A DNA stretch of 64,000 nt, from positions 2,948 to 66,947 of the IMG/VR virus record IMGVR_UViG_3300021979_000001; one strand, given 5' to 3'. The DNA is from a virus (taxonomy: Duplodnaviria; Heunggongvirae; Uroviricota; Caudoviricetes). Under the pieces are notes generated by a model that did no database searches, had not been told where the DNA came from, and worked only from the letters and a program-made list of their open reading frames with translations. Shown here piece after piece: positions 1 to 64,000 of this stretch; within the stretch, counting starts at the first letter, position 1, and the number at the start of each line of letters is the position of its first letter. The position numbers were made by a program, and so were the translations under genes.

Positions 1-27
1 ATAATATAAATTATAAATTGCAATCAT
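1..27 (-). CDS. Gly-X repeat peptide minigene, 5' end only
   Basis: An ATG at 27 follows the conserved 20-nt spacer. The leader reads MIAIYNLYY and the gene runs off the left edge. Confidence 0.4.
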
Positions 28-47
28 AATTGGTAACAGTTTGTTCG

Positions 48-308
48 TTAATTATAATAACCATCCCCTTCCCCAAAACCATAACCGTGCCCATCCCCAA
101 TACCAGTGCCAATACCAGTGCCAATACCAATATCAATAATAAAACCATGACCATGACCATGACCAAAACCATAACCATGACCATCACTATGACCATCACT
201 ATGCCCATTCCCATGCCCCGAATCATCCGAAAAACCATGACCAAACCCATATGTCTCGTTATTGGTTATTAATGGTATTGAATAATATAAATTATAAGTT
301 GCAACCAT
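48..308 (-). CDS. Gly-X repeat peptide minigene
   Basis: AAAGG SD-like box; leader MVATYNLYYSIPLITNNETYG; 86 aa; GxGx core; tail GDGYYN. Confidence 0.65.
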   Translation of the reverse strand: MVATYNLYYSIPLITNNETYGFGHGFSDDSGHGNGHSDGHSDGHGYGFGHGHGHGFIIDIGIGTGIGTGIGDGHGYGFGEGDGYYN

Positions 309-328
309 AATTGGTAACCTTTTGTTCG

Positions 329-547
329 TTAATTATAATAACCATCTTCATCTACATGACCAGACCCAAAACTAGAGCCAAGACCATATCCATGACCATA
401 ACCATCGCCAGGACCATCACCATTCCCCGAGCCATGACCAGACCCAAAACTAGAGCCATAATCATTACCAAAACCACGACCAAACCCATATGTCTCGTTA
501 TTGGTTATTAATGGTATTGAATAATATAAATTATAAGTTGCGACCAT
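329..547 (-). CDS. Gly-X repeat peptide minigene
   Basis: Uses the internal ATG of track ORF 329..763; leader MVATYNLYYSIPLITNNETYG; 72 aa; tail EDGYYN. Confidence 0.65.
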   Translation of the reverse strand: MVATYNLYYSIPLITNNETYGFGRGFGNDYGSSFGSGHGSGNGDGPGDGYGHGYGLGSSFGSGHVDEDGYYN

Positions 548-575
548 AATTGGTAACCTTTTGTCCTTTTGTCCT

Positions 576-809
576 TTAATCATAACCGTGTCCATAGCCA
601 TGACCATTTCCATTCCCAATCCCATTCCCACTCCCAAGCCCATACCCAAAACCATAACCATCGCTATCCCCATAGCCTTCGCCATAACCATTCCCATGAT
701 TTGAGCCATAACCAGAACCAGAACCAGACACCGTTCCACAATCATACCCATATGTCTCGTCATTGGTTATTAATGGCATCAAATAATATAAATTATATAT
801 TGTAACCAT
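576..809 (-). CDS. Gly-X repeat peptide minigene
   Basis: Leader MVTIYNLYYLMPLITNDETYG; 77 aa; tail GHGYD. Confidence 0.65.
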   Translation of the reverse strand: MVTIYNLYYLMPLITNDETYGYDCGTVSGSGSGYGSNHGNGYGEGYGDSDGYGFGYGLGSGNGIGNGNGHGYGHGYD

Positions 810-829
810 AACGGGTAACCTTTCTTTCT

Positions 830-1006
830 TTAACCATAGCCATCCCCATAATCAAACCCACGATCATACTCATGACACGACCTGGCCCGTCCCAAAACTA
901 GAGCCATATTCATTACCATGACCCGAACCATAACCATCATTAGGTGACGCATATTTAATATAATTTAATTTTATTTTATTTTATTTTATTTTATGTATAT
1001 ATTCAT
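830..1006 (-). pseudogene. Decayed Gly-X minigene (MNIYIK leader)
   Basis: ATG AAT ATA TAC ATA AAA TAA. An (ATTTT)5 expansion inside the leader creates the stop, and a frameshift follows before the GY tail. Confidence 0.5.
968..992. repeat. (ATTTT)5 microsatellite
   Basis: Five perfect pentamer units where intact paralogs have one. The extra 20 nt breaks the reading frame. Confidence 0.8.
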
Positions 1007-1087
1007 GATATGTTGTTCGAGTAAAACCAGAATCACTTATATTATAACTCAACTATTACATTATTGGGTAAAATCGTCTCCATCGAT

Positions 1088-1315
1088 TTAACCAAAACCA
1101 TGACCATAACCAAAACCATTTCCGTAACCGTCACCAACCCCATCACCATAACCATCCCCATAACCATAACCGTCACCATCTCCCTGACTATCCCCATAAC
1201 TATTGCCATAACCAAAACCATAACCTTCGCCATCACCATCGCCAGGACCATCACCATACTCGTCGTCATTGGTTATTAATGGTATCGAATAATATAAATT
1301 ATAAATTGTAACCAT
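1088..1315 (-). CDS. Gly-X repeat peptide minigene
   Basis: Leader MVTIYNLYYSIPLITNDDEYG; 75 aa. Confidence 0.65.
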   Translation of the reverse strand: MVTIYNLYYSIPLITNDDEYGDGPGDGDGEGYGFGYGNSYGDSQGDGDGYGYGDGYGDGVGDGYGNGFGYGHGFG

Positions 1316-1335
1316 AACTGGTAACCTTTTGTTCT

Positions 1336-1557
1336 TTAATAATAACCATCCTCTGATCCACCCCCAAGCCCATCTCCATCACTATCCCCATCCCCATACC
1401 CATAGCCATCTCCATCCCCATAACCATGACCATCGCCATCCCCATAACCATAACCATCCCCAGACCCATAACCCAACACCGTTCCACAATCATGCCCATG
1501 CGTCTCGTCATTGGTTATTAATGGTATCGACGAATATAAAATATAAATTATAACCAT
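1336..1557 (-). CDS. Gly-X repeat peptide minigene
   Basis: Uses Met4 of the track ORF; leader MVIIYILYSSIPLITNDETHG; 73 aa. Confidence 0.6.
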   Translation of the reverse strand: MVIIYILYSSIPLITNDETHGHDCGTVLGYGSGDGYGYGDGDGHGYGDGDGYGYGDGDSDGDGLGGGSEDGYY

Positions 1558-1577
1558 AACTGGCAATCGTTTATCCT

Positions 1578-1847
1578 TTAATCATAACCCGCGCCATTCC
1601 CATGACCATTACCAATACCATGCCCACCGCCATAGCCACCACGCCCATTCCCTAAACCATGCCCATCACTATCCCCATAGCCAAACCCATTCCCATAATA
1701 TGAGACATAACCAGAACCAAAACCATTTCCAGAACCAGAACCATCACCATTCCCAATACCATCACCATTCCCCAAGCCATCACTATCATCATCGCCATCA
1801 TTGTATGAACTGGAATTGATATAATTTAATTTTATGGATATATTCAT
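1578..1847 (-). CDS. Gly-X repeat peptide minigene
   Basis: Leader MNISIKLNYINSSSYNDGDDD; 89 aa; tail GAGYD. Confidence 0.65.
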   Translation of the reverse strand: MNISIKLNYINSSSYNDGDDDSDGLGNGDGIGNGDGSGSGNGFGSGYVSYYGNGFGYGDSDGHGLGNGRGGYGGGHGIGNGHGNGAGYD

Positions 1848-1878
1848 AATTCACGCACCTGGTGAAAAATAAGTTGAA

Positions 1879-2190
<312 letters not shown>

Positions 2191-2220
2191 TAGATGTCGC
2201 TCCGGTAAAAATAAGTTAAA

Positions 2221-2442
2221 TCATTTATAACCATAACCATAACCATCGCCAGAACCATCTCCATTCCTCTCCCCAGAACCATCACCATGACCATCACCAT
2301 AACCAATACCAGAACCATTCCCATAGCCATGACTATAACCAGTCCCATGCACCGAACCATCCGCAAAACCATGACCAAACCCATATGTCTCGTCATTGGT
2401 TATTAATGGTATCGAATAATATAAAATATAAATTGTAACCAT
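2221..2442 (-). CDS. Gly-X repeat peptide minigene
   Basis: Uses Met10 of the track ORF; leader MVTIYILYYSIPLITNDETYG; 73 aa. Confidence 0.65.
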   Translation of the reverse strand: MVTIYILYYSIPLITNDETYGFGHGFADGSVHGTGYSHGYGNGSGIGYGDGHGDGSGERNGDGSGDGYGYGYK

Positions 2443-2622
2443 AACTGATAATCTTTCTTTTTTAATCATAACAATCCCAGCCCCAAAACCATGACCGGAA
2501 CTATCATTATAAACAATACCGGAACCAGAATCATAATCATAATCATAATCACAACCAGAGCCATCATAGCGTGACCAGGATTTGATATAATTTAATTTTA
2601 TTTTATAGAGATAATCAGGATA
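2443..2622 (-). pseudogene. Decayed Gly-X minigene lacking a start codon
   Basis: The leader remnant LYKIKLNYIKSWSRYDG has no ATG, and the frame reads through into the next gene. Confidence 0.4.
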
Positions 2623-2675
2623 TGTTGCTCCGGTAAAAACTGAATAAATTATATTATAATTTAATTATTGCTTTA

Positions 2676-2903
2676 TTAGTAAAACTCCGATCCAGAACCA
2701 TGGCCCTTTCCATATTTCTTACCATATCCAGAACCAGAACCATAATCATACCCACACCCTTCACCATCGGCAGAACCATCGCGATTGCCATCCCCAGTGC
2801 CATACTCATTCCCATTGCCATGTCCATAGCTATATCCATATCCATGAACGGTGTCATGATCAGATATATTGATGTAAAATGACTGGGTTATGGATGATTT
2901 CAT
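2676..2903 (-). CDS. Gly-X repeat peptide minigene
   Basis: ATG after a TTTTACAGGTATGACC box; leader MKSSITQSFYINISDHDTVHG; 75 aa; tail GSGSEFY. Confidence 0.65.
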   Translation of the reverse strand: MKSSITQSFYINISDHDTVHGYGYSYGHGNGNEYGTGDGNRDGSADGEGCGYDYGSGSGYGKKYGKGHGSGSEFY

Positions 2904-2959
2904 GAATGGGTCATACCTGTAAAATGAATTATTCATAATGTAATCCAATTGTTGCATCA

Positions 2960-3163
2960 TTAGCTATGATCACGGCCATAACCATGCCCATCCCCATAAC
3001 CATCACCATCAACATGACCACTCGCATAGCCACGACCATAACCAGAATCAAGACCATCACCATAACCGAAATCACGACCAGAACCAGAACCATTCCCATA
3101 GCCATATGTCTCGTGATTGGTTATTAATGGTATCACATAATATAACTCATATATTGTAACCAT
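2960..3163 (-). CDS. Gly-X repeat peptide minigene
   Basis: Leader MVTIYELYYVIPLITNHETYG; 67 aa; tail GRDHS. Confidence 0.65.
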   Translation of the reverse strand: MVTIYELYYVIPLITNHETYGYGNGSGSGRDFGYGDGLDSGYGRGYASGHVDGDGYGDGHGYGRDHS

Positions 3164-3183
3164 AACGGATGATCTTTCTTTTT

Positions 3184-3381
3184 TTAATTATAGTCCGCGC
3201 CATTCTCATGACCATCACCGCAACCATCACCATAAATATGACCATAACCATGACCATAACCATATCCATGACCATCACCATGACCGAAACCACGACCAGA
3301 ACCAGAACCATTCCCATAGCCATATGTCTCGTGATTGGTTATTAATGGTATCACATAATATAACTCATATATTGTAACCAT
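3184..3381 (-). CDS. Gly-X repeat peptide minigene
   Basis: Leader MVTIYELYYVIPLITNHETYG. Three additional in-frame ATGs at 3393, 3405 and 3417 come from a 12-nt tandem repeat. Confidence 0.6.
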   Translation of the reverse strand: MVTIYELYYVIPLITNHETYGYGNGSGSGRGFGHGDGHGYGYGHGYGHIYGDGCGDGHENGADYN

Positions 3382-3420
3382 ACCTGTAACCATACCTGTA
3401 ACCATACCTGTAACCATACC
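3373..3420. repeat. 12-nt tandem repeat x4 (tgtaaccatacc), each unit carrying a start codon
   Basis: Four perfect units. On the minus strand they read ATGGTTACAGGT x3 followed by ATGGTTACAATA. Confidence 0.85.
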
Positions 3421-3437
3421 TGGTAACCTTTTGTTCG

Positions 3438-3641
3438 TTAATCATAACCCGCGCCATAGCCATGACCATTTCCATTCCCAAGCCCATTACCACTCCCAAG
3501 CCCTTTTCCAAAACAATAACCATCACTATCCCCATAGCCATCCCCATGACCATTCCCATGATTTGAACCATTCCCATAGCCATATGTCTCGTGATTGGTT
3601 ATTAATTGTATCGAATAATATAATTTATAAATTGTAACCAT
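3438..3641 (-). CDS. Gly-X repeat peptide minigene
   Basis: Leader MVTIYKLYYSIQLITNHETYG; 67 aa; tail GAGYD. Confidence 0.65.
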   Translation of the reverse strand: MVTIYKLYYSIQLITNHETYGYGNGSNHGNGHGDGYGDSDGYCFGKGLGSGNGLGNGNGHGYGAGYD

Positions 3642-3661
3642 AACTGGTAACCTTTTGTTTT

Positions 3662-3754
3662 TTAATCATAATCCGCGCCATGACCATTTCCATGGCCTGA
3701 ATTCTCATAGATTGCCCAGGATTTGATATAATTTAATTTTATGGATATATTCAT
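3662..3754 (-). CDS. Short Gly-X minigene (30 aa)
   Basis: Hand-translated as MNISIKLNYIKSWAIYENSGHGNGHGADYD. It falls below the ORF-track cutoff. Confidence 0.4.
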   Translation of the reverse strand: MNISIKLNYIKSWAIYENSGHGNGHGADYD

Positions 3755-3810
3755 AATTCACGCACCGGTAAAAACTGAATCACTTATATTATAATTCAAT
3801 TATTGATTGA

Positions 3811-4068
3811 TTAGTAAAACTCCGATCCAGAACCATGACCCTTTCCATATTTCTTACCATATCCAGAACCAAAACCATGTCCATAACCACAACCCTTGTC
3901 GGAACCGGAACCATTGCCATCATCGTATCCATCCCCAAAACCAGAACCAAAACCATCGCCATGACCATAACCATTTCCAGAACCATAACTGGAACCATAA
4001 CCAGAACCATCAAGTCCATTTCCTGGAAGATCGGATTTGTGATAATGTAACGTTATGGATATATTCAT
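3811..4068 (-). CDS. Gly-X repeat peptide minigene
   Basis: Uses Met20 of the track ORF; leader MNISITLHYHKSDLPGNG; 85 aa; tail GSGSEFY. Confidence 0.6.
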   Translation of the reverse strand: MNISITLHYHKSDLPGNGLDGSGYGSSYGSGNGYGHGDGFGSGFGDGYDDGNGSGSDKGCGYGHGFGSGYGKKYGKGHGSGSEFY

Positions 4069-4127
4069 GGTATGCCACCCCCGGTAAAACAAAGTATTCA
4101 TATTATAATTCACGTATTGCATCATTA

Positions 4128-4280
4128 TTAAAAACCATGACCCTTGTCAGAACTATAACCACAGCCATTATAATATATGCCATCACCATAATCAGAACCC
4201 CTTCCCATTCCCGAACCATAATTAGAATCATGTTCGGTCAGATCAGGATTTAGTTGACTTAATTTTATGGATGTATTCAT
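4128..4280 (-). CDS. Gly-X repeat peptide minigene
   Basis: Uses Met17 of the track ORF; leader MNTSIKLSQLNPDLTEHD; 50 aa. Confidence 0.5.
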   Translation of the reverse strand: MNTSIKLSQLNPDLTEHDSNYGSGMGRGSDYGDGIYYNGCGYSSDKGHGF

Positions 4281-4336
4281 AATTATTATCACACCAGATA
4301 AAAAATAAATCACTATACTATAATTCAATTATTACA

Positions 4337-4564
4337 TCATTTGCTATGGCTCGAACCATGACCATCCCCATCCCCATACCCAGCACCAGCACCAGCACCA
4401 TCGTCATGACCACTACCATTGCCATAACCATCACCATCCCCAGAACCATAACCAAAACCATAACCATTACCATAATGATAAGCAGAACTATAAGCAGAAC
4501 CATCACCATAAACATTATAGGTTTGATCAGGTTCTTGGAAATAGGTTTCAATTGATGTATTCAT
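4337..4564 (-). CDS. Gly-X repeat peptide minigene
   Basis: Leader MNTSIETYFQEPDQTYNVYG; 75 aa; tail GSSHSK. Confidence 0.65.
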   Translation of the reverse strand: MNTSIETYFQEPDQTYNVYGDGSAYSSAYHYGNGYGFGYGSGDGDGYGNGSGHDDGAGAGAGYGDGDGHGSSHSK

Positions 4565-4606
4565 AAGTAGCACACCAGGTAAAAACGAATTATTTATATT
4601 ATAGCA

Positions 4607-4882
4607 TCATTTGCTATGGCTCGCACCATTACCAAAACCATAACATGCTCCATGACCACTACCATGACCACGACCATTGCCATAACCATGACCATTGCCA
4701 TAACCATAACCATGACCATAACCATCCCCACAACCAGAGCCATCCCTAGACCCATCCCCGTCGTCATCCCCATCCCCATCGCTATAACCCTCCCCATCGC
4801 CAGGACCAGAGCCATGACCAAAACCATAAATATTATCGGGTTGATCAGGTTCTTGGAAATAGGTTTCAATCGATGTATTCAT
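4607..4882 (-). CDS. Gly-X repeat peptide minigene
   Basis: Leader MNTSIETYFQEPDQPDNIYG; 91 aa; tail GASHSK. Confidence 0.65.
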   Translation of the reverse strand: MNTSIETYFQEPDQPDNIYGFGHGSGPGDGEGYSDGDGDDDGDGSRDGSGCGDGYGHGYGYGNGHGYGNGRGHGSGHGACYGFGNGASHSK

Positions 4883-4924
4883 AAGTAGCACACCAGGTAA
4901 AAACGAATTATTTATATTATAGCA

Positions 4925-5182
4925 TCATTTGCTATGGCTCGCACCATTACCATCACCATCCCCATCACCATTCCCTCTACCATACTCAATACCAAAACCA
5001 GTCCCAAAACCATGACCATTGCCATAACCATCACCATAACCATCCCCATTACCAGCCCCATCACCATAACCATAACCATAACCATAACCCTCCCCATCGC
5101 CATGACCAGAACCATGTCCATAACCATAAATATTATCGGGTTGATCAGGTTCTTGGAAATATGTTTCAATTGATGTATTCAT
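4925..5182 (-). CDS. Gly-X repeat peptide minigene
   Basis: Leader MNTSIETYFQEPDQPDNIYG; 85 aa; tail GASHSK. Confidence 0.65.
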   Translation of the reverse strand: MNTSIETYFQEPDQPDNIYGYGHGSGHGDGEGYGYGYGYGDGAGNGDGYGDGYGNGHGFGTGFGIEYGRGNGDGDGDGNGASHSK

Positions 5183-5234
5183 AGTAGCACACCAGGTAAA
5201 AATGAATTATTTGTATTATAATTCAAGTATTGCA

Positions 5235-5519
5235 TCATTTTCTAATACCACGATTGCTGCCATATCTTCTGCCATATCCAAACGTATTACTAACCCTAAA
5301 CCCATTACCATTGCCATAACCATCACCAAAACCATGACCATAACCATCTCCCTCCCCATCCCCATCGCCAGAACCATCGGCAGAACCATCGCGATTGCCA
5401 TCCCCATAGCCATCCCCAGAACCATCCCCAGAACCATCCCCAGAACCATCACCATACATAAAATCATCGTTCGTTAGATGGGAATTAACGCAATAATACA
5501 ATTCAATCGAAATATTCAT
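5235..5519 (-). CDS. Gly-X repeat peptide minigene
   Basis: Leader MNISIELYYCVNSHLTNDDFMYG; 94 aa. Confidence 0.65.
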   Translation of the reverse strand: MNISIELYYCVNSHLTNDDFMYGDGSGDGSGDGSGDGYGDGNRDGSADGSGDGDGEGDGYGHGFGDGYGNGNGFRVSNTFGYGRRYGSNRGIRK

Positions 5520-5622
5520 AATTAGCACACCGAGTAAAAATAAGTTAAATCATTTCCAACCACTACCACGACCATGACTAGTAGCCAGAGTTAGAGTCAA
5601 ATCCATATCCATATCCATATCA

Positions 5623-5844
5623 CTATCCATCCCCATCCCCAAACCCATGCGCGGAACCATCCCTATAATCATACCCATAATCATACCCATAATCATACCC
5701 ATACCCAAAACCATACCCATACCCCTCACCATCGGCAGAACCATCGCGATTGCCATCCCCAGAGCCATAGTCATAGTCGTATCCATGATAGGTTTCAGGA
5801 ACATATATATTGATGTAAAACGACTGGTTTATGTATGGTTTCAT
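5623..5844 (-). CDS. Gly-X repeat peptide minigene (truncated relative to paralogs)
   Basis: Leader MKPYINQSFYINIYVPETYHG; 73 aa. TAG TGA is followed by more GY-coding sequence at 5550-5622. Confidence 0.6.
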   Translation of the reverse strand: MKPYINQSFYINIYVPETYHGYDYDYGSGDGNRDGSADGEGYGYGFGYGYDYGYDYGYDYRDGSAHGFGDGDG

Positions 5845-5898
5845 TAATAGGTTACACCTGTAAAAAATAAATCACTATACTATAATTAATTTATTGCA

Positions 5899-6147
5899 TC
5901 ATTTGTTATGGCTCTCACCATTACCAAATCCATAACATGTTCCATTCCCACTACCACGACCACGACCATTGCTATAACCATTACCATTGCCATAGCCATC
6001 ACCAAAACCATGACCATAATCATCTCCCTCCCCATCCCCATCGCCAGAACCATCCCCATCGCCAGGACCAGAGTCATGACCATACATAAAATCATCGTTC
6101 GTTAGATGGGAATTAACACAATAATACAATTCAATCGAAGTATTCAT
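5899..6147 (-). CDS. Gly-X repeat peptide minigene
   Basis: Leader MNTSIELYYCVNSHLTNDDFMYG; 82 aa; tail GESHNK. Confidence 0.65.
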   Translation of the reverse strand: MNTSIELYYCVNSHLTNDDFMYGHDSGPGDGDGSGDGDGEGDDYGHGFGDGYGNGNGYSNGRGRGSGNGTCYGFGNGESHNK

Positions 6148-6177
6148 AATTCGCACACCGGGTAAAAATAAGTTAAA

Positions 6178-6417
6178 TTATCCACACCCATGACCACGAC
6201 CATGACTAGAGCCAGAGTCAGAGCCAAATCCAGAGCCATAGCTATGTCCAACACCAAATCCAAAACCAAACCCACCATGATAGTCAGAACCAGACCCATC
6301 CCCGGAACCATCCCCATCCCCATAACCATGACCATTCCCAGAGCCATATTCGTATCCATGATAGGTTTCAGGAGCATATATATTGATGTAAAATGACTGG
6401 TTTATGTATGGTTTCAT
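6178..6417 (-). CDS. Gly-X repeat peptide minigene
   Basis: Leader MKPYINQSFYINIYAPETYHG; 79 aa; tail GRGHGCG. Confidence 0.65.
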   Translation of the reverse strand: MKPYINQSFYINIYAPETYHGYEYGSGNGHGYGDGDGSGDGSGSDYHGGFGFGFGVGHSYGSGFGSDSGSSHGRGHGCG

Positions 6418-6471
6418 TAATAGGTCACATCTGTAAAAAATAAATCACTATACTATAATTCAATTATTGCA

Positions 6472-6780
6472 TCATTTGCTAATACCACGATTGCTGCCAT
6501 ATCCAAAACCTGCTCCATTACCACTACCATGACCACGGCCATTATCATAACCACGGCCATTACCATAACCATGACCAGAACCAATCCCATTACCATCTCC
6601 ATTGCCACCACCATAACCATGCGCAGAACCATCACCATAATCATACCCATACCCCGAACCATCGGCAGAACCATCGCGATTGCCATCCCCAGAGCCATCC
6701 CCAGAACCATCACCATACATAAAATCATCGTTCGTTAGATGGGAATTAACGCAATAATACGGTTCAATCGAAGTATTCAT
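6472..6780 (-). CDS. Gly-X repeat peptide minigene
   Basis: Leader MNTSIEPYYCVNSHLTNDDFMYG; 102 aa. Confidence 0.65.
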   Translation of the reverse strand: MNTSIEPYYCVNSHLTNDDFMYGDGSGDGSGDGNRDGSADGSGYGYDYGDGSAHGYGGGNGDGNGIGSGHGYGNGRGYDNGRGHGSGNGAGFGYGSNRGISK

Positions 6781-6810
6781 AATTAGCATACCGGGTAAAA
6801 ATAAGTTAAA

Positions 6811-7074
6811 TTATTCACACCCATGACCACGACCATAACCATAACCATAACTATCCTCAAACCCATTCCCATTCCCAAGCCCTCTCCCAAAACCATGACC
6901 TTCACCATTCCCCGAACCATACCCATTCCCAGAACCATCGCCATCGCCACCACTATGACCATCACCAGACCCATCCCCATAACCATGACCATCCCCAGAG
7001 CCATAGTCGTATCCATGATAGGTTTCAGGAATATATATATTGATGTAAAACGATTGGTTTATGTATGGTTTCAT
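6811..7074 (-). CDS. Gly-X repeat peptide minigene
   Basis: Leader MKPYINQSFYINIYIPETYHG; 87 aa; tail GRGHGCE. Confidence 0.65.
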   Translation of the reverse strand: MKPYINQSFYINIYIPETYHGYDYGSGDGHGYGDGSGDGHSGGDGDGSGNGYGSGNGEGHGFGRGLGNGNGFEDSYGYGYGRGHGCE

Positions 7075-7127
7075 TAATAGGTTACACCTGTAAAAAATAA
7101 ATCACTTACTATAATTAATTTATTGCA

Positions 7128-7382
7128 TCATTTGTTATGGCTCGCACCATTACCAAATCCATAACATGCTCCATTACCACTACCACGACCACGACCATTG
7201 CTATAACCATCACCATCACCATCGCCATCACCAAACCCATGACCATAACCATCCCCAGAGCCATCCCCATCGCCAAAACCATCACCATACCCGTCATCAT
7301 CACCATAACCATGACCTGATGTATAATAGATTTCATGATCAGATGGATTGATACCAAAATACTGACTTATGTATGGTTTCAT
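7128..7382 (-). CDS. Gly-X repeat peptide minigene
   Basis: Leader MKPYISQYFGINPSDHEIYYTSG; 84 aa; tail GASHNK. Confidence 0.65.
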   Translation of the reverse strand: MKPYISQYFGINPSDHEIYYTSGHGYGDDDGYGDGFGDGDGSGDGYGHGFGDGDGDGDGYSNGRGRGSGNGACYGFGNGASHNK

Positions 7383-7436
7383 TAATAGGTCACACATGTA
7401 AAAAATAAATCACTATACTATAATTCATTTATTGCA

Positions 7437-7691
7437 TCATTTGTTATGGCTCTCACCATTACCAAATCCATAACATGCTCCATTACCACTACCATGACTA
7501 CCACCAGAAACATAACCATAACCATGACCATAACCATCCCCACAACCAGAGCCATCCCTATCCCCATCCCCAAAACCATACCCATAACCATCACCATACC
7601 CGTCATCATCACCATAACCATGACCTGATGTATAATAGATTTCATGATCAGATGGATTGATACCAAAATACTGACTTATGTATGGTTTCAT
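7437..7691 (-). CDS. Gly-X repeat peptide minigene
   Basis: Leader MKPYISQYFGINPSDHEIYYTSG; 84 aa; tail GESHNK. Confidence 0.65.
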   Translation of the reverse strand: MKPYISQYFGINPSDHEIYYTSGHGYGDDDGYGDGYGYGFGDGDRDGSGCGDGYGHGYGYVSGGSHGSGNGACYGFGNGESHNK

Positions 7692-7763
7692 TAATAGGTC
7701 ACTCATGTAAAAAATAAATCACTCATAATATTATTCAATTGTTGCGTTATTAATGAAAAATCA

Positions 7764-7883
7764 TCAATGACCCTTTCTATCCGCATCACCATAACCATTG
7801 CCATAGTTTGAGTCAAAACCAGAAACATTTTCAGATATATCATGATCATGGTAGTGGTAATACAATTCAATCGATATGTTCAT
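7764..7883 (-). CDS. Short Gly-X minigene (39 aa)
   Basis: Hand-translated as MNISIELYYHYHDHDISENVSGFDSNYGNGYGDADRKGH. Confidence 0.4.
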   Translation of the reverse strand: MNISIELYYHYHDHDISENVSGFDSNYGNGYGDADRKGH

Positions 7884-7943
7884 AATAGGCCACTGCCAAT
7901 AATATAATAAAATAAACCATTACTATTTCAATTGGTGGAACCA

Positions 7944-8144
7944 CTAACCTTCGCGACCATGACCTCTGCCTCGGCCCCTTCCAGTTTCATAACCAGGCCC
8001 ATCCCCGGAGCCAAGACCATACTCAAATCCAAGCCAGTTACCATCACCATCGCCATAACCATTGCCCTGCTCGCCACCACTCACGAAATCCACGTTCGTT
8101 AGATGGGAATTAACGCAATAATACAATTCAATTGATGTATTCAT
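7944..8144 (-). CDS. Gly-X repeat peptide minigene
   Basis: Leader MNTSIELYYCVNSHLTNVDFVSG; 66 aa. Confidence 0.6.
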   Translation of the reverse strand: MNTSIELYYCVNSHLTNVDFVSGGEQGNGYGDGDGNWLGFEYGLGSGDGPGYETGRGRGRGHGREG

Positions 8145-8201
8145 AATTAACACACCAGGTAAAAAACAAAGTATTCATCTTATAATTCAATTATTGCCTC
8201 A

Positions 8202-8459
8202 TTAACCATACCCGGAGCCATTTACATACCCATCCCCATATCCCTCGCCAATCCCAAATCCACCCCCCGCACCATCCCCTTCCAAATAGCCGTTTCCATA
8301 ACCGTAACCATAGCCATCGTCATACCTAATAATACCTGAACCATTACCAGAACCATCACCATAACCAGCCTCATAACCATACGTAAAACCGAAACCGGAA
8401 TCATAATCATATTTGTGACAATCTGTTTCGTGATAATTTAATTTTATAGATGAACTCAT
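8202..8459 (-). CDS. Gly-X repeat peptide minigene
   Basis: Uses Met7 of the track ORF; leader MSSSIKLNYHETDCHKYDYDSG; 85 aa. Confidence 0.6.
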   Translation of the reverse strand: MSSSIKLNYHETDCHKYDYDSGFGFTYGYEAGYGDGSGNGSGIIRYDDGYGYGYGNGYLEGDGAGGGFGIGEGYGDGYVNGSGYG

Positions 8460-8520
8460 GATAGGACATACATGCAAAAATAAACCATTACTAATTCAAT
8501 TGTTGTGCTATTAACTACGA

Positions 8521-8763
8521 TCATGCACCCCCCTGACTATATCCATCGCCATACCCATAACCAAAAACTTTACCATCATTATCCCCATACCCATTACCAT
8601 AGCCAGAGCCATCCGCATCATCATCATCATCATTGGTAATATACCAAGCATTATTAATATTATATCCCGAACCATGACCATAACCAAAACCATCCCCTTC
8701 TATATAACCAGTTTTATTATTTTCAGATTCGATATAAAAAGATTGTTTTATCGATACTGGCAT
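8521..8763 (-). CDS. Gly-X repeat peptide minigene
   Basis: Uses Met6 of the track ORF; leader MPVSIKQSFYIESENNKTG; 80 aa. Confidence 0.55.
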   Translation of the reverse strand: MPVSIKQSFYIESENNKTGYIEGDGFGYGHGSGYNINNAWYITNDDDDDADGSGYGNGYGDNDGKVFGYGYGDGYSQGGA

Positions 8764-8813
8764 GCTAAATCCCATCAAGTAATAAAAAAGGTGTTACGTA
8801 ACTACGATTATAT

Positions 8814-8918
8814 TTAAAACACTGCGCCATCGCCATTACCATGACCATCACCGAGTGCATAATCGGGTTTATGATAATCTGTATTAATGTAAAACAACTG
8901 GTTTATGTATATGGTCAT
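8814..8918 (-). CDS. Short Gly-X minigene (34 aa)
   Basis: Hand-translated as MTIYINQLFYINTDYHKPDYALGDGHGNGDGAVF. Confidence 0.4.
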   Translation of the reverse strand: MTIYINQLFYINTDYHKPDYALGDGHGNGDGAVF

Positions 8919-8957
8919 GAATAGGCCACACCTGTGAAAATCAAACCACTAATATTA

Positions 8958-9248
8958 TTATGCACTTAAACCTTCCCCATAAATATTGCTATAACTATTG
9001 CCATTCCAGTTACCGGAACCATCGCCATAACCATCCCCATAACTATTGCAATTCCTGTTACCGTGACCATCTCCCTCACCATAACCATAACCATTCCCAA
9101 AATCATCTCCATCACTCTCCCCAGAGTCATCCCCATAACCGGAACAATAACCATTCACATATCCATAACCAAGACCATGACCATGACCATGATCGGTTTC
9201 ATGATCATCTGCATGTATGCAAAAATACTGATTTATGTATGGGGTCAT
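8958..9248 (-). CDS. Gly-X repeat peptide minigene
   Basis: Leader MTPYINQYFCIHADDHETDHG; 96 aa. Confidence 0.65.
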   Translation of the reverse strand: MTPYINQYFCIHADDHETDHGHGHGLGYGYVNGYCSGYGDDSGESDGDDFGNGYGYGEGDGHGNRNCNSYGDGYGDGSGNWNGNSYSNIYGEGLSA

Positions 9249-9299
9249 AATTGGTCACACCTATAAAAATAAACACTAAACGTTTTTTTGATGGTATCA

Positions 9300-9575
9300 T
9301 TAGTTATAATTACAGCCATCACTATCTCCATAACCAAAACCATAACCAAAACCATCACCATCACCATAACCATAACCATGACTAACACCAGAGCCAGAGC
9401 CATCCCCATCCCCATCTCCCTGCCCATCGCCATCGCCATCGCCCTGTCCATTACCATAACCATGACCAAAACCATTCCCATTCCCATAACCATGACCCGA
9501 GCCATTACCATGACCGGAACCGGTTTCATGATCATCTGCATGTATGCAAAAATACTGATTTATGGGTAGATTCAT
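9300..9575 (-). CDS. Gly-X repeat peptide minigene
   Basis: GGTG box; leader MNLPINQYFCIHADDHETGSG; 91 aa; tail DGCNYN. Confidence 0.65.
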   Translation of the reverse strand: MNLPINQYFCIHADDHETGSGHGNGSGHGYGNGNGFGHGYGNGQGDGDGDGQGDGDGDGSGSGVSHGYGYGDGDGFGYGFGYGDSDGCNYN

Positions 9576-9627
9576 GATCGGTCACACCTGTAAAAATAAA
9601 CACTAAACTTTTTTTTGATGGGTATCA

Positions 9628-9882
9628 TTAGTTATAATTACAGCCATCACCATCTCCATAACCAAAACCATCACCATAACCACCGCCATGACTAACGCCA
9701 GAGCCAGAGCCATCACCATCTTCATAACCAAAACCATAACCAAAACCATCACCATAACTATAACCATGATCCCCATCACCAAAACCATTCCCATAACCAT
9801 GACCCGAGCCATTACCATGACCGGAACCGGTTTCATGATCATCTGCATGTATGCAAAAATACTGATTTATGGGTAGATTCAT
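9628..9882 (-). CDS. Gly-X repeat peptide minigene
   Basis: Leader identical to 9300..9575; 84 aa; tail DGCNYN. Confidence 0.65.
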   Translation of the reverse strand: MNLPINQYFCIHADDHETGSGHGNGSGHGYGNGFGDGDHGYSYGDGFGYGFGYEDGDGSGSGVSHGGGYGDGFGYGDGDGCNYN

Positions 9883-9937
9883 GATCGGTCACGCCTGTAA
9901 AACGAATTATTAATATTGTAATTCAAGTGTTGCATCA

Positions 9938-10153
9938 TTAGTTATAATTACAGCCATAGCCAGCACCATTGCCATTGCCATTGCCATTGCCGTAACCGTC
10001 GCCAGCCCCATCGCCATGACTAACACCAGAGCCAGAGCCATCACCATCCCCATCTCCCTGCCCATCGCCATCACCCGAGCCATTACCATGACCGGAACCG
10101 GTTTCATGATCATCTGCATGTATGCAAAAATACTGATTTATGGGTAGATTCAT
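9938..10153 (-). CDS. Gly-X repeat peptide minigene
   Basis: Leader identical to 9300..9575; 71 aa; tail YGCNYN. Confidence 0.65.
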   Translation of the reverse strand: MNLPINQYFCIHADDHETGSGHGNGSGDGDGQGDGDGDGSGSGVSHGDGAGDGYGNGNGNGNGAGYGCNYN

Positions 10154-10202
10154 GATCGGTCACACCTGTAAAAATAAACCACTAAAATTTTTATTTACTG
10201 TA

Positions 10203-10457
10203 TCATTGGTTATGATCGCGACCATCCCCTTCCCCAAAACCATCCCCATCTCCATTCCCCAAGCCATTGCTTCGACCATAACCATCACCATGACCAGAAC
10301 CAGCATTAATCCCATAACCAGACCCACACCCGGAGCCATAACCCTCCCCGTAACCATAGCCATACGCATTACCATGACCATGACCATAACCGAAACCATA
10401 CTCGGTTTTATGATAATTTGTATTAATGCAAAACATTTGGTTTATATATGTGGTCAT
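10203..10457 (-). CDS. Gly-X repeat peptide minigene
   Basis: Uses Met20 of the track ORF; leader MTTYINQMFCINTNYHKTEYG; 84 aa; tail GRDHNQ. Confidence 0.6.
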   Translation of the reverse strand: MTTYINQMFCINTNYHKTEYGFGYGHGHGNAYGYGYGEGYGSGCGSGYGINAGSGHGDGYGRSNGLGNGDGDGFGEGDGRDHNQ

Positions 10458-10513
10458 GAATAGGTCACGCCTGTAAAACGAATTATTAATATTATAATTC
10501 AAGTGTTGCATCA

Positions 10514-10771
10514 TTAGTTATAATTACAGCCATAGCCAGCACCATTGCCATTGCCATTGCCGTAACCGTCGCCATCCCCATAGCCATTGCCAAAACCATA
10601 ACCATCCCCATAATCATACCCATAACCGGAGCCACTGCCAAATCCATAACCATCCCCATCATTATCCCCATAACCGGAGCCATTACCATGACCATACTCA
10701 TTATCATGACCATACGTGTTTTCATGATAATATGTATTGATGTAAAATGACTGGGTTATGGGTGGGTTCAT
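10514..10771 (-). CDS. Gly-X repeat peptide minigene
   Basis: Leader MNPPITQSFYINTYYHENTYG; 85 aa; tail YGCNYN. Confidence 0.65.
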   Translation of the reverse strand: MNPPITQSFYINTYYHENTYGHDNEYGHGNGSGYGDNDGDGYGFGSGSGYGYDYGDGYGFGNGYGDGDGYGNGNGNGAGYGCNYN

Positions 10772-10819
10772 GATCGGTCACGCCTGTAGAAATAAACCAC
10801 TAAATTTTTATTGACTGTA

Positions 10820-11086
10820 TCATTGGCTATGATCGCGACCATTCCCATAACCATTCCCAGAGCCATAATTATTTCCATTCCCAGAGCAAGAGCCATACCC
10901 AGAGCCATAATTATTCCCGTAACCATTACCATGCCCCGTAGCATAACCGAAACCATCGCTCGAACCATCTCCAAAACCATCCCCAGTGCCATACTCATTC
11001 CCATTGCCATGTCCATAGCCATATCCATGAACGGTGTCATGATCAGATGTATTGATGTAAAATGACTGGGTTATGGATGATTTCAT
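10820..11086 (-). CDS. Gly-X repeat peptide minigene
   Basis: Uses Met20 of the track ORF; leader MKSSITQSFYINTSDHDTVHG; 88 aa; tail GRDHSQ. Confidence 0.6.
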   Translation of the reverse strand: MKSSITQSFYINTSDHDTVHGYGYGHGNGNEYGTGDGFGDGSSDGFGYATGHGNGYGNNYGSGYGSCSGNGNNYGSGNGYGNGRDHSQ

Positions 11087-11142
11087 GAATGGGTCACACC
11101 TGTAAAATGAATTATTCATAATGTAATCCAATTGTTGCATCA

Positions 11143-11388
11143 TTAGCTATGATCACGGCCATAACCATGACCACTCTCATAGCCATAACCATCAACATGA
11201 CCACTCGCATAGCCACGACCATAACCAGAATCAAGACCATCACCATGACCATAACCACGACCAGAGCCAAGACCAGAGCCACGACCAGAGCCAAGACCAG
11301 AGCCAAGACCATAACCATTACCATGACCGGAACCGGTTTTATGTGTATCGGCATTGATGTAAAACGACTGGTCTATAGATTGATTCAT
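11143..11388 (-). CDS. Gly-X repeat peptide minigene
   Basis: Leader MNQSIDQSFYINADTHKTGSG; 81 aa; tail GRDHS. Confidence 0.65.
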   Translation of the reverse strand: MNQSIDQSFYINADTHKTGSGHGNGYGLGSGLGSGRGSGLGSGRGYGHGDGLDSGYGRGYASGHVDGYGYESGHGYGRDHS

Positions 11389-11446
11389 GAAACGGTCTTA
11401 CCTGTAAAAATGAAATCACTTATATTGTAATTCAATTGTTGCATTA

Positions 11447-11698
11447 TTAGCTATTATCATGACCATTCCCATTGCCATAACCATCCCCCGCACTATCCCC
11501 ATAGCTGCCGCCATAACCATAACCACGACCATTACCATAACCATAGCCGCCGCCATAACCATAACCATGATCGGTGCCAACACCATAACCAGAACCATAG
11601 CCATGCTCATTGCCATGACCATAATCAACGCCGGGTCCATTATCGATTTCATGATCATGTGTGTTGATGTAAAACGACTGGTGTATGGATTGGTTCAT
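11447..11698 (-). CDS. Gly-X repeat peptide minigene
   Basis: Leader MNQSIHQSFYINTHDHEIDNG; 83 aa; tail GHDNS. Confidence 0.65.
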   Translation of the reverse strand: MNQSIHQSFYINTHDHEIDNGPGVDYGHGNEHGYGSGYGVGTDHGYGYGGGYGYGNGRGYGYGGSYGDSAGDGYGNGNGHDNS

Positions 11699-11756
11699 GA
11701 AACGGTCTTACCTGTAAAAATGAAATCACTTATATTGTAATTCAATTGTTGCATTA

Positions 11757-12026
11757 TTAGCTATTATCATGACCATTCCCATTCCCATTCCCATTGCCAT
11801 CCCCATCCCCCGCCCCCGCACTATCCCCATAGCCGCCGCCATAACCATAACAATGCGCGTCCCCAAATCCAGAGCCAAGACCATAACCATAACCATGATT
11901 GGTGCCAACACCATAACCAGAACCATAGCCATGCTCATTGCCATGACCATAATCAACGCCGGGTCCATTATCGATTTCATGATCATGTGTGTTGATGTAA
12001 AACGACTGGTGTATGGATTGGTTCAT
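11757..12026 (-). CDS. Gly-X repeat peptide minigene
   Basis: About 150 nt of 5'UTR, leader and early core are identical to 11447..11698; 89 aa. Confidence 0.65.
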   Translation of the reverse strand: MNQSIHQSFYINTHDHEIDNGPGVDYGHGNEHGYGSGYGVGTNHGYGYGLGSGFGDAHCYGYGGGYGDSAGAGDGDGNGNGNGNGHDNS

Positions 12027-12084
12027 GAAACGGTCTTACCTGTAAAAACGAAACCACTTATGTCGTAATTCAATTGTTGCATTA

Positions 12085-12204
12085 TTAGCTATTATCATGA
12101 CCATTCCCATTGCCATGCCCATTACAATAACCAAAACAATATTCATTGTCATTTTGGTTTAGATTAGTATTGATGTAAAAAATGTTGGATTATGGTGTGT
12201 TCAC
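12085..12204 (-). pseudogene. Decayed Gly-X minigene
   Basis: GTG replaces the ATG and there is an in-frame TAA at codon 5 (GTG AAC ACA CCA TAA). The remainder reads SNIFYINTNLNQ...GHGNGNGHDNS. Confidence 0.5.
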
Positions 12205-12270
12205 AGTAATTCGTTCAATCATGTATAAAATAACTAAATTATGCCTATTATAACTTAAATTGTTGCATCA

Positions 12271-12513
12271 TTAACCATACCCCGATCCATTACTATGATC
12301 TGTCAGATAACCATCACCATCACCAAACGCGGAACCATCACCACTTCCATCGCCATGGCCGTAACCATGACCACGTGCAGACCCAAACCGATCACCTAGA
12401 CTATACTTTTTATCATCATTATACTCATTGCCAGCACCATAACCAAAACCATAACCAGAAAACTTTTCGGATTGATCATATTGGGTATAATTTAATTTTA
12501 TGGATGTATTCAT
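12271..12513 (-). CDS. Gly-X repeat peptide minigene
   Basis: Leader MNTSIKLNYTQYDQSEKFSG; 80 aa. Confidence 0.6.
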   Translation of the reverse strand: MNTSIKLNYTQYDQSEKFSGYGFGYGAGNEYNDDKKYSLGDRFGSARGHGYGHGDGSGDGSAFGDGDGYLTDHSNGSGYG

Positions 12514-12616
12514 GATATGTTCTAGTAAATAATGAACGAAAAAATTAATTTACATTTCAATGTCAGTATTATCCATCACCATCACATATTCATGACCTGG
12601 CCTGTTTGTTGTATCA

Positions 12617-12907
12617 TTAATTATGATCACTGCCATTCCCATTACCATAACCAAAACCATGACCATTCCCAAGCCCTCTCCCAAAACCATGACCTTCACC
12701 ATTCCCCGAACCATACCCATTCCCAATACCATCGCCATCGCCATCACTATGACCATCACCAGACCCATCGCCAAAACCATAACCATTACTATCGCCATAA
12801 CCCAAAACGCCCCTAATACCACCACCATGCTTAGATGTTAATCTTTTGTAATATACATGTTTGGAAAGATCAGATGTATGGTAATTTAATTTTATGGATA
12901 GTTTCAT
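12617..12907 (-). CDS. Gly-X repeat peptide minigene
   Basis: Leader MKLSIKLNYHTSDLSKH; 96 aa; tail GSDHN. Confidence 0.6.
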   Translation of the reverse strand: MKLSIKLNYHTSDLSKHVYYKRLTSKHGGGIRGVLGYGDSNGYGFGDGSGDGHSDGDGDGIGNGYGSGNGEGHGFGRGLGNGHGFGYGNGNGSDHN

Positions 12908-12969
12908 GATAGGACCATCCCTGGTAATAAAAAATCACTAATATTTCAATTGGCAGTATCAATTAATCA

Positions 12970-13185
12970 TTAACTACAGTCATGCCCTGGACTCTCACCA
13001 TAACCATAACCATTCCCAACACCATTGCCATCCCCATCACCATAACCAGAACCGAAACCGTCCCCCTCATTATAACCATTCCCATTACCAGAACCGAAAC
13101 CATCGCCATTAGCAAAAATAGAACCATAAAGATTTCTCTTTAGGTCCGCATTGTATAAATAAAACAAATTAATTGGTGTATTCAT
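12970..13185 (-). CDS. Gly-X repeat peptide minigene
   Basis: Leader MNTPINLFYLYNADLKRN; 71 aa. Confidence 0.6.
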   Translation of the reverse strand: MNTPINLFYLYNADLKRNLYGSIFANGDGFGSGNGNGYNEGDGFGSGYGDGDGNGVGNGYGYGESPGHDCS

Positions 13186-13243
13186 GATCTGCTTCCTAGG
13201 TAATAAAATTGCTCATTCATGTTATACTTCAATTAATGCATCA

Positions 13244-13465
13244 TTAGTCAAAAAAACTAACGGAACCATTCCCATAGCCATAACTAGAACCATTGTCCAA
13301 ACCCTCGTTATAATCTTTTCCAGAACTATAACCATTTCCATAATCATAACCAAACCCGGCCCCATAGCCAAAACACCTGTAACTGGTATCTGCACCGGAA
13401 CCGAAACCAGAATCATTTATGGATAGATCAGACTCTTGATGATTTAATTTTACGAATATAGTCAT
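13244..13465 (-). CDS. Gly-X repeat peptide minigene
   Basis: Leader MTIFVKLNHQESDLSINDSG; 73 aa. Confidence 0.55.
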   Translation of the reverse strand: MTIFVKLNHQESDLSINDSGFGSGADTSYRCFGYGAGFGYDYGNGYSSGKDYNEGLDNGSSYGYGNGSVSFFD

Positions 13466-13517
13466 TATATGCCATATAAGGTAATAAGTTTAATAAATCA
13501 TATTATAATTGGTTGCA

Positions 13518-13745
13518 TCAATCACCATGACCCTTACCATCTCCAAAACCATACCCGAAACTATAACCAAACACCGAACCAATACCCTCGCCAACACCAA
13601 TACGGAAATCATTACCATCCCCATTCCCATAACCAAAACCATAACTTTCCCCAGTATAATAACCCGAACTCGGTTCATTACCCAACCACCCATCGGGTGT
13701 TAGGTCGGTGTTATAACAATAATACATTTTTATTGGCGTATTCAT
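13518..13745 (-). CDS. Gly-X repeat peptide minigene
   Basis: Uses Met8 of the track ORF; leader MNTPIKMYYCYNTDLTPDG; 75 aa. Confidence 0.55.
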   Translation of the reverse strand: MNTPIKMYYCYNTDLTPDGWLGNEPSSGYYTGESYGFGYGNGDGNDFRIGVGEGIGSVFGYSFGYGFGDGKGHGD

Positions 13746-13812
13746 AATTATTTTACCGAGTGACAAAAATAAGTTAACTAAATTGCATTACAACTTAGTG
13801 GTATCATTAATA

Positions 13813-14043
13813 TTACGTATCCCCATAATCATAACCAAATCCAGAACCCTTACCATAACCATTTCCCTGCTCGCCACCATACCCCGCACCAACCCCAGAA
13901 CCGTAACTATCTCCATTATTATAACCAGCACTGGCCCCCATCCCATAACTCAAACCATTACCAAAACCCAAACCAGACCCATCCCAGGAGACATCTTTTT
14001 TTAGATAGGGTTCGTGATAACACCAGTCGATAGCGGTATTCAT
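13813..14043 (-). CDS. Gly-X repeat peptide minigene
   Basis: Uses Met4 of the track ORF; leader MNTAIDWCYHEPYLKKD; 76 aa. Confidence 0.55.
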   Translation of the reverse strand: MNTAIDWCYHEPYLKKDVSWDGSGLGFGNGLSYGMGASAGYNNGDSYGSGVGAGYGGEQGNGYGKGSGFGYDYGDT

Positions 14044-14091
14044 AATTATCATCTCGGTAAAAAATGAAAGTTCAAATCACATATATTTCAA

Positions 14092-14287
14092 TTATTCGGA
14101 ATTACACCCCAGAGTGCCATACCTAAACCCAAAACCAAAACCATATTCATTCTCACCACCATATCCCTGACCGGAACACGAGCCATAACTATGACCATGA
14201 CTATGACCGGAACTATCGGTATGATCCGGTTCATCACCTGTTTCATTAGTGTGGTCATCGACAAAACAATAACATGTTTATATTCAT
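14092..14287 (-). pseudogene. Frameshifted Gly-X minigene
   Basis: ATG AAT ATA AAC, then a 1-nt shift before CYCFVDDHTNETGDEPD...GY core. The length of 196 nt is not a multiple of 3. Confidence 0.45.
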
Positions 14288-14313
14288 GTTATAATAAGAG
14301 CCATTTGAATAAT

Positions 14314-14550
14314 TTACGATATACGTCCATGACCATGACCATTGCCCGCCCCAAAACCATAATTATAACCATGCTCATTACCGGCGCTATCCCCAGCACC
14401 ATCCCCCATGCCATAACCTGCATGATACTCATTCCCATGACCCAACCCCGGACTATGATCATCCCCATAATCATCCCCGGCACCGGAACCAGAATTATCA
14501 GTTTTTAGATCGGGGTTATCGCAGTAATGAAACATAATCGATGGTTTCAT
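14314..14550 (-). CDS. Gly-X repeat peptide minigene
   Basis: Uses Met15 of the track ORF; leader MKPSIMFHYCDNPDLKTDNSG; 78 aa. Confidence 0.6.
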   Translation of the reverse strand: MKPSIMFHYCDNPDLKTDNSGSGAGDDYGDDHSPGLGHGNEYHAGYGMGDGAGDSAGNEHGYNYGFGAGNGHGHGRIS

Positions 14551-14581
14551 AATTGTTTCACCAAGTAAAAAATAAGTTAAA

Positions 14582-14824
14582 TTATTCACCATCTACGTTG
14601 CCATGACCATTGCCCGTCCCAAAACCATAACTATAACCATACCCATCATCCACACCATACCAGGCACCATCACCATTGCCATAACCCACGTCATATTGAT
14701 TCCCATAACCTTTCCCCGGACTATAATCATCCCCAGGATCATACCCGGCACATGAACCAGAGCCAGAACCATCGGTTATTGGATCGGGTTCATAGCAATA
14801 ATTAAATGCAATCGGTAGATTCAT
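14582..14824 (-). CDS. Gly-X repeat peptide minigene
   Basis: Leader MNLPIAFNYCYEPDPITDGSG; 80 aa. Confidence 0.6.
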   Translation of the reverse strand: MNLPIAFNYCYEPDPITDGSGSGSCAGYDPGDDYSPGKGYGNQYDVGYGNGDGAWYGVDDGYGYSYGFGTGNGHGNVDGE

Positions 14825-14877
14825 AATTGGTTCACCAATGAGAAAAAATAAGTTAAATCATTCACATTATATTTCAA

Positions 14878-15183
14878 TTATTCATAATTACGCCCAGTGC
14901 CATGCCCATCCCCATACCCAAAACCATCACCATCACTAGACACATAACCATCACCATCAACATAACCAATACCATTGCCAGCCCCATCACCATCACCATC
15001 AACATAACCAATACCATTGCCAGCCCCATCACCCATGCCATAACCTTCGTCATAATCATTCCCATAACCCTGCCCCGGATTATGATAATCCCCAGAATCA
15101 TAACCGGCACCGGAAACGGAACCATCACCATCACTTACTAGATCGGGGTTATTGCAATAATTAAATGTAATTGATGGTTTCAT
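14878..15183 (-). CDS. Gly-X repeat peptide minigene
   Basis: Leader MKPSITFNYCNNPDLVSDGDG; 101 aa. Confidence 0.6.
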   Translation of the reverse strand: MKPSITFNYCNNPDLVSDGDGSVSGAGYDSGDYHNPGQGYGNDYDEGYGMGDGAGNGIGYVDGDGDGAGNGIGYVDGDGYVSSDGDGFGYGDGHGTGRNYE

Positions 15184-15243
15184 AATTATTTCACTAAATG
15201 GTTAAACCACGTCAAATCGCACAGTTAGATTACAGGTATTGCA

Positions 15244-15444
15244 TCATTCACCCCTATTCCCATCACCACGACCATAACCCTCACCAGAAACAAAACCTTT
15301 ACCTGAACCATTCCCAAATCCATACACATTACCATAAGATATACCAAAACCATCCTCGGTGCCATGATCAGAGCCATGACCAAAACCATAAACATTGTTG
15401 GGTATATCATGGTTTTGGAAATATGATTCAATCGATATATTCAT
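15244..15444 (-). CDS. Gly-X repeat peptide minigene
   Basis: Uses Met6 of the track ORF; leader MNISIESYFQNHDIPNNVYG; 66 aa. Confidence 0.6.
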   Translation of the reverse strand: MNISIESYFQNHDIPNNVYGFGHGSDHGTEDGFGISYGNVYGFGNGSGKGFVSGEGYGRGDGNRGE

Positions 15445-15512
15445 AATTAAATCATTCATTTATTACATCATCAACTGTTACCAGGTCCATTGTCATACCC
15501 GCTTATCGGCAT

Positions 15513-15770
15513 CTATTCAGGTTCACCACTTGATCCATCCCAGTTTCCACGACTCGAACCATTACCAAATCCAAAAGCCGAACAATAACCATTTTTGTGA
15601 ATAAAAATATGTTCATACGTTTTGCCATCACCATAACCATAACCATAACCAGAACCATATCCATAACCATTACCAAATCCAAAAACCGAACCATTATCTG
15701 AAACAATTTCCGAAACAATTTCATTTGGGCTGCTATCATCGCAATATAATAAATTTATCAGTTCATACAT
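15513..15770 (-). CDS. Gly-X repeat peptide minigene (divergent)
   Basis: Leader MYELINLLYCDDSSPNE; 85 aa. Confidence 0.5.
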   Translation of the reverse strand: MYELINLLYCDDSSPNEIVSEIVSDNGSVFGFGNGYGYGSGYGYGYGDGKTYEHIFIHKNGYCSAFGFGNGSSRGNWDGSSGEPE

Positions 15771-15772
15771 AA

Positions 15773-15930
15773 TTAATACTGACCATCCATCGAACCCTCA
15801 CCAAACCCATGACCATATCCATAAATGTCACCAACATCATCACATTCGCCGCCCCATTTGTATGACAGTAGTTCGTTAGGACGTCATAATTAAAATAATA
15901 AAACCCGATTAATATATTAATGATACGGAC
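15773..15930 (-). pseudogene. Possible decayed Gly-X minigene
   Basis: A tail frame WGGECDDVGDIYGYGHGFGEGSMDGQY follows a stop. The leader-like INILIGFYYFNYD is in another frame and there is no ATG. Confidence 0.3.
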
Positions 15931-15989
15931 ACCCCAAGTGATAAAAAATGATTTAAATCACTACAACTATAATTCAACTGTTAAGTTCG

Positions 15990-16238
15990 TTAATCCGATC
16001 CATGACCGAAACCAGCACCATATCCAGTCCCAAAACCATCCCCATCACTAGAGCCATGACCATGACCATGACCATCTTTATAGTCTTGACCAGACCCGAC
16101 ACCATTGCCATCCCCATCACCTAGACCATAACCTTTGCCATCCCCTTTACCATAGCCTTCACCATCGCCATCATCATAACTGATTTCCTTTTGATCGGCG
16201 GTATTTATGTAAAAAGATAGGATTACGTATGTGTTCAT
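15990..16238 (-). CDS. Gly-X repeat peptide minigene
   Basis: Leader MNTYVILSFYINTADQKE; 82 aa. Confidence 0.55.
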   Translation of the reverse strand: MNTYVILSFYINTADQKEISYDDGDGEGYGKGDGKGYGLGDGDGNGVGSGQDYKDGHGHGHGSSDGDGFGTGYGAGFGHGSD

Positions 16239-16290
16239 AATATGTCACTCCAAACACAACAATAATAATTCAAAATACACATATTATATT

Positions 16291-16530
16291 TCAATAAGCA
16301 CCGTCACCATAACCATGCCCCCAATGCCCAGTCATATTTGTATCCCCAATATCAAACCCATTCCCATTCCCATTCCCTTTTCCAAAACCAAAACCATAAC
16401 CATCACTATCCCCATTATGATGGACATAACTAAGACTATAACCTTTCCAATTGTCATACCCATCATACCCATCACTATCATCATATTCACAGATATGGAC
16501 ATAATAATACAATATTATGTTAATGTGCAT
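16291..16530 (-). CDS. Gly-X repeat peptide minigene (divergent)
   Basis: Uses Met6 of the track ORF; leader MHINIILYYYVHICEYDDSDG; 79 aa. Confidence 0.5.
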   Translation of the reverse strand: MHINIILYYYVHICEYDDSDGYDGYDNWKGYSLSYVHHNGDSDGYGFGFGKGNGNGNGFDIGDTNMTGHWGHGYGDGAY

Positions 16531-16578
16531 TACGAGTTCCCACATGTAAATAACATAATCAAACAGTTAATATAATAT

Positions 16579-16839
16579 CTATTTCATGGTCATATAAAAA
16601 TGATCTGTTTCATTACCATCATTGGCACCAGCCCCATGTCCAACACCGTTACTATCACCTAAATCATCACCCGAAGCAGAATCATCCCCCATACCAGAAT
16701 TATTTGTATGTCCAGAACCACTTCCTCTACCATATCCAAACACATGTCCTTTTTTATGTCCATGCGCAAACCCACGACCATAGTGATACCAATTACTATA
16801 TACATCGACACAATAAATTACTTTTATGGGCAATTTCAT
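16579..16839 (-). CDS. Gly-X repeat peptide minigene (divergent)
   Basis: Uses Met4 of the track ORF; leader MKLPIKVIYCVDVYSNW; 86 aa. Confidence 0.5.
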   Translation of the reverse strand: MKLPIKVIYCVDVYSNWYHYGRGFAHGHKKGHVFGYGRGSGSGHTNNSGMGDDSASGDDLGDSNGVGHGAGANDGNETDHFYMTMK

Positions 16840-16901
16840 TATTAACATCCAATCAATTAAATAGATAAACCGTAATAATTATAATTATTTCTTACACTAA
16901 T

Positions 16902-17180
16902 TCACCATGATTTTCTGACCCATTTATGCGAGCCGTAACCAATATTATAACTTGACCCATATCCATTTCCCTGTCCATCAGCATAACCATAACCATGCCC
17001 TGCCCCTGAAAGATAACTAACCCCTAACGTTGGGCTTGTATCCCCAACATATGCAGAGCCATCCCCCTGCCCGTCACCTTTAACAGAACCATCCTCATAC
17101 TCCGAACCAGTTCTAGTCCCGGAAAAGTTGTTATAAAGATCGGCATTTCGGTAAAAACACGATTTTATGGTGGGTTTCAT
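16902..17180 (-). CDS. Gly-X repeat peptide minigene (divergent)
   Basis: Uses Met4 of the track ORF; leader MKPTIKSCFYRNADLYNN; 92 aa. Confidence 0.5.
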   Translation of the reverse strand: MKPTIKSCFYRNADLYNNFSGTRTGSEYEDGSVKGDGQGDGSAYVGDTSPTLGVSYLSGAGHGYGYADGQGNGYGSSYNIGYGSHKWVRKSW

Positions 17181-17238
17181 ACTTATCACACTTGCAAAAA
17201 GTTGGATTAGTCATAAAATAAACACAATGGTGGCTGCA

Positions 17239-17484
17239 TTACCCGAAACTATCACCGAAATAAAAACCGTAAGCGTGACCACATCCAAGACCCTCACAAT
17301 TACCAGATTTAGCATTTAATCCATAATCCTGACCATGACCGTAAACGGCCCAATATCGAATTACGTAACTTATTTCATAATGAGAACCACTTCCCTGCCC
17401 CTCGCCATAACCACCCCCATTACGAATTAAAGAACCATTACCCGAACGTTTTATGTAATATAAATCTATTGGTATATTTGCCAT
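17239..17484 (-). CDS. Gly-X repeat peptide minigene (divergent)
   Basis: Leader MANIPIDLYYIKRSGNG; 81 aa. Confidence 0.5.
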   Translation of the reverse strand: MANIPIDLYYIKRSGNGSLIRNGGGYGEGQGSGSHYEISYVIRYWAVYGHGQDYGLNAKSGNCEGLGCGHAYGFYFGDSFG

Positions 17485-17533
17485 TTGACTTCGCCAAGTA
17501 AAAATGGATATATGGAGATAATCATTTCATTGT

Positions 17534-17728
17534 TCACTCTGCCATAGCACCATGCCCATAGCCATAACCACCATCAAACACGTTCCCATACCCATTACTA
17601 TCCCCATCCTCATACCCATCGCTAGAGTCAGACCCGTATCCATACCCGGTTCCATCACTATTGCCATATCGATAGCTATTATTATGTTGATCAACTGTGT
17701 AATATAGTAGTGTTATAGGTAGTTTCAT
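17534..17728 (-). CDS. Gly-X repeat peptide minigene
   Basis: Leader MKLPITLLYYTVDQHNN; 64 aa. Confidence 0.55.
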   Translation of the reverse strand: MKLPITLLYYTVDQHNNSYRYGNSDGTGYGYGSDSSDGYEDGDSNGYGNVFDGGYGYGHGAMAE

Positions 17729-17826
17729 TGTTTTATTACCAAGTTGGGTTCAACCGAAATAATACTGGTAAGTATATCAATCATACTCATATATCATTTA
17801 ATAATATAAGGGATAATGTAGTTTGG

Positions 17827-18213
17827 TTAGTCCTGTCCTAACGCATCTGACGAAAACGGATGTGAATTATCCATATGCTGACTGCATAACCATTCAATTC
17901 CAGTAATGGAGTAAACACCATTAACTGCGGGCGCGCCGCAATAATGACATTTTTTGTGTGCCATTTCGGACGTTCCGTCGTGTTTAGCACGTTTTTTACT
18001 GAACTTGGACTTTGTAAAATGCCCCGCTTTCATCTGGGTAACGGATTTACCCATTGCTCGGTAATTTGCCCCATTAATTCCTGTTGTTTTGGTTTGGTGT
18101 TTTGCTTTACACCCTTTACAACAATACTGCGCCCATCCTCGATTGCGATCTGCAATTCTTGCTTCAAAATCAGTTTTACACCATAAGCAAGAAAATGTTC
18201 CAGTGGCCGCCAT
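17827..18213 (-). CDS. Cys-rich zinc-ribbon-like small protein embedded in the array
   Basis: GGAG SD 9 nt upstream of the ATG. Contains CLWC, CCKGC and CHYC...C..H motifs; 128 aa and basic. Confidence 0.6.
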   Translation of the reverse strand: MAATGTFSCLWCKTDFEARIADRNRGWAQYCCKGCKAKHQTKTTGINGANYRAMGKSVTQMKAGHFTKSKFSKKRAKHDGTSEMAHKKCHYCGAPAVNGVYSITGIEWLCSQHMDNSHPFSSDALGQD

Positions 18214-18348
18214 AGGTCAAATCTCCATAATGGGGGGTAAAAATCATAAACAATTGTAGTATTTTTGGTTATATAAAGCAAAGATTAAAATTATTGTTTT
18301 TTGATGATTGGAATGGCATATAACACGGTGTCATCAATAACTTATTTC

Positions 18349-18594
18349 TCAATCAACCAAGTTTGCAATACCAAAACCATAACCGTTACTATCGCCTTCG
18401 GTATTACCTGGACCATCCCCATAACCTTCCCCATTACTTACACTATTACTAAATCCAAAACCATGCCCTGAACCATTACCAAAACTACGACCACAACCAC
18501 CCCCGTATTCTGATATAGCAATATCACCTACGGAATCATCATCACCTGGATAAAAATCGACGATATGATATGATAGTATGACAGTTTTCATCAT
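18349..18594 (-). CDS. Gly-X repeat peptide minigene (first in transcription order, divergent)
   Basis: Leader MMKTVILSYHIVDFYPGDDD; 81 aa. Confidence 0.5.
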   Translation of the reverse strand: MMKTVILSYHIVDFYPGDDDSVGDIAISEYGGGCGRSFGNGSGHGFGFSNSVSNGEGYGDGPGNTEGDSNGYGFGIANLVD

Positions 18595-18661
18595 TTTTTT
18601 TTCGTTAATAACGACCTGGCGTTGACCTGATAGTAAAGATTACATCGTTTTTAAGGGCCTA

Positions 18662-19147
18662 TTACCGATTATTTGAGGTATACGTCATGGTTTTCAAATT
18701 CAATGTAAATTTATTTCCAGTGTGTTGACTGAATTTTAGGTTGAATTTTTGCAATTGACTAAATTCACGCATGAAAGCATATGCATCTTTCCGGCGATGA
18801 AATCCAATTGAATGATCGATGGAACTATTGATATTTAACGGGTTGTCGGTGGACCATCCTGGATTATATGTTTTTTTATCACTAAACCATCGAAGTTGTT
18901 CATATACTGGTTCAACATTTTCTAATAACCAGAAGAAAACGTTAGTGTTTAAAAACGTATATTTTCCATTTAACGTTGAATCAACCGTAAATATTCTATC
19001 AAAATCGATAGATCGGGTATATTTATTTGGTTGATCGGTGGATTTTGTGTCGTCCCAGTATGGAATTGATATAAGATAATTAACATCAAATAGTTCGTTT
19101 CCCCAAATGTCATTCATTAACGAATAATACCCGTGATATAAATTCAT
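18662..19147 (-). CDS. hypothetical protein
   Basis: 161-aa ORF with no recognised motif. It starts just downstream of the terminator at 19169-19201. Confidence 0.55.
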   Translation of the reverse strand: MNLYHGYYSLMNDIWGNELFDVNYLISIPYWDDTKSTDQPNKYTRSIDFDRIFTVDSTLNGKYTFLNTNVFFWLLENVEPVYEQLRWFSDKKTYNPGWSTDNPLNINSSIDHSIGFHRRKDAYAFMREFSQLQKFNLKFSQHTGNKFTLNLKTMTYTSNNR

Positions 19148-19168
19148 TTTTATTTCCTAATTTGGTAT

Positions 19169-19201
19169 AAAAAAACAGCACCGTCCTAACGAACAGTGCT
19201 G
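19169..19201 (-). terminator. Rho-independent terminator
   Basis: On the minus strand: CAGCACTGTTC-GTTA-GGACGGTGCTG (11-bp stem including G-U pairs) followed by T7. Confidence 0.6.
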
Positions 19202-19268
19202 CTAGAACAATCTGATGATTGTTGATATAAATTCCGGTCACTCTAACCGCAACAATGCGGATCGAACC

Positions 19269-19664
19269 TTACGAGGATTGTGCGTGTGGTGTCATGTCCA
19301 GCAAGCTGGCAATTGCCACATCGGTGCAAATGGTCAAAGAGTATTCTTCGACGATCACCTTATACGGTGCCGGATGTGAGATTTTGCTGTCATTTGATGT
19401 GCCATATAGTGCCACGCCTTCATACCACGAGGCTTCTTGCACACTTGGCTTGAAATACCACAGCCGTTGTGCATTCTTTATCACAACACCGGTATGATCG
19501 GCGGAGACAACCAGACCGAAATTCAATCCTTCATTTCGGGTGCGAACAAGGCAGTATTTGCCAATTGCAAAATCGGTGACTGGACTGCCGGTAGTTACGT
19601 TGTTCTGCTTGATATAATCAGGAACATCGGTGTTTGGTCCGGCGGCGGCAACTGCTGTTGACAT
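19269..19664 (-). CDS. hypothetical protein
   Basis: 131-aa ORF with GC content visibly above its flanks. Confidence 0.55.
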   Translation of the reverse strand: MSTAVAAAGPNTDVPDYIKQNNVTTGSPVTDFAIGKYCLVRTRNEGLNFGLVVSADHTGVVIKNAQRLWYFKPSVQEASWYEGVALYGTSNDSKISHPAPYKVIVEEYSLTICTDVAIASLLDMTPHAQSS

Positions 19665-19976
19665 GCGTATAAATTCCTAATGAAATGTCTGTTAGTGCCT
19701 GTTCGGGCAAACTGCTATACAGACCGACCAAAAAGTAAGGAAATATGGTTATGCTACACAGTAATACATCATCGTGGTGGTGATATATAACGTGACAAAT
19801 ACACTGACATTACCATTTTCCGGTGGTTAGAGGCGTTATTTGCCTCCGATGGGTCTCACCTTATTCTCGTTCATTTTTGCCGTCAACATAATTTTTTGAA
19901 GAAATCGCAATTTTACAAAAAAAAATCGGTATCCATATATTTCCCCCCGTGTTCGTGGATTATTCCGTATCGAAAA

Positions 19977-20882
19977 ATGATAAATAAAAATATGCAAGTT
20001 TCAGATTTTATGTCACAACAAGACCTTACCGAAATATTCACGCCCAACATCCGCAAAACCGCTGCGGGTGCGTTGGTTGGTGCCGGTCTGGCAGCATCGT
20101 CAATGATTGGGCTTGGGTATGGTCTATCAAATACAACGGACACCACAACAATCAATGAACCACTACCAATACCCAGGGGCAAACCCGAAATTAAATCAAC
20201 ACCAACCCCCAAAATCTCCTCACAGGCGCAGTCTAGCAATATTCCAGCACCTCGCATGCGACCATCTACCAAAGACCTCTCACCGGTTGAATTAAAGGCC
20301 CAGTTCATTGATAAAATGGTGCCTATGATTAAATCAGTGAACGATGGTATCGATGAAGTTAGAAATAAAGTTGAAGAAATTTCACATAAAAAGGTAAAAA
20401 ACAAATCTGATCTTGCATACATCAGTAAGTTGATGTCAGAATATAATGTTACCGATGGCGATATAACAACGTTGATTGCCAGGTTACAACCGATTCCGGT
20501 TAGCCTAGCATTGGCACAAAGTGCAGTAGAAAGCGGTTGGGGAACATCGCGATTATCACAAGATGGTAATGTTATGTTTGGTCAAAAGAAATGGACGGAT
20601 GACGAAAATACCATCAAGGCATCAGAAGATGGCACAAAATATGCGGCATTTGGTGATCCGAAAGATAGTATTGAAGCATATGCCAGAAATCTCAATTCGC
20701 ATCCCGCATATAAGCATTTACGTGCTGCCCGCTGGTGGCTTAAAACAGAAAAGGGTCGCAATGCAACAGGATTAGACCTTGCACCACACTTGACCAAGTA
20801 TTCCACAAAAGGCGATGAATACACTAAACAAATTGCCCGTGTTATTAGACAGAATGATTTAACCAAATGGGATAATTCGTGA
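19977..20882 (+). CDS. Membrane-anchored glucosaminidase-domain peptidoglycan hydrolase (Bax/FlgJ-like)
   Basis: N-terminal TM segment AAGALVGAGLAASSMIGLGYGL plus the motif LALAQSAVESGWGTSRL..GNVMFGQKKW. The track ORF starts at a TTG at 19896; the first ATG is at 19977. Confidence 0.65.
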   Translation: MINKNMQVSDFMSQQDLTEIFTPNIRKTAAGALVGAGLAASSMIGLGYGLSNTTDTTTINEPLPIPRGKPEIKSTPTPKISSQAQSSNIPAPRMRPSTKDLSPVELKAQFIDKMVPMIKSVNDGIDEVRNKVEEISHKKVKNKSDLAYISKLMSEYNVTDGDITTLIARLQPIPVSLALAQSAVESGWGTSRLSQDGNVMFGQKKWTDDENTIKASEDGTKYAAFGDPKDSIEAYARNLNSHPAYKHLRAARWWLKTEKGRNATGLDLAPHLTKYSTKGDEYTKQIARVIRQNDLTKWDNS

Positions 20883-21577
20883 CCAATATTGCGGTAATCA
20901 GTATGCCACGAACCGGATCATCTATCATTATGGTATTGCTAACTGGCGATAGGGTGAATCTTGGTGAAATAACCAATAAAGATCGTCTTACCCAACATTA
21001 CATTGGATGTAATAATACCAATATCAAAATACCGTTGACGGTAGATGATGTTTTTACTACGTTAAATCAACGACATATCAGTTATATTGCAAAATTTCAT
21101 TTATTACAAAACATCGAGTATGGATTTGATACAAAATTATTTGATGTTCGGGTATTTACGCATAGATTGGATGTTGTTCAATCATGTCTGTCCTTAATGA
21201 TAGCCAGAAAAACGGGTATATATTCATCTACTGATAAGCTATCGGTATTGCCATTTGCAGTTGACATTAAAAAGTTTACTACCGAACTTAATGCACGAAT
21301 GCAGTTTCTACGTCATTTCGTTGATACCAATCTTGATGATATTGATTTTGTTATATCATATGAAAATGATTTGTCTGAATTAAAGCAATATTTTGGTTAT
21401 AGCGATGGTCCAGGACAACTTGTGGAAAATTACCCGGATAAAAATGAAATTATCACAAACTATAACGAATTGATTAATATTGCCGCCCCGTATTCGGGCG
21501 AAATAGACGAAATCAATGATATTATCATGGAAAAGAAAAAGGCCACCTTATTAAATGACCTTTTATCGATAATATGA
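20879..21577 (+). CDS. NodH/Stf0-like carbohydrate sulfotransferase
   Basis: 5'-PSB-like loop VISMPRTGSS and 3'-PB-like motif HRLDVVQSCLSLMIARKTGIY. GTG start overlaps the upstream stop. Confidence 0.55.
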   Translation: MTNIAVISMPRTGSSIIMVLLTGDRVNLGEITNKDRLTQHYIGCNNTNIKIPLTVDDVFTTLNQRHISYIAKFHLLQNIEYGFDTKLFDVRVFTHRLDVVQSCLSLMIARKTGIYSSTDKLSVLPFAVDIKKFTTELNARMQFLRHFVDTNLDDIDFVISYENDLSELKQYFGYSDGPGQLVENYPDKNEIITNYNELINIAAPYSGEIDEINDIIMEKKKATLLNDLLSII

Positions 21578-21578
21578 C

Positions 21579-22667
21579 TTACTTGAACTGATCACCAAAC
21601 GGATCAAAATCTTTTCCGCATGTTTTGGCACATACTTTTAATTTACCTGCGGCACAACTTGGTTTTGACCATGTGCTTTCGATGTAATTGAACATTGGCC
21701 CGGCTAAAATCTTTTCAACTGAAACCATGATACCATTGATTGCATCTTTGCCACCAACATGCTCGATTATTTTCCAAAGAGGCGATGATTTTGGTTCCAA
21801 ATACCATACATAAAGCTGGTTGGCGGTCCAACAGCATGGAAATACCAAACCTTCTGCCGATATATATATTGACCCTTCGGTATCAGTTTTGCAGGTGATC
21901 GGGGTATTATCCAAATAATTTTGCAAGCTACCATGCTTCGCAATTAATGATTGTTCCTGTTGCAAAGCATTGTTTTGGTATTGCGGATCAATTGGTTTTT
22001 CCAGGACGTGTTTTACGGTCCCATCCTTACCCATAACATCTTGCGAATCTTTGCCTTTTAGTTGGTTATTTGAGAAGAACCGCCCGGTTTTTTTAACCTG
22101 GAAGTGAATAAAACCCATTTCTGCGGCAAGGGTGCGGGCATCGTCCACCTGGTGTTCATTGTGTTTGAAAACAATATAATCCCAAATTGCGCGGCCACCA
22201 GATTGAATAAATGATTCCACATTACGCATAATAACATCGAACCGGCATCCTTGACGATACAGATGATTTGTATCATCAAGACCATCAATACCAAACCGAA
22301 CACTGTCACCTTTTTTTGATAACAGTTTACCGAGTTCTCCCCACCATTCGGGATTTTTCGCGCTACCATTGGTATTCATACCAAGGGTAATATTTGGGTT
22401 CATTTCTCGGAAATATTTCATTACGTCCAAGGTATCTTGGGCTGCAATTGGGTCGCCAAAATTACCACACATGTAAATTCGATTAAGACTTAGTAAAAAT
22501 TCCTTTGTGAAGATTTTTTTACAATCATCTAACGTCAATTCGGTAATCGGCAGGGATGGGTTTACCCATGTTCCAAGGACATTTCGTCCACATTGCGGGC
22601 ATGATGCATTGCATCTGGATGTGATTTCCAAATGCACAGTTTTAATACGAGAATATTCAAATGCCAT
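21579..22667 (-). CDS. Radical SAM enzyme with SPASM/twitch-like C-terminal Cys cluster (copy 1)
   Basis: CNASCPQC (CX3CX2C) at residues 19-26. Also CKTDTEGSIYISAEGLVFPC (CX13GX4C) and CAAGKLKVCAKTC. Confidence 0.85.
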   Translation of the reverse strand: MAFEYSRIKTVHLEITSRCNASCPQCGRNVLGTWVNPSLPITELTLDDCKKIFTKEFLLSLNRIYMCGNFGDPIAAQDTLDVMKYFREMNPNITLGMNTNGSAKNPEWWGELGKLLSKKGDSVRFGIDGLDDTNHLYRQGCRFDVIMRNVESFIQSGGRAIWDYIVFKHNEHQVDDARTLAAEMGFIHFQVKKTGRFFSNNQLKGKDSQDVMGKDGTVKHVLEKPIDPQYQNNALQQEQSLIAKHGSLQNYLDNTPITCKTDTEGSIYISAEGLVFPCCWTANQLYVWYLEPKSSPLWKIIEHVGGKDAINGIMVSVEKILAGPMFNYIESTWSKPSCAAGKLKVCAKTCGKDFDPFGDQFK

Positions 22668-22672
22668 GATTT

Positions 22673-22939
22673 TTAATCCCAGGTAAGATAAAACAGAATT
22701 GCGCTATCTATATCATTAAAAAGCCAAAATTGCGGATTGAATTGCTTCGTTATTATATTATTGTCATTGCACCATTTTGTAATTTCATTTTGCACCAAGT
22801 ATGCTTTATCAAAGTCGATTTTAACAACCGTGTTAAATGAAACGTTGCGTAGTATATCACACAAATGGTCATTCACAATATTACCCCCGATAGGACCGTA
22901 AGTATGTGAAAAGTGATCAATCGACATTATTTTATTCAT
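22673..22939 (-). CDS. hypothetical small protein (88 aa) immediately upstream of the rSAM gene
   Basis: ORF with a 4-nt overlap to the upstream gene and a 5-nt gap to the rSAM gene. Confidence 0.5.
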   Translation of the reverse strand: MNKIMSIDHFSHTYGPIGGNIVNDHLCDILRNVSFNTVVKIDFDKAYLVQNEITKWCNDNNIITKQFNPQFWLFNDIDSAILFYLTWD

Positions 22940-23637
22940 TTTATACCAATCATCATAAAACGGGTATAATTGGCGGTGCTAATATATTTGTCTCCTTCGA
23001 ACATAACATTTGTCATTGGGGCCATTGCTTTAAACTCGCCAATACTGTTCACACAATTGATGTGATCGCGTCCACCAAATAGGTTATTTGATTGGATAAC
23101 GCATAGCGTTCCAGACGGAATCATGTTCCACCAGGTAGCAACATCAATATGTTCGCATGATGTATTAACGATCACATCGGGACGTTCATGTAATGTTACA
23201 ACAGACCCATCAGATCGTTTCGTATCATATTTATGTCCCGTATAATCAATATTGAACATATCACCGGTTGATGCCTTGAACCGCCATCCATTTACAACAT
23301 ATGGTATTTTATTTACCGCTTCTGCAATAACGGCGCATTCGGGATCGATGTCAAAACTTCGAATAACTCCTATATCAAGATTTGATCTGAACAGCATTGC
23401 GGGTAGTGTTCCCAGCCATCCCCCCAGAATGAACATAGTGGTCATTTTGGGATTGATTTTTGTTAGTTCCGCAACCAGCCATTTTTTTGATTGGAGTTGC
23501 CCCCATGACAATGCATCGTCCCAATACGCATCTGGATATTGGGATATAGCTTTGCGTAAATTAGATAAAAACTGGTCATCTGTGATATATTCCAGCTTAT
23601 GTAAAATATCATGCGATTGTATCATAAACGTGGTCAC
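22936..23637 (-). CDS. Putative class I SAM-dependent methyltransferase-like protein
   Basis: Gly-rich loop MFILGGWLGTL followed by an acidic strand IRSFDIDPE. The match is weak. Confidence 0.35.
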   Translation of the reverse strand: MTTFMIQSHDILHKLEYITDDQFLSNLRKAISQYPDAYWDDALSWGQLQSKKWLVAELTKINPKMTTMFILGGWLGTLPAMLFRSNLDIGVIRSFDIDPECAVIAEAVNKIPYVVNGWRFKASTGDMFNIDYTGHKYDTKRSDGSVVTLHERPDVIVNTSCEHIDVATWWNMIPSGTLCVIQSNNLFGGRDHINCVNSIGEFKAMAPMTNVMFEGDKYISTANYTRFMMIGIK

Positions 23638-24349
23638 TCTTTTTAAATTGTTCAGTTAGCCAGTTCCAATCATTGATTTTCGCCAACTCGGGTTGATTAT
23701 CGCAATATTTGATACCATATTGTTCGCCCGCTTTTGCACCAGCTATTGAGAACTGACCATATTCACGATCAGTGCCCATCGTTTTCCACGTGGATAATCG
23801 TTGTTCGGTTTCAAAATCCTTTTGGTTTTTTATCGTTTTGCTTGACAACTTAACACATTCACGAAATGCGCTTTTCCAGGTCTCAAATGGTGATGTATTA
23901 TATCGTGTTTCAGAAACCAGTTCATTAACTATATGATATGATGTGGTTACAGATGTCGTCATGTCAATACTAGTGGTATCCACATCTATCAAATGTCTGG
24001 TAGAAAATAGCTTGATTGCACCATATCCATAAACCAAATCATTGACTGCATTTTTACACCGATACACATGGACTCCATTTGGGTCTGGTTCAAATGATGG
24101 GATAAATTCAAATTTATCATAGACCCAATTATCTGCATCAACGGTGAAGAAAAAATCAGTAGTTGATTGCTGCGCACATGCCATATGGGCGGCATGAATG
24201 CCGGTCACACCATGAACACGATCTGCCCATGGTGCAACATCTAACAATCTTGCATAATTCTGTTCGCTATTTGGTTCATTGTAACTTAAAAAGAATATGT
24301 CATACATTGATAAAAATCTTCGTTTTTGTTTATACGTGTCATACGTCAT
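23609..24349 (-). CDS. GT-A-like putative glycosyltransferase, paralog 1
   Basis: Motifs YDIFFLSYNEPN, HGVTGI and FFFTVDADN (DxD-like), shared with 24568..25470 and 25467..26123. Confidence 0.4.
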   Translation of the reverse strand: MTYDTYKQKRRFLSMYDIFFLSYNEPNSEQNYARLLDVAPWADRVHGVTGIHAAHMACAQQSTTDFFFTVDADNWVYDKFEFIPSFEPDPNGVHVYRCKNAVNDLVYGYGAIKLFSTRHLIDVDTTSIDMTTSVTTSYHIVNELVSETRYNTSPFETWKSAFRECVKLSSKTIKNQKDFETEQRLSTWKTMGTDREYGQFSIAGAKAGEQYGIKYCDNQPELAKINDWNWLTEQFKKSDHVYDTIA

Positions 24350-24578
24350 CCCAAGTCACCAGTTCAATATATTGTGCTGGGCCAACCTCACTGGGCAATC
24401 CCCCATATTCATTAACGTAATGACGTATGATCGCTTTGTAAAATCCTTGGCTATCATGATGTGCTTCACGTGTGAAGACGTATAATTCATTATTGCCATA
24501 TTTGTAATGGGCCATCGCAAGACTAGACTCGGTTTGTAACTTCAATAAATCCATGGCATCAAACATATTATAATACAA
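24339..24578 (-). CDS. hypothetical small protein (79 aa)
   Basis: ORF that overlaps both neighbouring genes, suggesting translational coupling. Confidence 0.45.
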   Translation of the reverse strand: MYYNMFDAMDLLKLQTESSLAMAHYKYGNNELYVFTREAHHDSQGFYKAIIRHYVNEYGGLPSEVGPAQYIELVTWDDV

Positions 24579-25470
24579 CCTTATCCATATTAGGGAACAT
24601 CAAACCTGATCGAACCGGGTTAATGTATGTCATCTTTACCCACCGACTAGCATCAGGTCCAAGCATTGGTAAATGAAGTCCCAAATGATGTTCTAATAGT
24701 TTGCCATATTTTTCTGCATTCGTCCAGGCACACTCATTTTTATGGGTAATCCATTCTGAATCAAACCAGTCGTAATTATTGATATTAGATATGGATTTAT
24801 GTAATACCCAAGTATCATAAAGACCTAATCTTGCACCATATATTGCCTCTCGACCATGCGTCACATCACTACCAACACACAACCACATCATTAACCGGGA
24901 AAGATTTGATTTGGCAATACGATCAATATCCCACTTGTTATCATCGGGTTTGATGCCATTAGGTAAACTCAATTTTACGCCTTCTCGATACCCCGCACGA
25001 AAGGCTTGATATGCCGATTGGTTACACATTACTGTTGACCCCAATTGATCAATTTGCATATAACGCAATGACCAACAAAAATCAGTTGTGTCGCGACCAA
25101 CGGTTGCATTTTCATGTGTTTTCATATTGACAATATTAACCGGCCAGCATTTGATTCCACCGTTCCCATATGCCAACCCATTGATGATATTTGTTGCTTT
25201 AAACGAATAAACCACATCTTCTAAATTAGTATCATCAAATTCATATTCGAAAATATTTGGATTGATTTCGTTGTCACCATCAATTGTTACAAATCTGGGC
25301 GTTTTGCTCAATCGTGCCGCCCGTTTATGGGCTTTATCAAAACCTTTAACCCCATGAATTCGATGAACCTGCGGGAAATAACCTTCAATTTTCTCATAAA
25401 AGGAATCTGCATATGGTTCATCGTAACTAATGTAAAAAATATCCAGGTCAGATAATCGATAGGTTGTCAT
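24568..25470 (-). CDS. GT-A-like putative glycosyltransferase, paralog 2
   Basis: Motifs LDIFYISYDEP, HGVKGF, FVTIDGDN, YGNGGIKCW and YREGVKL. Confidence 0.4.
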   Translation of the reverse strand: MTTYRLSDLDIFYISYDEPYADSFYEKIEGYFPQVHRIHGVKGFDKAHKRAARLSKTPRFVTIDGDNEINPNIFEYEFDDTNLEDVVYSFKATNIINGLAYGNGGIKCWPVNIVNMKTHENATVGRDTTDFCWSLRYMQIDQLGSTVMCNQSAYQAFRAGYREGVKLSLPNGIKPDDNKWDIDRIAKSNLSRLMMWLCVGSDVTHGREAIYGARLGLYDTWVLHKSISNINNYDWFDSEWITHKNECAWTNAEKYGKLLEHHLGLHLPMLGPDASRWVKMTYINPVRSGLMFPNMDKVVL

Positions 25471-26123
25471 TTTATATCCTCAAATTTTAATTTTAGCCAA
25501 GCAAAGTCGTTGATTTTTTTCAACGCGGTTATGTTGTGTTTATTGCGTAATCCATACTGTTCTCCGGCAACTGCGCCTTTGACTACCATATTCGCCCCAT
25601 ACCCGGTTCCAGGATGTTTCCATTGTTCAAGGCGATTAGCATTTTCATAATCATCGGAAACTGCAAGTTTTACGCATTCACGAAATGCTGCTCGCCAACA
25701 ATCGAAATCTGATGAATTATAATGTGTGATTGACTTGACTTCGGGGATAATTTTTAGTTCAAAAGAAGTGGTCATGTCTAATGGTTGATCTGACATATTA
25801 AGAACAATTTCTTTTGGAAATAGTTTTATACCACCCCAGCCATATTCTAACCCGTTAACTGGGTTTCGTGCATACCAAAGATGCACATATTTGCGATCCC
25901 ATGCGGAAAGTTTGATGGTGAAATCAAAATCAATAATTTCTGAATCCGCATCAATAACAAAAAAATTTCTGGTTTTGGATAGCTTGGCGCACTCATAATG
26001 TGCATTATGAATTCCGGTTATTCCAGACACATGCGACGAATGCGGTGCATGTCGAACAAGTTTTTTCCAATGTTGTTGTGCCATTGGTTCATTATAACTT
26101 AAGAAAAAAACGTCATACATCAT
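25467..26123 (-). CDS. GT-A-like putative glycosyltransferase, paralog 3
   Basis: Motifs YDVFFLSYNEP, SGITGI, FFVIDADS, YGWGGIKLF and FRECVKL. Confidence 0.4.
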   Translation of the reverse strand: MMYDVFFLSYNEPMAQQHWKKLVRHAPHSSHVSGITGIHNAHYECAKLSKTRNFFVIDADSEIIDFDFTIKLSAWDRKYVHLWYARNPVNGLEYGWGGIKLFPKEIVLNMSDQPLDMTTSFELKIIPEVKSITHYNSSDFDCWRAAFRECVKLAVSDDYENANRLEQWKHPGTGYGANMVVKGAVAGEQYGLRNKHNITALKKINDFAWLKLKFEDIK

Positions 26124-26218
26124 TTAACTTTCGGCTTTATTCCAATGACCATTATAATACCGAAATCGATAGTCAAAATCCATATATTTAAAAAAACTCA
26201 CAAAATGCTATTTTTATG

Positions 26219-26247
26219 TTGACGAAATTTTTTTAGCGTTTAATATA
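26219..26247 (+). promoter_or_regulatory. Sigma70-like promoter candidate for the NYN gene
   Basis: TTGACG, a 16-17 nt spacer, then TAATAT/AATATA, about 50 nt upstream of the ATG at 26298. Confidence 0.4.
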
Positions 26248-26297
26248 CACGTTATCGACAGGGGAAACGGTTTCCCTTAAAAAAAATTCTTTGATGA

Positions 26298-26870
26298 ATG
26301 GAAAAACAAATGTCTAATGCAAATCTTTTTGGTTCTAAACCCAGTGATCGCGTTGCTGTGTTTTTCGACGGGGCGAACCTGTTTGCCAGCACTCGGGCCT
26401 TGGACGTTCACTTGGATTATTCCAAGCTGACCGAAGCCCTGGGCACGGGATGCAACATGATGCGGATGTATTACTACACCGCCCTGCCGGATGGTGATGC
26501 TCAATGCGCGGTTCGTCCGCTTGTGGATTGGCTCGACTATAACGGCTATACCATGGTCACGAAGCCAACCAAGGAATTCACCGACTCCGCAACTGGTTTG
26601 CGGAAAATCAAAGGTAACATGGACATCGAAATTGCAATTGATGTGATGGAAATGGCACCGCACCTTGACCATGTGATCCTGTTTTCCGGTGATGGCGATT
26701 TCCGGCGTCTGGTTGAGGCGGTTCAACGCAAAGGGGTGCGCGTTACTGTTGTATCGACCGTCAAATCGAACCCATCGATGATTGCGGATGAACTTCGTCG
26801 CCAGGCCGACAAATTCGTCGAACTTGCGGACATCATGTCGTATGTCGTGCGGGATGTGCGGGAGAAATAA
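26298..26870 (+). CDS. NYN/LabA-like (DUF88) domain protein
   Basis: VAVFFDGANLF...NMDIEIAIDVM...VILFSGDGDFRRLVEAVQRKGVRVTVVS. GC content is well above the flanks. Confidence 0.75.
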   Translation: MEKQMSNANLFGSKPSDRVAVFFDGANLFASTRALDVHLDYSKLTEALGTGCNMMRMYYYTALPDGDAQCAVRPLVDWLDYNGYTMVTKPTKEFTDSATGLRKIKGNMDIEIAIDVMEMAPHLDHVILFSGDGDFRRLVEAVQRKGVRVTVVSTVKSNPSMIADELRRQADKFVELADIMSYVVRDVREK

Positions 26871-26908
26871 TTCCATCATACCAGCACGGTTAGTTATTAA
26901 TCAAAAAA

Positions 26909-26934
26909 GCGGTCCTTTATGGGCCGCTTTTTTT
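26909..26934 (+). terminator. Rho-independent terminator
   Basis: GCGGTCC-TTTAT-GGGCCGC followed by T7, with an A6 run upstream. Confidence 0.7.
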
Positions 26935-27048
26935 GTAAATAAACTCAATTACCATTGGGTTATAATTACGCGATGGATTGCTGATTTAAAAATAGACTTT
27001 TAAAGTAATCATCAAGTATTATAACTCAAATTATTGAGTTATTTTGTT

Positions 27049-27771
27049 ATGAATACTTTATCGATAAATGAACTAAGAAATGATTTAAAAGAATCAACAA
27101 ATAATATGTCCTGGACCGTAAGTAATATTATCACCGATGATGGTCTTTTACTACCACCAACGTCCGATTCTAAAGAAATATCGAAGTTATTAGAGCGACA
27201 AGCGGAAATACATTTGAGCAAGATTGCGGATAAGTATGGGTATGTTTTTGAAACAAGTAGTAGACAAAATACATACCCGGACGGAACATTAACAAAATAT
27301 GATGCTGGCAGAATACTCCATAGAATAGCAATAGATGCAAAAAGCACGTTTGAAAAACCATCCATGAATTTGACACTTGGTAGCTACACATCATTTTTAT
27401 TGAACGACAATAAAAGCATTACATATCCATATTCGACATATGATGACCATTGGGTTATGATTTTTACATATCGTCGAACAGAGGATGGTTCTTATGATTC
27501 AGTCAGATGGTATTTAACTGAAAAAGCCCGCATCACCGGGTTGGTGGCGGGTAGCGGCAACACAAAAAATATAGGGAGTGTTCGTTTCAGAAAAGTAGAT
27601 GATTTAACATCAATTAATGGGCCATTTGCCCGTTTCAAAAACATGAAAGGGGCTTCTGATCACTATTGGCGCAACTATGATCGTTTGCGCAAAGAAATCA
27701 AAAGCCCTGGCGATTTGATAATGCACCCGGAATTTGTTCAATTCACAAATCTGGAACGTAGTAATTGTTGA
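27049..27771 (+). CDS. EcoRV-family type II restriction endonuclease (PD-(D/E)XK)
   Basis: Matches EcoRV as I recall it along its length: KIADKYGY, QNTYPDGTL, IAIDAKST, LTLGSYTSF, ITYPYSTYDDHWVMIFTYRR, AGSGNTKNIGSV, HYWRNYDR. Confidence 0.75.
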   Translation: MNTLSINELRNDLKESTNNMSWTVSNIITDDGLLLPPTSDSKEISKLLERQAEIHLSKIADKYGYVFETSSRQNTYPDGTLTKYDAGRILHRIAIDAKSTFEKPSMNLTLGSYTSFLLNDNKSITYPYSTYDDHWVMIFTYRRTEDGSYDSVRWYLTEKARITGLVAGSGNTKNIGSVRFRKVDDLTSINGPFARFKNMKGASDHYWRNYDRLRKEIKSPGDLIMHPEFVQFTNLERSNC

Positions 27772-28828
27772 TTTTGTGTTGTAAAGCTGGAATTTTTGAT
27801 GATATTCCTTCGGTGGAAAGAATAATCAATCGATCTGCGGTCACGTAACTTTCGCACTTTGCATTGGTAAATGTCCCTAATTCGTTCCCATATCCGATTA
27901 GGATACCGCAATTAAGATTTAAAATATTGTTTGCGGTTTGTTTCCAGTCAATAACCGTGCGGTTAATGGCAACAGAGATCACACTATCTCCTTTGGCCGT
28001 GAATAAATCTTCTATGATTTCTTCGGTTCCAGGCGCGACCATCGCCCGAACCGCCATTGCTGGATAACTGCGCATGGGACGAATAACCGATGTTGCACCG
28101 GCAGCAATGATACGTTTTCGATTATGATCTGATACGCATTCAGCGATGATGGGAACGGATGGGTTTTGTTCACGAACGTGGTATACCGTGGAGAACGTGA
28201 TTGAGTCATCATCATTGCTGCCACTAGGTGCGATAACAAAGATCGCACGGCATTTGGTCAAACCGACTTGTTCGGACATGCCAGGACTGTTGATGTTTCC
28301 ATGATTGAAAATTGTTCGATTGTCAAAATCGCACAGGTTGGTCGTCCATTGGTCAGTGAGGATATTAATTGCGATTTTATTATATTCTGGAATATCACGA
28401 ATTTCCCGGATGAATTCCTGAAAATATTTTACCGCATTTGGTCCATTCGGTGACCCGATAACTAAAATGTGATCGTTCAATTTCCAGTTCCATTTCCCGG
28501 TTTTTATTGCATTTGATCGAAATTCGCGCATATCTTGATAAATGTCAATCATTCTAGCAAAAATTGCCAATGCTGGAATAAACAATACCATAACGCTTAT
28601 TATTCGACCGATAGGGGTTGATGCGGACAAATCCCCATATCCAATTGTAGTGATACTGGTTGAAGCCAACCATAACGCATCACCGATGGTCATATTTTCA
28701 TATATGACCATCGTTGGAACAAATATCCCGATACATAGTAATAAAATTGCACCTAATTCAAAGAACTCGCGTTTTGTCGTCTTGTTTCGAATTAGTTGAC
28801 GATTGCGCCAAAAAAACAAAAAGTGCAT
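27743..28828 (-). CDS. 2TM potassium channel with C-terminal RCK/TrkA-N-like domain
   Basis: Selectivity filter TSITTIGYGD lies between two TM helices. It is followed by ILVIGSPNGPNAVKYFQEF, which looks Rossmann-like. Confidence 0.8.
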   Translation of the reverse strand: MHFLFFWRNRQLIRNKTTKREFFELGAILLLCIGIFVPTMVIYENMTIGDALWLASTSITTIGYGDLSASTPIGRIISVMVLFIPALAIFARMIDIYQDMREFRSNAIKTGKWNWKLNDHILVIGSPNGPNAVKYFQEFIREIRDIPEYNKIAINILTDQWTTNLCDFDNRTIFNHGNINSPGMSEQVGLTKCRAIFVIAPSGSNDDDSITFSTVYHVREQNPSVPIIAECVSDHNRKRIIAAGATSVIRPMRSYPAMAVRAMVAPGTEEIIEDLFTAKGDSVISVAINRTVIDWKQTANNILNLNCGILIGYGNELGTFTNAKCESYVTADRLIILSTEGISSKIPALQHKINNYYVPDL

Positions 28829-28855
28829 ATCATTCTCAATCGGGGTAAATGATGA

Positions 28856-29215
28856 TCACGCGGTTTTGGTAGCTTTGTCCTTTGCGGACTGCTCTTTCCG
28901 ATGACGGTTCATGATCAAATGATCTGCCAACATACGGGCCTGGGTCCGTTCTTCCATCATGGTGCGAGCAAGCGATGATACCCGCTTCAAATCTCGCTGT
29001 GACAGAACTACATGTGCAATCATGTCATTCCGGGCACATGTCGCAATACAGTTTTTAAGCCACCGACTTTTTTCTGAAATTTGACGATATTTTAACCGCC
29101 AAATAACAATAAAATCATGGTATGATTTTTTATCGGTAATGATCGTTTTGATGTTAAAATCAACAACATTGATTTCGGGTTCGTTTACTTTAATCTGTTG
29201 CTGCATTTTCGTCAC
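28856..29215 (-). CDS. hypothetical protein
   Basis: 119-aa ORF with a basic C-terminus. Confidence 0.5.
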   Translation of the reverse strand: MTKMQQQIKVNEPEINVVDFNIKTIITDKKSYHDFIVIWRLKYRQISEKSRWLKNCIATCARNDMIAHVVLSQRDLKRVSSLARTMMEERTQARMLADHLIMNRHRKEQSAKDKATKTA

Positions 29216-29684
29216 CTTCTTGGCTAAGTTTGATGATTTCTTTTAGACGCCGTTCAACTTCGGAGTGTATCATCACGTTGATTTTATGCGGAAGTTTCGT
29301 TTCTACTGTTTTTGTTACGACATCCATTAATTGTTGCTCAAAGTCACACAACAACGCTGCAACTTTAAATTGCACCGACGCAATTAAATCATGGTCTGTG
29401 ATGAATGTTTCACATGCGGTTTCGATTGTGCGTTGCAATCGAGTCATAAATTGTGAATTTGCAGGTATGGATACACTGCTATGGTCTGCCAATATATCAC
29501 CAAAATGAGATTCAAATATATTTTTGGCAATACTTTCCACGCGGGGCTTTAATTGACTATCCGTCAATATTGACATGTGCTGCGACACCGCAGTCTTAAT
29601 TACTTTTTCGGTGATTGCAATCTCACAATCTGGGTTTTGTTCCAGAATTTGTTGCAATTGATCCGATCCTAAATAAATTTTCAT
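29190..29684 (-). CDS. hypothetical protein
   Basis: ORF 29190..29699; the first ATG is at 29684. Confidence 0.5.
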   Translation of the reverse strand: MKIYLGSDQLQQILEQNPDCEIAITEKVIKTAVSQHMSILTDSQLKPRVESIAKNIFESHFGDILADHSSVSIPANSQFMTRLQRTIETACETFITDHDLIASVQFKVAALLCDFEQQLMDVVTKTVETKLPHKINVMIHSEVERRLKEIIKLSQEGDENAATD

Positions 29685-29717
29685 AACAACAATCACCAAC
29701 TATATTACATAAGATAT

Positions 29718-29778
29718 AAAAACAATAGCACGATATTTTATCATACACAAGCATGAATATTATCGTGCTATTGTTTTT
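29718..29778. terminator. 18-bp perfect inverted repeat, possibly a bidirectional terminator or operator
   Basis: AAAAACAATAGCACGATA, 25 nt, TATCGTGCTATTGTTTTT, located between two minus-strand genes. Confidence 0.5.
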
Positions 29779-29784
29779 ATTTAA

Positions 29785-30141
29785 TTATTTCACGATTTGG
29801 TAATCGATGGTATTAGCCTCGGCAAGACTAATCCAAAAACGTTGTTTGATGATATGTTCCAATGGGGATGACATAACTCGGAATGTCACGGAATCATATT
29901 TTGGTAGATTATTCCGAATATAGATTCGATCAATCGTCAACGCGGTTTCTTGTGGTATAACCACATTCATGAAGGACGGGGTTTTCCTGTTTTCATAATA
30001 ATCATCCAGGATGTCCTCATATTTTGTTCCTGCAATTTTCGCGGAAAATTTCGCATTTCGGCTATCGACAAAATTAATTGAGCATGATAGCGGTTTAAGT
30101 AATAGTAACGTTGTGCGCAAAGGTGGGATGAATAGTTTCAT
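29785..30141 (-). CDS. hypothetical protein
   Basis: ORF 29785..30177; the internal ATG giving MKLFIPPL is preferred. Confidence 0.45.
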   Translation of the reverse strand: MKLFIPPLRTTLLLLKPLSCSINFVDSRNAKFSAKIAGTKYEDILDDYYENRKTPSFMNVVIPQETALTIDRIYIRNNLPKYDSVTFRVMSSPLEHIIKQRFWISLAEANTIDYQIVK

Positions 30142-30571
30142 ATGCCATCTCCATTGGTTTAAACAAGGATACACCAATCATCAACGATAATAGTGTAATA
30201 ATCGCCAAAATAAGGAATACAACAAAAATCAGACTGGAATTATCCCCGTGTGTTGCAAAATTTTCTTTCATAAACCCAAGGGAATACATAATAACTTCAT
30301 ATAAGAAGAACAGGCATAGCGCCCCAATAGCATATCGAACTGCCTGCAAAATCATCGGAGATAATGCGAGATTAACAATCAATATCCACTGAATTGCGGA
30401 ACCTAGTTGTGAGTCAATCATGTTCTCTATTGGAATATTCTGTTCTTTTGCTACATCAGTTAAAATTTGATTTATCTGATTAGACAATGTATCCGCATGT
30501 GCGATATTTGTTATTGCAAAAACACAAGCGGCAATTAGCAGAACCGACCCTATCGTATTTTTGAATGTCAT
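30095..30571 (-). CDS. Secreted or membrane protein with multiple TM segments
   Basis: Signal-like MTFKNTIGSVLLIAACVFAITNIAHA plus about 3 hydrophobic helices. Confidence 0.55.
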   Translation of the reverse strand: MTFKNTIGSVLLIAACVFAITNIAHADTLSNQINQILTDVAKEQNIPIENMIDSQLGSAIQWILIVNLALSPMILQAVRYAIGALCLFFLYEVIMYSLGFMKENFATHGDNSSLIFVVFLILAIITLLSLMIGVSLFKPMEMAYETIHPTFAHNVTIT

Positions 30572-30576
30572 TTCAC

Positions 30577-31209
30577 TTACGCCCAATACATAGCTGAAAT
30601 AGGGCGCAATTCATTTACACCTTCATCAGTCATCAATCCAATCTTTGTCATCCACCAACGAATGGCACCTGGAACGGCGGGTAACGTATTTGCTAAAAAG
30701 TCAGGGTCATTATAATCAAATATGACCGGTTTGTAATTTTTATCCGTTCGTGAAAGATTATAATAGGAAAACCCATGATCATGAACCCGACAAAACGAGT
30801 TGAAGTTATCATATTGTTTTGTGGTATTATCATATACCAGCATAGTATAATCTAGATCATTCGCATATCTAGTCCATTCTTTTTTTTCATTAGGATCGCT
30901 ATAAAATAAAATGTAGTCATCCCCAAAGACGTTCGATTCATCGCAAATGTAGTGAAATAAATCATCTCCGCTTTGTATTGTTCCTTTAAAGAAAATATGT
31001 TGATTATGTTGTTTCCTTATTTTTAAATGTTCTTCTTTGGTTATTTTGAACTCATGTTTGTAATATTTTATTTTGTTACAGACTTCGGAATGTAAATCAT
31101 AATAGTCGCTGTCTGATGCTACACAATCAGGAAAATTCAAATCCGCCAATCCCTTGAACTTAGTTACAGGCATTCCCCATCCTTGCACCACATGTAATCT
31201 ACTGCCCAT
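30577..31209 (-). CDS. hypothetical protein
   Basis: 210-aa ORF. Confidence 0.5.
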   Translation of the reverse strand: MGSRLHVVQGWGMPVTKFKGLADLNFPDCVASDSDYYDLHSEVCNKIKYYKHEFKITKEEHLKIRKQHNQHIFFKGTIQSGDDLFHYICDESNVFGDDYILFYSDPNEKKEWTRYANDLDYTMLVYDNTTKQYDNFNSFCRVHDHGFSYYNLSRTDKNYKPVIFDYNDPDFLANTLPAVPGAIRWWMTKIGLMTDEGVNELRPISAMYWA

Positions 31210-31235
31210 GATACTACTCCGTTATATATTGCTAT

Positions 31236-31273
31236 AAAAACACCCACCACATACATTATAATATGGTGGATGT
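31236..31273 (-). terminator. Rho-independent terminator after the SPFH gene
   Basis: On the minus strand: ACATCCACCAT..ATGTGGTGGGTGT followed by TTTTTAT. Confidence 0.5.
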
Positions 31274-31289
31274 TTAATTCCAATGATTT

Positions 31290-32687
31290 TTATTCGCCGG
31301 TGAATGGTTTCGACGAGTGACGGGTTGTCAGCTTATCGAGTGCCCCAAGGCTGGTTACAATGTCCAACGACGTTGGTGCCGCAACGGATGAACCACCACC
31401 ATAATAAATATCCGGCATCGACACTGTAATGTCTTTTAGATTTGGATAAATAATTTGGGCGGTATCGCGTGCCAATTCTGCCATATAAATATCTTTGGCA
31501 TCTTGTAACGCCTTGTATTTGGCACGGGCAACGTCGGCTTCGGCCAGGCCAGTTTCACGAATAGATTCTGCCTTGAATTTTGCGGCCTGGGCCGTCGCAT
31601 TTTGAATATCTTTATCCGCAACTGCCATTTCAAGTTCCTTCTGTTTTTTCAGAAGGGCAATTTGCTTTTCCTTGTTTTGTCGAACTTTTTCCAGTTCCGC
31701 AGTTTGCCGTTCCACTTCCACCTGCTGAACAGCCCGGATAATAGCCAATTCTTTTTCTTTTTGTGCTTTTTGCACATCCCGCGCCTTCTCAATTTCCATA
31801 TTGAGAGCGATGGTTTTTGCTTCGGTGCGAGCGGTATCTTGTTCCTGCAACGAAGTGATACGTTTTGCGACCAACAGCTTTTTATCCCGCAGCAACGTTG
31901 TCAACTGGGGATCGGGTTCGGGACGACCGATAGTAACCTGCCGAACTGAAATCCCATACAGTTCAAGCGGGTTTGAAATCCGCAATTCGGCCCCGGCAGC
32001 ATTTGTGGTGATCACGTTTTTCCAAACTAGTTGGTTTCGGCTTTCCAACTTGTTTGCATCGGAATTCTCCGAATTAACGGCAGCAAAGTCGGTTTGCTGG
32101 ACTTCAACTTGTTTCCGTGTGGTTTGATACAAACCATAGGTTAACTGATTTTCAAGTTTTACCTTGAAATCGTTTAGGCCCCCTTGGAAAAATTCTTCCC
32201 CGGTATATTGCGTCCCTGTGACCACCGTGACGTTCTTGGCATTTTTAACCATCAAAGAATCAATGAGGTTGTCTTTGCCACGAAACTCCGAATGCATCAG
32301 AAGAATTTTCTGAACATCAGATGACAATTTAAACCGGAAGGTGGCCGGAATATCTGCAATATAAGTATCAGCAAATTGCACTGATACTGGGTCAAGCTGC
32401 CGCGTTGACGACGCTTCTTCACTGGCATCTTGATTGCCGAATGATATGACCACTGCTTGTGGATATTCGTAGATGGTAGTAAAGAATGGGATTTTAGCAT
32501 GAACCCCAGGCTCGGTATATACGATCAACCGGCCCAAAAGGGTATCTTGCAGGACATAAGTGATGCCTGCTGCGGTGGTGAAAAATGATGAAAACCCGAT
32601 GATTAAGGCAAAAATGGCAAAAATGCCGCCAATAATCCACCGTTTGATAGATTGTAAAATCATGTCATGTTCTTCTGTTTGGTCCAT
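31290..32687 (-). CDS. SPFH/band-7 (prohibitin/flotillin-like) membrane protein
   Basis: N-terminal TM segment, PGVHAKIPFFTTIYEYP, and a long charged coiled-coil region. Confidence 0.6.
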   Translation of the reverse strand: MDQTEEHDMILQSIKRWIIGGIFAIFALIIGFSSFFTTAAGITYVLQDTLLGRLIVYTEPGVHAKIPFFTTIYEYPQAVVISFGNQDASEEASSTRQLDPVSVQFADTYIADIPATFRFKLSSDVQKILLMHSEFRGKDNLIDSLMVKNAKNVTVVTGTQYTGEEFFQGGLNDFKVKLENQLTYGLYQTTRKQVEVQQTDFAAVNSENSDANKLESRNQLVWKNVITTNAAGAELRISNPLELYGISVRQVTIGRPEPDPQLTTLLRDKKLLVAKRITSLQEQDTARTEAKTIALNMEIEKARDVQKAQKEKELAIIRAVQQVEVERQTAELEKVRQNKEKQIALLKKQKELEMAVADKDIQNATAQAAKFKAESIRETGLAEADVARAKYKALQDAKDIYMAELARDTAQIIYPNLKDITVSMPDIYYGGGSSVAAPTSLDIVTSLGALDKLTTRHSSKPFTGE

Positions 32688-32765
32688 CGCTCGATCTTCC
32701 TTATTTAATTATAAAAATCATGTCTGCTTGCGTATATCAAGTAACATACTAACTGTAAACAAAAA

Positions 32766-33560
32766 TTATCGTTCGTCATTAATAATTTTTGTCGCTTGAT
32801 TTTTCAAGGTGGTTCCGTCTTCGGCCAAGTTACCAAGTTTCTCGGTAGAACACGGATTGGTCAGGATATTCAGCAAACTGCCAGCACCGGCCCAGTTAAC
32901 CAGATCACTAACTGCACCATTGATGTAGTTTGAAATTTTATTGGTTATATCATTTATTTTATTGGAAATTTCAGATAGCGCATCCCCAATTGATTGTCCG
33001 AGTTCTGAAATAACTTCGGAAAATTTATTTGCAACGGTTGCCAGCATAGCTACGATTGCGGCCAGACCTTGCGCAACTGCATTTGCAACCTGTTCCAAAA
33101 TATTTTCAATAAATTCGCCGATATGCGCCAGGGTTGATGTGATTTTACTGGCAATATCATTTAAATCATCTAAAAACTCATTAAATGCCGAACATGGATC
33201 AAAACCACTTGTCGTTGCCGATTTCACCGAAGCATGGCTATTCATAATCGATAAATTCTTTGGTAATTCTGAAAAAACATTTACTTGTTGCATTTCCGCC
33301 GCATTAATAGATGATTGTATATTGGACACATCTAATTCAACCCCTTCGGCAATTGCAATATCTTCTGGTGTTGCTAATGGATCATTTTTAACCGCACTGA
33401 TCGCATCAGTAAGGCCACCACCTGTGGTGGGCAGCAATCTGTTAAAACTATATGTTAACGATTTCATTTGGTTTACGGGTGAAAATGCGGTTCCTGATTG
33501 AATATCAGAAAATACCCCAGCAATATCGGTTGTTGTTGGAACAAAATCGACAATACTCAT
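32766..33560 (-). CDS. hypothetical protein
   Basis: 264-aa ORF, predicted helical and rich in A, I and N. Confidence 0.5.
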   Translation of the reverse strand: MSIVDFVPTTTDIAGVFSDIQSGTAFSPVNQMKSLTYSFNRLLPTTGGGLTDAISAVKNDPLATPEDIAIAEGVELDVSNIQSSINAAEMQQVNVFSELPKNLSIMNSHASVKSATTSGFDPCSAFNEFLDDLNDIASKITSTLAHIGEFIENILEQVANAVAQGLAAIVAMLATVANKFSEVISELGQSIGDALSEISNKINDITNKISNYINGAVSDLVNWAGAGSLLNILTNPCSTEKLGNLAEDGTTLKNQATKIINDER

Positions 33561-33570
33561 AAAAAATCCT

Positions 33571-33840
33571 TTAACTACGATTTACGTTTGGTGATCCCGT
33601 TAAAATTACCGCACCACATGCACAAACTGCCGCCACGTGGGCTGTTTCTTGTCCTTCGACACTTACATTGGGATGCACCGCAATAATTTGATTAATGCCG
33701 TGATAGGGAATCGGACATGAGACCAGATCACCGACACGGGCAGTTGAAATACCATTTGTGGTATGTTTGACCGCGCCGGTGATAATGGTTGCGCCATGGT
33801 CGCTGGTATCCCCTATGCGTGATACCGAAAACCCTGCCAT
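33571..33840 (-). CDS. PAAR-domain protein (spike tip)
   Basis: MAGFSVSRIGDTSDHGATIITGAVKHTTNGISTARVGDLVSCPIPYHG. Uses the internal ATG of track ORF 33571..33972. Confidence 0.6.
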   Translation of the reverse strand: MAGFSVSRIGDTSDHGATIITGAVKHTTNGISTARVGDLVSCPIPYHGINQIIAVHPNVSVEGQETAHVAAVCACGAVILTGSPNVNRS

Positions 33841-33844
33841 TTTT

Positions 33845-34150
33845 TTATGCCAGGCGCAGACTTGATGTCTGCTCCGAATAAAAATGGGACATATTGGTAT
33901 TTGCCTGCACTGGCATAATTGCAATACCTGTTTTGTTAATTTCAATAGATGATGATGGGTCACATCCCACAAGAACAGGCTCTAACTGAATGCTTTGCTG
34001 GTTATCGATGATGACGCGAACGAGCGAAAACGGTTTCTGCAATGTAATGGAATCAGTCGAGGTTTTTAATAACCGCCCAATGATTTCTTCACCAGAAGTC
34101 AGTTTTGCGATTACTGTTGAATTTATTTCGGGTTTCTTTTCGATAAGCAT
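33845..34150 (-). CDS. hypothetical protein
   Basis: 101-aa ORF ending 4 nt before the PAAR start. Confidence 0.5.
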   Translation of the reverse strand: MLIEKKPEINSTVIAKLTSGEEIIGRLLKTSTDSITLQKPFSLVRVIIDNQQSIQLEPVLVGCDPSSSIEINKTGIAIMPVQANTNMSHFYSEQTSSLRLA

Positions 34151-34213
34151 GGGTTGTCCTTAAAATTTGATTGAACCCCGACTATATCCCATCAATAGAG
34201 AAAGAACCAAAAT

Positions 34214-34438
34214 TTATTTTGGTTGTTGATAATAAAATCGCAACACACGCCCGTTGAGAACCAAAACTTTCTTTTTTATCAGAACCTTCACATCGCGGTT
34301 TTGATTGCCACCATAGTTGTTTACATTACAAAACCCCAAGCCAACCAGACGCATAATCGCCCCACGTCGATACTTGCCAACACTGGTATGAACTATCTTA
34401 AATAAGTTATGGGGTTCATCAGGGTATGATTTGCACAT
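34214..34438 (-). CDS. hypothetical small protein
   Basis: 74-aa ORF only. Confidence 0.3.
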   Translation of the reverse strand: MCKSYPDEPHNLFKIVHTSVGKYRRGAIMRLVGLGFCNVNNYGGNQNRDVKVLIKKKVLVLNGRVLRFYYQQPK

Positions 34439-34440
34439 CG

Positions 34441-34878
34441 CTATAACACCAACCGCGCCATAACGGATTCAGGCTTGCTTTCAAACCAAATACGATAATA
34501 CGTCCGGTTCGTTTTGTGTTGCGCGACTTCTTTACATAAAAATTTATACTGACATAGATTGTGCAATTTAGTGTTTAATTCATTCATCGTATATGTATCG
34601 TGGTTTTCATTAATCGTTACCGAATGACACAACCAACGTGGTTTTATGTAGTTTTTATTGATCACCGCAAAGATCATAGAACATAACAAATATCCGGTGA
34701 AATAACCTACCGTCATTACAAACCAGATTATATCAATATAATCTAAAAACCATACGATTCCAGTCATTCCTGCAAAAAGACCAATACTGATTACACTCAA
34801 TTCAGGAATAATCCGCTGGATTTTAATTACATCTATAATCAAAACATAACTCCTTATTGCGCCATTGATAAAAATCAA
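34441..34878 (-). CDS. 2-TM membrane protein, paralog family member 5
   Basis: Two N-terminal TM helices, PRWLCH, and C-terminal YRIWFESKPESVMARL. Confidence 0.5.
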   Translation of the reverse strand: MIFINGAIRSYVLIIDVIKIQRIIPELSVISIGLFAGMTGIVWFLDYIDIIWFVMTVGYFTGYLLCSMIFAVINKNYIKPRWLCHSVTINENHDTYTMNELNTKLHNLCQYKFLCKEVAQHKTNRTYYRIWFESKPESVMARLVL

Positions 34879-35371
34879 TGGGTTGTGGTAATTGATGATC
34901 GCATATTAGCGAACATAGTAAAGCATCCTCGTATTTCATAAAAATCACATTAATGTGTTTATAATACAGCATAATTATCTCACGGGTATTACTGTCTATT
35001 TCGCATATGTGTTCCCAGCGTGCCATAACTCGATATTTAGATGAATATTCTAGTTGACAAATTCTAGAAATCAATTGATGTGTTTCATTATAATTAACGT
35101 TGCCAATATTAATCAAATATGCAGTGCGTGGTAACCAATGTTTATGGTATTTTGTATTATGAACTTTGCGTAAAATCAATATTTGCACATAGAATAATGA
35201 ACACAAGGAAATGAATAATATTAATGCCCCGGTTGATATATCCGGGCTTTCTGGTAAAATTGAAATTGACAAATATACACATGCAACCACGCCATATATT
35301 ATATACATGGCGGCGAAAAATAACCCACTACGATTTGGGAAATATATTTCTTGAAACTGTTGTATCGTCAT
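34823..35371 (-). CDS. 2-TM membrane protein, paralog family member 4
   Basis: QQFQEIYFP, two TM helices, KHWLPRTAY, and FMKYEDALLCSL. Confidence 0.55.
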   Translation of the reverse strand: MTIQQFQEIYFPNRSGLFFAAMYIIYGVVACVYLSISILPESPDISTGALILFISLCSLFYVQILILRKVHNTKYHKHWLPRTAYLINIGNVNYNETHQLISRICQLEYSSKYRVMARWEHICEIDSNTREIIMLYYKHINVIFMKYEDALLCSLICDHQLPQPIDFYQWRNKELCFDYRCN

Positions 35372-35373
35372 TA

Positions 35374-35946
35374 TTATGCAGTCATATCCAGTATAGTTAA
35401 ATGCCGTTGGTTATGTTTAATTTTACGTATATCCCCATTCCACGTCAATGCGCATAATGTCGCGTCATTAATCGACGCAAAAAGAACGATGCTTTTACCA
35501 TCTAATGTCGTCAACACCGAATGCATAAAATGACTTCGATAGCAATAATTCATCGTTGAATTGGCAGCAAGCCAATCTTGACCTTCGGGTGTCAATATTG
35601 GCAATTCCGATATTACCGCATATATGTTCCAGGGCATCCATTGTCGGTATGATAACTGGGTATCCTCCATGGCACTACGGATGGTGATAAACGTAAATGC
35701 GAACACCACGAACCAAACAATACCAGCAAAAATGTTGCTTAATAATATCACTATGTCAATTGTTGCCATACTGATTGCAAACGTGGCGAAATACACGTTG
35801 GGAATCAAAATCTGTAGCCATATAATCAGGGTAGATTTCATGTTTATGTTTTCCACAAATGGTATTTTGCTGGGTTTTAGGGTTTTGGGTGGGGGGATCA
35901 AAAACTGGTTATATTGTTCGATGCCGGATGTATTTTGCGTTCCCAT
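35374..35946 (-). CDS. 2-TM membrane protein, paralog family member 3
   Basis: EQYNQFLIP, two TM helices, RQWMPWNIY, and LFASINDATLCALTWNG. Confidence 0.55.
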   Translation of the reverse strand: MGTQNTSGIEQYNQFLIPPPKTLKPSKIPFVENINMKSTLIIWLQILIPNVYFATFAISMATIDIVILLSNIFAGIVWFVVFAFTFITIRSAMEDTQLSYRQWMPWNIYAVISELPILTPEGQDWLAANSTMNYCYRSHFMHSVLTTLDGKSIVLFASINDATLCALTWNGDIRKIKHNQRHLTILDMTA

Positions 35947-36443
35947 TCAAACTCGAAACCAATTATAACGATGTTTTTGCGTTTTTTATATGTTGCTATT
36001 TGGCCGAATCTTAACGCAAATATGGTAGCATCATTATGGTTTGCAAACTGAACATGAAAATCTTCCCCATTAGCCATCCCTAATTTATAGTTATCAAGGC
36101 ATTCGGCATCACACCATTCATTAATTTCTTTTCTTAATAGATGATTTGGCAAATTAAACACTGCCTCGTAAACGTAATGAGGCAACCAGTTCTTTAACTT
36201 GGTTGATTTGTGTTCAACATTGATCAAAACCCAGATATATGAAAAAATAACGATCAATAGTGAAATGATATTAATCACCAATGAAATCAAGATTGATTTA
36301 TCATTGATGTTGTTATTGTTTTTAAACAACAGATTGCATATTAGTAGACAGTCACCTACCATCAAAAAATAATACAAATATGAAAATTTATTGAATGGAA
36401 AAAATGCCTGGAACCATTGTTTCGTTGTCATGATATTTTTCAC
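35898..36443 (-). CDS. 2-TM membrane protein, paralog family member 2
   Basis: KQWFQAFFP, two TM helices, KNWLPHYVY, and QFANHNDATIFALRFG. Confidence 0.55.
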   Translation of the reverse strand: MKNIMTTKQWFQAFFPFNKFSYLYYFLMVGDCLLICNLLFKNNNNINDKSILISLVINIISLLIVIFSYIWVLINVEHKSTKLKNWLPHYVYEAVFNLPNHLLRKEINEWCDAECLDNYKLGMANGEDFHVQFANHNDATIFALRFGQIATYKKRKNIVIIGFEFEWERKIHPASNNITSF

Positions 36444-36470
36444 TCCGATGAAATTATTACGGGGGTTATA

Positions 36471-36965
36471 TCAACTAAACTGGTATATAATATTATAGTC
36501 AACAATATCTTTTCGCGTAACGGTTTCCATATGGTCGCCGAACGCAGAAGCATATCGGGTAGCATCGTTTGAACTACCAATCATAAAATGCACCTCATAC
36601 CAGTAATCGGAGTCAAAATCATTTAAACTGTTTTTAATCATATTAGCGGTAAACGTTCCATTGCAGAATTCTTCGCACCATTCGAAACGTTGGATCAATG
36701 TGCCATAAATCGTGTCACGGTCACCCCGCAATATCACTTTGAACACATAGAACCGGTGCGGGAGCCAGTGCATCATGCTCTTTCCAAAATTGTCATATTT
36801 TCGGGTTTGGTAGGAAAGAAAGAACATGATTGGCATGAACAACCATACTAAGGTTGTGGTAACGGAGATAATATATCCACCGGCACAAAACAATAAAAGA
36901 TCGGTTACTACCACATTCATTGTTGGGTATGATAACGATAACATTTCACGTAATTTCATGTCCAA
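36471..36965 (-). CDS. 2-TM membrane protein, paralog family member 1
   Basis: Two TM helices, MHWLPHRFY, and IGSSNDATRYASAFG. Confidence 0.55.
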   Translation of the reverse strand: MDMKLREMLSLSYPTMNVVVTDLLLFCAGGYIISVTTTLVWLFMPIMFFLSYQTRKYDNFGKSMMHWLPHRFYVFKVILRGDRDTIYGTLIQRFEWCEEFCNGTFTANMIKNSLNDFDSDYWYEVHFMIGSSNDATRYASAFGDHMETVTRKDIVDYNIIYQFS

Positions 36966-37163
36966 CCCCCAAGTGTATTAAGATACGTGTTATATCACAT
37001 ATCACAGTTTTTTTGATAATTATAGAGAAAAAACCGTTATTCTGAAAAAAATCGACAACGATAATGATAAATAAATATAAGAACAGTGCCCAAGTGGCAC
37101 ATTTTCCGAGAAATCGGAAAGAAGATAAATAAACATACACACCCACTATGTGAGGAAAAAAAT

Positions 37164-37520
37164 ATGGTAGAAAAAGTTAACGGGCACTTTGTCCCAGGTG
37201 AAACACTGTCCAGCGACAATGAATTTTTCGAAATTCGCACTTCGGTTAATATTCTGGTGCATTCCGGTTCGACTGGTAGTGATACAACACAGAAAGCACT
37301 TGATAAACTCGTTGAAGTGATTTCGCTTCGTGGTCAGCCAGTTATTGCTGGTTCCCCTTATCTTGATAGCGAAGACAGCAAATATGTGTTTAAGTTTACA
37401 ACTGAACATGCTGGTTCGTGGGATGCGACACCGACATTGCTTGAAAGCATTGTTGAACATGCTGGTTCACACGGCTTTGCTGCAAACAACACAACTGTTT
37501 CATCTTCTGACCTGATCTAA
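37164..37520 (+). CDS. hypothetical protein
   Basis: GAGGA SD 7 nt upstream of the ATG and a strong terminator downstream; 118 aa. Confidence 0.6.
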   Translation: MVEKVNGHFVPGETLSSDNEFFEIRTSVNILVHSGSTGSDTTQKALDKLVEVISLRGQPVIAGSPYLDSEDSKYVFKFTTEHAGSWDATPTLLESIVEHAGSHGFAANNTTVSSSDLI

Positions 37521-37554
37521 TATTATCTGTTTCAGTGTCAATAAACTAAGTTTA

Positions 37555-37588
37555 AAGTGGTCCGACATAATAGTTGGACCACTTTTTT
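37555..37588 (+). terminator. Rho-independent terminator
   Basis: AAGTGGTCCGAC-ATAATA-GTTGGACCACTT followed by T6. Confidence 0.75.
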
Positions 37589-37632
37589 GTATTTGCATAA
37601 ATAATTAATATTGGTAAACGAGGACAACCATA

Positions 37633-37794
37633 ATGGAATTAGCCGAATTGTTTTTTGAATCCGCATCTAGTCAAAAGACGGTCTGGAAAAAACGTGGTGA
37701 AACTTTAACCAAATCAGTAAAAAAACAGGATAGTGATACTATTGATATTACATCATATGTGAAATTTGATTTACAGGATAACAATAATGAGTAA
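37633..37794 (+). CDS. hypothetical small protein (53 aa)
   Basis: GAGGA SD 8 nt upstream. Hand-translated as MELAELFFESASSQKTVWKKRGE. Its end overlaps the next gene's start. Confidence 0.4.
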   Translation: MELAELFFESASSQKTVWKKRGETLTKSVKKQDSDTIDITSYVKFDLQDNNNE

Positions 37795-38713
37795 AGATTA
37801 TACAAAAGATGAAAATTTTATTAAAACGTTATCAAATATTGTAAATGGCGATGCCGATAAAATTCAAGATGTATTGTCTAAAATGTCAGTTAATAGTCTT
37901 ATGGAACTGATTGATTCAGTGATAGTTAATGATCCAAAATCGGCGCGAGAACTATATCTTGATGCCACAAACAATCTTAAAACCGAAAGTATTAATGTTA
38001 TGCGTAGCAAAAAGCCGATTACTCAAAATAACTCACACAAAAAAACGTCAAAACGTAGCATGAATGAAAGTATTTTAGGCATGTCTAGCATGCCAAATCT
38101 TGATCGTTTGCGCAAATTGTCCGGTATGCGTGAAAGTGATTATGAAACTGATTTAGATGGTGACGTTGGTAATGATTTCGATAGTGACACTATTGATGCC
38201 ACTCCGATCCCAATGTCGGATAATAAACCATCTTTGCCGCCTGTTGATGATTATGAAAATACTGATTTTGATGATATGTTCCCGGTTGAAGAACCAAGTG
38301 CATTTGTGGATACCAGCAATGTCATTAGCGACGTTGAACAACTGATGGATCAACTTGAACAGAAAATTACATCAATTCCAGTTGGTGATTATAAAGCGGT
38401 CGTATCTAGATTGCGAGACATTCTTAATACTGCGGTTAATGTTGGTCGTGATAATCTTGTCGAAAATCGTAAATCACTCAAAGATGCCATGCACGAAAAT
38501 GATGACTCAATGTCAATTGGTAAAACGCGAACGGACGCGGTTAAATCTCTCCAAACGCGCATGGGTGATAAACCAGGTGATCGCCAGAAGGCAGAAAAAG
38601 CATTTGATAAACTGCGCAAAGATGGTGGTATAAGCATGAAAAATGGTGAATTTTCCATGAAAACCATGGGCGATGATGAATTTGACGCAGAAACATATAT
38701 TAACGATAAATAA
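37787..38713 (+). CDS. hypothetical acidic protein
   Basis: ORF 37766..38713; the first ATG gives MSKDYTKDE. Confidence 0.55.
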   Translation: MSKDYTKDENFIKTLSNIVNGDADKIQDVLSKMSVNSLMELIDSVIVNDPKSARELYLDATNNLKTESINVMRSKKPITQNNSHKKTSKRSMNESILGMSSMPNLDRLRKLSGMRESDYETDLDGDVGNDFDSDTIDATPIPMSDNKPSLPPVDDYENTDFDDMFPVEEPSAFVDTSNVISDVEQLMDQLEQKITSIPVGDYKAVVSRLRDILNTAVNVGRDNLVENRKSLKDAMHENDDSMSIGKTRTDAVKSLQTRMGDKPGDRQKAEKAFDKLRKDGGISMKNGEFSMKTMGDDEFDAETYINDK

Positions 38714-38744
38714 ATAAATAAAAAGAATACAATCGAATAAACTT

Positions 38745-38776
38745 AGTGGTGGCCGTTTTGGTCACCACTTTTTTTT
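38745..38776 (+). terminator. Rho-independent terminator
   Basis: AGTGGTGGCC-GTTTT-GGTCACCACT followed by T8. Confidence 0.75.
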
Positions 38777-38860
38777 GTTCTAATATGATTTCATTGATGA
38801 TTTAACCGGCAACTAATCCTGTTGCCCATCTGAATTACTGGGGGACAGACAATAAGTGAC

Positions 38861-39154
38861 TTACCCCGTATAAACACGTTCGCCCGTCTTAAAGTTGGTG
38901 TAGAATGGTTTCGTATTGTCGGCAATCAAGGATTTAACCTGATCCGCACAAAAATCACCAATTGGACGATTTGCAACTGACACCTTACGTAACCCTACCG
39001 CGAACACATCTATAATTGTGCCATCACTAAGGATTTCTACGTTATAACAACGTTCCTTGGATACATGCCCCATCTCACTATAAACCACCGCAAAACCACC
39101 AGTGGCATAAAATTTCGGGCGATATTCGGTGACGATGATATTTGGCGTCTTCAT
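38861..39154 (-). CDS. hypothetical protein
   Basis: ORF 38861..39226; the internal ATG giving MKTPNIIVTEY is preferred. Confidence 0.45.
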   Translation of the reverse strand: MKTPNIIVTEYRPKFYATGGFAVVYSEMGHVSKERCYNVEILSDGTIIDVFAVGLRKVSVANRPIGDFCADQVKSLIADNTKPFYTNFKTGERVYTG

Positions 39155-39405
39155 AATGTTACCCTTTCGTAAATCAGCATTTGTAATATACACCCACAAT
39201 ATAAAATAGTCAACCAAAATATACATAAAAATATATAAACTAACAAAACATAACGCTAAAATAAAAGGTCAAGTAAACATATACACCCTGGTCGCGTATA
39301 TAACTGATATGTGGGGATCAACCATAAAGATATTGCTTTTTATGTGCGGTATGATGGATGATTGTCATTCGATCATAAATAAGTAAACCGTGTAATATTG
39401 GTATT

Positions 39406-39636
39406 ATGACAATGAGATATTTTGAAATCGCTAGTGGTATACGCATTGCGGTATCTAAAGATGAACAAAATTTAATCGATATGGCGTCGAATGGCCCAGT
39501 TCGGGAAGATGATCTTGATGCGCATCAAGTGGAATTGGCACATCGCCTTACATCCCGCGATATTTTGGTTCGTGATGAAACGGACAATGCAACGACATTT
39601 AAACTCAATTCAATGGATGACGTTTGGAGATTTTGA
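39406..39636 (+). CDS. hypothetical protein
   Basis: 76-aa ORF whose stop lies 1 nt before the next ATG. Confidence 0.5.
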   Translation: MTMRYFEIASGIRIAVSKDEQNLIDMASNGPVREDDLDAHQVELAHRLTSRDILVRDETDNATTFKLNSMDDVWRF

Positions 39637-39637
39637 C

Positions 39638-40240
39638 ATGAACGACAATGAAATGGAACGATTCTTGCGGATCATCAATGGGGATATGTCGGTAAATACA
39701 TCCGAGGCAAAACCCACCAACCCCATTGGTGAAAATGATCCCGCATATATGCGTAATGATATGGTGCGTCTCATGTCTGGTCTTCGCGATGGTGTCCAGG
39801 AATTAAAGCAAGACGCGAAAACGGATCGCACCTTGCGCGAAGCCATCATCACGAAGCAAACAGATGCCGGTGTAAAAATTGGCGAATATGAAATCATTGT
39901 GCATGATGACGATGGACAAAAAAGTTTTGATGTCATGGAAAATGACACGTATTCGCTTATTGCGGCAGAAATGTCATTGTATGAAAGTGCCCATGCGATT
40001 GTTCGATTATTGAATTCTGGATTTTCAAAAAACTCGTCCAAAATAAACGAAATTGTATCACTTGATGAACAATATGGCCGGGGCCTGGCAGATGCCGTTA
40101 TTTGTCGGCATCGAGCAAAAAAGTTAAATGAAACCGGCCAATATGACCGAGCGGAAATTATGGAAATCCGATATGACTCCGCCAAAGTCCGGGCTTTAAC
40201 TGCACAAAATACTTTAGCACGATTAATCGAACGCATGTAA
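39638..40240 (+). CDS. hypothetical protein
   Basis: ATG at 39638 gives MNDNEMERFL. The longer track ORF 39491.. overlaps the upstream gene. Confidence 0.5.
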   Translation: MNDNEMERFLRIINGDMSVNTSEAKPTNPIGENDPAYMRNDMVRLMSGLRDGVQELKQDAKTDRTLREAIITKQTDAGVKIGEYEIIVHDDDGQKSFDVMENDTYSLIAAEMSLYESAHAIVRLLNSGFSKNSSKINEIVSLDEQYGRGLADAVICRHRAKKLNETGQYDRAEIMEIRYDSAKVRALTAQNTLARLIERM

Positions 40241-40296
40241 ACACATTTTTTTTCACATCAGTAAAGTAGTTGTATAAATATAGTTAACTAAAACTG

Positions 40297-40575
40297 ATGG
40301 GGCTTGAAATGACACATGCACTGGATATGCTGAATAAGCTACTAGAAACACGTTTTGACATCTGCATTGATTATGATGTAGACGAGTTTTATTTACGTGA
40401 AATGCGGAATCATTATCAAGACAAACGCGAAAAATTGCTATACGAAATTGGCGAACCCGCAATTCTTGATGAAGATTACGCTAAAGCATCTATTGTCGTT
40501 GAAGCCATTAGAGTATACTTACGTGAAATTGCACCGACACGTCGAAACAAAAGACGTTCTCGTAAAAGGAAATAA
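40297..40575 (+). CDS. hypothetical protein with basic tail
   Basis: 92-aa ORF ending RRNKRRSRKRK. Confidence 0.5.
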   Translation: MGLEMTHALDMLNKLLETRFDICIDYDVDEFYLREMRNHYQDKREKLLYEIGEPAILDEDYAKASIVVEAIRVYLREIAPTRRNKRRSRKRK

Positions 40576-40576
40576 T

Positions 40577-41503
40577 ATGTCTAAAAAAATCAAAGAAAGT
40601 GTTCGCTTCTTGATCGAAAGCGATCTTGATAGAGCCGAAGTTGTATTGGCCGCACAAGCGATGACCGATAAATTGCAAGATATGGCCGAAGACTTGGCGA
40701 AGATTGAAGCCAATGATTTGATGCCGATTCTGGACCCAATAAAGGAACAGTTCGGACCAGATGTTGCAACACGGTTCAATGATATTTCAACACAAAAACT
40801 GCGTGATGTAATTGAAATTCTTAAATCAGCAAAAGATTCCATATCAACGGAAATCATGCGAATGGAAGGGTCTATTGATGGCGATCCATTAAATGACATG
40901 AGTTTTGATGATACTGATACTGACAATACCGACAATACCGACAATATGACCGATATGGATGATACTGAAACCGGTGAGTTACCCGACGTTGATGATACCA
41001 GCGGAGAACCGGCACTAGATGGTGAACAGTCTGATGACATCAATGATCTTTTAAATGACATCAATGATGAATTGGATGACAATAATAATTCAGCAGGGCG
41101 GGCAAGAAAAGAAAGCATCGCATCTGGTGCAAACGCATTAATGGAATCAAAAAATCCAGATCGTTTGATTTACAATACCTTTTGCAAAAATATCGGAAAA
41201 GGGCGTTCAACTATTCAGATTATTGAAAGTGTTTCGCGTTATTTTGGTATTGATTCACGAGATGTTGTGCAAATTGTCAAAGAAGAAACAGAAAACAAAA
41301 AAAATGAAGATGGTAGCAACAAACAAAAATTAACATATGAAGATTGGATTTCCCAAGTAAATAAAATTGCAAAGACCAGATATGGGGTTGTCCCAGAAAA
41401 AGGTGAATACGGAATTTCAATGCTAAAATCGTATAATCATTTGATGTCGCCAACAGAATATGTTGACTGGTGGAATAATTTCGAAGACCTTGACCAACTT
41501 TGA
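40577..41503 (+). CDS. hypothetical acidic protein
   Basis: AAGGA SD before the ATG giving MSKKIKESV; contains a D/T/N-rich acidic middle region. Confidence 0.55.
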   Translation: MSKKIKESVRFLIESDLDRAEVVLAAQAMTDKLQDMAEDLAKIEANDLMPILDPIKEQFGPDVATRFNDISTQKLRDVIEILKSAKDSISTEIMRMEGSIDGDPLNDMSFDDTDTDNTDNTDNMTDMDDTETGELPDVDDTSGEPALDGEQSDDINDLLNDINDELDDNNNSAGRARKESIASGANALMESKNPDRLIYNTFCKNIGKGRSTIQIIESVSRYFGIDSRDVVQIVKEETENKKNEDGSNKQKLTYEDWISQVNKIAKTRYGVVPEKGEYGISMLKSYNHLMSPTEYVDWWNNFEDLDQL

Positions 41504-41511
41504 TTTTGGGA

Positions 41512-41538
41512 AATGGGTGGGTTAACAACCCACCCATT
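41512..41538 (+). terminator. Hairpin, a possible terminator with a weak U-tract
   Basis: AATGGGTGGGTT-AAC-AACCCACCCATT, a 12-bp perfect stem. Confidence 0.4.
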
Positions 41539-41547
41539 ATTAATAAT

Positions 41548-41922
41548 ATGAAGTTAACCGATTTATTTGAAGATGATACTCACGATGTGACTGAAAATAT
41601 TATGAATGACCTAATGGATATTTTAACGCCATTGGTTGCACATGATATACCATACATCACAATACAACAGATCATTGATAAAATTGATGATTTAGATAGT
41701 GGCGTTGTCGTTGATCGCAATTTAGTCATGACACTGCTTGATCCTAATTATATCAAACTGATTAAAAAAATAGAAGGGGACAAAATTTATTTGACAACCC
41801 CGATGCCTGCGGCCCGATCTGTATCTGACAAGGATAAGGACAAGGAAACAAAAAAAATGAAGAAAACCGCAAAATCACAGGCGCAAAAATCAATAAAAAA
41901 CAGCGGTCCAGGTAAGCTATAA
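41548..41922 (+). CDS. hypothetical protein
   Basis: ATG gives MKLTDLFEDD; Lys-rich tail. Confidence 0.5.
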   Translation: MKLTDLFEDDTHDVTENIMNDLMDILTPLVAHDIPYITIQQIIDKIDDLDSGVVVDRNLVMTLLDPNYIKLIKKIEGDKIYLTTPMPAARSVSDKDKDKETKKMKKTAKSQAQKSIKNSGPGKL

Positions 41923-42016
41923 TTTTTTCGTGCAAACACACAGTTTAATTTAGGTCTACGTCACCCCCCTATGTTAAATTAATATGGTAAACAAAAATTA
42001 ATTGTGTGGATTGCTC

Positions 42017-42700
42017 ATGTTTCTTAATTATAAGTTTAACTACCCATCTTTGCAAAGAGTTACCCACGCCAGCGGCGAACGGTATTATGTATGTCCATTG
42101 ACCGGTAGTCCATTGACCTCGGTTACAACCATCCTGTCAGCTACCGACGAAAATAAAGAGGCACTTGCTAACTGGCGAAAATTTGTTGGTGATGCAAAAG
42201 CAGATCGGGTCATCACCGAAGCCAGGAATAAGGGTAGTTTGATGCACGAAGACCTTGAACTGTTCGTGCAAGGGAAGCCAAGATCAACCGGCACAAACCT
42301 GATTCACAAAATGGCACGCAATATGGCAAACGGCATCATCAATGATTGTCTTTGTGATGTTGATGAAGTATGGGGATTAGAAGTCCCGTTATATTATCCA
42401 CAACTATATGCAGGGACAACCGATTTGGTTGGTGTTTATAAAGGCAAAGACGCCATTATGGATTACAAAACAACCAAGAAAATGAAGACAAAAAGCCAAA
42501 TCACTAATTATTTTTGCCAGGGTGTGGCTTATGCTATTGCACACAATCTTCATTTTGAAACGAATATATCAACTGTTGCTATCTTCATGGTTGATTCCAA
42601 TAACTTCGCAACAACATTCGAGATTACTGGTAGTGAGTTTGAACATTATGCAGAAATTTTTCTTAAAAAGCTAAATCAGTTTGGTGTTCTGGTAGACTAA
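42017..42700 (+). CDS. PD-(D/E)XK (RecB/Cas4-like) exonuclease
   Basis: GTTDLVG...IMDYKTTKK (D...D-x-K) and QGVAY (QxxxY). Confidence 0.5.
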   Translation: MFLNYKFNYPSLQRVTHASGERYYVCPLTGSPLTSVTTILSATDENKEALANWRKFVGDAKADRVITEARNKGSLMHEDLELFVQGKPRSTGTNLIHKMARNMANGIINDCLCDVDEVWGLEVPLYYPQLYAGTTDLVGVYKGKDAIMDYKTTKKMKTKSQITNYFCQGVAYAIAHNLHFETNISTVAIFMVDSNNFATTFEITGSEFEHYAEIFLKKLNQFGVLVD

Positions 42701-42732
42701 ATAAACAGTAACAATAACAATCGGTTGATCAT

Positions 42733-43434
42733 ATGGCAGAAATAATCATTAGTAAAATTCAGTTGAGGAAAGGATCAGAGTTAGATTTACCTGGTGCCCC
42801 GACTAATATCGATCCAATTGAATTTTCAGATGGCCTTGATGTGGCAGAACTCGCCTTCACGTCAGATAGTGGGAGATTGTTCATTGGGCATGATCCCGAA
42901 CAAGGACAACCTAATTTTGAACGCAATGTTTTTCCTTATCAAAACATTGAAGTATTGACGGAAAACAGTCAACAAACCTTACAAAATATGGTCAATGTGT
43001 TTAATCGCAAAACAACACAGGATTCATTTTATGTCACCGATTTAAGTATTAGTTCTGATCCAGAAAATGGATATATTAATGTTGCATATAATGGTGCCAT
43101 CACGATTTTTGAGGATGCAGATCGGGTATCTGTTATGATAGAATATTTTATCACTACGATGTCTGGCCTACCATTCCGTCATGGTAAATTATCAATCATG
43201 CATGATGGTTCAACCAATGAACCACAAATTCACGATGATTATAATGATTTTCGATCAATGGATGGTGATATTGATGATGGTGTTTTATATGCAGATGAAA
43301 TTTATGGTCATTCCTTTAGATTTCGATCACAATATGATACCAATAGTTCAACGCCGTATGTTACTTTTGAATACCTGAATAATTCGGGCGAACCTCTCAA
43401 AATGGCATATCGTATAACTCATGTAATTTTATAA
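42733..43434 (+). CDS. hypothetical protein, possibly structural
   Basis: N-terminal IQLRKGSELDLPG...AELAFTSDSGRLFIGH resembles the QLRRG...GE...D...IGDG motif of phage fibre and hyaluronidase N-termini. The match is weak. Confidence 0.45.
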   Translation: MAEIIISKIQLRKGSELDLPGAPTNIDPIEFSDGLDVAELAFTSDSGRLFIGHDPEQGQPNFERNVFPYQNIEVLTENSQQTLQNMVNVFNRKTTQDSFYVTDLSISSDPENGYINVAYNGAITIFEDADRVSVMIEYFITTMSGLPFRHGKLSIMHDGSTNEPQIHDDYNDFRSMDGDIDDGVLYADEIYGHSFRFRSQYDTNSSTPYVTFEYLNNSGEPLKMAYRITHVIL

Positions 43435-43456
43435 CTCTTTAGTCTATAGGTGTTCT

Positions 43457-43900
43457 ATGAATCCCTTTTTACTCTCGTCCGCTGCACGCCTGGCGGACTG
43501 GAAACAATTTCGTATTGCCTTATCAAATTTCCCAGAAAATGAACAGCTTGAAAAAGTTGCTGCATATTGGTCTGATGCCCCTTTACTGGTGATAGCATGT
43601 GACCCTGAAACACCCGAAAATTGGTTGACGCCATGGGAAATGATTTCCCAAAATGAATGGTGTCGCAAATCGATTGCAATTGGAATGGAATTCACTTTGC
43701 GCCTTGCTGGGTGGGATTCTAGCCGTATGCAATTGAAAATGATACGAGATTACGAAGTATCCGATTTCTTACTTGTTTTAGAAATTGACGGTAAAGTATG
43801 GTTAAACTATAATTACGGCAACGTGTCGCAAATACCATCATCACATTTTGATGAAGTTACAAAAATTCAGTTTGAAAAGAGAAAATATGTGAAATTGTAA
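43457..43900 (+). CDS. hypothetical protein
   Basis: AGGTG SD; 147-aa ORF. Confidence 0.5.
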   Translation: MNPFLLSSAARLADWKQFRIALSNFPENEQLEKVAAYWSDAPLLVIACDPETPENWLTPWEMISQNEWCRKSIAIGMEFTLRLAGWDSSRMQLKMIRDYEVSDFLLVLEIDGKVWLNYNYGNVSQIPSSHFDEVTKIQFEKRKYVKL

Positions 43901-43954
43901 AGCTAAATAACTGTCCCAAATAATAGAAATAGAATGGTAATTAAGGATATATCT

Positions 43955-45673
43955 ATGCAAGTTAAGAAACGAAATGGTTCAATGGAGCCAGTAAATCTCG
44001 ATAAAATTGTTAAATCCATTGAAGCGGTAGCAACGGGCCTGGACGGGGTTGATGTTTTCCGAATCGCGCAGAAAACCGTTGGTGGACTAGTTCATGGTGT
44101 TACCACACGTGAACTCGATATGTTTTCAATTCGAAACGCGGCTGGGTTGATTATCGAAGACCCCGTATATTCCAAAGTCGCGGCCAGAATCATGCATAAC
44201 GTCATTTCCAAAGAAGTATCAGGACAAGATATTCAATCTTTTTCACAATCAATCAGTCTTGGTTACGAAATGGGGTTGATTGATGAACAAACATATAATC
44301 TGGTTATGAATAATAAACGCAAGTTAAATGCGTCTATTAAAACCGAACGTAGTGATTTATTTGAATTTCACGGAATCATCACTGTTTATGATAGATACCT
44401 GTTGAAGCATCGTGATTTGATGGCTGGCTCTGGGACGGATCGTCGTCGGGCAGTAATTGAAACCCCGCAATATTTCTTCATGCGTGTCGCTTGTGGTTTG
44501 GCGAATGATGCGAAAGAAGCAGTTGAACTGTATAATCTGGTATCATCGCTTGAATATATGACATCAACACCGACATTGTTTAATTCCGGGACATCACATA
44601 CGCAAATGTCGTCCTGCTATCTGCTTGATAGCCCGAACGATGATTTGCAGGATATTTATAAACGATATTCGGATATTGCCTCCCTATCAAAATTTGCGGG
44701 TGGCATTGGTGTGTCTGCTAGTCGCATTCGGTCTAAAGGTTCCCCCATTAAGGGCACAAACGGTCGTTCAAACGGTATCATTCCATGGTTACACACCCTG
44801 TCTGGATCAGTTGGGGCAGTCAACCAGGGCGGCAAGCGCAAAGGTGCTGCATGTGTTTATCTTGAACCACACCATGCTGATGTAATGCAGTTTTTGGAAT
44901 TGCGTGACCAGACGGGTGAAAAAGAACGTCGTGCCTATAACCTTAACATTGCAAATTGGGTATCTGATTTGTTTATGTCACGCGTCAAGAATGATGAAAT
45001 TTGGTCATTGTTTGATCCGGCTGATGTTCCAGAACTGGTTGATCTTTATGGTGATGAATATACCAAACGGTATCTTGAACTTGAAGAACAGGGAAAATTT
45101 GTTGAACAGATTAGCGCACGAAAAATTTATGCGCGAATGATGCGCACCCTGGCAGAAACCGGTAATGGTTGGATGTGCTTTAAAGATACATCCAATAATC
45201 GCGGGAATCAGGTGGGCGAGGGACGCTCGATCAAGCTGTCAAACCTTTGTTTTGCCCCAGATACCATCATTCATGCAAAACTGGGTGATAAGGTAATGGA
45301 CATTGAAATCAAGGCATTAAGTGATTATTTCAGCGTTGGTATTCCGGTTCAGGTTTGGTCGTTCAACGAAGAAACACACGAAATGGAATGGAAAAATGTG
45401 GTGAATGCCGGATTGACCAATCCTGATGCGGAATTGATGGAAATCGAAACACCATCCGGTAAAATAATTCGTTGCACGGAAGATCACCCCATGCTGACTG
45501 AACGCGGGTGGGTTAATGCTGGCGATCTAACCGAAGACGACTCTCTTGTTGAAGTTGATACCACGCAAGAAGTGCATAAATTCGAACATTGGAATAAAGA
45601 TAAACACATGGTAACCGAAATTATCATGGATCATCTTTATTCCAAAAATAAAAAAACCAGCGTCATTATGTAA
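43955..45673 (+). CDS. nrdA: Ribonucleotide reductase class Ia alpha subunit, N-terminal fragment fused to an N-intein
   Basis: GGGIGVSASRIRSKGSPIKGTNGRSNG, then ...KLSNL followed by CFAPDT (intein block A) and TEDH (block B). A stop lies at 45671-45673. The alternative start is at 43934. Confidence 0.85.
   Translation: MQVKKRNGSMEPVNLDKIVKSIEAVATGLDGVDVFRIAQKTVGGLVHGVTTRELDMFSIRNAAGLIIEDPVYSKVAARIMHNVISKEVSGQDIQSFSQSISLGYEMGLIDEQTYNLVMNNKRKLNASIKTERSDLFEFHGIITVYDRYLLKHRDLMAGSGTDRRRAVIETPQYFFMRVACGLANDAKEAVELYNLVSSLEYMTSTPTLFNSGTSHTQMSSCYLLDSPNDDLQDIYKRYSDIASLSKFAGGIGVSASRIRSKGSPIKGTNGRSNGIIPWLHTLSGSVGAVNQGGKRKGAACVYLEPHHADVMQFLELRDQTGEKERRAYNLNIANWVSDLFMSRVKNDEIWSLFDPADVPELVDLYGDEYTKRYLELEEQGKFVEQISARKIYARMMRTLAETGNGWMCFKDTSNNRGNQVGEGRSIKLSNLCFAPDTIIHAKLGDKVMDIEIKALSDYFSVGIPVQVWSFNEETHEMEWKNVVNAGLTNPDAELMEIETPSGKIIRCTEDHPMLTERGWVNAGDLTEDDSLVEVDTTQEVHKFEHWNKDKHMVTEIIMDHLYSKNKKTSVIM
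45248..45670 (+). other. Split intein, N-terminal half (IntN, 141 aa including about 40 aa of tail)
   Basis: It begins at the Cys codon directly after SNL. The extein motif SNLCTEI is interrupted at this point. Confidence 0.75.
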
Positions 45674-45817
45674 GTATTGTGGTAAAAATCCGGTAGGTCG
45701 TAATAAAACATCATATCGAAAATGTTGCGACCTGCCGGAATTTAAATGAAATATACAACTATGAAGTTAAATGTGCAAATGATGTTTCATTTGAACATAT
45801 ATGAAAGGCTAAAATAA

Positions 45818-45919
45818 ATGGCATTAAAAATTCGTCGCACCGGAGAAAGAAGTCCGGTATATGATTTGCATGTTGCAGATAATCACACGTTCGTAGCGGA
45901 TGGTCATATTGTCCATAAT
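45818..45919 (+). other. Split intein, C-terminal half (IntC, 34 aa)
   Basis: MALKIRRTGERSPVYDLHVADNHTFVADGHIVHN followed by the +1 Cys (CTEILEV). It resembles DnaE-type IntC in length and in its VYD..V...H.F.A..G.I..N pattern. Confidence 0.75.
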
Positions 45920-47092
45920 TGCACCGAAATTTTAGAAGTCACATCATCTGGTGACAAGTTAAAAATGAGTCGTGAACAGATTGCGGCCTTAACCAAAGAT
46001 GACATGATTAAGGACAATATCCGTGTTGTTGGCTTTGACCATAAGACTGATCAATTTGAAGTCATTAAGGGAATGGAAACTGCGGTTTGTAATCTTGGCT
46101 CGATTAACCTGTCTCGTGGTTATGTCAAGGCTGGCAAACTCGACAAAGTAAAGTTGCGAAAGAATGTTGCAATTGCGGTTAAATATCTTGATCGCGTTAT
46201 TGATCGTAATTTTTATCCAATCCCGGAAGCAGAATCATCGAATGATCGGTGGCGTCCAATTGGACTTGGATTGATGGGTCTGGCGGATTTCTTCTTTCAG
46301 ATTGGATTACCATTTGGCAGTGATGAAGCAATTAAATTGTCTGGTGAGATTCAGGAAGAAATTTATTATCAGGCATTGGTGACATCTAACGAATTGGCAA
46401 AAGAACATGGCCCACATCGTGATTTCGATTTAACACGGGCGGCCAAAGGAGAATTACAATTCGATTTGGCGGGCGTAGAAGTGGCCGACAAAGAGCGTTG
46501 GGATGATCTTAAGGCATCCATCATGGAACACGGCTTACGCAACTCCTTGGTCATTGCAATCGCTCCCACGGCCACTATTAGTCATATCGTTGGGGCCGAA
46601 GAATGCATTGAACCAATCAAGTTTAATTTGATGAAACGCGAAACCTTGTCCGGTGAATTTATTTCGATCAATAAGTATTTGGTTCGTGATCTGAAAAAAC
46701 TTGGGCTATGGGATGAACGCATGCGATCATTGCTAACACGAGAAAATGGTTCGGTCCAAAACTTGCCGGTTCCTGATGAAATCAAAGAACTCTATAAAAC
46801 AGTTTGGGAAATATCACAGAAAGACATCATCGCCCATGCTGTTGCTCGTGGTGCCTTTATTGATCAAAGCCAGTCTCTCAATCTGTTCCTGGACTTGACC
46901 AAACATGCACCGGATAAGCGCATCGGTGTTGTATCAAAACTTTATATGCATGCATGGGAAATGGGTTGCAAAACAACTTATTATTTGCGCACACGATCAG
47001 GAAGTCAGATTGAAAAGGTGACGATTAACAGTCAGTCATCTGCCCCTGCGGCGGCACCGGAAAATCCAGATATTTGTGAAAGCTGCACCTAA
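45818..47092 (+). CDS. nrdA: C-intein fused to the ribonucleotide reductase class Ia alpha subunit, C-terminal fragment
   Basis: Has its own GAAAGG SD and ATG. CTEILEV completes SNLCTEI, and the C-terminal CESC tail is present. Confidence 0.85.
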   Translation: MALKIRRTGERSPVYDLHVADNHTFVADGHIVHNCTEILEVTSSGDKLKMSREQIAALTKDDMIKDNIRVVGFDHKTDQFEVIKGMETAVCNLGSINLSRGYVKAGKLDKVKLRKNVAIAVKYLDRVIDRNFYPIPEAESSNDRWRPIGLGLMGLADFFFQIGLPFGSDEAIKLSGEIQEEIYYQALVTSNELAKEHGPHRDFDLTRAAKGELQFDLAGVEVADKERWDDLKASIMEHGLRNSLVIAIAPTATISHIVGAEECIEPIKFNLMKRETLSGEFISINKYLVRDLKKLGLWDERMRSLLTRENGSVQNLPVPDEIKELYKTVWEISQKDIIAHAVARGAFIDQSQSLNLFLDLTKHAPDKRIGVVSKLYMHAWEMGCKTTYYLRTRSGSQIEKVTINSQSSAPAAAPENPDICESCT

Positions 47093-47099
47093 TCACGAA

Positions 47100-47134
47100 A
47101 AAGGTGGTCGCCATTGTGCGACCACCTTTGTTTT
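47100..47134 (+). terminator. Rho-independent terminator
   Basis: AAAGGTGGTCGC-CATTGT-GCGACCACCTTT followed by GTTTT. Confidence 0.75.
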
Positions 47135-47147
47135 ATTGGAAAAAAGA

Positions 47148-47768
47148 ATGAATGATTTCACCGAATTTGATGAAAATTATGTAAATAATTTATCACAGCC
47201 GAAACCAGCATTATTTCATATTTTAGGTAAGTATGATACGTATCAAGAATATCGTATTAAAGCAAACGACTATAAATATATCAATATCGAAGCCCCATAT
47301 CGGCAGTATTTTGACAATTTGAACCAATTAAACCATTATTGGAAATTCAGTGGTTCCGAAGATATATCATATCAGCGATCTATTATATTAGTTGGAGAAA
47401 ATCAATTATTTGAGTCATTCATGGACATTTGTGCCGAGTTTGAAATTAGATATTTGGTTATTCTTCAACAAACTATATGTGGGACTACGTTCACATGCCT
47501 TGATGAAGATTTTCAAATCATAAATCCAAAAAACACAATATTGCTCAATCAATTAATAACTGCGCATAACTCATGGTTATTTGCGTATTCTATGAGTTGT
47601 AATTTCATTCATCGGTTATATTTTGCAGGCATATTTGACATAGTTTCGAGAGAAAAAATATACCAGGCATTGCCACATGATCAGACCATTGAATGTGATG
47701 ATATATGCGAAAACATGAAACAAAAACGATATTCTGAAATTCTACAACCATGGTTTACCACAGTATAA
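47148..47768 (+). CDS. hypothetical protein
   Basis: ATG after the terminator gives MNDFTEFDEN. The longer track ORF spans the terminator. Confidence 0.5.
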   Translation: MNDFTEFDENYVNNLSQPKPALFHILGKYDTYQEYRIKANDYKYINIEAPYRQYFDNLNQLNHYWKFSGSEDISYQRSIILVGENQLFESFMDICAEFEIRYLVILQQTICGTTFTCLDEDFQIINPKNTILLNQLITAHNSWLFAYSMSCNFIHRLYFAGIFDIVSREKIYQALPHDQTIECDDICENMKQKRYSEILQPWFTTV

Positions 47769-47805
47769 ATGATAAATAAATGAAATATATTGGATTATTT
47801 ATACT

Positions 47806-49500
47806 ATGTCAGATATTAGAAAATTTATTAATATTGTAAGCGGAAAACCGATTTTATCGGAAAGTAAAGCATCTTTACTACTCACTGAATCATCGGTTTA
47901 TAGCACTATGCTTAATCCGTTATTGTCATATATTGAAAAAAATCCCGATAACGTAAATACGACAGCCGATGCGATTAAGAGAACATTCAATACTGAATTG
48001 AAATGGGCCAAAACATATCTTAAGAAAAATGATCGTGTTATTTGGTTTATGCGACTCGTTCGATATGTTATTGCACAAAAATCATTCCCAGCAGATGTTG
48101 CATCGGCATTTAGTAGTTCCGATGACAAAATACCACTTCAATTAAATAACATTAAAACAAACCTAGTTCACTATTATGGTTTAAATATTAATCAAATCAA
48201 TACGTATCCATTAAGTAAAGAAAGCCCACAAGAATTATTTGGTATCTTTGCAGACTTTGAAGAAGAATGGAAAGAAATGGCTGATCGTTTTATTCCATTT
48301 GATGCTATTACAGATATAAAAATATTATTTGATGCTGGCGATGGTTATTACTGGGTTGATCTTAATCGGGCATCATGTCGTTTAGAAGCCGATTCTATGG
48401 GTCATTGTGGTAATACCGGGGGAAATTATTCTGATCGAATTTACAGTTTGCGTAAAATCCATAATTTTAATGGAGAAAAGTTTTGGGAACCATTCTTAAC
48501 ATTCATTGTGGATGATAAGGGATTTCTTGGTGAAATGAAAGGCCGGGGTAACGACAAACCAGCGGACCGGTATCATCCATATATTATTAAATTACTTGAA
48601 AAGCCTTATATTAAAGGAATCAAGGGTGGTGGATATTTGCCACAAAATAATTTTTCGTTAGATGATTTAACTGAATCCGAAACTGAACGTCTGTATGCAG
48701 TCAAACCAACCCTGGCACCATTTGATATACAATACGAACGTAATGGAATGACACCAGAATTGGCAAAGTTAATCAGCTATAAATTTGATAACGAAATTGA
48801 ATGGTCCGAAGATTACCAATATATAATTTTATACTCATATAATGATATTGCTGATTTAATCGAAAATGTTGGAAATTCAACCGCGAAATACATTATGAAT
48901 GTCATTGACGGTGATGAAATCGTTGAATATTTAGCAGGTGATGATGAAATAAAAACTTTTGTTGACGACTTACCGAATATTGTCATTTCGCAAATAAAGG
49001 AACACACCTTTAATGAATATCCTGAAACATGTCAAGATGAATATAATTGCGATGAAGCCGATGATTTATCAGTATCAGAATGTGTTGAAATTTTATCAAA
49101 TGAAATGGATGACATGTATCACGCCATTAGATCAGCGGTTGAAATGGGTCATCGATATGGCACAGAAAATGAAATGATGGATAATTTGAAAAAGGCTGTT
49201 TTAAATCCAACAATTGAAATGTATGATGATATTGATTTTAGGATTATACTTGATACTGATCAATTTTGGGATAACCCTTGTTATATCGCTGCTCCTATAG
49301 AAAATATATTCACCGAAATGAAAAATGATCCAGATATAATTGATGAACTAATCAACAATACCCACGATGATGAAATACTCAAAGTTAATGTTTCGGAGCC
49401 TCATTATGGATATAATGAGTATGATTTGGATGCCGCGATTGCGGAATTCTATGAGGTGTCGGACATTTCTGATCCAGCACTTGAAAAAAATGCGGCATAA
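47806..49500 (+). CDS. hypothetical protein (564 aa)
   Basis: Long ORF with no recognised motif. Confidence 0.6.
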   Translation: MSDIRKFINIVSGKPILSESKASLLLTESSVYSTMLNPLLSYIEKNPDNVNTTADAIKRTFNTELKWAKTYLKKNDRVIWFMRLVRYVIAQKSFPADVASAFSSSDDKIPLQLNNIKTNLVHYYGLNINQINTYPLSKESPQELFGIFADFEEEWKEMADRFIPFDAITDIKILFDAGDGYYWVDLNRASCRLEADSMGHCGNTGGNYSDRIYSLRKIHNFNGEKFWEPFLTFIVDDKGFLGEMKGRGNDKPADRYHPYIIKLLEKPYIKGIKGGGYLPQNNFSLDDLTESETERLYAVKPTLAPFDIQYERNGMTPELAKLISYKFDNEIEWSEDYQYIILYSYNDIADLIENVGNSTAKYIMNVIDGDEIVEYLAGDDEIKTFVDDLPNIVISQIKEHTFNEYPETCQDEYNCDEADDLSVSECVEILSNEMDDMYHAIRSAVEMGHRYGTENEMMDNLKKAVLNPTIEMYDDIDFRIILDTDQFWDNPCYIAAPIENIFTEMKNDPDIIDELINNTHDDEILKVNVSEPHYGYNEYDLDAAIAEFYEVSDISDPALEKNAA

Positions 49501-50180
49501 TGGATCGTATAAAGCTAAGTAGTAAAGCAAAGAAATATTATGGGTATCAGCGGTGCAAATCACGTCCGCTGACCCATGATGAAACAGAAACATTTGCTTA
49601 TGATTTCCACAAGGGGATTTACGATCAAATCGCCAAGTATATCCCAAATGGTGGTGCCATGATGGATTTCGGATGTGGAATCGGCATTATTAATATTTTT
49701 TGTGCGAAATCATTTGCAACGCTTTATCTCGTTGATGGAACGGTTGATACGGCATCTCTTGATAACACATTTTATGGGTTTCATGGTGCGGGATATGATT
49801 TACACGATGATTACGACCCGGTTCCTGATCGAAAAGTCAATGTTTTCAGTAATTATTGTTTTTATAATGATTTAACTGTTAGTAAAGATACTATTGCACC
49901 ATATCTACCAAACACCAATATTATATGCATGACCCCAGATAATTTGAATATGCCCGATTACAGCCTTGATTTGGTGCAAAGTCATATGTCATGGGGATGG
50001 CATTACCCATTTGACCAATATCGGTCTGCTATCACAAATAAAATCAAACCTGGTGGGACGTTGATTATTGATATTCGTGATAACACATTGCAACCCGGAG
50101 ATTTACAGGATTTTCGTGTGATCGACAAATTGGCTAACCGTGAACAAAACAGCCGAAAGTATATTTTAGAAAAATGTTAA
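49500..50180 (+). CDS. Class I SAM-dependent methyltransferase
   Basis: Motif I GGAMMDFGCGIGI; TAATG overlap with the upstream gene. Confidence 0.55.
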   Translation: MDRIKLSSKAKKYYGYQRCKSRPLTHDETETFAYDFHKGIYDQIAKYIPNGGAMMDFGCGIGIINIFCAKSFATLYLVDGTVDTASLDNTFYGFHGAGYDLHDDYDPVPDRKVNVFSNYCFYNDLTVSKDTIAPYLPNTNIICMTPDNLNMPDYSLDLVQSHMSWGWHYPFDQYRSAITNKIKPGGTLIIDIRDNTLQPGDLQDFRVIDKLANREQNSRKYILEKC

Positions 50181-50860
50181 TCCTTGAACAAATCATGATG
50201 GCGGTTCGTAACGCAACTGTTTTTATTGATCCATTTCCACATATGGTTATTGATAACTTGGTAACATATGAAACATATAAACAATTGTTACCGTTATATC
50301 CGATGCATAAAGACTATGTATCTGCAAAAGAAATGCTGGGGGGAGAAGAAACAATTTGGCGTGATTATATCGCCGCGTTAAATACAGTTGAGTTTCATCA
50401 ATTATGTTTGCAGAAATTTGGATCACATATTGTTTTAACTCGTGATAACACTGGTTTGCGAAAAGTTGATGACAAAACACCTTATGTAACTGAAAGCTAT
50501 ACCATTATTCGTTATCCGAGTGAAGAATGGGTATTAAAGCCGCATATTGATAGTGAATATGCCAGGATTAGTTCTGTTCATATGTTTAAAGATTTTTCGG
50601 ATACTGGAACCGGTGGAGAATACTGCACATTGGTAAGAAATTCAGATGCGTTACGTGTTGTGTCTGATAACAATGTTATTGATTATGCGGAACCAGATGG
50701 TTTTACCATCGCAAAAAAGGTTCCGTATTCACCAAATGCGGCGGTAATCATGTTTAAAACATCAACACAGTGGCACGGGATAATGCCGAGTTCATATGCC
50801 AAACGTCGAACAGTTAATTTCAGTCTAGAAACACAAAACTCGGGTATTCGTAAAAAATAG
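50174..50860 (+). CDS. 2OG-Fe(II) dioxygenase
   Basis: FPHMVIDN N-terminus, HxD in KPHIDSE, distal His in TQWHGIMP, and Arg in RRTVNFS. Confidence 0.55.
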   Translation: MLILEQIMMAVRNATVFIDPFPHMVIDNLVTYETYKQLLPLYPMHKDYVSAKEMLGGEETIWRDYIAALNTVEFHQLCLQKFGSHIVLTRDNTGLRKVDDKTPYVTESYTIIRYPSEEWVLKPHIDSEYARISSVHMFKDFSDTGTGGEYCTLVRNSDALRVVSDNNVIDYAEPDGFTIAKKVPYSPNAAVIMFKTSTQWHGIMPSSYAKRRTVNFSLETQNSGIRKK

Positions 50861-50878
50861 CCCGACAATCCGGGCTAT
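50857..50878. terminator. Hairpin between convergent genes
   Basis: ATAGCCCG-ACAATC-CGGGCTAT flanked by A and T runs. Confidence 0.55.
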
Positions 50879-50880
50879 TT

Positions 50881-51966
50881 TTACATTTCGCGATGTAACG
50901 TTATTTTATGTTGTCCAAGAGGACGTTTTGCTTTTGCCGTTTTCCCACACGTTGTCGCGCATTTAACCATTTTTCCACATTTCCCGGTGCCAAATGATTG
51001 AGAAAAGCTAGACACAATATGTTTGGTATAAAAATCATGTGCCAGGACATCACTAACTGAATGAATATCTAGCCTGTTCCAATCGGGATCATCCGCAAAC
51101 ATAATGTGATCGATTTGTCGCCAAGTATGGCTTGTTTTGTTGAACTCGGTGTTACGGATAAAACAGCACGGCCATAATCTCGATTCGAAATCAATGAAAT
51201 ACATTCCTTCTGACCCGAAATAGCAATCTATCGGTTCGTCTTCAATATCTCGATTGGCGTCAAACATAGTTCTAATAGGACTCGAACTGGAATTATTATT
51301 GCCTTGATGATTTTTCATCTTAATCGCCGCAATATCATCATACGTCCAGTTATTTTGGGAAATCGTGCTGCGATCATTTCGTGCAACAAATCGCCAAAAC
51401 CCCATATCCTTGCTTTTTTGGCAAGCATCATCAATTTGATGATTATTCCATGGGAACACCAAAAATTGCCAAGTGGCCTTTCCCCCGGCATCGATGAATG
51501 ATTTGGCATTCTCCATAATAGCATCGAACCGGGTATTTTGGCGATACATGTGGTTGGTGTCAGACAGACCATCTATTGAAAACTTAATTTCGTGTTTATG
51601 GAACCGGGACAAAATGGATGCGGTTTCGGTCCAATATTCGGGAAGTCTGATAGCGCCATTGGTGTGTATAACAATATGATCAATGTTGGATTGCATGCTG
51701 GCAATACCCAGCAATTCGTTGAATTGTGGATGCATGAACGGTTCGTCTATCGAACCACAAAATTCTAGCTTTGATATGGATGCAAAACCCGGATCGGCTA
51801 ACAATTTCCGAAACGTGTCTGGTTTGATCATCGTCTTATCAGGAATAGTAGACCGTTTTTGATTGAAGTTGTGTGGGTCAGTTCGGTTGCATCCAGGACA
51901 TAACGCATTACACATACTGCTAATTTCTAGCTGCAATGTGGTTGGGTCTAATAGGTAGTGTTGCAC
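50881..51966 (-). CDS. Radical SAM enzyme with SPASM/twitch-like C-terminal Cys cluster (copy 2, paralog of 21579..22667)
   Basis: CNALCPGC. Shares blocks with copy 1 (FSIDGLSDTNHMYRQNTRFDAIMENAKSFIDAGGKATW). Also WPCCF and CGKMVKCATTCGK. Confidence 0.85.
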   Translation of the reverse strand: MQHYLLDPTTLQLEISSMCNALCPGCNRTDPHNFNQKRSTIPDKTMIKPDTFRKLLADPGFASISKLEFCGSIDEPFMHPQFNELLGIASMQSNIDHIVIHTNGAIRLPEYWTETASILSRFHKHEIKFSIDGLSDTNHMYRQNTRFDAIMENAKSFIDAGGKATWQFLVFPWNNHQIDDACQKSKDMGFWRFVARNDRSTISQNNWTYDDIAAIKMKNHQGNNNSSSSPIRTMFDANRDIEDEPIDCYFGSEGMYFIDFESRLWPCCFIRNTEFNKTSHTWRQIDHIMFADDPDWNRLDIHSVSDVLAHDFYTKHIVSSFSQSFGTGKCGKMVKCATTCGKTAKAKRPLGQHKITLHREM

Positions 51967-52128
51967 GTATTCAGCACCTTTGTTTTTTAGATCATACCAT
52001 ATGTCCGACGTAAATCGGTATATATCTTTTTATGAATTTGGTTAACGAAAATATTGCATTGCGACAGGGTATTGTGGCATATTTAGCCCTATCAAATGGA
52101 AACACACCAAATATAGTTTAAGGGAACA

Positions 52129-52590
52129 ATGATAAACGATAAAAATAATAAAACATTCGGTATCTATTCCAAAGTAGTTTATACCGATGCAGATAATCAA
52201 CGCATTGCTGATTATATTAAAAAGCACAATTTTCCCAATCCGGTTGCGACCAATGATATACATACAACATTGGTTTACTCTCGCAAACCGTTTCAGTGGA
52301 AACCAAATCTTGGCAATAGTGATAACACACCAATTGCCACCGCTTCAACATACCAGCTTGAAGTTTTTGAATCGGATACTGGAAATTATTTAGTTGCTCT
52401 TGTTCATAGTGAATACTTGGTAAAACGCTGGGTAGAAGCTATTGATAATGGGGCAACTTGGGACTATCCCGAATATCGCCCACATATTACGCTTGCAACG
52501 GATATTGGCGATTTTGATATTTCGGATATTCCTGATCCGGTGTTTGATCTGCAAATCGTAAAAGAAGTTGTAGAACAACTAAAAGACTAA
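52129..52590 (+). CDS. 2H phosphoesterase superfamily protein (LigT/Acb1-like)
   Basis: Two HxT motifs, DIHTTLVYS (His45) and RPHITLATD (His119); 153 aa. Confidence 0.6.
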   Translation: MINDKNNKTFGIYSKVVYTDADNQRIADYIKKHNFPNPVATNDIHTTLVYSRKPFQWKPNLGNSDNTPIATASTYQLEVFESDTGNYLVALVHSEYLVKRWVEAIDNGATWDYPEYRPHITLATDIGDFDISDIPDPVFDLQIVKEVVEQLKD

Positions 52591-52613
52591 CCTAATTTTT
52601 TGGAGAATTTTTT

Positions 52614-53624
52614 ATGTCATTATTAGACCCTGGCTTCGACCTTACCCTGCGACCAATGAAATACCCGAAATTTTTTGATGCATTTCGTGATGCACAGAAT
52701 AATAACTGGTCCGTTCAGGAAATTTCATTTGCAACGGATTTCACCGACCTTCAAGAAAAACTTACCCCTGCTGAACGGCATGTAGTTTCCCGGTTGGTTG
52801 CATTTTTTGCTACTGGCGATAATATCGTTGCAAACAACGCCGCATTGACCTTGTATCGCCATGTCAATTCACCCGAAGCCAGATTATATTATTCCCGGCA
52901 GATTTTCGAAGAATCGTTGCATGTCGAATTTTACCTTACCCTATTGGACAATTATATCCCCGATCCCGAAGAACGGGCGGAAATGTTCCGGGCAATTGAA
53001 ACCATCCCATCTGTTAAGAAAAAAGCAGATTTTGCAATGAAATGGATGGATCAAATGGATTCAATTGATCGGTTGGAAACAAATGATCAAAAAAAGACAT
53101 TTTTGATGAATTTGTTGGCATTTGCCACCTGCATTGAAGGACTATTTTTCTTTGCGGCATTTGCGTATGTATATTATCTTCGAGATCGTGGTTTGTTACA
53201 TGGCTTGGCATCGGGGACCAACTGGGTGTTTCGCGATGAATCATGGCATATGCGATTTGCATTCGATGTTATTGACGTAGTTCGCAAAGAAAACCCGGAA
53301 TTGTGGGATGACGATCTTGAAACCCGCATTTATGAAATGCTGGATGAAGCAATCGATTGTGAAATGCAATTTGCCGACGATGTTTTGACCATGGGTGTGA
53401 TTGGCCTTTCAAAAGATGATATGCGCGAATATCTGCAATATACTGCCGATAATCATTTGCGTCGTTTGAACATGAAACCATGCTATGACTCTAAATGTCC
53501 ATTTGATTTCATGCTAAAACAAGACGTGCAAGCATTAACCAGCTTTTTCGAACGCACAGTATCAGAATATTCTGTAGGTATTGGCGGAAATGTTGATTTT
53601 GATGATGATGACGTTGATTTTTAA
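52614..53624 (+). CDS. nrdB: Ribonucleotide reductase class Ia beta subunit
   Basis: GGAGA SD; ferritin-like EESLHVEFY, ATCIEGLFFFAAFAY, RDESWHMRF; acidic C-terminal tail. Confidence 0.9.
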   Translation: MSLLDPGFDLTLRPMKYPKFFDAFRDAQNNNWSVQEISFATDFTDLQEKLTPAERHVVSRLVAFFATGDNIVANNAALTLYRHVNSPEARLYYSRQIFEESLHVEFYLTLLDNYIPDPEERAEMFRAIETIPSVKKKADFAMKWMDQMDSIDRLETNDQKKTFLMNLLAFATCIEGLFFFAAFAYVYYLRDRGLLHGLASGTNWVFRDESWHMRFAFDVIDVVRKENPELWDDDLETRIYEMLDEAIDCEMQFADDVLTMGVIGLSKDDMREYLQYTADNHLRRLNMKPCYDSKCPFDFMLKQDVQALTSFFERTVSEYSVGIGGNVDFDDDDVDF

Positions 53625-53637
53625 CTGATGTTTTTTA

Positions 53638-53672
53638 TAGGGGGCAAAAATACTTGCCCCCTAATTTCTTTT
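53638..53672 (+). terminator. Rho-independent terminator
   Basis: TAGGGGGCAA-AAATAC-TTGCCCCCTA followed by a T-rich tract. Confidence 0.65.
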
Positions 53673-53708
53673 ATAAATAATCTCGGAAACAATTTTTCGG
53701 GATTGATT

Positions 53709-54212
53709 ATGACTAATGAGTCACACAGTAAATGGGAACTGGCGTATAAATACGGCAATCGAAGTTGGTTCAATACTAATACCGAAGAATTTATCAAGAT
53801 CACCGGTGCGGGTAACAATCATGCGTTAATGGTTTTTAATAACCCAGAACTGTTCGATGTTTCAGTCGAAGATATAGCACATCTCACGAAGGTCCGTGAT
53901 CGTGATCCATATATAATGTCATTGGTGTGTAATATGGGATGGATCAGAATTGCGGGCCAGGATCGGAATAATCCACAACGTTATATGATCTTTGAAGGCA
54001 ACAATATGGATGATATACATCTTATTGTGCGTCGTTTTTACTCTGATATGGCCCGCAGTTTAGAAAATGTCACGGTTAAAATCAGAACGGGAATCAACAG
54101 TGGGATGGAATATCCGTTCCGTGGTGTTTCTTCGGTCACCGATTTTGTGCGAAATAAAACATTACCAGAACCAAAATCACTGGATTCAAGTGGTAGTTTC
54201 AAAATCAAGTGA
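53709..54212 (+). CDS. hypothetical protein
   Basis: ATG after the terminator gives MTNESHSKWE. Confidence 0.5.
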   Translation: MTNESHSKWELAYKYGNRSWFNTNTEEFIKITGAGNNHALMVFNNPELFDVSVEDIAHLTKVRDRDPYIMSLVCNMGWIRIAGQDRNNPQRYMIFEGNNMDDIHLIVRRFYSDMARSLENVTVKIRTGINSGMEYPFRGVSSVTDFVRNKTLPEPKSLDSSGSFKIK

Positions 54213-54229
54213 TTATCACACGCGGTATT

Positions 54230-54523
54230 TTAATACAAAATGTTGGTGTCCCATAAACGACCTGGTTCCCCGGCATTTAAACCGAGTGCCCGAAGATCGC
54301 TCCGCTGAACAAACAATCGCATACCCGGTTTATAATGATATTGCCAATCATCTGTTACTCGCCACGGGTCTAGCCCGAACTCGTCTCCACCCACATATAT
54401 GTAGATGATGCAGTTAATCAGATGTTGTTCAGCAAATTCTGGTGTTACTTCCTGCCGATGTAACGTATCCGCTACATATTGCGCACGATTATCGCTGGGT
54501 GCATGATATTCATGTTGAATCAA
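54230..54523 (-). CDS. hypothetical protein
   Basis: 97-aa ORF. Confidence 0.45.
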   Translation of the reverse strand: MIQHEYHAPSDNRAQYVADTLHRQEVTPEFAEQHLINCIIYIYVGGDEFGLDPWRVTDDWQYHYKPGMRLFVQRSDLRALGLNAGEPGRLWDTNILY

Positions 54524-54817
54524 ATTTGCCTCCTATGCGTTCATTACTTGTATCATTGATTTCATTTTTCGCAATAAAAAAATAGCTGTTTTAATCCTCG
54601 TTAAATGCCCCCACAACGTCGTTGATTATTTTAGCTACCGCCCATGCTAAAATACTATAGATACTCTGTGTGTGCCAAAAATACCCCACTACGTTGATGT
54701 TTTATTCTGCTGATGCGTTGTGAACAATAACATATTATATTTGAAATACAGTATACATCAATTTTAACGTTTGACTTTCTTTTATAGTATGGATATTTTA
54801 TTACCATATCTATACAA

Positions 54818-55234
54818 ATGAGGAAAGAAATGTCTGATAACAGAATAAGCATTGGGTATGCGGCAGAAATTACAACACATATTGGAAATTGTCGCACTAT
54901 CGAATGGGAAGAATGGGAAGAAAAGCTGTCTGAATACGGGCTTTCCATCAACTATGATGGGACCATAGTATATTCTGTCCTTTTATGTGAAATTTTATAT
55001 GAGTTTAACGCGGAATTTAATGTCGGGACGCCAGAACAACGTCAACAGTTTATCGATGATGTTGCAAAAACAGGGTTAAAAATTACCCAGGATACAGCAT
55101 GTTCGTATGTTTCATGCTGGTATGATGGAACTGATCCCTATATGTCAGATTTATCATTGGATACTTTTCGTGAAAAGAAACAATGCCCATTCATATGTAA
55201 TGGGTTAGCTACAATATCGGAGACAAACAAATGA
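54818..55234 (+). CDS. hypothetical protein
   Basis: GAGGA SD; 138-aa ORF. Confidence 0.55.
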   Translation: MRKEMSDNRISIGYAAEITTHIGNCRTIEWEEWEEKLSEYGLSINYDGTIVYSVLLCEILYEFNAEFNVGTPEQRQQFIDDVAKTGLKITQDTACSYVSCWYDGTDPYMSDLSLDTFREKKQCPFICNGLATISETNK

Positions 55235-55677
55235 CAATTCTTGATCGAATCAAGACTGAATCTCTTGCTGCGAGGAAAAGCGGCGATAAAGTTAAAGCAA
55301 AAATATTGGTTACCCTTATTGGGGAAGCCAACACGAAAGAAAAGAACCTTCAACCGGCACGTGCAATTTCTGATGCCGAAGTGGTTGCCTTGATCAATAC
55401 CATGATCAAAAATAACGACATCACGATTGATGCACTATCCAGCCATGATAACAATGAAAAGGCCATCGACGACCTTGCGACATTAAACCGTGAAAAGGAA
55501 ATTTTGGATTCGTTCCGTCCCAAACAAATGACGGATGACGAATTGGGTAAGGCCATTTACCAATACACCCAGACGGGTGCTGCTGACATGAAATCAATCA
55601 TGGAACGGTTGAAAGCCGATTTTCCCGGTTGTTATGATGGGAAATCTGCTGCACGTATCGCAAAATCCCTCGTGTAA
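55231..55677 (+). CDS. GatB/YqeY-domain protein
   Basis: MTILDRIKTESLAARKSGDKVKAKILVTLIGE...SDAEVVALINTMIKN pattern; ATGA overlap with the upstream gene. Confidence 0.55.
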   Translation: MTILDRIKTESLAARKSGDKVKAKILVTLIGEANTKEKNLQPARAISDAEVVALINTMIKNNDITIDALSSHDNNEKAIDDLATLNREKEILDSFRPKQMTDDELGKAIYQYTQTGAADMKSIMERLKADFPGCYDGKSAARIAKSLV

Positions 55678-55703
55678 AGAGACCCCCTCTTTACACAAAC
55701 TTG

Positions 55704-55731
55704 CCCCGGTTTTAAACAACCGGGGTTTTTT
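55704..55731. terminator. Terminator between convergent genes
   Basis: CCCCGGTT-TTAAAC-AACCGGGG followed by T6. Confidence 0.7.
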
Positions 55732-55915
55732 ATGTCTTATATAATCGCGTTTGATAGTGGTCCTGCTCTGCCATACGAAGCATCACATCTTGAATGTCGT
55801 CCTCGTTATTATATGTGATTTCTACCCCATCATCATATATCGCATCAATATGAGTGATAATATCGTGTATGTTCGTATGTTGATTGATGTTTGTAATAAC
55901 CCCGTCTCTAATCAT
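55730..55915 (-). CDS. hypothetical small protein
   Basis: 61-aa ORF only. Confidence 0.35.
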   Translation of the reverse strand: MIRDGVITNINQHTNIHDIITHIDAIYDDGVEITYNNEDDIQDVMLRMAEQDHYQTRLYKT

Positions 55916-56089
55916 TGAAAATCCTTGTGTTTATGCATTTGGGTCGTGGTTCTTATAGGGTATTTAGACAATGAAAATCCGATTTTATATAAAAAATGTG
56001 CATTTTTATTAAAAAAGTGATTGACGTTATCCAAATAACTGCTAATCTTCATTTTATCGGAACAAAGGAACGTAGAAAGGACTAAAGAA

Positions 56090-56875
56090 GTGAACCGTCC
56101 AACCAAGACATTTATGGCTTTTATGATGGTGGCAACACTGTCCGCGTGTGCCGATGTCAATAAAGTTGATCGGGGAGATTTTGGTTCTTTTGAACGTTCG
56201 CTGAACCATAAAAGTTATGGTTATCAATTGATTGATGATCCGACTGGTTCAGCACCAACTGCACAAGTAGAGCGGTTTGAAGTTCGCGATGGTGATTGTG
56301 CGAATGATTTCACGTGGAGTGATTGCGCAACCCATCGCGAACGGTCCGAGGTTAAACAACCGCCGAAAATGCGGCGGTTATCCGAAGGAACACACCAGTG
56401 GTATAGCTGGTATATATACGTCCCGAAAGGGACACCTTCGATCAATCCGGGAAATAACTGCATGGCGCAGTTTCACAACTCGGGTTCAAATGAAACAGCG
56501 TTTATGTTTCAACATGGTTTAGGTGGGTATTACTTCGACAACCATTTATTCCGCGATGCCAACTATGTTGTTTTGGTCCCAAAAGGTCAATTCGATGGAA
56601 AATGGCATCATATTGAAGTCGAAGTTTTTTGGTCGCGAAACGGCCAGAAAGGTTTTGTTAATGTGTGGGCCAATGGCGACCAAAAAGTCGCGTGGAAGGG
56701 GGTAACCCTTCGGGCTGGGGATGCATACTTTAAGTATGGTATTTATCGGTCGCACCTTGATCGCTTTGACAAGGTGTATCCCGGTAAAAAACATCCAACA
56801 CAAATTGCCATGTATGCCGGGGTGCGTGCCGGTGAAACGCGGGCTGATGTTCAAATACCCGCTTCCAACTTCTGA
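56090..56875 (+). CDS. Lipoprotein with polysaccharide-lyase-like (ConA-like jelly-roll) domain
   Basis: AAGGA SD and GTG start. Lipobox in MAFMMVATLSAC. RERSEV, WYSWYIYVP, GKWHHIEVEVFWS and YFKYGIYRS. GC content is above the flanks. Confidence 0.5.
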   Translation: MNRPTKTFMAFMMVATLSACADVNKVDRGDFGSFERSLNHKSYGYQLIDDPTGSAPTAQVERFEVRDGDCANDFTWSDCATHRERSEVKQPPKMRRLSEGTHQWYSWYIYVPKGTPSINPGNNCMAQFHNSGSNETAFMFQHGLGGYYFDNHLFRDANYVVLVPKGQFDGKWHHIEVEVFWSRNGQKGFVNVWANGDQKVAWKGVTLRAGDAYFKYGIYRSHLDRFDKVYPGKKHPTQIAMYAGVRAGETRADVQIPASNF

Positions 56876-56887
56876 AAGGACGTTCTT

Positions 56888-57343
56888 ATGAACGAAGATT
56901 CCAACAACATTATTACCGTAACAAACAACATCGTGACCGCCTACCTTGCGAACAACAGCATCGACTACGCTGACCTGCCTGACTTTATCATCAACGTGTC
57001 AAACGCGGTCCGGGGCGTTGAAGAAAGCGCGTCGGTCTCTGGCAACATTACCATCAACGACACCCCGGCCCCGGCCCCAACTGAAAAGCCGAAACCTGCG
57101 GTTTCAATCAAGAAATCCATTGGCGACGATTTCATCATCTGTCTGGAAGACGGGAAGAAATTGAAAATGCTGAAACGCCACCTTCGGACCACCTACAACA
57201 TGACCCCGGACGAATACCGGGCCAAATGGGGCCTGCCCGCAGATTACCCGATGGTTTGCCCGAACTACGCCCAACAGCGCTCCGAACTGGCCCGCCAAAA
57301 TGGCCTTGGTCGCAAAGCTGGCTCCAAAAAGGCGGACGCCTAA
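56888..57343 (+). CDS. mucR: Ros/MucR family transcriptional regulator (variant metal site)
   Basis: ICLEDGKKLKMLKRHLRTTYNMTPDEYRAKWGLPADYPMVCPNYAQQRSELARQNGLG. Confidence 0.8.
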   Translation: MNEDSNNIITVTNNIVTAYLANNSIDYADLPDFIINVSNAVRGVEESASVSGNITINDTPAPAPTEKPKPAVSIKKSIGDDFIICLEDGKKLKMLKRHLRTTYNMTPDEYRAKWGLPADYPMVCPNYAQQRSELARQNGLGRKAGSKKADA

Positions 57344-58641
57344 CGCCGGATAACAATCGGCTTATTGGATGCCTTCTTCTTTTTTTCACCTCGATCTGAT
57401 GGGGCGTAAATCCCATAATCCCCATCAGGATCGAACCCAGACCCAAAGGAGCCGGTTAATGGCTTCGAAACACTCGCAATATTCGCCGCAGCGGTCGCCC
57501 CCGCTGTGGCGTTTTCTTTTATAGACCCAGAACCATCATTGATTAAACCAAATAATTTTTTTATGGCATTCGCATTTTCACTGCTACTATATGCAATAAC
57601 ATTAGAAATTGACAGTTTGGTTTTTGCCATTAAAATACGCAATTCACGCATTTGTTTGTCAGATGGTTTATCAATAATATTCCATTCAACTTTCATCGCC
57701 ACATCCTGGATGAAATACCTCAATTCTCGATCAGATTTTCCCAAATATTCCAAATCACGTTTAATAATAGTCCCATACGTATTCCATGATGGTAAAATAG
57801 TTGACGTGATACCATTTTTATATGCATTAAACATGCGGTTTATTTTAGTTATATATTCATTACGGTTTAGTGTAGGGTCCGACGACAATATAACTAAGTT
57901 TGCAAATTTGTTAATATATGATAATATTTCTTTTCCGCGTCTTTCATATTCAGCATTCCCCAATGCTCGAAATTCAACAACGCCATTTTCTCGCATGTTA
58001 ATTGATGTTAATGTCGGAATTGTGTTAATAACGTCTTCACCAAATTTTCTCATATCTTTAATTACAGCATTAACCCCACGTTCACCTGAAAATACGTCAT
58101 CTTTTGGTGAAAATTCTAATGATCTGTTCAGCCTTGGTAAAAGTTGGTCCACATACTGGTTTCCAACCCGGTCAAATTGTTTAAGGGTATATGTTTCATC
58201 ATAAAACAAAGCCATTTTCAGCAAGTCATAATCTGATTTTGATTTTCCCCTGATCGCAATATTAACGTGTAATCCAGTGGTATAATTGGTTATCCACTTG
58301 GCCGATTGAATAAGATCAAACACTTTTTGCATCGTCGAAAGACCATCATTAAACGAAAAGGGTGGAGAAACAATTTCGACGCCATGTTCATCATTCCCCA
58401 TAACCGATATATCTGGTTCAATCATCCAAACATTAGTTGGTTTATTTTTAACCTTATTATTATTAATAACGATTTTATCAGATGTGATTGTTTTTAGTTT
58501 TTTTGCAACATCATTAAATGCATCCGCCATCGTTAGACCATTTACCAAAATCTCAAACTCAAAACCAATAGTCAATAAATCCGATGATATGTAATCCGCC
58601 TTGTTTATTTTAAGTTCGGTGATAATATCATGATACCGCAT
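57340..58641 (-). CDS. Amidoligase-like (glutamine-synthetase-fold) protein
   Basis: TIGFEFEILV, MIEPDISV..GVEIVSPPF and TTGLHVNIA resemble the Amidoligase_2 family blocks. Confidence 0.45.
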   Translation of the reverse strand: MRYHDIITELKINKADYISSDLLTIGFEFEILVNGLTMADAFNDVAKKLKTITSDKIVINNNKVKNKPTNVWMIEPDISVMGNDEHGVEIVSPPFSFNDGLSTMQKVFDLIQSAKWITNYTTGLHVNIAIRGKSKSDYDLLKMALFYDETYTLKQFDRVGNQYVDQLLPRLNRSLEFSPKDDVFSGERGVNAVIKDMRKFGEDVINTIPTLTSINMRENGVVEFRALGNAEYERRGKEILSYINKFANLVILSSDPTLNRNEYITKINRMFNAYKNGITSTILPSWNTYGTIIKRDLEYLGKSDRELRYFIQDVAMKVEWNIIDKPSDKQMRELRILMAKTKLSISNVIAYSSSENANAIKKLFGLINDGSGSIKENATAGATAAANIASVSKPLTGSFGSGFDPDGDYGIYAPSDRGEKKKKASNKPIVIRR

Positions 58642-59388
58642 TCATTTATTCTTTCGGTTGGATATTGCATATGATGCTGCTGCCCCAGCGGCAACTGCGG
58701 CAAGTCCAGACAAAAAACTGGTTTTCAATTTGCTGTTTTTCTTTAGCATAGGTTCCTGGCATCCTTCGCCAGTTTCAGGATTGCACACATCATCCAGTTC
58801 AAGGTCATGTTGTCTTGCAATACGGTTCAGATATGGCAATAATTCAGACCTTGGCGCACGAACACGCAATAACTGCAACAATCGGGTCATGGCTAATTGC
58901 CGGTCAGTTTTCCCCAAATCAGGCCAATCCATCACCAATCTACGAATAGCCCGAAATGATCCGTTCTTAATTTTAAAGGTATAGTCCATTCGGGTGAATA
59001 ATCGTTTGGTAACATCGGACCTGGATTGGTTTAGTGATCCTGCCCGCATCCATCGATACAGATTGTCATAATCAATCACAATGTTATCGCGATATTTGTT
59101 ACTTTCTGCTTCATGTTTAAGCACCACATCCGGGGCATATATTGAATGCAAAATGGAATATAGATCGGTTCCATTAACCCGCCATCTATCAAAATTATCG
59201 AATTGTATTGTTTTTCTAAGATATGGACGTGCCCAGCTTTCCGTTTCATCTTCTGCCAATAAAATACGAATGGCACAAACATAAAGATACAATAATTCCA
59301 CCATATCTTCGGCTGATTTTCTCGTCAACGCGTTTTTTGACGGAAATAAATTGCTTTCTGATAAATTTCCAATAAAATCATATGTCAT
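58642..59388 (-). CDS. hypothetical protein with C-terminal TM segment
   Basis: 248-aa ORF ending LSGLAAVAAGAAASYAI. Confidence 0.5.
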   Translation of the reverse strand: MTYDFIGNLSESNLFPSKNALTRKSAEDMVELLYLYVCAIRILLAEDETESWARPYLRKTIQFDNFDRWRVNGTDLYSILHSIYAPDVVLKHEAESNKYRDNIVIDYDNLYRWMRAGSLNQSRSDVTKRLFTRMDYTFKIKNGSFRAIRRLVMDWPDLGKTDRQLAMTRLLQLLRVRAPRSELLPYLNRIARQHDLELDDVCNPETGEGCQEPMLKKNSKLKTSFLSGLAAVAAGAAASYAISNRKNK

Positions 59389-59411
59389 TATGTTGTGCCA
59401 TCAATAAATTA

Positions 59412-60575
59412 TTATTTCATATTCGCGATAATTGCTGCCAGGACTTTTGATAATCTACCCGAACCAAGTTCACTAATTCGTTTTGAAAAATCTTCCAGAT
59501 TTCCATTGGTTTCATTATATATCTGATTGATTTCATCCCGATACCGGTCAACCCCCAATGATCGTAATGTTTTATCCAGTTTTGATCTATCAATTGTCGA
59601 GCGACTAATACCCGATGCGTAATCATGGCGTTTTAATTTTTCAGATTTTTTAAAGTTTGGTTCTTCTCGGCCATAACTATTACGTCCTGCATTATTGCCA
59701 TTATCAGGAGAATCATTATAATCGTCTTCATTATCATAATTATTTTCCTGGCGGTTCATCAAGATTGTTCGGGCCAGGGCGATCCAAATATTTTCCAATT
59801 CAGAATCAGATAATGGCCTATTTTCGTAAAGCATATTAAATGTTTCTGTGATCGTATCCTTACCCCGAATATTATTCTCAACCAGATACGTTGCGATATT
59901 GATTGCCATTTTTGCTTCTTTAATAGTCATTCTGGACAATTCTGGAATTTTATTAAGGACAACAGGGTTCTTTTTTAATGCTTTCAAAAATGTAATAACA
60001 CGTGCTTTCTCATTACCACCATAATCATTTGCATGATTAATGAGTTCTTTTACAGCACTAAACACTTGTCCTTTATTAACATTATCTGATTTAATTGAGG
60101 ATACGATAGATTTCATCACATCCGTTTGATATTTATTAACGGTTTGGCTGACTTTACTTTGTGGCAATTTTGGATCAGAGACCTTTGCTTGCGGTGTTTT
60201 TTGTCCACGGTTATCCATTGCTGCCTGGGAATTATCAGTAGTAGTGCCTTGGGAATTATCTGATGATGCTGATTGATTATTGTCTTTAGATGTTGCAGAC
60301 ATATCAGATGTGCGTTGTGGATTAATGTTGTATTTTTTTAAAAATTGTGCAACTGAATTTTGATCTTGTTGTAGACCCTGTGCGCCAATAAATTTATTAT
60401 ATTCTTGACTTAGTTTACCGGCCATTTTACGAATCTCTAACCGACCGTCTGCTTTTTTGCTTCCTAATGCACCCAGGGCGGCATCACGGGTAATCGCCCC
60501 GGCACGACCAAGACGCGTTTTAAGCATGTCACCCAACCCGGCTTCAAGAATGATCTTTTCCATTTCTGGCGTCAT
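59412..60575 (-). CDS. hypothetical protein
   Basis: 387-aa ORF. Confidence 0.55.
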   Translation of the reverse strand: MTPEMEKIILEAGLGDMLKTRLGRAGAITRDAALGALGSKKADGRLEIRKMAGKLSQEYNKFIGAQGLQQDQNSVAQFLKKYNINPQRTSDMSATSKDNNQSASSDNSQGTTTDNSQAAMDNRGQKTPQAKVSDPKLPQSKVSQTVNKYQTDVMKSIVSSIKSDNVNKGQVFSAVKELINHANDYGGNEKARVITFLKALKKNPVVLNKIPELSRMTIKEAKMAINIATYLVENNIRGKDTITETFNMLYENRPLSDSELENIWIALARTILMNRQENNYDNEDDYNDSPDNGNNAGRNSYGREEPNFKKSEKLKRHDYASGISRSTIDRSKLDKTLRSLGVDRYRDEINQIYNETNGNLEDFSKRISELGSGRLSKVLAAIIANMK

Positions 60576-60576
60576 A

Positions 60577-60843
60577 TTAATTATCCTCTTTGTTTCTTTT
60601 TGTTTCTTGTATTTTTTTTAATTTACGACCAAATTTATCAGCATCATTGCTTTTGATCGCATGAAACAACCGACGGGTTAAATCTACCGATTCTTCTTCG
60701 GTATAACTTTCTTCGATCAGACGCACCAAATTTGCGACACTGCCAATTACTTGACTAGCACGACTTTCAATGAACAAATCACGGTCCCGTATAGGTGCAT
60801 AATCAGTTAATTCGGATAATATGCTTTTGAATTTTTTATCCAT
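60577..60843 (-). CDS. hypothetical protein
   Basis: 88-aa ORF, tightly packed with its neighbours. Confidence 0.5.
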   Translation of the reverse strand: MDKKFKSILSELTDYAPIRDRDLFIESRASQVIGSVANLVRLIEESYTEEESVDLTRRLFHAIKSNDADKFGRKLKKIQETKRNKEDN

Positions 60844-60844
60844 G

Positions 60845-61144
60845 TTATTCGCGGCCCCGTTTATGACGTTCTATAATTGTTTCTATCATTCCGGCAGCAA
60901 GTGACATCCCAGATTCAACACCAAAGGCGTAATCTCCTTCACTATTTTCATAGTGGGACTTCAATCGAAACACCAAATCGTCAAGATCAATAATAATTTT
61001 TTCAAATGCATCATCACTTTGTTCAATGTCTTCACAAATGTCATCGTCAATATATTCTTCACCAAACACGATATTATTATATCCTTCATTAAGTTTTATG
61101 ATTTCCGACATGTAATCTGATAAATTATCCACTACGCGCACCAA
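60845..61144 (-). CDS. hypothetical acidic protein
   Basis: 99-aa ORF. Confidence 0.5.
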   Translation of the reverse strand: MVRVVDNLSDYMSEIIKLNEGYNNIVFGEEYIDDDICEDIEQSDDAFEKIIIDLDDLVFRLKSHYENSEGDYAFGVESGMSLAAGMIETIIERHKRGRE

Positions 61145-61205
61145 TTAATTTCCACTATTTATTTAGTATTTTCAAATTGATGCTACGATAACTTTTATGT
61201 TTCCC

Positions 61206-61243
61206 AAAAAGCAAGTGCCAGATAATTATTAATTACCTGGCAC
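61206..61243 (-). terminator. Terminator candidate after the helicase gene
   Basis: On the minus strand: GTGCCAG, a 15-nt loop, CTGGCAC, then TTGCTTTTT. Confidence 0.4.
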
Positions 61244-61251
61244 CAGTTTCA

Positions 61252-62637
61252 TTATTTATTATTTGATCGATTGATCAATGCCATAATACTGTCTCTGGGT
61301 GAATTGATCTGCGGTGATGCAACTGCATTAGTAGTTGTCGTGTTACTTTTTTGTAGTGATGAAGTAGGTGTAGTGGATTTTCCACTAAAGCTATTAAGCA
61401 TGGTATCGGGATCATCTGTTATCCGCATCGAATTAACATCATATGCCAGACGTATTTTTTGACCAACCGCAGCGGCAGAACGGGTTTTAAGAAACTGCAA
61501 TTCATATTTTCCAGTTTCGCGCATGGCAGTCGTGGTATAAATACCAAACACGTTATCAGCGGTGTTAATTTTTGAGATGCCGCCCGCAATATGTGAATGG
61601 TCAAATTCCTGCGCTTCAACCGAATTACGGTTCAACTGCGATGCTGTTGCACACAAAACATCATATTCACCAACCAGCGCCCGCAATTCTTCTGATACAT
61701 ATTTGTCTTTAACAAACAAGTCAGATGGATTGATTTTATTACTATTCGGGTGAAGCAAATCAAGATAGTCAACAACAATCGCATCCGGGCGAAACCCCAT
61801 TTCGATTTCAAATTGTTTTAGATATGCCCGCAAATCATTTGCATTGGTCCCTGCTTCTGGGAGTTTTTTAATAAAAATTTTACCATATTTTGCCGCAGTG
61901 GTTTTAATTTGAATCGATGCTTGGTTAATGTTACCCATCACTTGCTTAGTTGACGTGTTTGTTACCATCGCATCCATACGTATAGATACAAGCGTTTCAG
62001 CAAGTTCCAGGGTGAAATAAACAACTGTTTTTCCCTGGGTCGCCCAGTTTAGCGCAATGTTTTGTAAGAATAGTGATTTCCCGGAACCAGAACCCCCCGC
62101 AAAAACGTTTAATGCACCTTTAGTGAAACCACCATACAGCTTATCATCAAGCGCCTGCCATCCGGTTGATACAAAATTGGATTTATCACGTAGCGTTTCC
62201 AATCGTCCTTGTGGATCATCAAAGTAATCGGTGCCAAGATCAGTCGTAATGCTAATCGTCATTGCATCTTTAATGCGTCTTTCTACTTCGGACCCTTGGC
62301 CCGCCCGCAATAAATCAACACCATCAAGGATGATGTTTTCTAGGGCACGATACCGACAAAATTGTTCAATTGTATCCAGATACCATTGTGAATGCTGTTC
62401 AGAAACAACACTCGCATTTGTCAGAACTACATTAGTAGTTGCAGCAACCTGTTCCACCGTAGGAAGGGAGCGATATTTCTCACTGAACCCAAGAATGTAT
62501 TTAACTGCGGGGCGCAATCTGTCATCAAAGTATTCAGGTTGAATTATATTTTGACTCATAGTAAAGGCAGCAGAATCAGACAACATATATCCAATGAGAA
62601 GACGCTGAACGTCTTCTCCGTATTCTTTTAAATCCAT
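61252..62637 (-). CDS. DnaB-family replicative helicase (T4 gp41-like)
   Basis: Walker A GGSGSGKSLF, Walker B IVVDYLDLL, and a DnaB-like N-terminal domain. Confidence 0.85.
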   Translation of the reverse strand: MDLKEYGEDVQRLLIGYMLSDSAAFTMSQNIIQPEYFDDRLRPAVKYILGFSEKYRSLPTVEQVAATTNVVLTNASVVSEQHSQWYLDTIEQFCRYRALENIILDGVDLLRAGQGSEVERRIKDAMTISITTDLGTDYFDDPQGRLETLRDKSNFVSTGWQALDDKLYGGFTKGALNVFAGGSGSGKSLFLQNIALNWATQGKTVVYFTLELAETLVSIRMDAMVTNTSTKQVMGNINQASIQIKTTAAKYGKIFIKKLPEAGTNANDLRAYLKQFEIEMGFRPDAIVVDYLDLLHPNSNKINPSDLFVKDKYVSEELRALVGEYDVLCATASQLNRNSVEAQEFDHSHIAGGISKINTADNVFGIYTTTAMRETGKYELQFLKTRSAAAVGQKIRLAYDVNSMRITDDPDTMLNSFSGKSTTPTSSLQKSNTTTTNAVASPQINSPRDSIMALINRSNNK

Positions 62638-62659
62638 TTTTATAAATTCCTAAAAATAA

Positions 62660-63721
62660 TTAAATTAATGCTTTTTGTTTTACTTTAATCATTGCTTCAT
62701 TATTAGTTGCAGTTTCAATAATTGACCGCAACGTATAGATACGCCCATATCGTTTTACTGCATCATCCACATCTTTTACATCAGAATCCCACCAACCCGT
62801 GCTACGAAGCCGGGGGAATGATACCATCCATTTATATTGTAATGCGGTATCAATCATGCGCTGTCCTTGGGTATCGCGATCAGATACCAAAATTGGAATT
62901 TTACCAGATTGATTGATCCAGGCAGCTTGTTTTTCATTCAGTTTTGCACCAAGAGTAGATATACCATCTATCGCGATGGCATCAAAAATACCTTCCACAA
63001 TAATGACATATTTTCTTGATGCGGTTAAAACCCGACTATTAAACAAAATATCCGAAGGAATATTAGACCAGTATTTGGGACGAATTTTTTCATCACATGA
63101 TCGGGCAGACCAACCAACCAGCATACCTTCATGGTATATCGGAATTATTATACGACGGTTCATCTTGTGTTTTTGATCCGGGGACCAAAAATAGGTAGAC
63201 CCATTTAGAACCGTATCCCCACGATTGATTAAATATTCTGCAACCGCAAGAAAATCTGGATCAGAACAACCAGTCGTGGCGAGTTTTTCTATACTTTTTG
63301 CTTTTGGTGGCAATGATACCCTCTTGAATGAGGGTGTGAAATCAACATTGAAATGGCTCTGCACCTCGACTGAACTGCGTTCAATCATTCTCCGAACCGT
63401 TAGCATATGATGTGATAATCGTTTTACTTCCAATGATGAAATGCCAATTTCAACCATAAAATCCCGTAGATTTCGCGAAATTGTTTCACCTGGAACCCAG
63501 GACGTTTTGAACCCGCAATTGAAGCAATAAATACCAACACCACGAAAGTTTTTCTTGATACCACATCTCATTCTGGTATCACAACTTTCGCCACGGGAAA
63601 CACACATAGGGCAATTAATGTTCACAAAACTAGTCCCGGAACGCTTTCGTTTCCCAGGAATAGCAGCAACAATCGCTGCCCAAAGAAGATCATCCCCGGA
63701 TAATTGATCAATATATGACAT
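62660..63721 (-). CDS. DNA primase (zinc finger + TOPRIM, T4 gp61-like)
   Basis: CPMCVSRGES...CFNCGF zinc motif and IIVEGIFDAIAI..VSDRD TOPRIM. GAAGG SD before the ATG at 63721. Confidence 0.8.
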   Translation of the reverse strand: MSYIDQLSGDDLLWAAIVAAIPGKRKRSGTSFVNINCPMCVSRGESCDTRMRCGIKKNFRGVGIYCFNCGFKTSWVPGETISRNLRDFMVEIGISSLEVKRLSHHMLTVRRMIERSSVEVQSHFNVDFTPSFKRVSLPPKAKSIEKLATTGCSDPDFLAVAEYLINRGDTVLNGSTYFWSPDQKHKMNRRIIIPIYHEGMLVGWSARSCDEKIRPKYWSNIPSDILFNSRVLTASRKYVIIVEGIFDAIAIDGISTLGAKLNEKQAAWINQSGKIPILVSDRDTQGQRMIDTALQYKWMVSFPRLRSTGWWDSDVKDVDDAVKRYGRIYTLRSIIETATNNEAMIKVKQKALI

Positions 63722-63775
63722 TAAAAACCTTCGGTCTTGATTATGACTAATAATACCCAATCCGATAGATTAAAG

Positions 63776-64000
63776 TCAATTTTTAAAAAGAATCTTTGTT
63801 ACTGTCCCTGATGCCGCAACATAAACAAATCTCACCCACCGCAATTGAGCGGTGAACGTTTTTGAAATGGTATCAACTTGATTGTAGACAACAAAAGTTT
63901 CAATTGGAAACCACTCAATATCAGTTGTTGATGGTTGATCTTCTATCGATCCTTCGATAATTACACTACCAGTGAAATCATCAAAATAAAATGCAACCGT
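63776..64000 (-). CDS. hypothetical protein, 3' end only
   Basis: Hand-translated open frame ...EWFPIETFVVYNQVDTISKTFTAQLRWVRFVYVAASGTVTKILFKN ending in a stop. Its start lies beyond the right edge. Confidence 0.4.
   Translation of the reverse strand, partial: TVAFYFDDFTGSVIIEGSIEDQPSTTDIEWFPIETFVVYNQVDTISKTFTAQLRWVRFVYVAASGTVTKILFKN

Follow-up and report, generated by a model that had tools for sequence, protein, structure and literature searches.

What produces the strand asymmetry that sets the first part of a stretch of phage DNA apart from the remainder, and does it mark an unusual DNA structure? We addressed these questions in a 64,000-nucleotide window, positions 2,948 to 66,947 of IMG/VR record IMGVR_UViG_3300021979_000001, which belongs to a 457-kb megaphage genome. 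Our analysis indicates that the asymmetry is very probably the DNA footprint of some 60 paralogous small minus-strand (Gly-X)n genes, and that the skew is a by-product of coding and not the mark of a special DNA structure.

The array and its genes

Positions 1-18594 form a tandem array of small genes that run in one direction, 56 of them intact and approximately eight decayed or short (Table 1). The array is truncated at window position 1, and identical public contigs carry at least eight further genes past this point. The genes follow one plan, a conserved N-terminus of approximately 18-20 aa with the motif M-[NK]-x-[SP]-I-x-[LQ]-x-[YF]-[CY]-[IV]-N...D..E/D, and behind it a (Gly-X)n core of 30-80 aa, where Gly occupies every second position and X is chiefly Asp, Tyr, Ser, Asn, His or Phe. 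Each has its own ATG and Shine-Dalgarno-like site, and an upstream motif, TTATTTTTAC-AGGTGTG-(about 10 nt)-ATG, is common to most units. Judged from sequence, the units are real genes: an in-frame ATG followed by the common leader motif occurs in 54 of the 56 Gly-rich open frames although the +1 frame is open to the same degree, the upstream motif is shared, and the gaps between paralogs are largely multiples of 6 nt. The single non-family ORF has a sub-threshold match to the zinc-ribbon-like TIGR02605 (12.1 bits versus a cutoff of 31.3) and also matches phrog_17137/2526, families with no assigned function.

Table 1. Features of the array region, in window coordinates
Positions	Strand	Feature	Length (aa)	Product start or remnant	Remark
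1..18594	−	Strong strand skew region			Tandem co-oriented (Gly-X)n peptide genes; runs off window at position 1
48..308	−	Array gene	86	MVATYNLYYSIPLI...	
329..547	−	Array gene	72	MVATYNLYY...	
576..809	−	Array gene	77	MVTIYNLYY...	
810..1087	−	Decayed copy		..IKLNYIKY..	Leader stop-broken inside (ATAAA)n run; core remnant frameshifted
1088..1315	−	Array gene	75	MVTIYNLYY...	
1336..1557	−	Array gene	73	MVIIYILYS...	
1578..1847	−	Array gene	89	MNISIKLNY...	
1879..2190	−	Array gene	103	MNLYIKLNY...	Poly-Asp (GAT)n run at 2059-2144
2221..2442	−	Array gene	73	MVTIYILYY...	
2443..2675	−	Copy without ATG		YKIKLNYIKSW..GSG..	Open in frame with next gene
2676..2903	−	Array gene	75	MKSSITQSFYIN...	
2960..3163	−	Array gene	67	MVTIYELYY...	
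3184..3381	−	Array gene	65	MVTIYELYY...	Upstream in-frame MVTG x3 repeat also open
3438..3641	−	Array gene	67	MVTIYKLYY...	
3642..3810	−	Spacer with short copy		MNISIKLNYIKSWAIYENSGHGNGHGADYD	
3811..4068	−	Array gene	85	MNISITLHY...	
4128..4280	−	Array gene	50	MNTSIKLSQ...	
4337..4564	−	Array gene	75	MNTSIETYF...	
4607..4882	−	Array gene	91	MNTSIETYF...	
4925..5182	−	Array gene	85	MNTSIETYF...	
5235..5519	−	Array gene	94	MNISIELYYCVN...	
5623..5844	−	Array gene	73	MKPYINQSFYIN...	
5899..6147	−	Array gene	82	MNTSIELYYCVN...	
6178..6417	−	Array gene	79	MKPYINQSFYIN...	
6472..6780	−	Array gene	102	MNTSIEPYYCVN...	
6811..7074	−	Array gene	87	MKPYINQSFYIN...	
7128..7382	−	Array gene	84	MKPYISQYFGIN...	
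7437..7691	−	Array gene	84	MKPYISQYFGIN...	Versus 7128 copy: substitutions and 6-nt gaps only
7692..7943	−	Spacer with short copy		MNISIELYYHYHDHD..GNGYGDADRKGH	
7944..8144	−	Array gene	66	MNTSIELYYCVN...	
8202..8459	−	Array gene	85	MSSSIKLNY...	
8521..8763	−	Array gene	80	MPVSIKQSFYI...	
8764..8957	−	Spacer with short copy		MTIYINQLFYINTDYHKPDYALGDGHGNGDGAVF	
8958..9248	−	Array gene	96	MTPYINQYFCIH...	
9300..9575	−	Array gene	91	MNLPINQYFCIH...	
9628..9882	−	Array gene	84	MNLPINQYFCIH...	
9938..10153	−	Array gene	71	MNLPINQYFCIH...	
10203..10457	−	Array gene	84	MTTYINQMFCIN...	
10514..10771	−	Array gene	85	MNPPITQSFYIN...	
10820..11086	−	Array gene	88	MKSSITQSFYIN...	
11143..11388	−	Array gene	81	MNQSIDQSFYIN...	
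11447..11698	−	Array gene	83	MNQSIHQSFYIN...	
11757..12026	−	Array gene	89	MNQSIHQSFYIN...	
12027..12270	−	Spacer with decayed copy		..NIFYINTNLNQNDNEYCFGYCNGHGNGNGHDNS	
12271..12513	−	Array gene	80	MNTSIKLNY...	
12617..12907	−	Array gene	96	MKLSIKLNY...	
12970..13185	−	Array gene	71	MNTPINLFY...	
13244..13465	−	Array gene	73	MTIFVKLNH...	
13518..13745	−	Array gene	75	MNTPIKMYYCYN...	
13813..14043	−	Array gene	76	MNTAIDWCY...	
14044..14313	−	Spacer with decayed copy		..SSGHSHGHSYGSCSGQGYGGENEYGFGFGF..	
14314..14550	−	Array gene	78	MKPSIMFHYCDN...	
14582..14824	−	Array gene	80	MNLPIAFNYCYE...	
14878..15183	−	Array gene	101	MKPSITFNYCNN...	
15244..15444	−	Array gene	66	MNISIESYF...	
15513..15770	−	Array gene	85	MYELINLLYC...	
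15990..16238	−	Array gene	82	MNTYVILSFYIN...	
16291..16545	−	Divergent array gene	84	MHINIILYYYV (likely start)	Length as first-ATG ORF
16579..16839	−	Divergent array gene	86	MKLPIKVIYC...	
16902..17180	−	Divergent array gene	92	MKPTIKSCFY...	
17239..17484	−	Divergent array gene	81	MANIPIDLYY...	
17534..17728	−	Array gene	64	MKLPITLLYY...	
17827..18213	−	Non-family ORF within array	128		Unskewed; skew falls across interval
18349..18591	−	First (most upstream) array gene	80	MKTVILSYH...	

Strand skew and third-position codon choice

The strand asymmetry noted in the first-pass annotation is plain, with a plus-strand GC skew of −0.23 to −0.58 in all 1-kb windows from 1 to 18000 and of between −0.15 and +0.16 throughout past 19000. 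The accompanying description of the plus strand as almost G-free applies locally (G is 9.4% in the cores, and G-free runs reach 98 nt) and not overall, G making up 11.8% of the array versus 19.3% of the rest of the window; G-free runs of at least 30 nt cover 15.5% of the array versus 1.7% elsewhere. The skew is limited to the cores: the coding-strand GC skew is +0.609 there, takes the opposite sign in the leaders (−0.118) and is +0.196 in the spacers. Core residues are 39.4% Gly, 11.2% D, 11.0% Y, 8.8% S, 7.0% N, 4.8% H and 3.7% F, with another Gly at +2 for 76% of the Gly residues, and the core DNA is a degenerate hexamer, GGN-NAT, most commonly GGT-TAT, GGG-GAT, GGT-CAT or GGT-GAT. Because this hexamer has G in the first two codon positions (56% and 46% of core codons), T in the third (68%) and almost no C, the coding strand of the cores is rich in G and T (G 38.6%, T 32.4%, A 19.6%, C 9.4%), the plus strand is poor in G, and GG recurs every 6 nt.

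The null expectation that codon content alone explains the skew was largely but not fully upheld: amino-acid content yields approximately 80% of the core GC skew, and a preference for T at third positions, specific to the cores, makes up the difference. When the peptides were kept and synonymous codons were drawn from the window's other 51 genes, the core GC skew was 0.491 ± 0.008 versus the observed 0.609, and the AT skew was −0.080 versus the observed −0.247; uniform synonymous choice gave a GC skew of 0.392. Third-position T is used over C at 91.8% in the cores, versus 76.6% in their own leaders (Fisher p 4e-18) and 71.2% in other genes (p 2e-64). An unrelated array, L003, which came from a protein search with no codon pattern involved, has the same excess (96.2% versus 76.8%) and a core GC skew of 0.76.

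We somewhat favour a model whereby this excess of T-ending codons is due to 6-nt duplication or slippage acting on founder hexamers. Cores would lengthen and shorten in 6-nt multiples through duplication or slippage, each 6-nt duplication would copy codons along with residues, and a few founder hexamers would thereby keep dominating synonymous sites, without drift to genome codon usage. The gaps between the closest paralog pairs are mostly or all 6-nt multiples (6/6; 6/6/18/6/6; 6/60/6), and some gaps of 1, 4, 9 and 51 nt are also found in paralog alignments. Tandem Repeats Finder reported 90 rows in the array, with periods that are multiples of 6 (6 to 48) except four (3, 300, 309 and 328); some of these repeats are 97-100% identical. 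Gly codon usage varies between genes beyond chance (chi-square 271 versus 160 ± 17 in permutations), the per-gene share of GGT ranging from 0.23 to 0.79. In addition, arrays of similar architecture recur in other phage contigs, each with a near-exclusive Gly codon of its own (GGC 155/155 in L101, GGT 169/169 in L088, GGC 92% in L185 and GGA 68% in L164); because the pattern that retrieved these IMG/VR arrays contained NAT, only their Gly codon choice, not their third-position T bias, counts as independent.

Identical figures would be expected if selection acting on the nucleotide sequence or the RNA favoured cores with T-ending codons or little C. The Gly codon tracks the next base, GGG before purines and GGT before pyrimidines. 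This dependence is not expected under a pure founder model, and it cuts the roughly 500 stops expected in sense frame +2 by approximately 100. The cores also strongly prefer NAY over NAR codons (D:E 5.5:1, N:K 6.1:1 and H:Q 11.8:1, versus about 1:1 in other genes), and this preference could reflect protein-level selection or a DNA-level constraint behind the third-position bias.

Overlapping frames and G-run periodicity

The array had been described as open in all three frames on both strands, a description that has to be corrected to four open and two stop-dense frames, as is also the case in L003. The hexamer is stop-free in four of the six frames, with shadow ORFs reading VMVMV, TITITI and HNHNH, and the other two have a stop at almost every repeat (sense GG-TGA-T and GG-TAA-T; antisense CCA-TAA and CCA-TGA). 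Core stops per 1000 codons are 0, 6.0 and 125.6 in sense frames 0, +1 and +2, and 5.7, 124.3 and 9.8 in the antisense frames, and the two closed frames are denser in stops than the same two frames of ordinary genes (103 and 32 per 1000). Four frames are open in 22 of the 54 cores and all six in none, and six simultaneous open stretches were not found over any array base. Because leaders and spacers are stop-rich, the stop density per frame over the whole array (54-75 per 1000) is not below that of the rest of the window (47-59). The overlapping ORFs themselves are evident, 39.5% of array bases being covered by four open stretches at once, each 50 codons or longer, versus 10% in the rest and 1.3% after shuffling. 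Stops in the open alternative frames match those of codon-permuted controls (19 versus 18.5, 18 versus 18 and 31 versus 35), and openness therefore follows from peptide and codon usage. Thus, the proposed chain from repetitive cores through skew to overlapping shadow ORFs holds, with four frames open.

The reported recurrence of GG every 6 nt was also confirmed: the step from one core G-run to the next is exactly 6 nt in 70% of cases and 12 nt in 11%, and GG co-occurrence at lags of 6, 12, 18 and 24 is 4.0-4.6 times expectation, versus about 1.0-1.4 for the remainder of the window. All four Gly codons start with GG, so this period is unavoidable in any (Gly-X)n and carries no extra information. 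The further suggestion of G-quadruplexes draws on such runs, and a relaxed (G2) motif scan did mark 34.6% of the array on its minus strand, 0.1% on its plus strand and approximately 1% of the window outside it. In the ViennaRNA G4 energy model, which is for RNA and crude on two-tetrad structures, the idealised GGUNAU repeat formed no quadruplex; a quadruplex in the minimum-energy fold was found for 11 of 54 core mRNAs, through GGG/GGGG runs, versus 6-11 of 54 in synonymous recodings. Runs of three or more G likewise number 325, versus 277-340 in the recodings. The quadruplex idea, including the formation of two-tetrad structures in vitro, is thus unsupported, and the skew finding itself is ordinary, its GG periodicity being obligatory and its quadruplex propensity no higher than in recoded sequence; no separate function has been demonstrated for either the skew or the G-run periodicity.

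Relatives and possible role of the peptides

A profile of the leader, searched against 1.84 billion representative proteins, gave eight matches, and the sequences retrieved were this phage's own array genes. We class the array peptides as an orphan family. Acidic, disordered peptides are predicted, with an AlphaFold2 pLDDT below 50 over residues 19-82. A role as RiPP precursors or as structural repeats seems unlikely to us. More speculatively, these peptides might act through composition and not sequence, as flexible Tyr/Asp/Gly-rich polyanions made beside the replication and nucleotide-metabolism genes of the phage.

Architecture of the array and its reading frames

The strand skew, the open frames and the 6-nt GG period of this DNA are an ordinary consequence of what it encodes. 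Small minus-strand ORFs occupy window positions 1-18594, and each opens with a leader of about 18-20 residues (consensus M-[NK]-x-[SP]-I-x-[LQ]-x-[YF]-[CY]-[IV]-N...D..E/D) that is followed by a core of 30-80 residues with Gly at every second position, hereafter (Gly-X)n. We counted 56 intact genes of 50-103 aa; the wider spacers contain about eight copies that are short or decayed, and a single 128-aa ORF in the array is unrelated. In the whole-peptide alignment A1 and in alignment A3, M1 never varies, 37 of 45 sequences have I5 and 41 of 45 have an aromatic residue at position 9. Most of the genes are preceded by the motif TTATTTTTAC-AGGTGTG-(about 10 nt)-ATG, which contains the Shine-Dalgarno-like AGGTG. 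The units therefore form a tandem paralogous coding array, each with its own start, ribosome-binding site and stop, a shared protein motif and one common orientation. Neither sigma-70 promoter-like sites (97 versus 93 ± 9.5) nor terminator-like sites (11 versus 11.7) are enriched in the array, which leaves polycistronic transcription or a phage-specific signal as the alternatives. At least eight further array genes lie past window position 1, on two shorter public contigs that are 100% and 99.86% identical to the left end of the window; the total length of the array is at least 21 kb, or about 4.6% of the 457-kb megaphage genome (source contig, 457,165 bp).

The rest of the window is devoted to phage replication and nucleotide metabolism, with the large and small subunits of ribonucleotide reductase, a primase-like protein, an endolysin, two radical SAM proteins and a DnaB-type helicase that shares about 50% identity with its counterparts in the jumbo phages Phosso, Atu_ph07 and PA5oct. 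Rfam families and tRNA genes were both absent from the window. The division of the reductase large subunit between two ORFs could reflect a split gene, an intron or an assembly issue. The 79 homologues of the radical SAM protein encoded nearer to the array come from lake and seawater large-phage contigs.

Features of the array, of the remaining window and of comparable arrays; positions are those of the window unless a contig is named
Feature	Position	Strand	Remarks
Upstream element TTATTTTTAC-AGGTGTG-ACC.ATT-ATG	40 nt upstream of most array genes, e.g. 5845-5884, 9249-9288		Conserved
(ATAAA)n microsatellite	955-1000		Puts stops in the leader of one array copy, rest of core frameshifted; the copy is a pseudogene
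(GAT)n run	2059-2144		About 12 consecutive Asp within array gene 1879-2190
128-aa ORF	17827-18213	-	Separates the first array gene from the second; zinc-ribbon-like match below threshold; phrog_17137 and phrog_2526, of unknown function
Radical SAM proteins, 362 and 361 aa	21579-22667, 50881-51966	-	Similar size
Potassium-channel-like protein	27743-28828	-	Weak pore-region match
465-aa protein, phrog_11908	31290-32687	-	Distant phage relatives annotated SPFH/prohibitin-like
Ribonucleotide reductase large subunit, two ORFs	43934-45673, 45818-47092	+	About 145 nt apart; N- and C-terminal parts of the same PHROG family
Unrelated tandem array	L003 1-16297 (ENA ERZ22302045 NODE_122, 88,895-bp contig); also L004, L005		At least 35 small genes
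Arrays of 3-13 genes, short N-terminus plus (Gly-X)n	L185, L088, L182, L101, L135, L132, L113, L190, L164, L117 (IMG/VR)

The first-pass annotation had described all six frames of the array as open. Our counts show instead that four frames are nearly stop-free and two are stop-dense; none of the 54 cores is open in six frames, and 22 are open in four. Per 1000 core codons, stops number 0 in the true frame, 6.0 in sense +1 and 5.7 and 9.8 in two antisense frames, as against 125.6 in sense +2 and 124.3 in antisense +1, both of which exceed the same frames of ordinary genes. Scored by base, no part of the array lies beneath six open stretches of at least 50 codons, and 39.5% lies beneath four. 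Sense +2 is closed because GGT-GAT, GGT-AAT and GGT-AGT hold TGA, TAA and TAG, and the antisense frame is closed because GGT-TAT and GGT-CAT give TAA and TGA; the four open frames carry the real peptide and shadow ORFs of the VMVMV, TITITI and HNHNH types. Stops in the three alternative open frames equal those of synonymous-codon-permuted controls (19 versus 18.5, 18 versus 18 and 31 versus 35), and the openness is thus explained by the peptides and their codons. The idea that overlapping ORFs arise from core composition is therefore sound, provided that it is applied to four frames and not to six. In such regions, gene callers will give three or four overlapping ORFs per unit, of which one is real.

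Strand skew, codon choice and G runs in the cores

The strand asymmetry described at first pass is confirmed, with a plus-strand GC skew of -0.23 to -0.58 in each kilobase of 1-18000 and values within ±0.16 beyond 19000. The description of the plus strand as almost G-free holds locally, where G-free runs reach 98 nt and those of at least 30 nt cover 15.5% of the array (1.7% elsewhere), but not overall, as G still makes up 11.8% of the strand versus 19.3% in the rest of the window. The cores alone produce the signal: their coding strand is 38.6% G, 32.4% T, 19.6% A and 9.4% C (GC skew +0.609), whereas coding-strand skew is -0.118 in the leaders and +0.196 in the spacers. Gly accounts for 39.4% of core residues, followed by Asp (11.2%), Tyr (11.0%), Ser (8.8%), Asn (7.0%), His (4.8%) and Phe (3.7%). 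The partner residues of Gly are overwhelmingly Tyr, Asp, Asn and His, nearly always in NAT codons, and cores in which the Gly codon depends on the next base can be seen, for example, on the minus strand at 1384-1461 and 11769-11810.

The cores also depart from their own leaders in synonymous codon choice. Among two-fold pyrimidine-ending codons, the share ending in T is 91.8% in cores, 76.6% in leaders (p = 4e-18) and 71.2% in other genes (p = 2e-64), and because leaders and cores share transcripts, neither a transcription-wide mutational bias nor an expression-level effect explains this excess. L003, a contig with an unrelated array that was found by protein search, has a core-specific T excess as well (96.2% versus 76.8%), with a core GC skew of 0.76 and likewise four open and two closed frames.

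Several features of the cores point to growth by hexamer duplication. Of 1253 Gly-led hexamers, 704 have the form GGN-NAT, and the four NAT codons are precisely those for Tyr, Asp, His and Asn. Tandem Repeats Finder returned 90 rows in the array; apart from four periods (3, 300, 309 and 328), all are multiples of 6 between 6 and 48 nt, and some repeat copies are 97-100% identical. The gap analysis was restricted to the closest paralog pairs, since aligning all copies against one another at low gap cost inflated identities; these pairs differ for the most part by gaps in 6-nt multiples, e.g. 6, 12, 18 and 60. Gly codon choice varies among the array genes (chi-square 271 versus 160 ± 17 in permutations), with GGT shares from 0.23 to 0.79, and other arrays have a near-exclusive Gly codon of their own, such as GGC in 155 of 155 (L101), GGT in 169 of 169 (L088), GGC in 92% (L185) and GGA in 68% (L164). 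We propose a model whereby cores would lengthen and shorten by slippage or unequal exchange of hexamer multiples, and codons would be copied together with their residues, leaving synonymous sites ruled by a few founders. We infer that this growth by 6-nt-multiple duplication lies behind the extra T bias; selection for T-ending or C-poor cores would look alike.

Such selection, in place of repeat turnover, is a possible if doubtful explanation of the T-ending, C-poor bias, and its agents might be the speed at which reiterated codons are translated, the supply of tRNAs (queuosine-dependent decoding of NAU included), or pressure against internal contexts that resemble Shine-Dalgarno sites or out-of-frame stops, or against sequence that is recombinogenic or structured. 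The bias is limited to the cores, and it is present again in the unrelated L003 array. The Gly codon is tied to the next base, with GGG before purines (GGGGAT 88, GGGAAT 54) and GGT before pyrimidines (GGTTAT 166, GGTCAT 87), and this choice drops sense +2 stops from about 498 to 399. Tyr, Asp, Asn and His are the four NAY amino acids, and NAY residues outnumber their NAR neighbours 5-12-fold (D:E 5.5:1, N:K 6.1:1, H:Q 11.8:1); their codon families are those decoded by queuosine-modified tRNAs. A simple founder model predicts neither the next-base Gly choice and its reduction of sense +2 stops nor the NAY excess. On the other hand, predicted mRNA stability is not altered by the bias, the window has no tRNA genes, and the arrays differ in their fixed Gly codon, including the C-ending GGC at 92-100%, which suits founder effects over a common optimum.

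It is improbable that amino-acid composition and ordinary phage codon usage account for the whole of the skew. When the peptides were kept and synonymous codons were drawn from the usage of 51 other window genes (1000 replicates), the recoded cores reached a GC skew of 0.491 ± 0.008, well beyond that of ordinary window genes (-0.16 to +0.22); however, the observed 0.609 is about 15 SD higher than this mean (maximum 0.515), AT skew is also off (-0.247 versus -0.080 ± 0.008 in recoded cores), and the codon usage of leaders in the same genes is near-ordinary. The pure codon-content null is thus rejected at the level tested, with those 51 genes as reference. The first-pass null expectation, codon content alone, survives for about four-fifths of the GC skew, which comes from amino-acid content, and fails for the remaining fifth, a core-specific synonymous bias.

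The recurrence of GG doublets every 6 nt was also borne out, as neighbouring G-runs are 6 nt apart in 70% of cases and 12 nt apart in 11%, and GG autocorrelation reaches 4.0-4.6 times the expected value at lags 6, 12, 18 and 24. Relaxed G2 (two-tetrad) quadruplex motifs, defined by four GG runs and short loops, cover 34.6% of the array minus strand and about 1% elsewhere. Both the period and this coverage are unavoidable, because all Gly codons start with GG and any (Gly-X)n has them. Canonical motifs (four runs of at least three G, loops of 1-7 nt) do not characterize the array, with five in the 18.6 kb of minus strand versus 0-1 elsewhere, and 959 of 1284 G runs (75%) are exactly 2 long. That the periodicity is itself selected, with two-tetrad G-quadruplexes or other non-B structures of the coding strand or mRNA regulating expression, replication or packaging, is very unlikely. 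Beyond the motif counts, ViennaRNA places a G-quadruplex in the minimum-energy fold of 11 of the 54 core mRNAs, through GGG or GGGG runs, and C depletion would cut competition from G:C hairpins. However, the idealized GGUNAU x4 repeat (GGUUAUGGUCAUGGUGAUGG) forms no G-quadruplex in ViennaRNA with quadruplex terms, and synonymous recodings give quadruplex folds in 6-11 of 54 mRNAs and 277-340 runs of at least three G, a range that includes the 325 observed. Without the quadruplex term, sense core RNA folds as stably as its recoded controls (-25.07 versus -25.46 ± 0.31 kcal per 100 nt), and on these values C avoidance as a means of lowering mRNA structure is rejected too; antisense RNA of the cores is almost structure-free (-6.0 kcal per 100 nt). 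In addition, GGC-using arrays elsewhere have 20% C and a GC skew of only about 0.25, and GGT-only arrays lack G3 runs, so C depletion and G3 runs are not conserved properties of such arrays. The two-tetrad proposal is therefore unsupported, as quadruplex folds, G runs and folding energy all match synonymous recodings. Scans based on skew or on G-quadruplex motifs will flag such blocks, though Gly-X coding forces both signals.

It is scarcely credible that the array is non-coding satellite or 'stuffer' DNA, or a product of replication-strand skew, with accidental ORFs: although its sequence is low-complexity and hexamer-repetitive, several frames are open and a few copies are decayed, paralogs only 25-50% identical keep the ATG, the Shine-Dalgarno-like site and the N-terminal motif in frame with the GGN phase, the informative gaps of the closest paralogs are 6-nt multiples, other arrays retain conserved N- and C-terminal peptide segments, and, unlike replication skew, the skew is found in cores only, takes the opposite sign in leaders and ends at about 18.6 kb, at the array boundary.

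Arrays in other phages and known repetitive systems

The family is an orphan. A leader-only profile gave eight matches among 1.84 billion representative proteins, and those retrieved were the phage's own array genes; the whole-peptide profile A1 gave 216 matches among 5.8 billion proteins, of which 17 were retrieved, and the L003 contig was found by way of this search. The non-self A1 matches that were inspected do not indicate homology, as they share composition only, namely (GYGDG)n tails on DUF7666 and other unrelated N-terminal domains. No match in IMG/VR or the JGI metagenomes was obtained with a single array peptide, a DUF6948 neighbour or the subfamily alignment A2. A tblastn search of GenBank phages with one array peptide gave no match, probably because low-complexity masking removes the query, and megablast of window 19000-43000 against 50,697 GenBank phages gave none either; relatives are found at the protein level only. 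As a separate observation, a low-complexity (GYGDGS)n tail occurs on many metagenomic proteins whose N-terminal domains are unrelated (among them P0003, P0007, P0006, P0016, P0057 and P0065), its carriers include DUF7666 (PF24703) and small 'GAC'-motif proteins, and it looks like a reusable module.

Arrays of similar construction are nevertheless present in other phage contigs. Among the 120 contigs listed by an IMG/VR codon-pattern scan are tandem groups of 3-13 small genes, each with a (Gly-X)n core behind a short N-terminus, and the identifiable neighbours of these arrays (RecE/RecT, SSB, DNA methyltransferase and ribonucleotide reductase) resemble the replication-module setting of the window. 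In the L003 genes, the (Gly-X)n core is variable and lies between conserved ends, a 40-aa N-terminal segment (MLTDWLIYLDFLEENNQNTSFLRLITPITFGIIETHNYNY) and the C-terminus YSNSYDEEH; two sigma-70-like genes lie within that array at 1344-3126. A local leader HMM run against the N-termini of the other arrays gave a best E-value of 0.09 (database of 130), compared with 0.85 for a shuffled control, and the notion of one leader family common to all arrays was dropped, the N-termini being without detectable homology. That these N-termini are non-homologous, and in some cases only 4-8 residues long, argues that the core itself is the functional part. The arrays of L003, L185, L088, L182, L101, L135 and L132 are like that of the window in architecture, tandem co-orientation, shadow-ORF pattern and location near replication or recombination genes, but differ from it in copy number (3-35 versus about 60 or more) and in having their own Gly codon usage and skew. 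No description of arrays of this kind was found in the literature searched, including that on jumbo-phage Gly-rich tandem arrays and DUF7666.

Known repetitive systems share particular features with the array. The C9orf72 (GGGGCC)n expansion is a coding hexanucleotide repeat with dipeptide-repeat products, runs of four G and all six frames open. Similarly, the 6-nt period of the array encodes a Gly-X period on a G-rich strand with several open frames, raising the same G-quadruplex question; in contrast, its unit is GGN-NAT with mostly 2-G runs and two stop-dense frames, and the repeat is degenerate and lies within ATG-initiated genes. Mycobacterial PE_PGRS, silk fibroin (GAGAGS) and the collagen-like proteins of phages and bacteria are each one long protein, with a period of Gly-Gly-X, Gly-Ala or Gly-X-Y. 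In these families, as in the array, skew and spurious overlapping ORFs follow mechanically from reiterated Gly codons and growth is by slippage or unequal recombination, but the products of the array are about 60 distinct peptides of 65-105 aa, in which the Gly-X period is strict, X is polar or aromatic and the N-terminus carries a conserved tag. Among eukaryotes, Gly/Tyr-rich low-complexity sequence occurs in high-Gly-Tyr keratin-associated proteins, nematode GYGG NLP/CNC peptides, FUS-like [G/S]Y[G/S] domains and the Gly/His peptides of squid beak and shepherins, which have Gly-Gly runs and either signal peptides or RNA-binding domains. The likeness to these is by composition only (Gly with Tyr, His, Ser, Asn and Asp; disorder; small size; tandem amplification); the array has no homology to them and belongs to a different kingdom.

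Possible roles of the peptides

AlphaFold2 applied to A1 gave no fold (mean pLDDT 43.5), with residues 19-82 below 50 and moderate confidence only in the first 10 or so residues; the whole core is thus predicted to be disordered. With low confidence, we suggest that the function may be composition-defined, the genes supplying an acidic, Tyr-rich pool of disordered peptides made together with the replication genes.

A role in the virion, in which the leader is a capsid-targeting sequence as in the T4 internal proteins and the peptides are packed, cut by a Glu-specific prohead protease at a hydrophobic-x-Glu site and injected, appears unlikely. The leader may resemble the T4 MKTYQEFIAE signal, and many leaders close with x-x-E just before the core (..NDE|TYG, ..VPE|TYH, ..DHE|TGSG) or with x-x-D; however, the acidic boundary residue is not universal, as several have K or D at that place and some have nothing comparable. 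The replicative helicase is nearest to those of jumbo phages, but no head or protease genes were identified among the window ORFs scanned (64 kb of the 457-kb genome), and both the array and its analogues are located in replication or recombination modules. In T-even internal-protein loci, clustered small and diverse proteins share only a short N-terminal motif (PMC3012670). The array has the same short conserved N-terminal peptide on otherwise diverse small proteins; T-even internal proteins, in contrast, are folded, mostly basic and few per genome, whereas the array bodies are low-complexity, acidic, predicted to be disordered and present in about 60 copies.

The leader/core architecture also recalls RiPP precursors such as the cyanobacterial GRRM, Nif11/NHLP and prochlorosin systems, with a hypervariable core, adjacent precursor genes and a radical SAM gene nearby, but maturation of the array peptides by that enzyme has little to recommend it. 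The radical SAM protein at 21579-22667, 3 kb off, is weakly similar to SPASM/twitch peptide maturases, yet its matches are all far under the family cut-offs, and oppositely oriented genes separate it from the array. Unlike in RiPP clusters, the enzyme is kept without arrays: none of its 79 homologues (24-58% identity, on other large-phage contigs) has a GxGxG-rich ORF nearby, over flanks of up to 10 kb, and these loci speak against it as the array's partner. No precursor or maturase family matched the array; for eight array peptides, NCBIfam yielded no precursor family and only a compositional hit, to a model of a serine-rich protein and well short of the cut-off. RiPP cores do not typically comprise 30-80 low-complexity residues, and those of the array are far longer and of lower complexity than the cores of the known systems. 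The analogous arrays, with N-termini down to 4-8 aa, lie beside RecE/RecT/SSB, methylase or ribonucleotide reductase genes and not beside maturases.

Tentatively, the array can be read as the biggest known representative of a class of phage arrays that recurs but has not been described, in which tens of tandem genes for disordered, acidic peptides, each a short N-terminal tag plus (Gly-X)n, lie by replication or recombination genes. Hexamer slippage in these genes may be too fast for synonymous sites to reach equilibrium, the products may form a composition-defined polyanionic and aromatic pool that acts as a nucleic-acid mimic, condensate scaffold or early-infection decoy, and the NAT-only codons may be part of its expression. 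If slippage is the cause, the extra T bias limited to the cores would be an internal clock, marking the cores as younger or more homogenized than their own leaders, and the array would be a clean natural case of hexamer-slippage evolution in coding DNA. More interesting than the skew itself is the presence of a very large orphan (Gly-X)n peptide-gene array in a megaphage, and, if the arrays share a function, they would represent an unrecognized and apparently common phage accessory system.

Follow-up and report, generated by a model that had tools for sequence, protein, structure and literature searches.

Does the box that recurs in front of individual minigenes in this phage help to express them, or is it intergenic DNA that was copied along with them? 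The window, i.e. the whole 64,000-nt stretch that was analysed, carries about 55 minigenes in tandem on its minus strand (1..18591, within 1-18,600). Past window position 1 the array runs on for another 2.4 kb or more, and its total length exceeds 21 kb, the number of leader-plus-(Gly-X)n peptide genes in this 341-kb phage being above 60. The genes are tiny and glycine-rich (60-110 aa); each begins with a leader-like segment, conserved at the N-terminus, and continues as a (Gly-X)n core, and no relatives of the array were detectable in public data. A sequence-only reading of this DNA had proposed that many minigenes have their own promoter and ribosome-binding site (RBS), an interpretation that turned out to be partly supported. 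The observation of a repeated upstream box is real, and as a regulatory feature the box is ordinary.

Spacer types and location of the boxes

Three or four spacer types recur between the minigenes. The long spacer (52-59 nt, with a conserved stretch of about 55 bases) consists of two modules, a layout visible in box alignments: the 5' module, TGATGCAAyAA-TTGAAwTAyAATAT, and the 3' module, rTGATTTA-T(4-6)AC-nnGGTG-N7-11-ATG. For the 52 genes with assigned starts, both modules lie upstream of roughly half (27 of 52) and the 3' module alone upstream of about 12, while a 20-nt spacer, in which AAGG is present and the box is absent, serves about 8 (the MVTIYNLYY group).

All boxes and spacers located here are on the minus strand. 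Three full boxes contain the 28-mer quoted earlier, GTAAAAAATAAATCACTATACTATAATT on the plus strand, in exact form: 7383..7436 (before gene 7128-7382), 6418..6471 (before 6178-6417) and 5845..5898 (before 5623-5844). The exact copies are at 7398, 6433 and 5860, and a copy with one mismatch at 4298 belongs to the full box 4281..4336 (before 4128-4280), with 0 expected. The sites quoted near 7090 and 7710 do hold boxes, but as variants with an indel or substitutions: 7075..7127 (1 nt shorter; before 6811-7074) and 7692..7763 (ATTGAATAATATTATG; 56.2 bits; before 7437-7691). Every one of the variants quoted near 2634, 3766, 4581, 4896 and 5196 is a real box. These are the full box 2620..2675 (42.6 bits), which precedes a decayed minigene that has CTG as its start codon, the full box 3755..3810 (before the 30-aa gene 3662-3754), which has the top score of the position weight matrix (PWM; 21.2 bits), the deletion variants 4565..4606 (before 4337-4564) and 4883..4924 (before 4607-4882), and the full box 5183..5234 (CTTGAATTATAATACA; before 4925-5182). 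The box at 4883..4924 has lost 11 nt of AATAATTGAAT, leaving TGCTATAAT, and the identical deletion is found at 4565..4606. Besides, there is a full box at 8145..8201 (before 7944-8144; 52.5 bits in a covariance model) and a short variant (ATTGAAATAGTAATGG...) at 7884..7943 (before 7764-7883).

The 3' module stands alone in two 30-nt short spacers, 6781..6810 (TTTAACTTATTTTTACCCGGTATG; before 6472-6780) and 6148..6177 (before 5899-6147), and in 5520..5552 (TGATTTAACTTATTTTTACTCGGTG; before 5235-5519). The T-run and GGTG are still kept in all three, as well as in the spacers of the TGATACAG... type at 9.2-10.8 kb, which also have only the 3' module. The 20-nt spacers (class C) lie at 3642..3661 (AAAACAAAAGGTTACCAGTT; before 3438-3641), 3418..3437 (CGAACAAAAGGTTACCAGGT; before 3184-3417) and, in a divergent form, 3164..3183 (AAAAAGAAAGATCATCCGTT; before 2960-3163). 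The 20-nt spacer reported earlier does recur (six copies altogether vs 0.01 expected), but its exact form, CGAACAAAAGGTTACCAATT, occurs only at 309-328, outside the 2623-8201 stretch for which it was described, and the copies at 3418-3437 and 3642-3661 differ from it by 2-3 bases. From its spacing, this tightly packed subfamily may reasonably be read as polycistronic.

The consensus offered earlier, (A/T)ATTATA(G/A)TATA(G/A)TGAT, was too literal and has four copies only. A generalised form, ATTGAAWTAYAATAT, gave 26 matches with at most 2 mismatches vs 5.7 expected, 23 of them on the array minus strand. Likewise, TTTTTACMSGTG was found 15 times with at most 1 mismatch (1.7 expected), always on the minus strand, from 2200 to 12048. 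It had also been suggested that short conserved C-terminal tails overlap the boxes. This holds for the stop codon and not for the rest of the tails: the box starts at TAA/TGA-TGATGCAA after tails as dissimilar as SHNK, DHS, CNYN, GYG, GHGF and SEFY.

The 3' module as a probable ribosome-binding region

The reading of the GGTG region as an RBS was supported by its pairing with the anti-Shine-Dalgarno (anti-SD) sequence. For the 22 nt that precede array starts, the mean duplex energy with the 16S 3' tail is -5.5 kcal/mol, vs -3.1 for shuffled controls and -4.1 for non-array genes, and 69% of array starts reach -4 kcal/mol or better vs 30% of shuffles; these energies refer to a generic anti-SD sequence. 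A module of T-run plus GGTG lies upstream of nearly all genes without the 20-nt spacer. GGTG itself recurs, but it is exact in only about one third (~35%) of the upstream regions and is replaced elsewhere by GGTA, GGCG, GATG, TGTG or GAGTG. Its distance to the ATG is 7-11 nt, close to the 8-11 nt claimed and rather long for an RBS. The other genes of the phage have SD motifs of the AGGA/GGAG type.

Taken alone, the 3' module is probably an RBS, judging from this complementarity. It would form a translation-initiation region (rTGATTTA, 4-6 T, AC, a GGTG-like purine block, 7-11 nt, ATG) made of a U-rich tract and a Shine-Dalgarno-like element, presumably required by every gene that does not have the 20-nt spacer in front.

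Confinement to the array and duplication as a possible cause

We searched for the whole box with a sequence-only covariance model (threshold E<0.05), and all of the 37 matches fell on the array coding strand. At a PWM score of at least 12 bits, there were 27 matches on the array minus strand and 0 on the plus strand. The ATG follows the ATTGAA anchor at a distance of 41-57 nt, in most cases 45-49 nt. The flanking phage DNA, about 55 kb (18.7-64 kb and a 10-kb extension), holds no significant copy, its best covariance match (E 0.17) being within a coding region; the phage DNA covered amounts to 74 kb, out of a scaffold of 341 kb. The motif is not enriched in 46 loci of related huge phages either (28 matches vs 42 expected). 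Because it is absent from both the flanking DNA and these loci, the box could not be tied to a genome-wide promoter class.

Such confinement is what would be expected if the box had no function and was intergenic DNA copied with the units by tandem duplication or unequal crossing-over, its copies being similar through recency or gene conversion. Tandem Repeats Finder indeed reports whole-unit repeats of 300 and 309 nt with 80-89% identity in the array, several boxes are identical among themselves, and a box survives beside the decayed gene at 2620-2675. However, the constraint test speaks against this explanation. In 165 unit pairs with leaders below 34% amino-acid identity, the 5' module is still 0.77 identical, while third codon positions of the leaders reach only 0.46 and the 12 nt beside the ATG 0.36, with chance at 0.30-0.37. 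Neutral duplication is therefore insufficient, since the 5' module is 77% identical where leaders are near-random and the ATG-proximal spacers are at chance level. Gene conversion of about 25 nt that spared the adjacent 12 nt and the leader would be unlikely, the 5' module is kept in the most divergent units (12.5-16.3 kb), and the box is strictly specific in strand and position. The column information of the box also equals or exceeds that of all leader codon positions. We thus regard a functionless box as improbable, and the 5' module is very probably a selected regulatory element of some kind. The earlier reading would have been undone by a motif that was confined to the array and purely a product of duplication; the first half is what we found, but the second is not, with the module conserved where its neighbours are randomised.

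The 5' module as a candidate promoter

TATAGT or TATAAT had been proposed to act as a -10 box. In favour of this, about 19 of 25 boxes have a TAyAAT hexamer whose register is fixed, 31-36 nt before the ATG. By an approximate scoring matrix, the best hexamer immediately follows ATTGAAT in 15 of 25 boxes and lies 2 nt further on in 4 more. It occurs as TATAAT, TATAGT, TACAAT and TACATT, with T1 and A2 nearly invariant, and a purine read from the sequence is conserved about 6-7 nt downstream. The two 11-nt deletion variants (4883-4924 and 4565-4606) keep TATAAT while creating a perfect extended -10, TGCTATAAT, found solely there; the remaining boxes do not have TGnTATAAT, and their TG lies three bases before the hexamer.

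On the other hand, there is no -35 near TTGACA 16-18 bp upstream of TAyAAT, where AGCAAA, AACAAA or AGCTAA (2/6 match) is found, and a sigma-70 two-hexamer scan of the array was flat (96 matches vs 89 expected). The hexamer is poorly conserved at position 6 (TATAAG, TATAAC, TACGAC), a base required by sigma-70. The box is palindrome-like around ATTATAAT, so TATAAT can be read on the opposite strand too. The best conserved part of the box is TTGAAw, above the TAyAAT hexamer, and five boxes (14043, 12907, 12026, 8459 and 7883) keep ATTGAAwTA with no good in-register -10; conservation thus peaks outside the -10 itself. Considering the hexamer and its register, a promoter role of the 5' module is plausible.

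The strength of TTGAAw would also fit an ATTGAAwTA core that serves as an operator for a phage or host regulator switching the array, or a TTGAAw that is a -35-like half, with yATTTT at the start of the T-run as -10; in the latter version GGTG would be the 5' end of the transcript instead of an RBS. TTGAAA or TTGAAT agrees with TTGACA at 4-5 of 6 positions, the copy at 7884-7943 contains TTGAAA-16-TATTAT (a 10/12 sigma-70 match), and a Ros/MucR-family regulator is encoded at 56888-57343. Yet no regulator is linked to the motif, the spacing between TTGAAw and the -10-like hexamer is inconsistent (11-19 nt), half of the candidate hexamers miss the essential A at position 2, and the SD complementarity puts the GGTG region inside the mRNA. 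We consider this explanation doubtful.

Transcript structure and the proposed two-part model

The array holds no excess of intrinsic terminators (9 terminator-like sites vs 9.9 expected), whereas the non-array intergenic regions of the same phage have classic terminators with a GC hairpin and a T-run. The box itself was rejected as an intrinsic terminator: no hairpin stands before its T-run, and RNAalifold predicted 0 pairs in the consensus fold of 11 aligned boxes. Rfam gave no match to the box.

With genes not separated by terminators, the 5' module might act in the RNA of a long polycistronic transcript, as an AU-rich processing site of the RNase E type, as a 5' end that stabilises the mRNA, or as an S1-binding translational enhancer or coupling relay. 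The box is AU-rich, on the transcribed strand and flanked immediately by a stop codon and the RBS that follows. ATG(ATG)CAA-TAA occurs at the upstream stop, and many copies begin with TAATGATG, in which stop and start overlap and after which comes a mini-ORF of 3 codons. This possibility is unlikely, however: the box has no conserved secondary structure in the RNAalifold prediction, several copies (3754, 7691, 8459) lack the ATG at the box start, the frame of the mini-ORF is unconserved, with T-run length varying and CAA-CAA alternating with CAA-TAA, and the 5' module seems dispensable for genes that have the 3' module alone or the 20-nt spacer.

Our preferred model is that the long spacer is a two-part expression cassette which travels with the minigene units, joining an RBS region to an array-specific promoter or operator for each gene; we give this whole model a probability of about 0.45. 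The 5' module, beginning at the stop codon of the upstream gene, would be an array-specific regulatory element at the DNA level, most likely a '-10 only' promoter, and transcription would start at the purine about 7 nt downstream of TAyAAT. Transcription would then begin internally at intervals of one to four genes across the array, which exceeds 21 kb and lacks intrinsic terminators. We infer that RNA polymerase initiates at the box, that a polymerase or sigma factor recognises it and that a protein contacts TTGAAw. A stronger version, in which ATTGAAwTAyAATAT forms a promoter or operator class of its own that a factor encoded by the phage recognises, solely for driving or timing the orphan 21-kb array, is improbable; if true, the box and the array would be one new self-contained expression system of the 341-kb phage.

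Comparison with known systems

Sigma-70 promoters of the '-10 only' or extended -10 kind, followed by a Shine-Dalgarno leader, are well known. The box resembles them in its TATAAT-like hexamer with conserved T1 and A2 at 31-36 nt before the ATG, in the purine about 7 nt downstream, in the two copies with TGCTATAAT, and in a leader of about 30 nt with a U-rich tract and an SD-like block. Unlike extended -10 promoters, most copies of the box, which has no -35, carry the TG two bases too far upstream. Hexamer position 6 is weak, and the strongest conservation is in TTGAAw, which is absent from the sigma-70 consensus.

Small early phage genes with many close promoters and strong RBSs are typical of the SPO1 host-takeover module and the T4 early regions. 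The array shares with them very small genes that all point the same way, close to the end of a genome or scaffold, and promoter-like elements that repeat every one to few genes. Those clusters, however, contain unrelated genes and canonical host sigma promoters, while the array genes are all paralogues and the box misfits the full host consensus.

Integron cassette arrays also form a long same-strand series of short ORFs with a recurrent 50-60 nt element between them. In integrons this element is attC, an imperfect inverted repeat that folds into a hairpin, and the cassettes carry unrelated genes; the array genes are tandem paralogues. With no predicted pairs in 11 boxes, the box was rejected as an attC or other structured recombination site.

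In AR9, a phiKZ-like jumbo phage, the early promoter used by the virion RNA polymerase is AAATATATATTAT-N6-G(+1) (PMC5312081). Like such promoters, the box is a long (13-16 nt), highly conserved AT-rich element without a -35 partner, has a conserved purine about 6 nt downstream and is repeated many times within the genome of a very large phage. Its sequence differs, and theirs are spread over dozens of unrelated early genes, whereas the box is in one paralogous array only within the 74 kb examined. No RNA polymerase subunit turned up in Pfam scans of 30 window ORFs or among the precomputed Pfam labels of the L295 genes.

Finally, two full boxes lie in frame with the genes that they precede. 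The box at 4069..4127 is in frame with gene 3811-4068, so ORF finders extend this gene to 4125, and the box at 2904..2959 is in frame with gene 2676-2903 and is therefore inside the public gene call, a 94-aa protein.

Organization of the minigene array

The window contains about 55 tandem minigenes of 60-110 codons each at 1-18,591 on the minus strand, which corresponds to the plus strand of the 341,452-bp metagenomic source scaffold (ENA ERZ23499121, TREM19-1_SAMN09060589 scaffold_2). On that scaffold, the array extends from about 320 kb up to the end, continuing for about 2.8 kb past the window, and a short contig prolongs it 2.4 kb past window position 1 with 8 more minigenes. With more than 60 tandem minigenes, the whole array takes up at least 21 kb at one end of the phage scaffold (341 kb). 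Other assemblies with the array match the window at 100% identity, with the sole exception of 2 mismatches in a 3.7-kb ENA contig (L181), so they provide no usable polymorphism data.

Each minigene starts with a conserved, leader-like N-terminus of 20-25 aa, for example MNTSIELYYCVNSHLTNDDF, MKPYINQSFYINIY, MNLPINQYFCIHADDHET or MVTIYNLYYSIPLITNDETYG, which is followed by a hypervariable (Gly-X)n core with alternating glycine, where X is mainly Y, D, H, N or S and in which Tyr, Asp, His and Asn are abundant. This layout resembles RiPP precursor families; no dedicated maturase was identified. At 3373-3428 (minus strand), 4.6 tandem copies of the 12-nt unit GGTATGGTTACA, at 97% identity, duplicate the start codon and first codons of gene 3184-3417, giving MVTG-MVTG-MVTG-MVTIYELYY. 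At 2560-2675 (minus strand) a decayed minigene follows an intact box; the gene has CTGATTATCTCT where ATGAATATATCC is expected, then an early TAA. Gene 5623-5844 stops earlier than its paralogues, leaving a 103-nt gap.

Outside the array, the window encodes an intein-bearing ribonucleotide reductase, a DnaB-like helicase, a radical SAM enzyme, an ion channel, an EcoRV-like nuclease and an amidoligase, and it contains no tRNA genes. The reductase large subunit (43934-47092, plus strand) is split by the intein into two ORF calls with a 144-nt gap at 45674-45817. The EcoRV-like restriction endonuclease is encoded at 27034-27771 (plus strand), a K+-channel-like protein that has an RCK domain at 27743-28828 (minus strand), and a Ros/MucR-family zinc-finger regulator at 56888-57343 (plus strand).

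Anatomy of the intergenic box

Many minigenes are preceded by a long spacer of 52-59 nt, here called the box, whose anatomy was read from upstream regions aligned at the ATG. Its 5' module starts at the stop codon of the upstream gene, (TAA/TGA)TGATGCAAyAA-TTGAAwTAyAATAT, and its 3' module consists of rTGATTTA, 4-6 T, AC, 2-3 bases, a GGTG-like block and 7-11 nt before the ATG. Both modules occur in 27 of the 52 genes with assigned starts, and in 2 of these 27 spacers an 11-nt deletion leaves TGCTATAAT. The 3' module stands alone in about 12 of 52 genes, including the 30-nt spacers (e.g. 6781-6810) and the TGATACAG... type at 9.2-10.8 kb, while about 8 of 52 have a 20-nt spacer. The five most upstream and most divergent array genes have none of these spacer types. 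Between 5.2 and 7.1 kb, the order full box, MKPY gene, short spacer, MNTS gene alternates strictly three times. The box fixes the true start codons of the minigenes and likely divides the array into transcription units of 1-4 genes.

The plus-strand 28-mer quoted in the sequence-only reading has exact copies at 5860, 6433 and 7398 and a copy with 1 mismatch at 4298; the remaining sites quoted there are present as variants. The literal consensus proposed in that reading matches just four copies, because the others differ by an indel. Generalized to ATTGAAWTAYAATAT, it has 26 matches against 5.7 expected (23 of 26 within the array), and TTTTTACMSGTG has 15 against 1.7, all within the array. The 20-nt spacer ascribed to the MVTIYNLYY group is confirmed in six copies, but the exact one, at 309-328, lies beyond the range given for it. 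The suggestion that conserved C-terminal tails overlap the box was borne out for the stop codon alone: the tails preceding boxes are mutually unrelated (SHNK, DHS, CNYN, GYG, GHGF, SEFY) and the box begins at the stop codon behind them, so the tails are outside the box.

Specificity and constraint

Scored at 12 bits or more, a weight matrix of 16 nt gave 27 matches on the minus strand of the array and none on the opposite strand there. In the 45 kb outside the array it gave 4, mostly intragenic, and a lax threshold gave 24, fewer than the 28 expected from shuffles. All 37 matches at E<0.05 to a covariance model of the entire box, built on sequence alone, fell on the array coding strand, and the best match elsewhere (E=0.17) was inside a coding region. 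Nothing was added by the 10 kb past the right end of the window, and 46 related huge-phage loci, located via the radical SAM gene, were not enriched (28 vs 42 expected). Within the window, this 10-kb extension and these 46 loci, the motif is confined to the array. Two intergenic plus-strand sites outside the array look box-like by eye: 47766-47805 (TAAATGATAAATAAATGAAATATATTGGATTATTTATAC), upstream of a 564-aa ORF, is absent from the covariance-model list at E<=10, and 54737-54805 (TTTGAAATACAGTAT...TATAGTATGGATATTTTATTACC), before gene 54818-55234, is not significant (E=2.2).

Such confinement could mean that the box is a pure passenger of minigene duplication. We compared 165 unit pairs with leader amino-acid identity below 34%. 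The 14-nt core of the 5' module has 0.77 identity across these pairs, a figure somewhat inflated by anchoring, while leader third codon positions have 0.46 and the 12 nt adjoining the ATG 0.36 (chance 0.30-0.37). An unanchored MAFFT alignment gave the same ranking, with mean information of box columns at least as high as at any leader codon position, and the ATTGAAwTA core is kept even in the most divergent units (12.5-16.3 kb). Box core identity far above that of leaders and spacers in diverged units speaks against duplication alone. The box is a real, selected and array-specific element. Derivation from leader coding sequence was also considered and rejected: ATTGAATTGTATTAT, which encodes IELYY, scores 13.8 bits, a single independent match that is not significant.

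The 3' module as a probable translation-initiation region

Pairing of the 22 nt 5' of array starts with a generic 16S 3' tail averages -5.5 kcal/mol, against -3.1 for shuffles and -4.1 for the other genes of the phage, and 69% of array starts reach -4 or better compared with 30% of shuffles. The SD-like block is present in full and short spacers alike. We consider it probable that the spacer serves as a translation-initiation region for each gene. A ribosome-binding function, as first proposed, is credible from anti-SD pairing, but the label "GGTG box" is too narrow, since exact GGTG occurs in only about one third of the copies. Other genes of this phage have AGGA/GGAG-type SD motifs.

Many boxes open with ATGATGCAA at the upstream stop. 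Four of them, all on the minus strand with ATGATG at the upstream stop codon (2904-2960, 4069-4125, 10458-10514 and 11087-11143), share the reading frame of the downstream gene; the ORF calls that they yield are 94-107 aa long, and public protein sets include one of them. The resulting 19-residue N-terminal extension (MMQQLDYIMNNSFYR...), seen in ORF finders and at least one public call (94-aa P0001), is probably an annotation artefact; translational coupling is a conceivable alternative for these boxes. A conserved upstream ORF was rejected, as the frame is disrupted by T-run length changes and CAA-CAA/CAA-TAA alternation and the ATG is missing in some copies.

An element acting at the RNA level would be a rival reading of the box. 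RNAalifold found no base pairs in 11 aligned boxes, Rfam gave no match above threshold, and terminator-like sites in the array are at chance level (9 vs 9.9 expected), and a terminator or structured RNA was rejected on these grounds. Textbook GC-hairpin and T-run terminators are found in non-array intergenic regions of the same phage. For instance, a perfect 19-bp inverted repeat at 29700-29800 (ATCGTGCTATTGTTTTTAT and its complement around a short loop) looks like a bidirectional intrinsic terminator, and similar GC-hairpin terminators are located at 19170-19210, 26905-26935, 31235-31265, 37575-37610 and 38745-38780.

The 5' module as a candidate promoter

About 19 of 25 boxes have the TAyAAT hexamer 31-36 nt before the ATG, in one register or shifted by 2 nt. 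Its T1 and A2 are near-invariant, its position 6 is weakly conserved, and a purine lies about 7 nt 3' of it. The two deletion variants retain the hexamer exactly and gain a TGn extension. A leader RNA of about 30 nt from such a promoter would hold the U-run and the SD-like block. As the array exceeds 21 kb and has no terminators, internal transcription starts are plausible.

The proposal of a -10 promoter is in line with this fixed register, but the boxes have no -35 element, a two-hexamer scan of the array is not enriched, and the motif is not common to other genes of this phage. Besides, ATTGAAwTA is retained in five boxes that have no acceptable -10, which places the strongest constraint next to the hexamer rather than on it; an operator is a rival reading of this module. 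An alternative register (TTGAAw as -35, yATTTT as -10) suits only some copies. The early promoters of phiKZ-like virion RNA polymerases share the style of a long AT-rich element with no -35 and a purine about 6 nt downstream, but differ from the box in sequence and distribution; that of AR9 is AAATATATATTAT-N6-G (PMC5312081). A Bacteroidota-type -33/-7 promoter was rejected, given the lack of TAnnTTTG and the AGGA-type SD motifs of other genes, and so was a T7-like promoter on the plus strand, with TCACTATA restricted to TATAGTATAGTGAT variants.

In the two-part model that we put forward, the 5' module, in half of the units, would be a DNA-level regulatory module, most likely a promoter, 5' of the translation-initiation region. 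We give this model as a whole a probability of roughly 45%, with the passenger, operator and RNA-level readings as its rivals. If the promoter is real, about 30 internal starts would drive expression of the array, with very high, possibly timed output of unexplained glycine-rich peptides.

The 20-nt spacer and the DGYYN tail, read antisense to the minigenes at 30-58 and 311-339 (plus strand), form TTGGTA-17-TATAAT (10 of 12 in the sigma-70 consensus), from which antisense transcription is conceivable.

Search for relatives

Megablast to INPHARED phages gave no match, three box DNA patterns (two against IMG/VR, one against a metagenome collection) gave just single scattered chance matches, leader-profile protein-pattern scans no confirmed relative and a word-indexed protein search no relative. 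With hmmsearch on 1.84 billion representative proteins, the leader was matched solely in a protein of this same genome, and the other 77 matches cover the Gly-rich part only. The array is without relatives in IMG/VR, the searched metagenome contigs and these representative proteins, and it is the unusual part: spacers that recur in a tandem array and look like promoters and RBSs are ordinary as a kind of element, and the glycine-rich peptides are a more interesting object than the box.

Two radical SAM genes are near the array, at window 21579-22667 (minus strand) and at 6377-7852 (minus strand) of L295, a contig reaching beyond the right end of the window. Huge phages of up to 518 kb encode 46 homologues (32-57% identity) of the closer one, which lies 3 kb from the array. 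With no Gly-rich minigene array within 10 kb of any of the 46, the gene was dropped as a marker of the array system and is probably unrelated to it. L295 also contains, at about 1900-2000 (equivalent to about 71.8 kb, beyond the right end of the window), an intragenic 18-nt coding tandem repeat, GATGTATCTGACAAGGAA, in at least 4 copies.

Follow-up and report, generated by a model that had tools for sequence, protein, structure and literature searches.

A tandem array of small Gly-X-tailed protein genes in a jumbo phage, probably diversified by duplication, recombination and slippage

Introduction

How does a phage come to carry a long run of tiny genes that begin almost alike and end differently, and what might their products do? 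The question arises in the middle of the window analysed here (64,000 nt in its entirety), where the first-pass annotation described cassettes of short genes with conserved leaders and indel-rich cores at 5235-12204. The units are there, but this segment is only the middle part of the feature, a minus-strand array that spans positions 1..18594, leaves the window at its left end and is prolonged leftward by at least 2.3 kb by L052. As delimited by ORF calls, GC skew (about −0.4 across 1-18000) and this extension, the array exceeds 21 kb and holds more than 60 tandem copies of one tiny gene, each an N-terminal module followed by a (Gly-X)n tail. About 55 small ORFs of 62-103 aa lie within 1..18594, besides truncated and fused copies.

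Results

The array resides in the genome of a jumbo phage of about 457 kb. The radical SAM protein of the window is recorded identically on a contig of 457,165 bp, and the window also encodes a DnaB-like helicase with 52% identity to those of phages Phosso and Atu_ph07, an intein-bearing ribonucleotide reductase and Acb1. At the head of the array lies an orphan ORF of 161 aa (18662..19147, minus strand), which had itself as sole match among 5.8 billion clusters, with a strong terminator-like hairpin ahead of it (19174-19203). The proximal section (12271..18594, minus strand) is older. Its units are single-copy and their heads have diverged (best head identity 0.49-0.75), although the N-terminal motif persists in them; this section is interrupted by a Cys-rich, zinc-ribbon-like ORF of 128 aa (17827..18213, minus strand), which had only weak PHROG matches and no relatives in IMG/VR and a metagenome scan. 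Truncation, fusion or decay affects roughly 10% of the units (329-766, 2221-2664, 3662-3754, 7764-7883, 8814-8918, 12036-12204).

The N-terminal module comprises about 18 residues with the pattern M-[NK]-x-[SP]-I-x-x-x-[YF]-[CY]-[IV]-N-x-D, in which M1 is present in 51 of 51 units, I5 in 43 and Y/F9 in 49. Isoleucine 5 is encoded by ATA, ATT and ATC alike, and the retention of I5 and Y/F9 in old, diverged units despite synonymous codon variation shows that selection acts on the protein. The tail, encoded by (GGN-NNT)n, extends over 36-80 residues, with X mostly Tyr, Asp, Asn, Ser, His or Phe (overall G 40%, D 11%, Y 11%, S 9%, N 7%, H 5%, F 4%). All four Gly codons are in use, again indicating constraint on the protein. 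Tails are acidic (mean net charge about −5.6) and predicted to be disordered, and their neighbouring X residues show no order preference, so that they have a composition but no ordered motif. AlphaFold2, given an alignment of 51 paralogues, assigned a pLDDT of about 31 to the tail and 72 to the first 10 residues.

A conserved intergenic box containing TATAAT follows directly after each stop codon. Comparison of upstream regions gave AATGATGCAAYAATTGAATTATAATAT (for instance at 11422..11447, minus strand), whose 16 copies are all on the minus strand and inside the array (0.01 expected); 20 of the 25 window matches to its core, TTGAATTATAATAT, also fall in the array. About 30 nt downstream of the box there are a T-rich tract and ACAGGTGTGAC, a Shine-Dalgarno-like AGGTG site, 9-10 nt 5' of the ATG. 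A generic sigma-70 scan lent the box no support as a promoter (97 sites, 91 expected). More than 50 units retain the ATG, the Shine-Dalgarno-like site, the N-terminal motif and an open frame.

Several minus-strand families can be told apart within the array. At 5208..7101, a two-gene cassette is repeated three times with periods of 628 and 633 nt (families D8 and D9), each copy consisting of the TATAAT box, an MKPYINQSFY gene, a 30-nt spacer and a MNTSIELYYCVNSH gene. The MKPYINQSFY genes (5623-5844, 6178-6417, 6811-7074) alternate with MN(I/T)SIE(L/P)YYCVNSH genes (5235-5519, 5899-6147, 6472-6780), as the first-pass annotation had described for 5235-7074. Aligned, the three cassettes have near-identical heads and cores full of indels and replacements, and the proposed cassette-wise tandem amplification is real. 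They are followed at 7059..7745 by a higher-order repeat of two MKPYISQYFGIN genes (7128-7382 and 7437-7691; period 309 nt, 89% matches), in which an exact head run of 117 nt joins 7277-7393 and 7586-7702; the mid-core of unit 7437 has a 50-nt exact module in common with unit 4607.

The MNLPINQYFCIH group occupies 8958..10771. Alignment located all three of the MNLPINQYFCIHADDHETGSG genes previously placed at 9300-10153 (9300-9575, 9628-9882 and 9938-10153), and exact head runs of 108 nt (9478/9785) and 107 nt (9495/10073) connect the group, which has relatives at 8958-9248 (MTPYI) and at 10203-10457 and 10514-10771 (MNPPI). The four MNQSI.QSFYIN units reported at 11143..12204 resolve in the alignment into three intact genes (11143-11388, 11447-11698, 11757-12026; period 328 nt in Tandem Repeats Finder) and a decayed remnant (12036-12204) that keeps just an SFYIN piece and the 3' tail. 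Exact-repeat comparison showed that the second and third of these genes share the longest exact repeat of the array, 148 nt at 11573..11720 and 11901..12048, running from 22 nt upstream of the start through codon 42. The identity of about 150 nt noted earlier for this pair therefore stands in length, but it does not reach the upstream box: the TATAAT box lies further upstream, in a stretch with 4 mismatches in 36 nt.

A junction block (family D6) made of the tail of one gene, the intergenic region and the next head is found at 2807..3092 and, 8 kb away, at 10990..11275 (both minus strand; 92% identity over 286 nt); the heads of units 2676 and 10820 are 98% identical. A 63-nt core module, GNGYGSGNGEGHGFGRGLGN, at 6869..6931 (minus strand) recurs exactly in a different leader family at 12663..12725 (minus strand).

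Among recent copies, exact identity extends for 107-148 nt and takes in the ribosome-binding region, the N-terminus and the proximal tail, whereas the distal tails differ; divergence is thus not uniform across leader, untranslated region and core. Within families, the leaders of recent copies are 0.93-1.00 identical (0.85-0.91 to the outliers 7944 and 8958), whereas the cores align at an identity of 0.77-0.91, interrupted by numerous gaps. All short core periods in Tandem Repeats Finder are multiples of 6 nt, the length of one Gly-X unit; the youngest pair differs in the manner of slippage, with three (AATGGG) units in one copy where the other has one, and one tail contains an internal duplication.

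The cores are, however, not only indel variants. In unit 5899, an MNTSIELYY head is joined to a tail that matches the one of 7437 at 97% identity; unit 9938 combines the head of 9300, without a difference, with a tail 99% identical to that of 10514; and units 2960 and 11143 have tails with 91% identity to each other. Between units of different leader families we found 19 exact core matches of at least 30 nt (modules of 30-63 nt), where shuffling of 6-nt units gave an expectation of 0.15. The conserved duplicated blocks often correspond to tail, intergenic region and next head, which places the breakpoints inside the repeats. Units and two-gene cassettes duplicate in tandem, and the tails are mosaics whose modules, like whole heads and tails, reassort between families. 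The Gly-X indels, unequal recombination and slippage invoked by the first-pass annotation are all visible, but mosaic reassortment has to be added to them. Its further claim is that leaders are homogenised; the effect of gene conversion on the heads is here indistinguishable from recent duplication combined with purifying selection.

When 1.84 billion proteins were searched exhaustively with a profile, the N-terminal module was recovered in this phage only, and on these sequence comparisons the family appears lineage-specific, confined to this phage among the genomes searched. The sole non-self matches were metagenomic proteins with (G-Y/D/N/S)n tails, such as those with DUF7666 (PF24703). Their repeat composition is nearly the same (GYGDGNG...), but they are 110-330 aa long, carry unrelated folded domains, lack the N-terminal module and were not seen in arrays; the likeness is one of composition only.

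Discussion

Given a leader-like N-terminus and a variable core, could the units be a library of RiPP precursors? The leader would be read by a phage maturase, for instance one of two radical SAM/SPASM-like enzymes, the Gly-X cores would be modified in a triceptide-like or Gly-rich-repeat-modification-like manner, and recombination would diversify the products. A radical SAM gene whose product has Cys motifs at its C-terminus does lie 3 kb upstream of the array (21579-22667), with a paralogue at 50881-51966, and its weak NCBIfam matches are mostly to peptide or protein maturases. Aromatic-Gly-X triplets abound in the tails, AlphaFold2 models a disordered peptide with a short ordered stretch at its N-terminus, and in prochlorosin-type families one promiscuous enzyme is able to process numerous dispersed precursors (PMC10783134); a trans-acting maturase may also lie elsewhere in the 457-kb genome, of which our scan covered 64 kb. 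Yet the radical SAM family is widespread (2377 matches) and none of 46 IMG/VR radical SAM loci, nor the closest relative, has Gly-X ORFs within 10 kb. The gene belongs to a six-gene module conserved at 38-39 of 47 related jumbo-phage loci independently of the array, from which it is separated by opposite-strand genes and a terminator. The protein has no N-terminal RRE, its CxxxCxxC motif beginning at residue 19, and comes near the cutoff of no NCBIfam maturase model. No peptidase, exporter or RRE turned up when 40 ORFs of the window were scanned against Pfam, and no maturase, protease or exporter linked to the array was found within the 64-kb window. Tails of 36-80 residues that vary freely in length are atypical of RiPP cores, and they have no ordered motif. 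The leader/core wording of the first-pass annotation is therefore unsupported; we consider RiPP precursors unlikely, and the neighbouring radical SAM enzyme most likely does not act on the units.

The known RiPP systems differ from the array in corresponding ways. Prochlorosin and Nif11-type families likewise consist of many short paralogues with a conserved N-terminal and a hypervariable C-terminal part, a hallmark that the array shares and that counts against our main reading, but the phage units lack a linked or co-varying maturase, protease and exporter, their N-terminal module is much shorter, and their low-complexity cores have no defined modifiable motif. The precursors of triceptides, RiPPs with three-residue cyclophanes made by radical SAM/SPASM maturases, may bear repeated aromatic-X-X motifs (PMC11499958, PMC11851443); in the phage tails, the aromatic residues have no positional relationship to their neighbours, and the local radical SAM enzyme is neither near the cutoff of a maturase model nor linked to the array.

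Neutral or selfish expansion, a 'genomic accordion' remnant in which one Gly-X gene was amplified, its repeats drift, most copies are individually functionless and the structure mirrors nothing but the recombination-prone sequence, would account for the share of damaged units, the unconstrained sequence and length of the tails and the absence of homologues elsewhere in our searches. It is nevertheless quite improbable, considering the intact start sites, motifs and frames of more than 50 units and the I5 and Y/F9 residues held, with synonymous variation, by the old units at 12271-18594; moreover, packaging limits the genome size of phages, which makes the persistence of over 21 kb of useless DNA unlikely. 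The sequence of the array was assembled from short metagenome reads, and since several of the assemblies break inside it, the copy numbers and some of the junctions may be in error. That mosaics and copy numbers as a whole derive from reads mis-joined over repeats is very improbable: although contigs of other assemblies end inside the array (at 7119, 14482, 16386 and 16477), one assembly has exactly one whole unit more than another, flanked by the repeated head, and the longest exact repeat, at 148 nt, is near typical read length, JGI, ENA and Logan contigs match the window at 99.86-100% over 1.4-16 kb without structural difference inside it, all exact repeats but one are at most 117 nt, and the mosaic modules of 30-63 nt are embedded in otherwise unique sequence. 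The one-unit difference between assemblies has also been counted as support for unit-wise array dynamics. Least credible of all is a non-coding satellite, or translation of the +1 frame into Met/Val-rich hydrophobic peptides. The DNA repeats strictly in steps of 6 nt and the +1 frame is open through the repeats as well (ORFs of 60-100 aa), but only the Gly-X frame has the conserved ATG with a well-spaced Shine-Dalgarno-like site and the N-terminal motif, the third-position variation of GGN would scramble the +1 product, stops occur in all three frames after each tail, and the source databases' own gene predictions picked the Gly-X frame.

We give somewhat better than an even chance to the reading that the array is a tandemly amplified, lineage-specific small-protein gene family of a jumbo phage, its evolution and function taken together. 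This judgement blends an evolutionary mechanism of duplication, recombination and slippage in Gly-X repeats, which we regard as quite probable, with a functional reading that we put somewhat below even odds, accessory proteins with a docking or targeting module and a bulk-composition tail. In this mechanism, the (GGN-NNT)n repeats serve as substrate for recombination and slippage, with crossovers and conversion tracts starting and stopping within the tails. As a result, tails expand and contract by 6-nt units, paralogues exchange modules, and heads are recombined with other tails; young copies have near-identical heads, and in old copies selection maintains positions 1, 5 and 9 of the head. 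The N-terminal module may be a short docking or targeting motif, and the tail may act through bulk composition and length and not through its exact sequence, which would account for its tolerance of rampant change in both length and sequence. The products would then most likely be abundantly made, host-directed or structural accessory proteins.

In animals, tandem clusters of small Gly/Tyr-rich genes with length polymorphism, shaped by unequal crossing-over and gene conversion, also encode keratin-associated proteins and moth chorion proteins. These are eukaryotic structural proteins and have no known sequence relationship to the phage family.

Among bacterial families, the mycobacterial PE_PGRS multigene family combines a conserved N-terminal module with Gly-rich repeats of variable size that vary by recombination and indels (PMC7550000, PMC3319526), and it too has dozens of paralogues. 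It differs in having a PE domain of about 100 aa, GGA/GGN repeats, lengths of hundreds of residues and members dispersed over a bacterial chromosome, whereas the phage units have a module of about 18 aa, a Gly-X repeat, lengths of 62-103 aa and a single tandem array. Pfam and NCBIfam scans detected no PE domain in them, and the resemblance is one of analogy, not of membership.

Extent of the array and its units

From position 18594 down to position 1, the window carries about 55 small open reading frames (ORFs) of 62 to 103 aa, all on the minus strand, as seen in an ORF listing and a scan for glycine content. Each has a short conserved N-terminal segment followed by a (Gly-X)n tail; in the following, we call one such gene a unit, name it by its lower coordinate and refer to its two parts as head and tail (leader and core in the first-pass annotation). 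The region 5235-12204, which that annotation had described as a cassette-wise amplification, is the middle of this much larger feature. The GC skew is about −0.4 across the array region, a trend that ends at about 18 kb. An ENA scaffold overlapping the left end of the window (L052) corresponds to window positions 1401 to 1 at 99.86% identity and continues with 2.3 kb of further Gly-X-type genes; the array therefore spans at least 21 kb and comprises at least 63 units. At more than 60 genes and more than 21 kb, or about 4-5% of the phage genome, an array built from a single orphan mini-protein family would be unusual for a virus with a genome limited in size by packaging.

All units that had been named from sequence inspection are present where they had been placed: three copies of the two-gene cassette (5208-7101; periods 628 and 633 nt), three MNLPINQYFCIH genes, and three MNQSI.QSFYIN genes plus a remnant at 12036-12204, which is reduced to an N-terminal coding piece and a 3' end. 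Units 11447 and 11757 had been said to share about 150 identical nucleotides covering the upstream box, the leader and the first part of the core. We find an exact run of 148 nt, which starts 22 nt before the ATG, ends at codon 42 and includes the ribosome-binding segment but not the box further upstream, where there are a few mismatches. Other young pairs have exact runs of 107-117 nt across the same portion.

Within families, N-terminal coding identity is 0.93-1.00 for recent copies and 0.85-0.91 against the outlying members 7944 and 8958, and the aligned tails are gap-rich with identities of 0.77-0.91. As nucleotide global alignments gave spurious gaps that were not multiples of three, cores were compared by protein alignment and exact-match analysis. 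The short periods reported by Tandem Repeats Finder (6, 12, 18 ... 48 nt) are without exception multiples of the Gly-X unit; the higher-order periods are 309 and 328 nt. The first-pass annotation had named uniform divergence across leader, untranslated region and core as the outcome incompatible with its account; divergence is clearly non-uniform, with conserved heads and variable tails, so this objection fails and the observation is confirmed.

All data come from short-read metagenome assemblies. Other assemblies match the window at 99.86-100% but end inside the array, and with exact repeats of up to 148 nt it is uncertain how many copies of the youngest units there are. Beyond the left end of the window, L052 and another assembly of the same phage (L054) are identical except for one whole unit of 236 nt, encoding a 71-aa protein and bounded by a repeated head (L052, about 1757-1992, against L054, 7120-8101). 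This difference is either a copy-number variant in the population or an assembly collapse.

Anatomy of a unit

Most stop codons are followed at once by a conserved box, AATGATGCAAYAATTGAATTATAATAT. The box has 16 copies, all on the minus strand and all within the array, against 0.01 expected, and 20 of the 25 matches to its core, TTGAATTATAATAT, in the window are inside the array. Downstream of the box come a T-rich tract and then ACAGGTGTGAC, with a Shine-Dalgarno-like AGGTG 9-10 nt upstream of the ATG. A two-gene cassette has a single box, ahead of its first gene, and the second gene follows 30 nt on; in the MVTIYNLYY subfamily (48-3641) the spacers measure 20 nt and are devoid of the box. 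The box may be a promoter. A generic scan for sigma-70 promoters and terminators showed no enrichment, an Rfam scan of window positions 1-20000 found no family, and a search of IMG/VR with the intergenic box returned nine single chance matches, none with Gly-X ORFs.

In the 51 aligned units, the N-terminal module is defined by M1 (51/51), I5 (43/51, with the codons ATA, ATT and ATC all in use) and Y/F9 (49/51), followed by C/Y10, I/V11, N12 and then often D-L. The tails consist of 40% Gly, 11% Asp, 11% Tyr, 9% Ser, 7% Asn, 5% His and 4% Phe, with a mean net charge of −5.6, and 73% of their residues are in strict G-X register. No order preference was found among the X residues of the tails, and all four Gly codons are in use in the array. 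AlphaFold2, given the alignment of the 51 paralogues, predicts the tails to be disordered (pLDDT about 31) and the first ten residues with modest confidence (pLDDT 72).

Two units have individual peculiarities. In unit 1879-2190, a poly-Asp run (DDDDDDDDDDDD) separates the N-terminal module from the Gly-X tail. The MVTIYELYY gene at 3184-3441 is preceded by four tandem copies of GGTATGGTTACA, a pattern suggestive of slippage acting locally on the start region.

Mosaic evolution of the units

The first-pass annotation had read the array as the product of unequal recombination or slippage, with homogenized leaders and cores that vary by insertion and deletion. A table of best matches, drawn up separately for heads (positions −25 to +60) and tails (last 15 codons plus 22 nt), shows that the two parts reassort. 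Unit 5899 has an MNTSIELYY head, yet its tail is 97% identical to that of unit 7437, which has an MKPYISQYF head. The head of unit 2676 is 98% identical to that of 10820 and its tail 94% identical to that of 3811; unit 9938 has a head identical to that of 9300 and a tail 99% identical to that of 10514; and the tails of 2960 and 11143 share 91% identity. A whole junction block, comprising a tail, the intergenic region and the next head, occurs in two copies 8 kb apart (2807-3092 and 10990-11275, 92% identity over 286 nt). Further, 19 unit pairs have exact core segments of at least 30 nt in common, where shuffling of the 6-nt units inside the cores predicts 0.15; the longest of these segments (63, 59 and 50 nt) all connect different leader families.

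Slippage is seen as well: in the youngest pair, (AATGGG) is present three times in one copy and once in the other, and one tail is internally duplicated. Both processes in the earlier interpretation are thus real, but the cores are not simple indel variants of each other; they are mosaics formed by exchange, with breakpoints in the repeats, and the interpretation is partly supported.

Age is also graded along the array. Young families occupy 48-12026. Between 12271 and 18594 each unit is a singleton, and its head, although diverged (best identity 0.49-0.75), retains the motif. About 10% of the units are decayed, fused or truncated; fused or frameshifted and truncated (30-39 aa) examples are scattered through the array at 329-766, 2221-2664, 3662-3754, 7764-7883 and 8814-8918.

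Searches for homologs

We searched with a profile of the 51 peptides against a word-indexed collection of 5.8 billion clusters and, exhaustively, against 1.84 billion representatives. All matches covering the N-terminal module were paralogs from the same phage. The remaining matches were compositional, to unrelated proteins that have only (G-Y/D/N/S)n stretches in common with the profile, many of them with a DUF7666 domain. Among these metagenomic proteins, P0124, P0131, P0147, P0167, P0241 and P0264 carry long (G-Y/D/N/S)n stretches beside folded domains such as DUF7666 (PF24703). A single-peptide search of related loci gave 108 pattern matches, none of which was confirmed; Pfam, NCBIfam and PHROGs yielded nothing informative for the peptides and their neighbors, and a literature search on phage Gly-rich peptide arrays and on DUF7666 found nothing relevant. 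The Gly-X family is an orphan in the data searched.

The ORFs adjoining the array are orphans too. A Cys-rich, zinc-ribbon-like ORF of 128 aa lies inside the array near its head (17827-18213, minus strand), and a 161-aa ORF at its head (18662-19147, minus strand). Neither has relatives in IMG/VR or the JGI metagenomes, and the sole homolog of the 161-aa protein among the 5.8 billion clusters is itself. PDB sequence searches with the 161-aa protein and a 232-aa neighbor gave no match, and the AlphaFold2 model of an orphan 151-aa ORF is unusable (pLDDT 37).

The neighboring radical SAM gene

A short N-terminal segment followed by a variable tail, as in the 51 aligned units, is the architecture expected of a RiPP precursor, and by architecture alone the array qualifies. 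The nearest candidate for a maturase is a radical SAM gene 3 kb upstream of the array (21579-22667). It is the last gene of a six-gene module (21579-26123) that further encodes proteins of 218, 300, 79, 246 and 233 aa; the 246-aa protein has a DxD-like 'DADNW' motif. This module is kept in 38-39 of 47 related jumbo-phage loci, independently of the array. For the radical SAM family, 2377 relatives were found, many of them on contigs 100-576 kb long. There were no Gly-X ORFs within 10 kb of its homologs in any of 46 IMG/VR loci or at the closest relative (59% identity); the homolog loci in L050 and L051 are likewise free of them. The genes between the radical SAM gene and the array are lineage-specific and include two of opposite orientation; the same interval contains a terminator-like hairpin (19174-19203). 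On these grounds of co-occurrence and synteny, we reject the radical SAM enzyme as the array's maturase.

The protein itself reaches no maturase cutoff in NCBIfam (best score 52 bits, cutoffs 170-650), and with a CxxxCxxC motif that begins as early as residue 19 it has no space for an RRE at the N-terminus. Pfam scans of 40 window ORFs detected no peptidase (including leader peptidases), exporter or RRE domain. The leader and core vocabulary of the earlier annotation is therefore unsupported: the loci compared show no linked or co-occurring modifying enzyme, and the window ORFs scanned include no peptidase, exporter or RRE. For RiPP mining, the pairing of a conserved leader and variable core with a radical SAM gene close by can be deceptive if that enzyme is part of a conserved module of its own, unrelated to the precursors.

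Comparison with known systems

In triceptide (3-CyFE) systems, an aromatic-X-X motif with a defined third residue is repeated. Aromatic-Gly-X triplets are frequent in the array by composition; with ratios of about 1 for neighboring residue classes, they form no ordered motif. Triceptide systems also rely on a cyclophane synthase of their own, a radical SAM/SPASM enzyme that usually carries an RRE at its N-terminus, unlike the phage enzyme, which lacks an RRE and stays below the NCBIfam cutoffs. The precursor and the radical SAM enzyme of the cyanobacterial Gly-rich repeat modification (GRRM) system have NCBIfam/TIGRFAM models; neither family came up when five array peptides and the radical SAM protein were scanned against NCBIfam, and the peptides gave nothing but spurious matches to a serine-rich protein model.

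Other Gly-rich or leader-bearing groups were compared with the array. The N-terminal modules have no leader ending in GG or GA, as in double-glycine-leader bacteriocins and class II microcins, and Pfam scans of the 40 window ORFs found no C39 peptidase or ABC transporter. The three-residue (9-nt) periodicity of collagen-like (G-X-Y)n phage proteins is absent, the short periods of the array all being multiples of 6 nt. PE_PGRS proteins have an N-terminal PE domain; the array peptides matched no family in Pfam, NCBIfam or PHROGs, and their N-terminal module measures only some 18 aa. Finally, the PF24703 domain present in P0124 and P0131 is absent from the array peptides, which separates them from DUF7666-type (G-Y/D/N)n proteins.

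Origin and possible role of the array

Most likely, the array is a lineage-specific multigene family in tandem arrangement, whose proteins are small, acidic and intrinsically disordered and have a short N-terminal module for docking. The sequence comparisons show how the family evolved: tandem duplication amplified it, and non-allelic recombination, gene conversion and slippage inside its own (GGN-NNT)n coding repeats keep reshuffling it. Tandem multigene families evolving by recombination in low-complexity coding repeats are known from bacteria and eukaryotes. The evolution of the Gly-X array follows this known kind of system in an unusual host genome, and it offers a natural example of recombination-driven protein diversification in a phage. 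We infer that each protein combines an address tag with a tail that acts by composition and length, and that it is made in quantity and not as a substrate of the neighboring radical SAM enzyme. The short N-terminal motif is new, and its binding partner could be found by experiment.

A more far-reaching possibility, which we consider rather improbable, is that the array is a phage-encoded, self-diversifying library, in which a shared N-terminal address tag brings the acidic Gly/Tyr/Asp/His tails, more than 60 in all and each different, to one and the same partner. The recombination in coding repeats would then be a built-in diversity generator in the phage-host arms race. The partner could be a site on the host or virion, with the tails serving as decoys, condensate formers or packaged internal peptides, or it could be a trans-acting maturase encoded elsewhere in the genome, which would make the array a phage RiPP factory. 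Such an enzyme may lie in the remaining 390 kb of the 457 kb genome; we regard a library of RiPP precursors as unlikely.

Genomic surroundings

Outside the array, the window has the gene content of a phage. A megablast search of the array and 24 kb of flanking sequence against the INPHARED phages gave no nucleotide match. At the protein level, the DnaB-like helicase in the window shares 52% identity with its counterparts in Sinorhizobium phage Phosso and Agrobacterium phage Atu_ph07, and about 50% with those in PA5oct-like phages. The window encodes two paralogous radical SAM proteins, and an identical radical SAM protein is recorded on a 457,165-bp contig. The second radical SAM gene (50881-51966, minus strand, within 49500-51966) adjoins methyltransferase-like and 2OG-Fe(II) oxygenase-like ORFs, both weak Pfam matches. 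Accessory genes encode an anti-CBASS Acb1 (52129-52590), an EcoRV-like endonuclease (27034-27771), a K+ channel with an RCK domain (27743-28828) and an Amidoligase_2 protein (57340-58641). The large subunit of ribonucleotide reductase (43934-47092) is represented by two ORFs of 579 and 424 aa, each with part of an intein splicing domain, and its intein may be split or interrupted.
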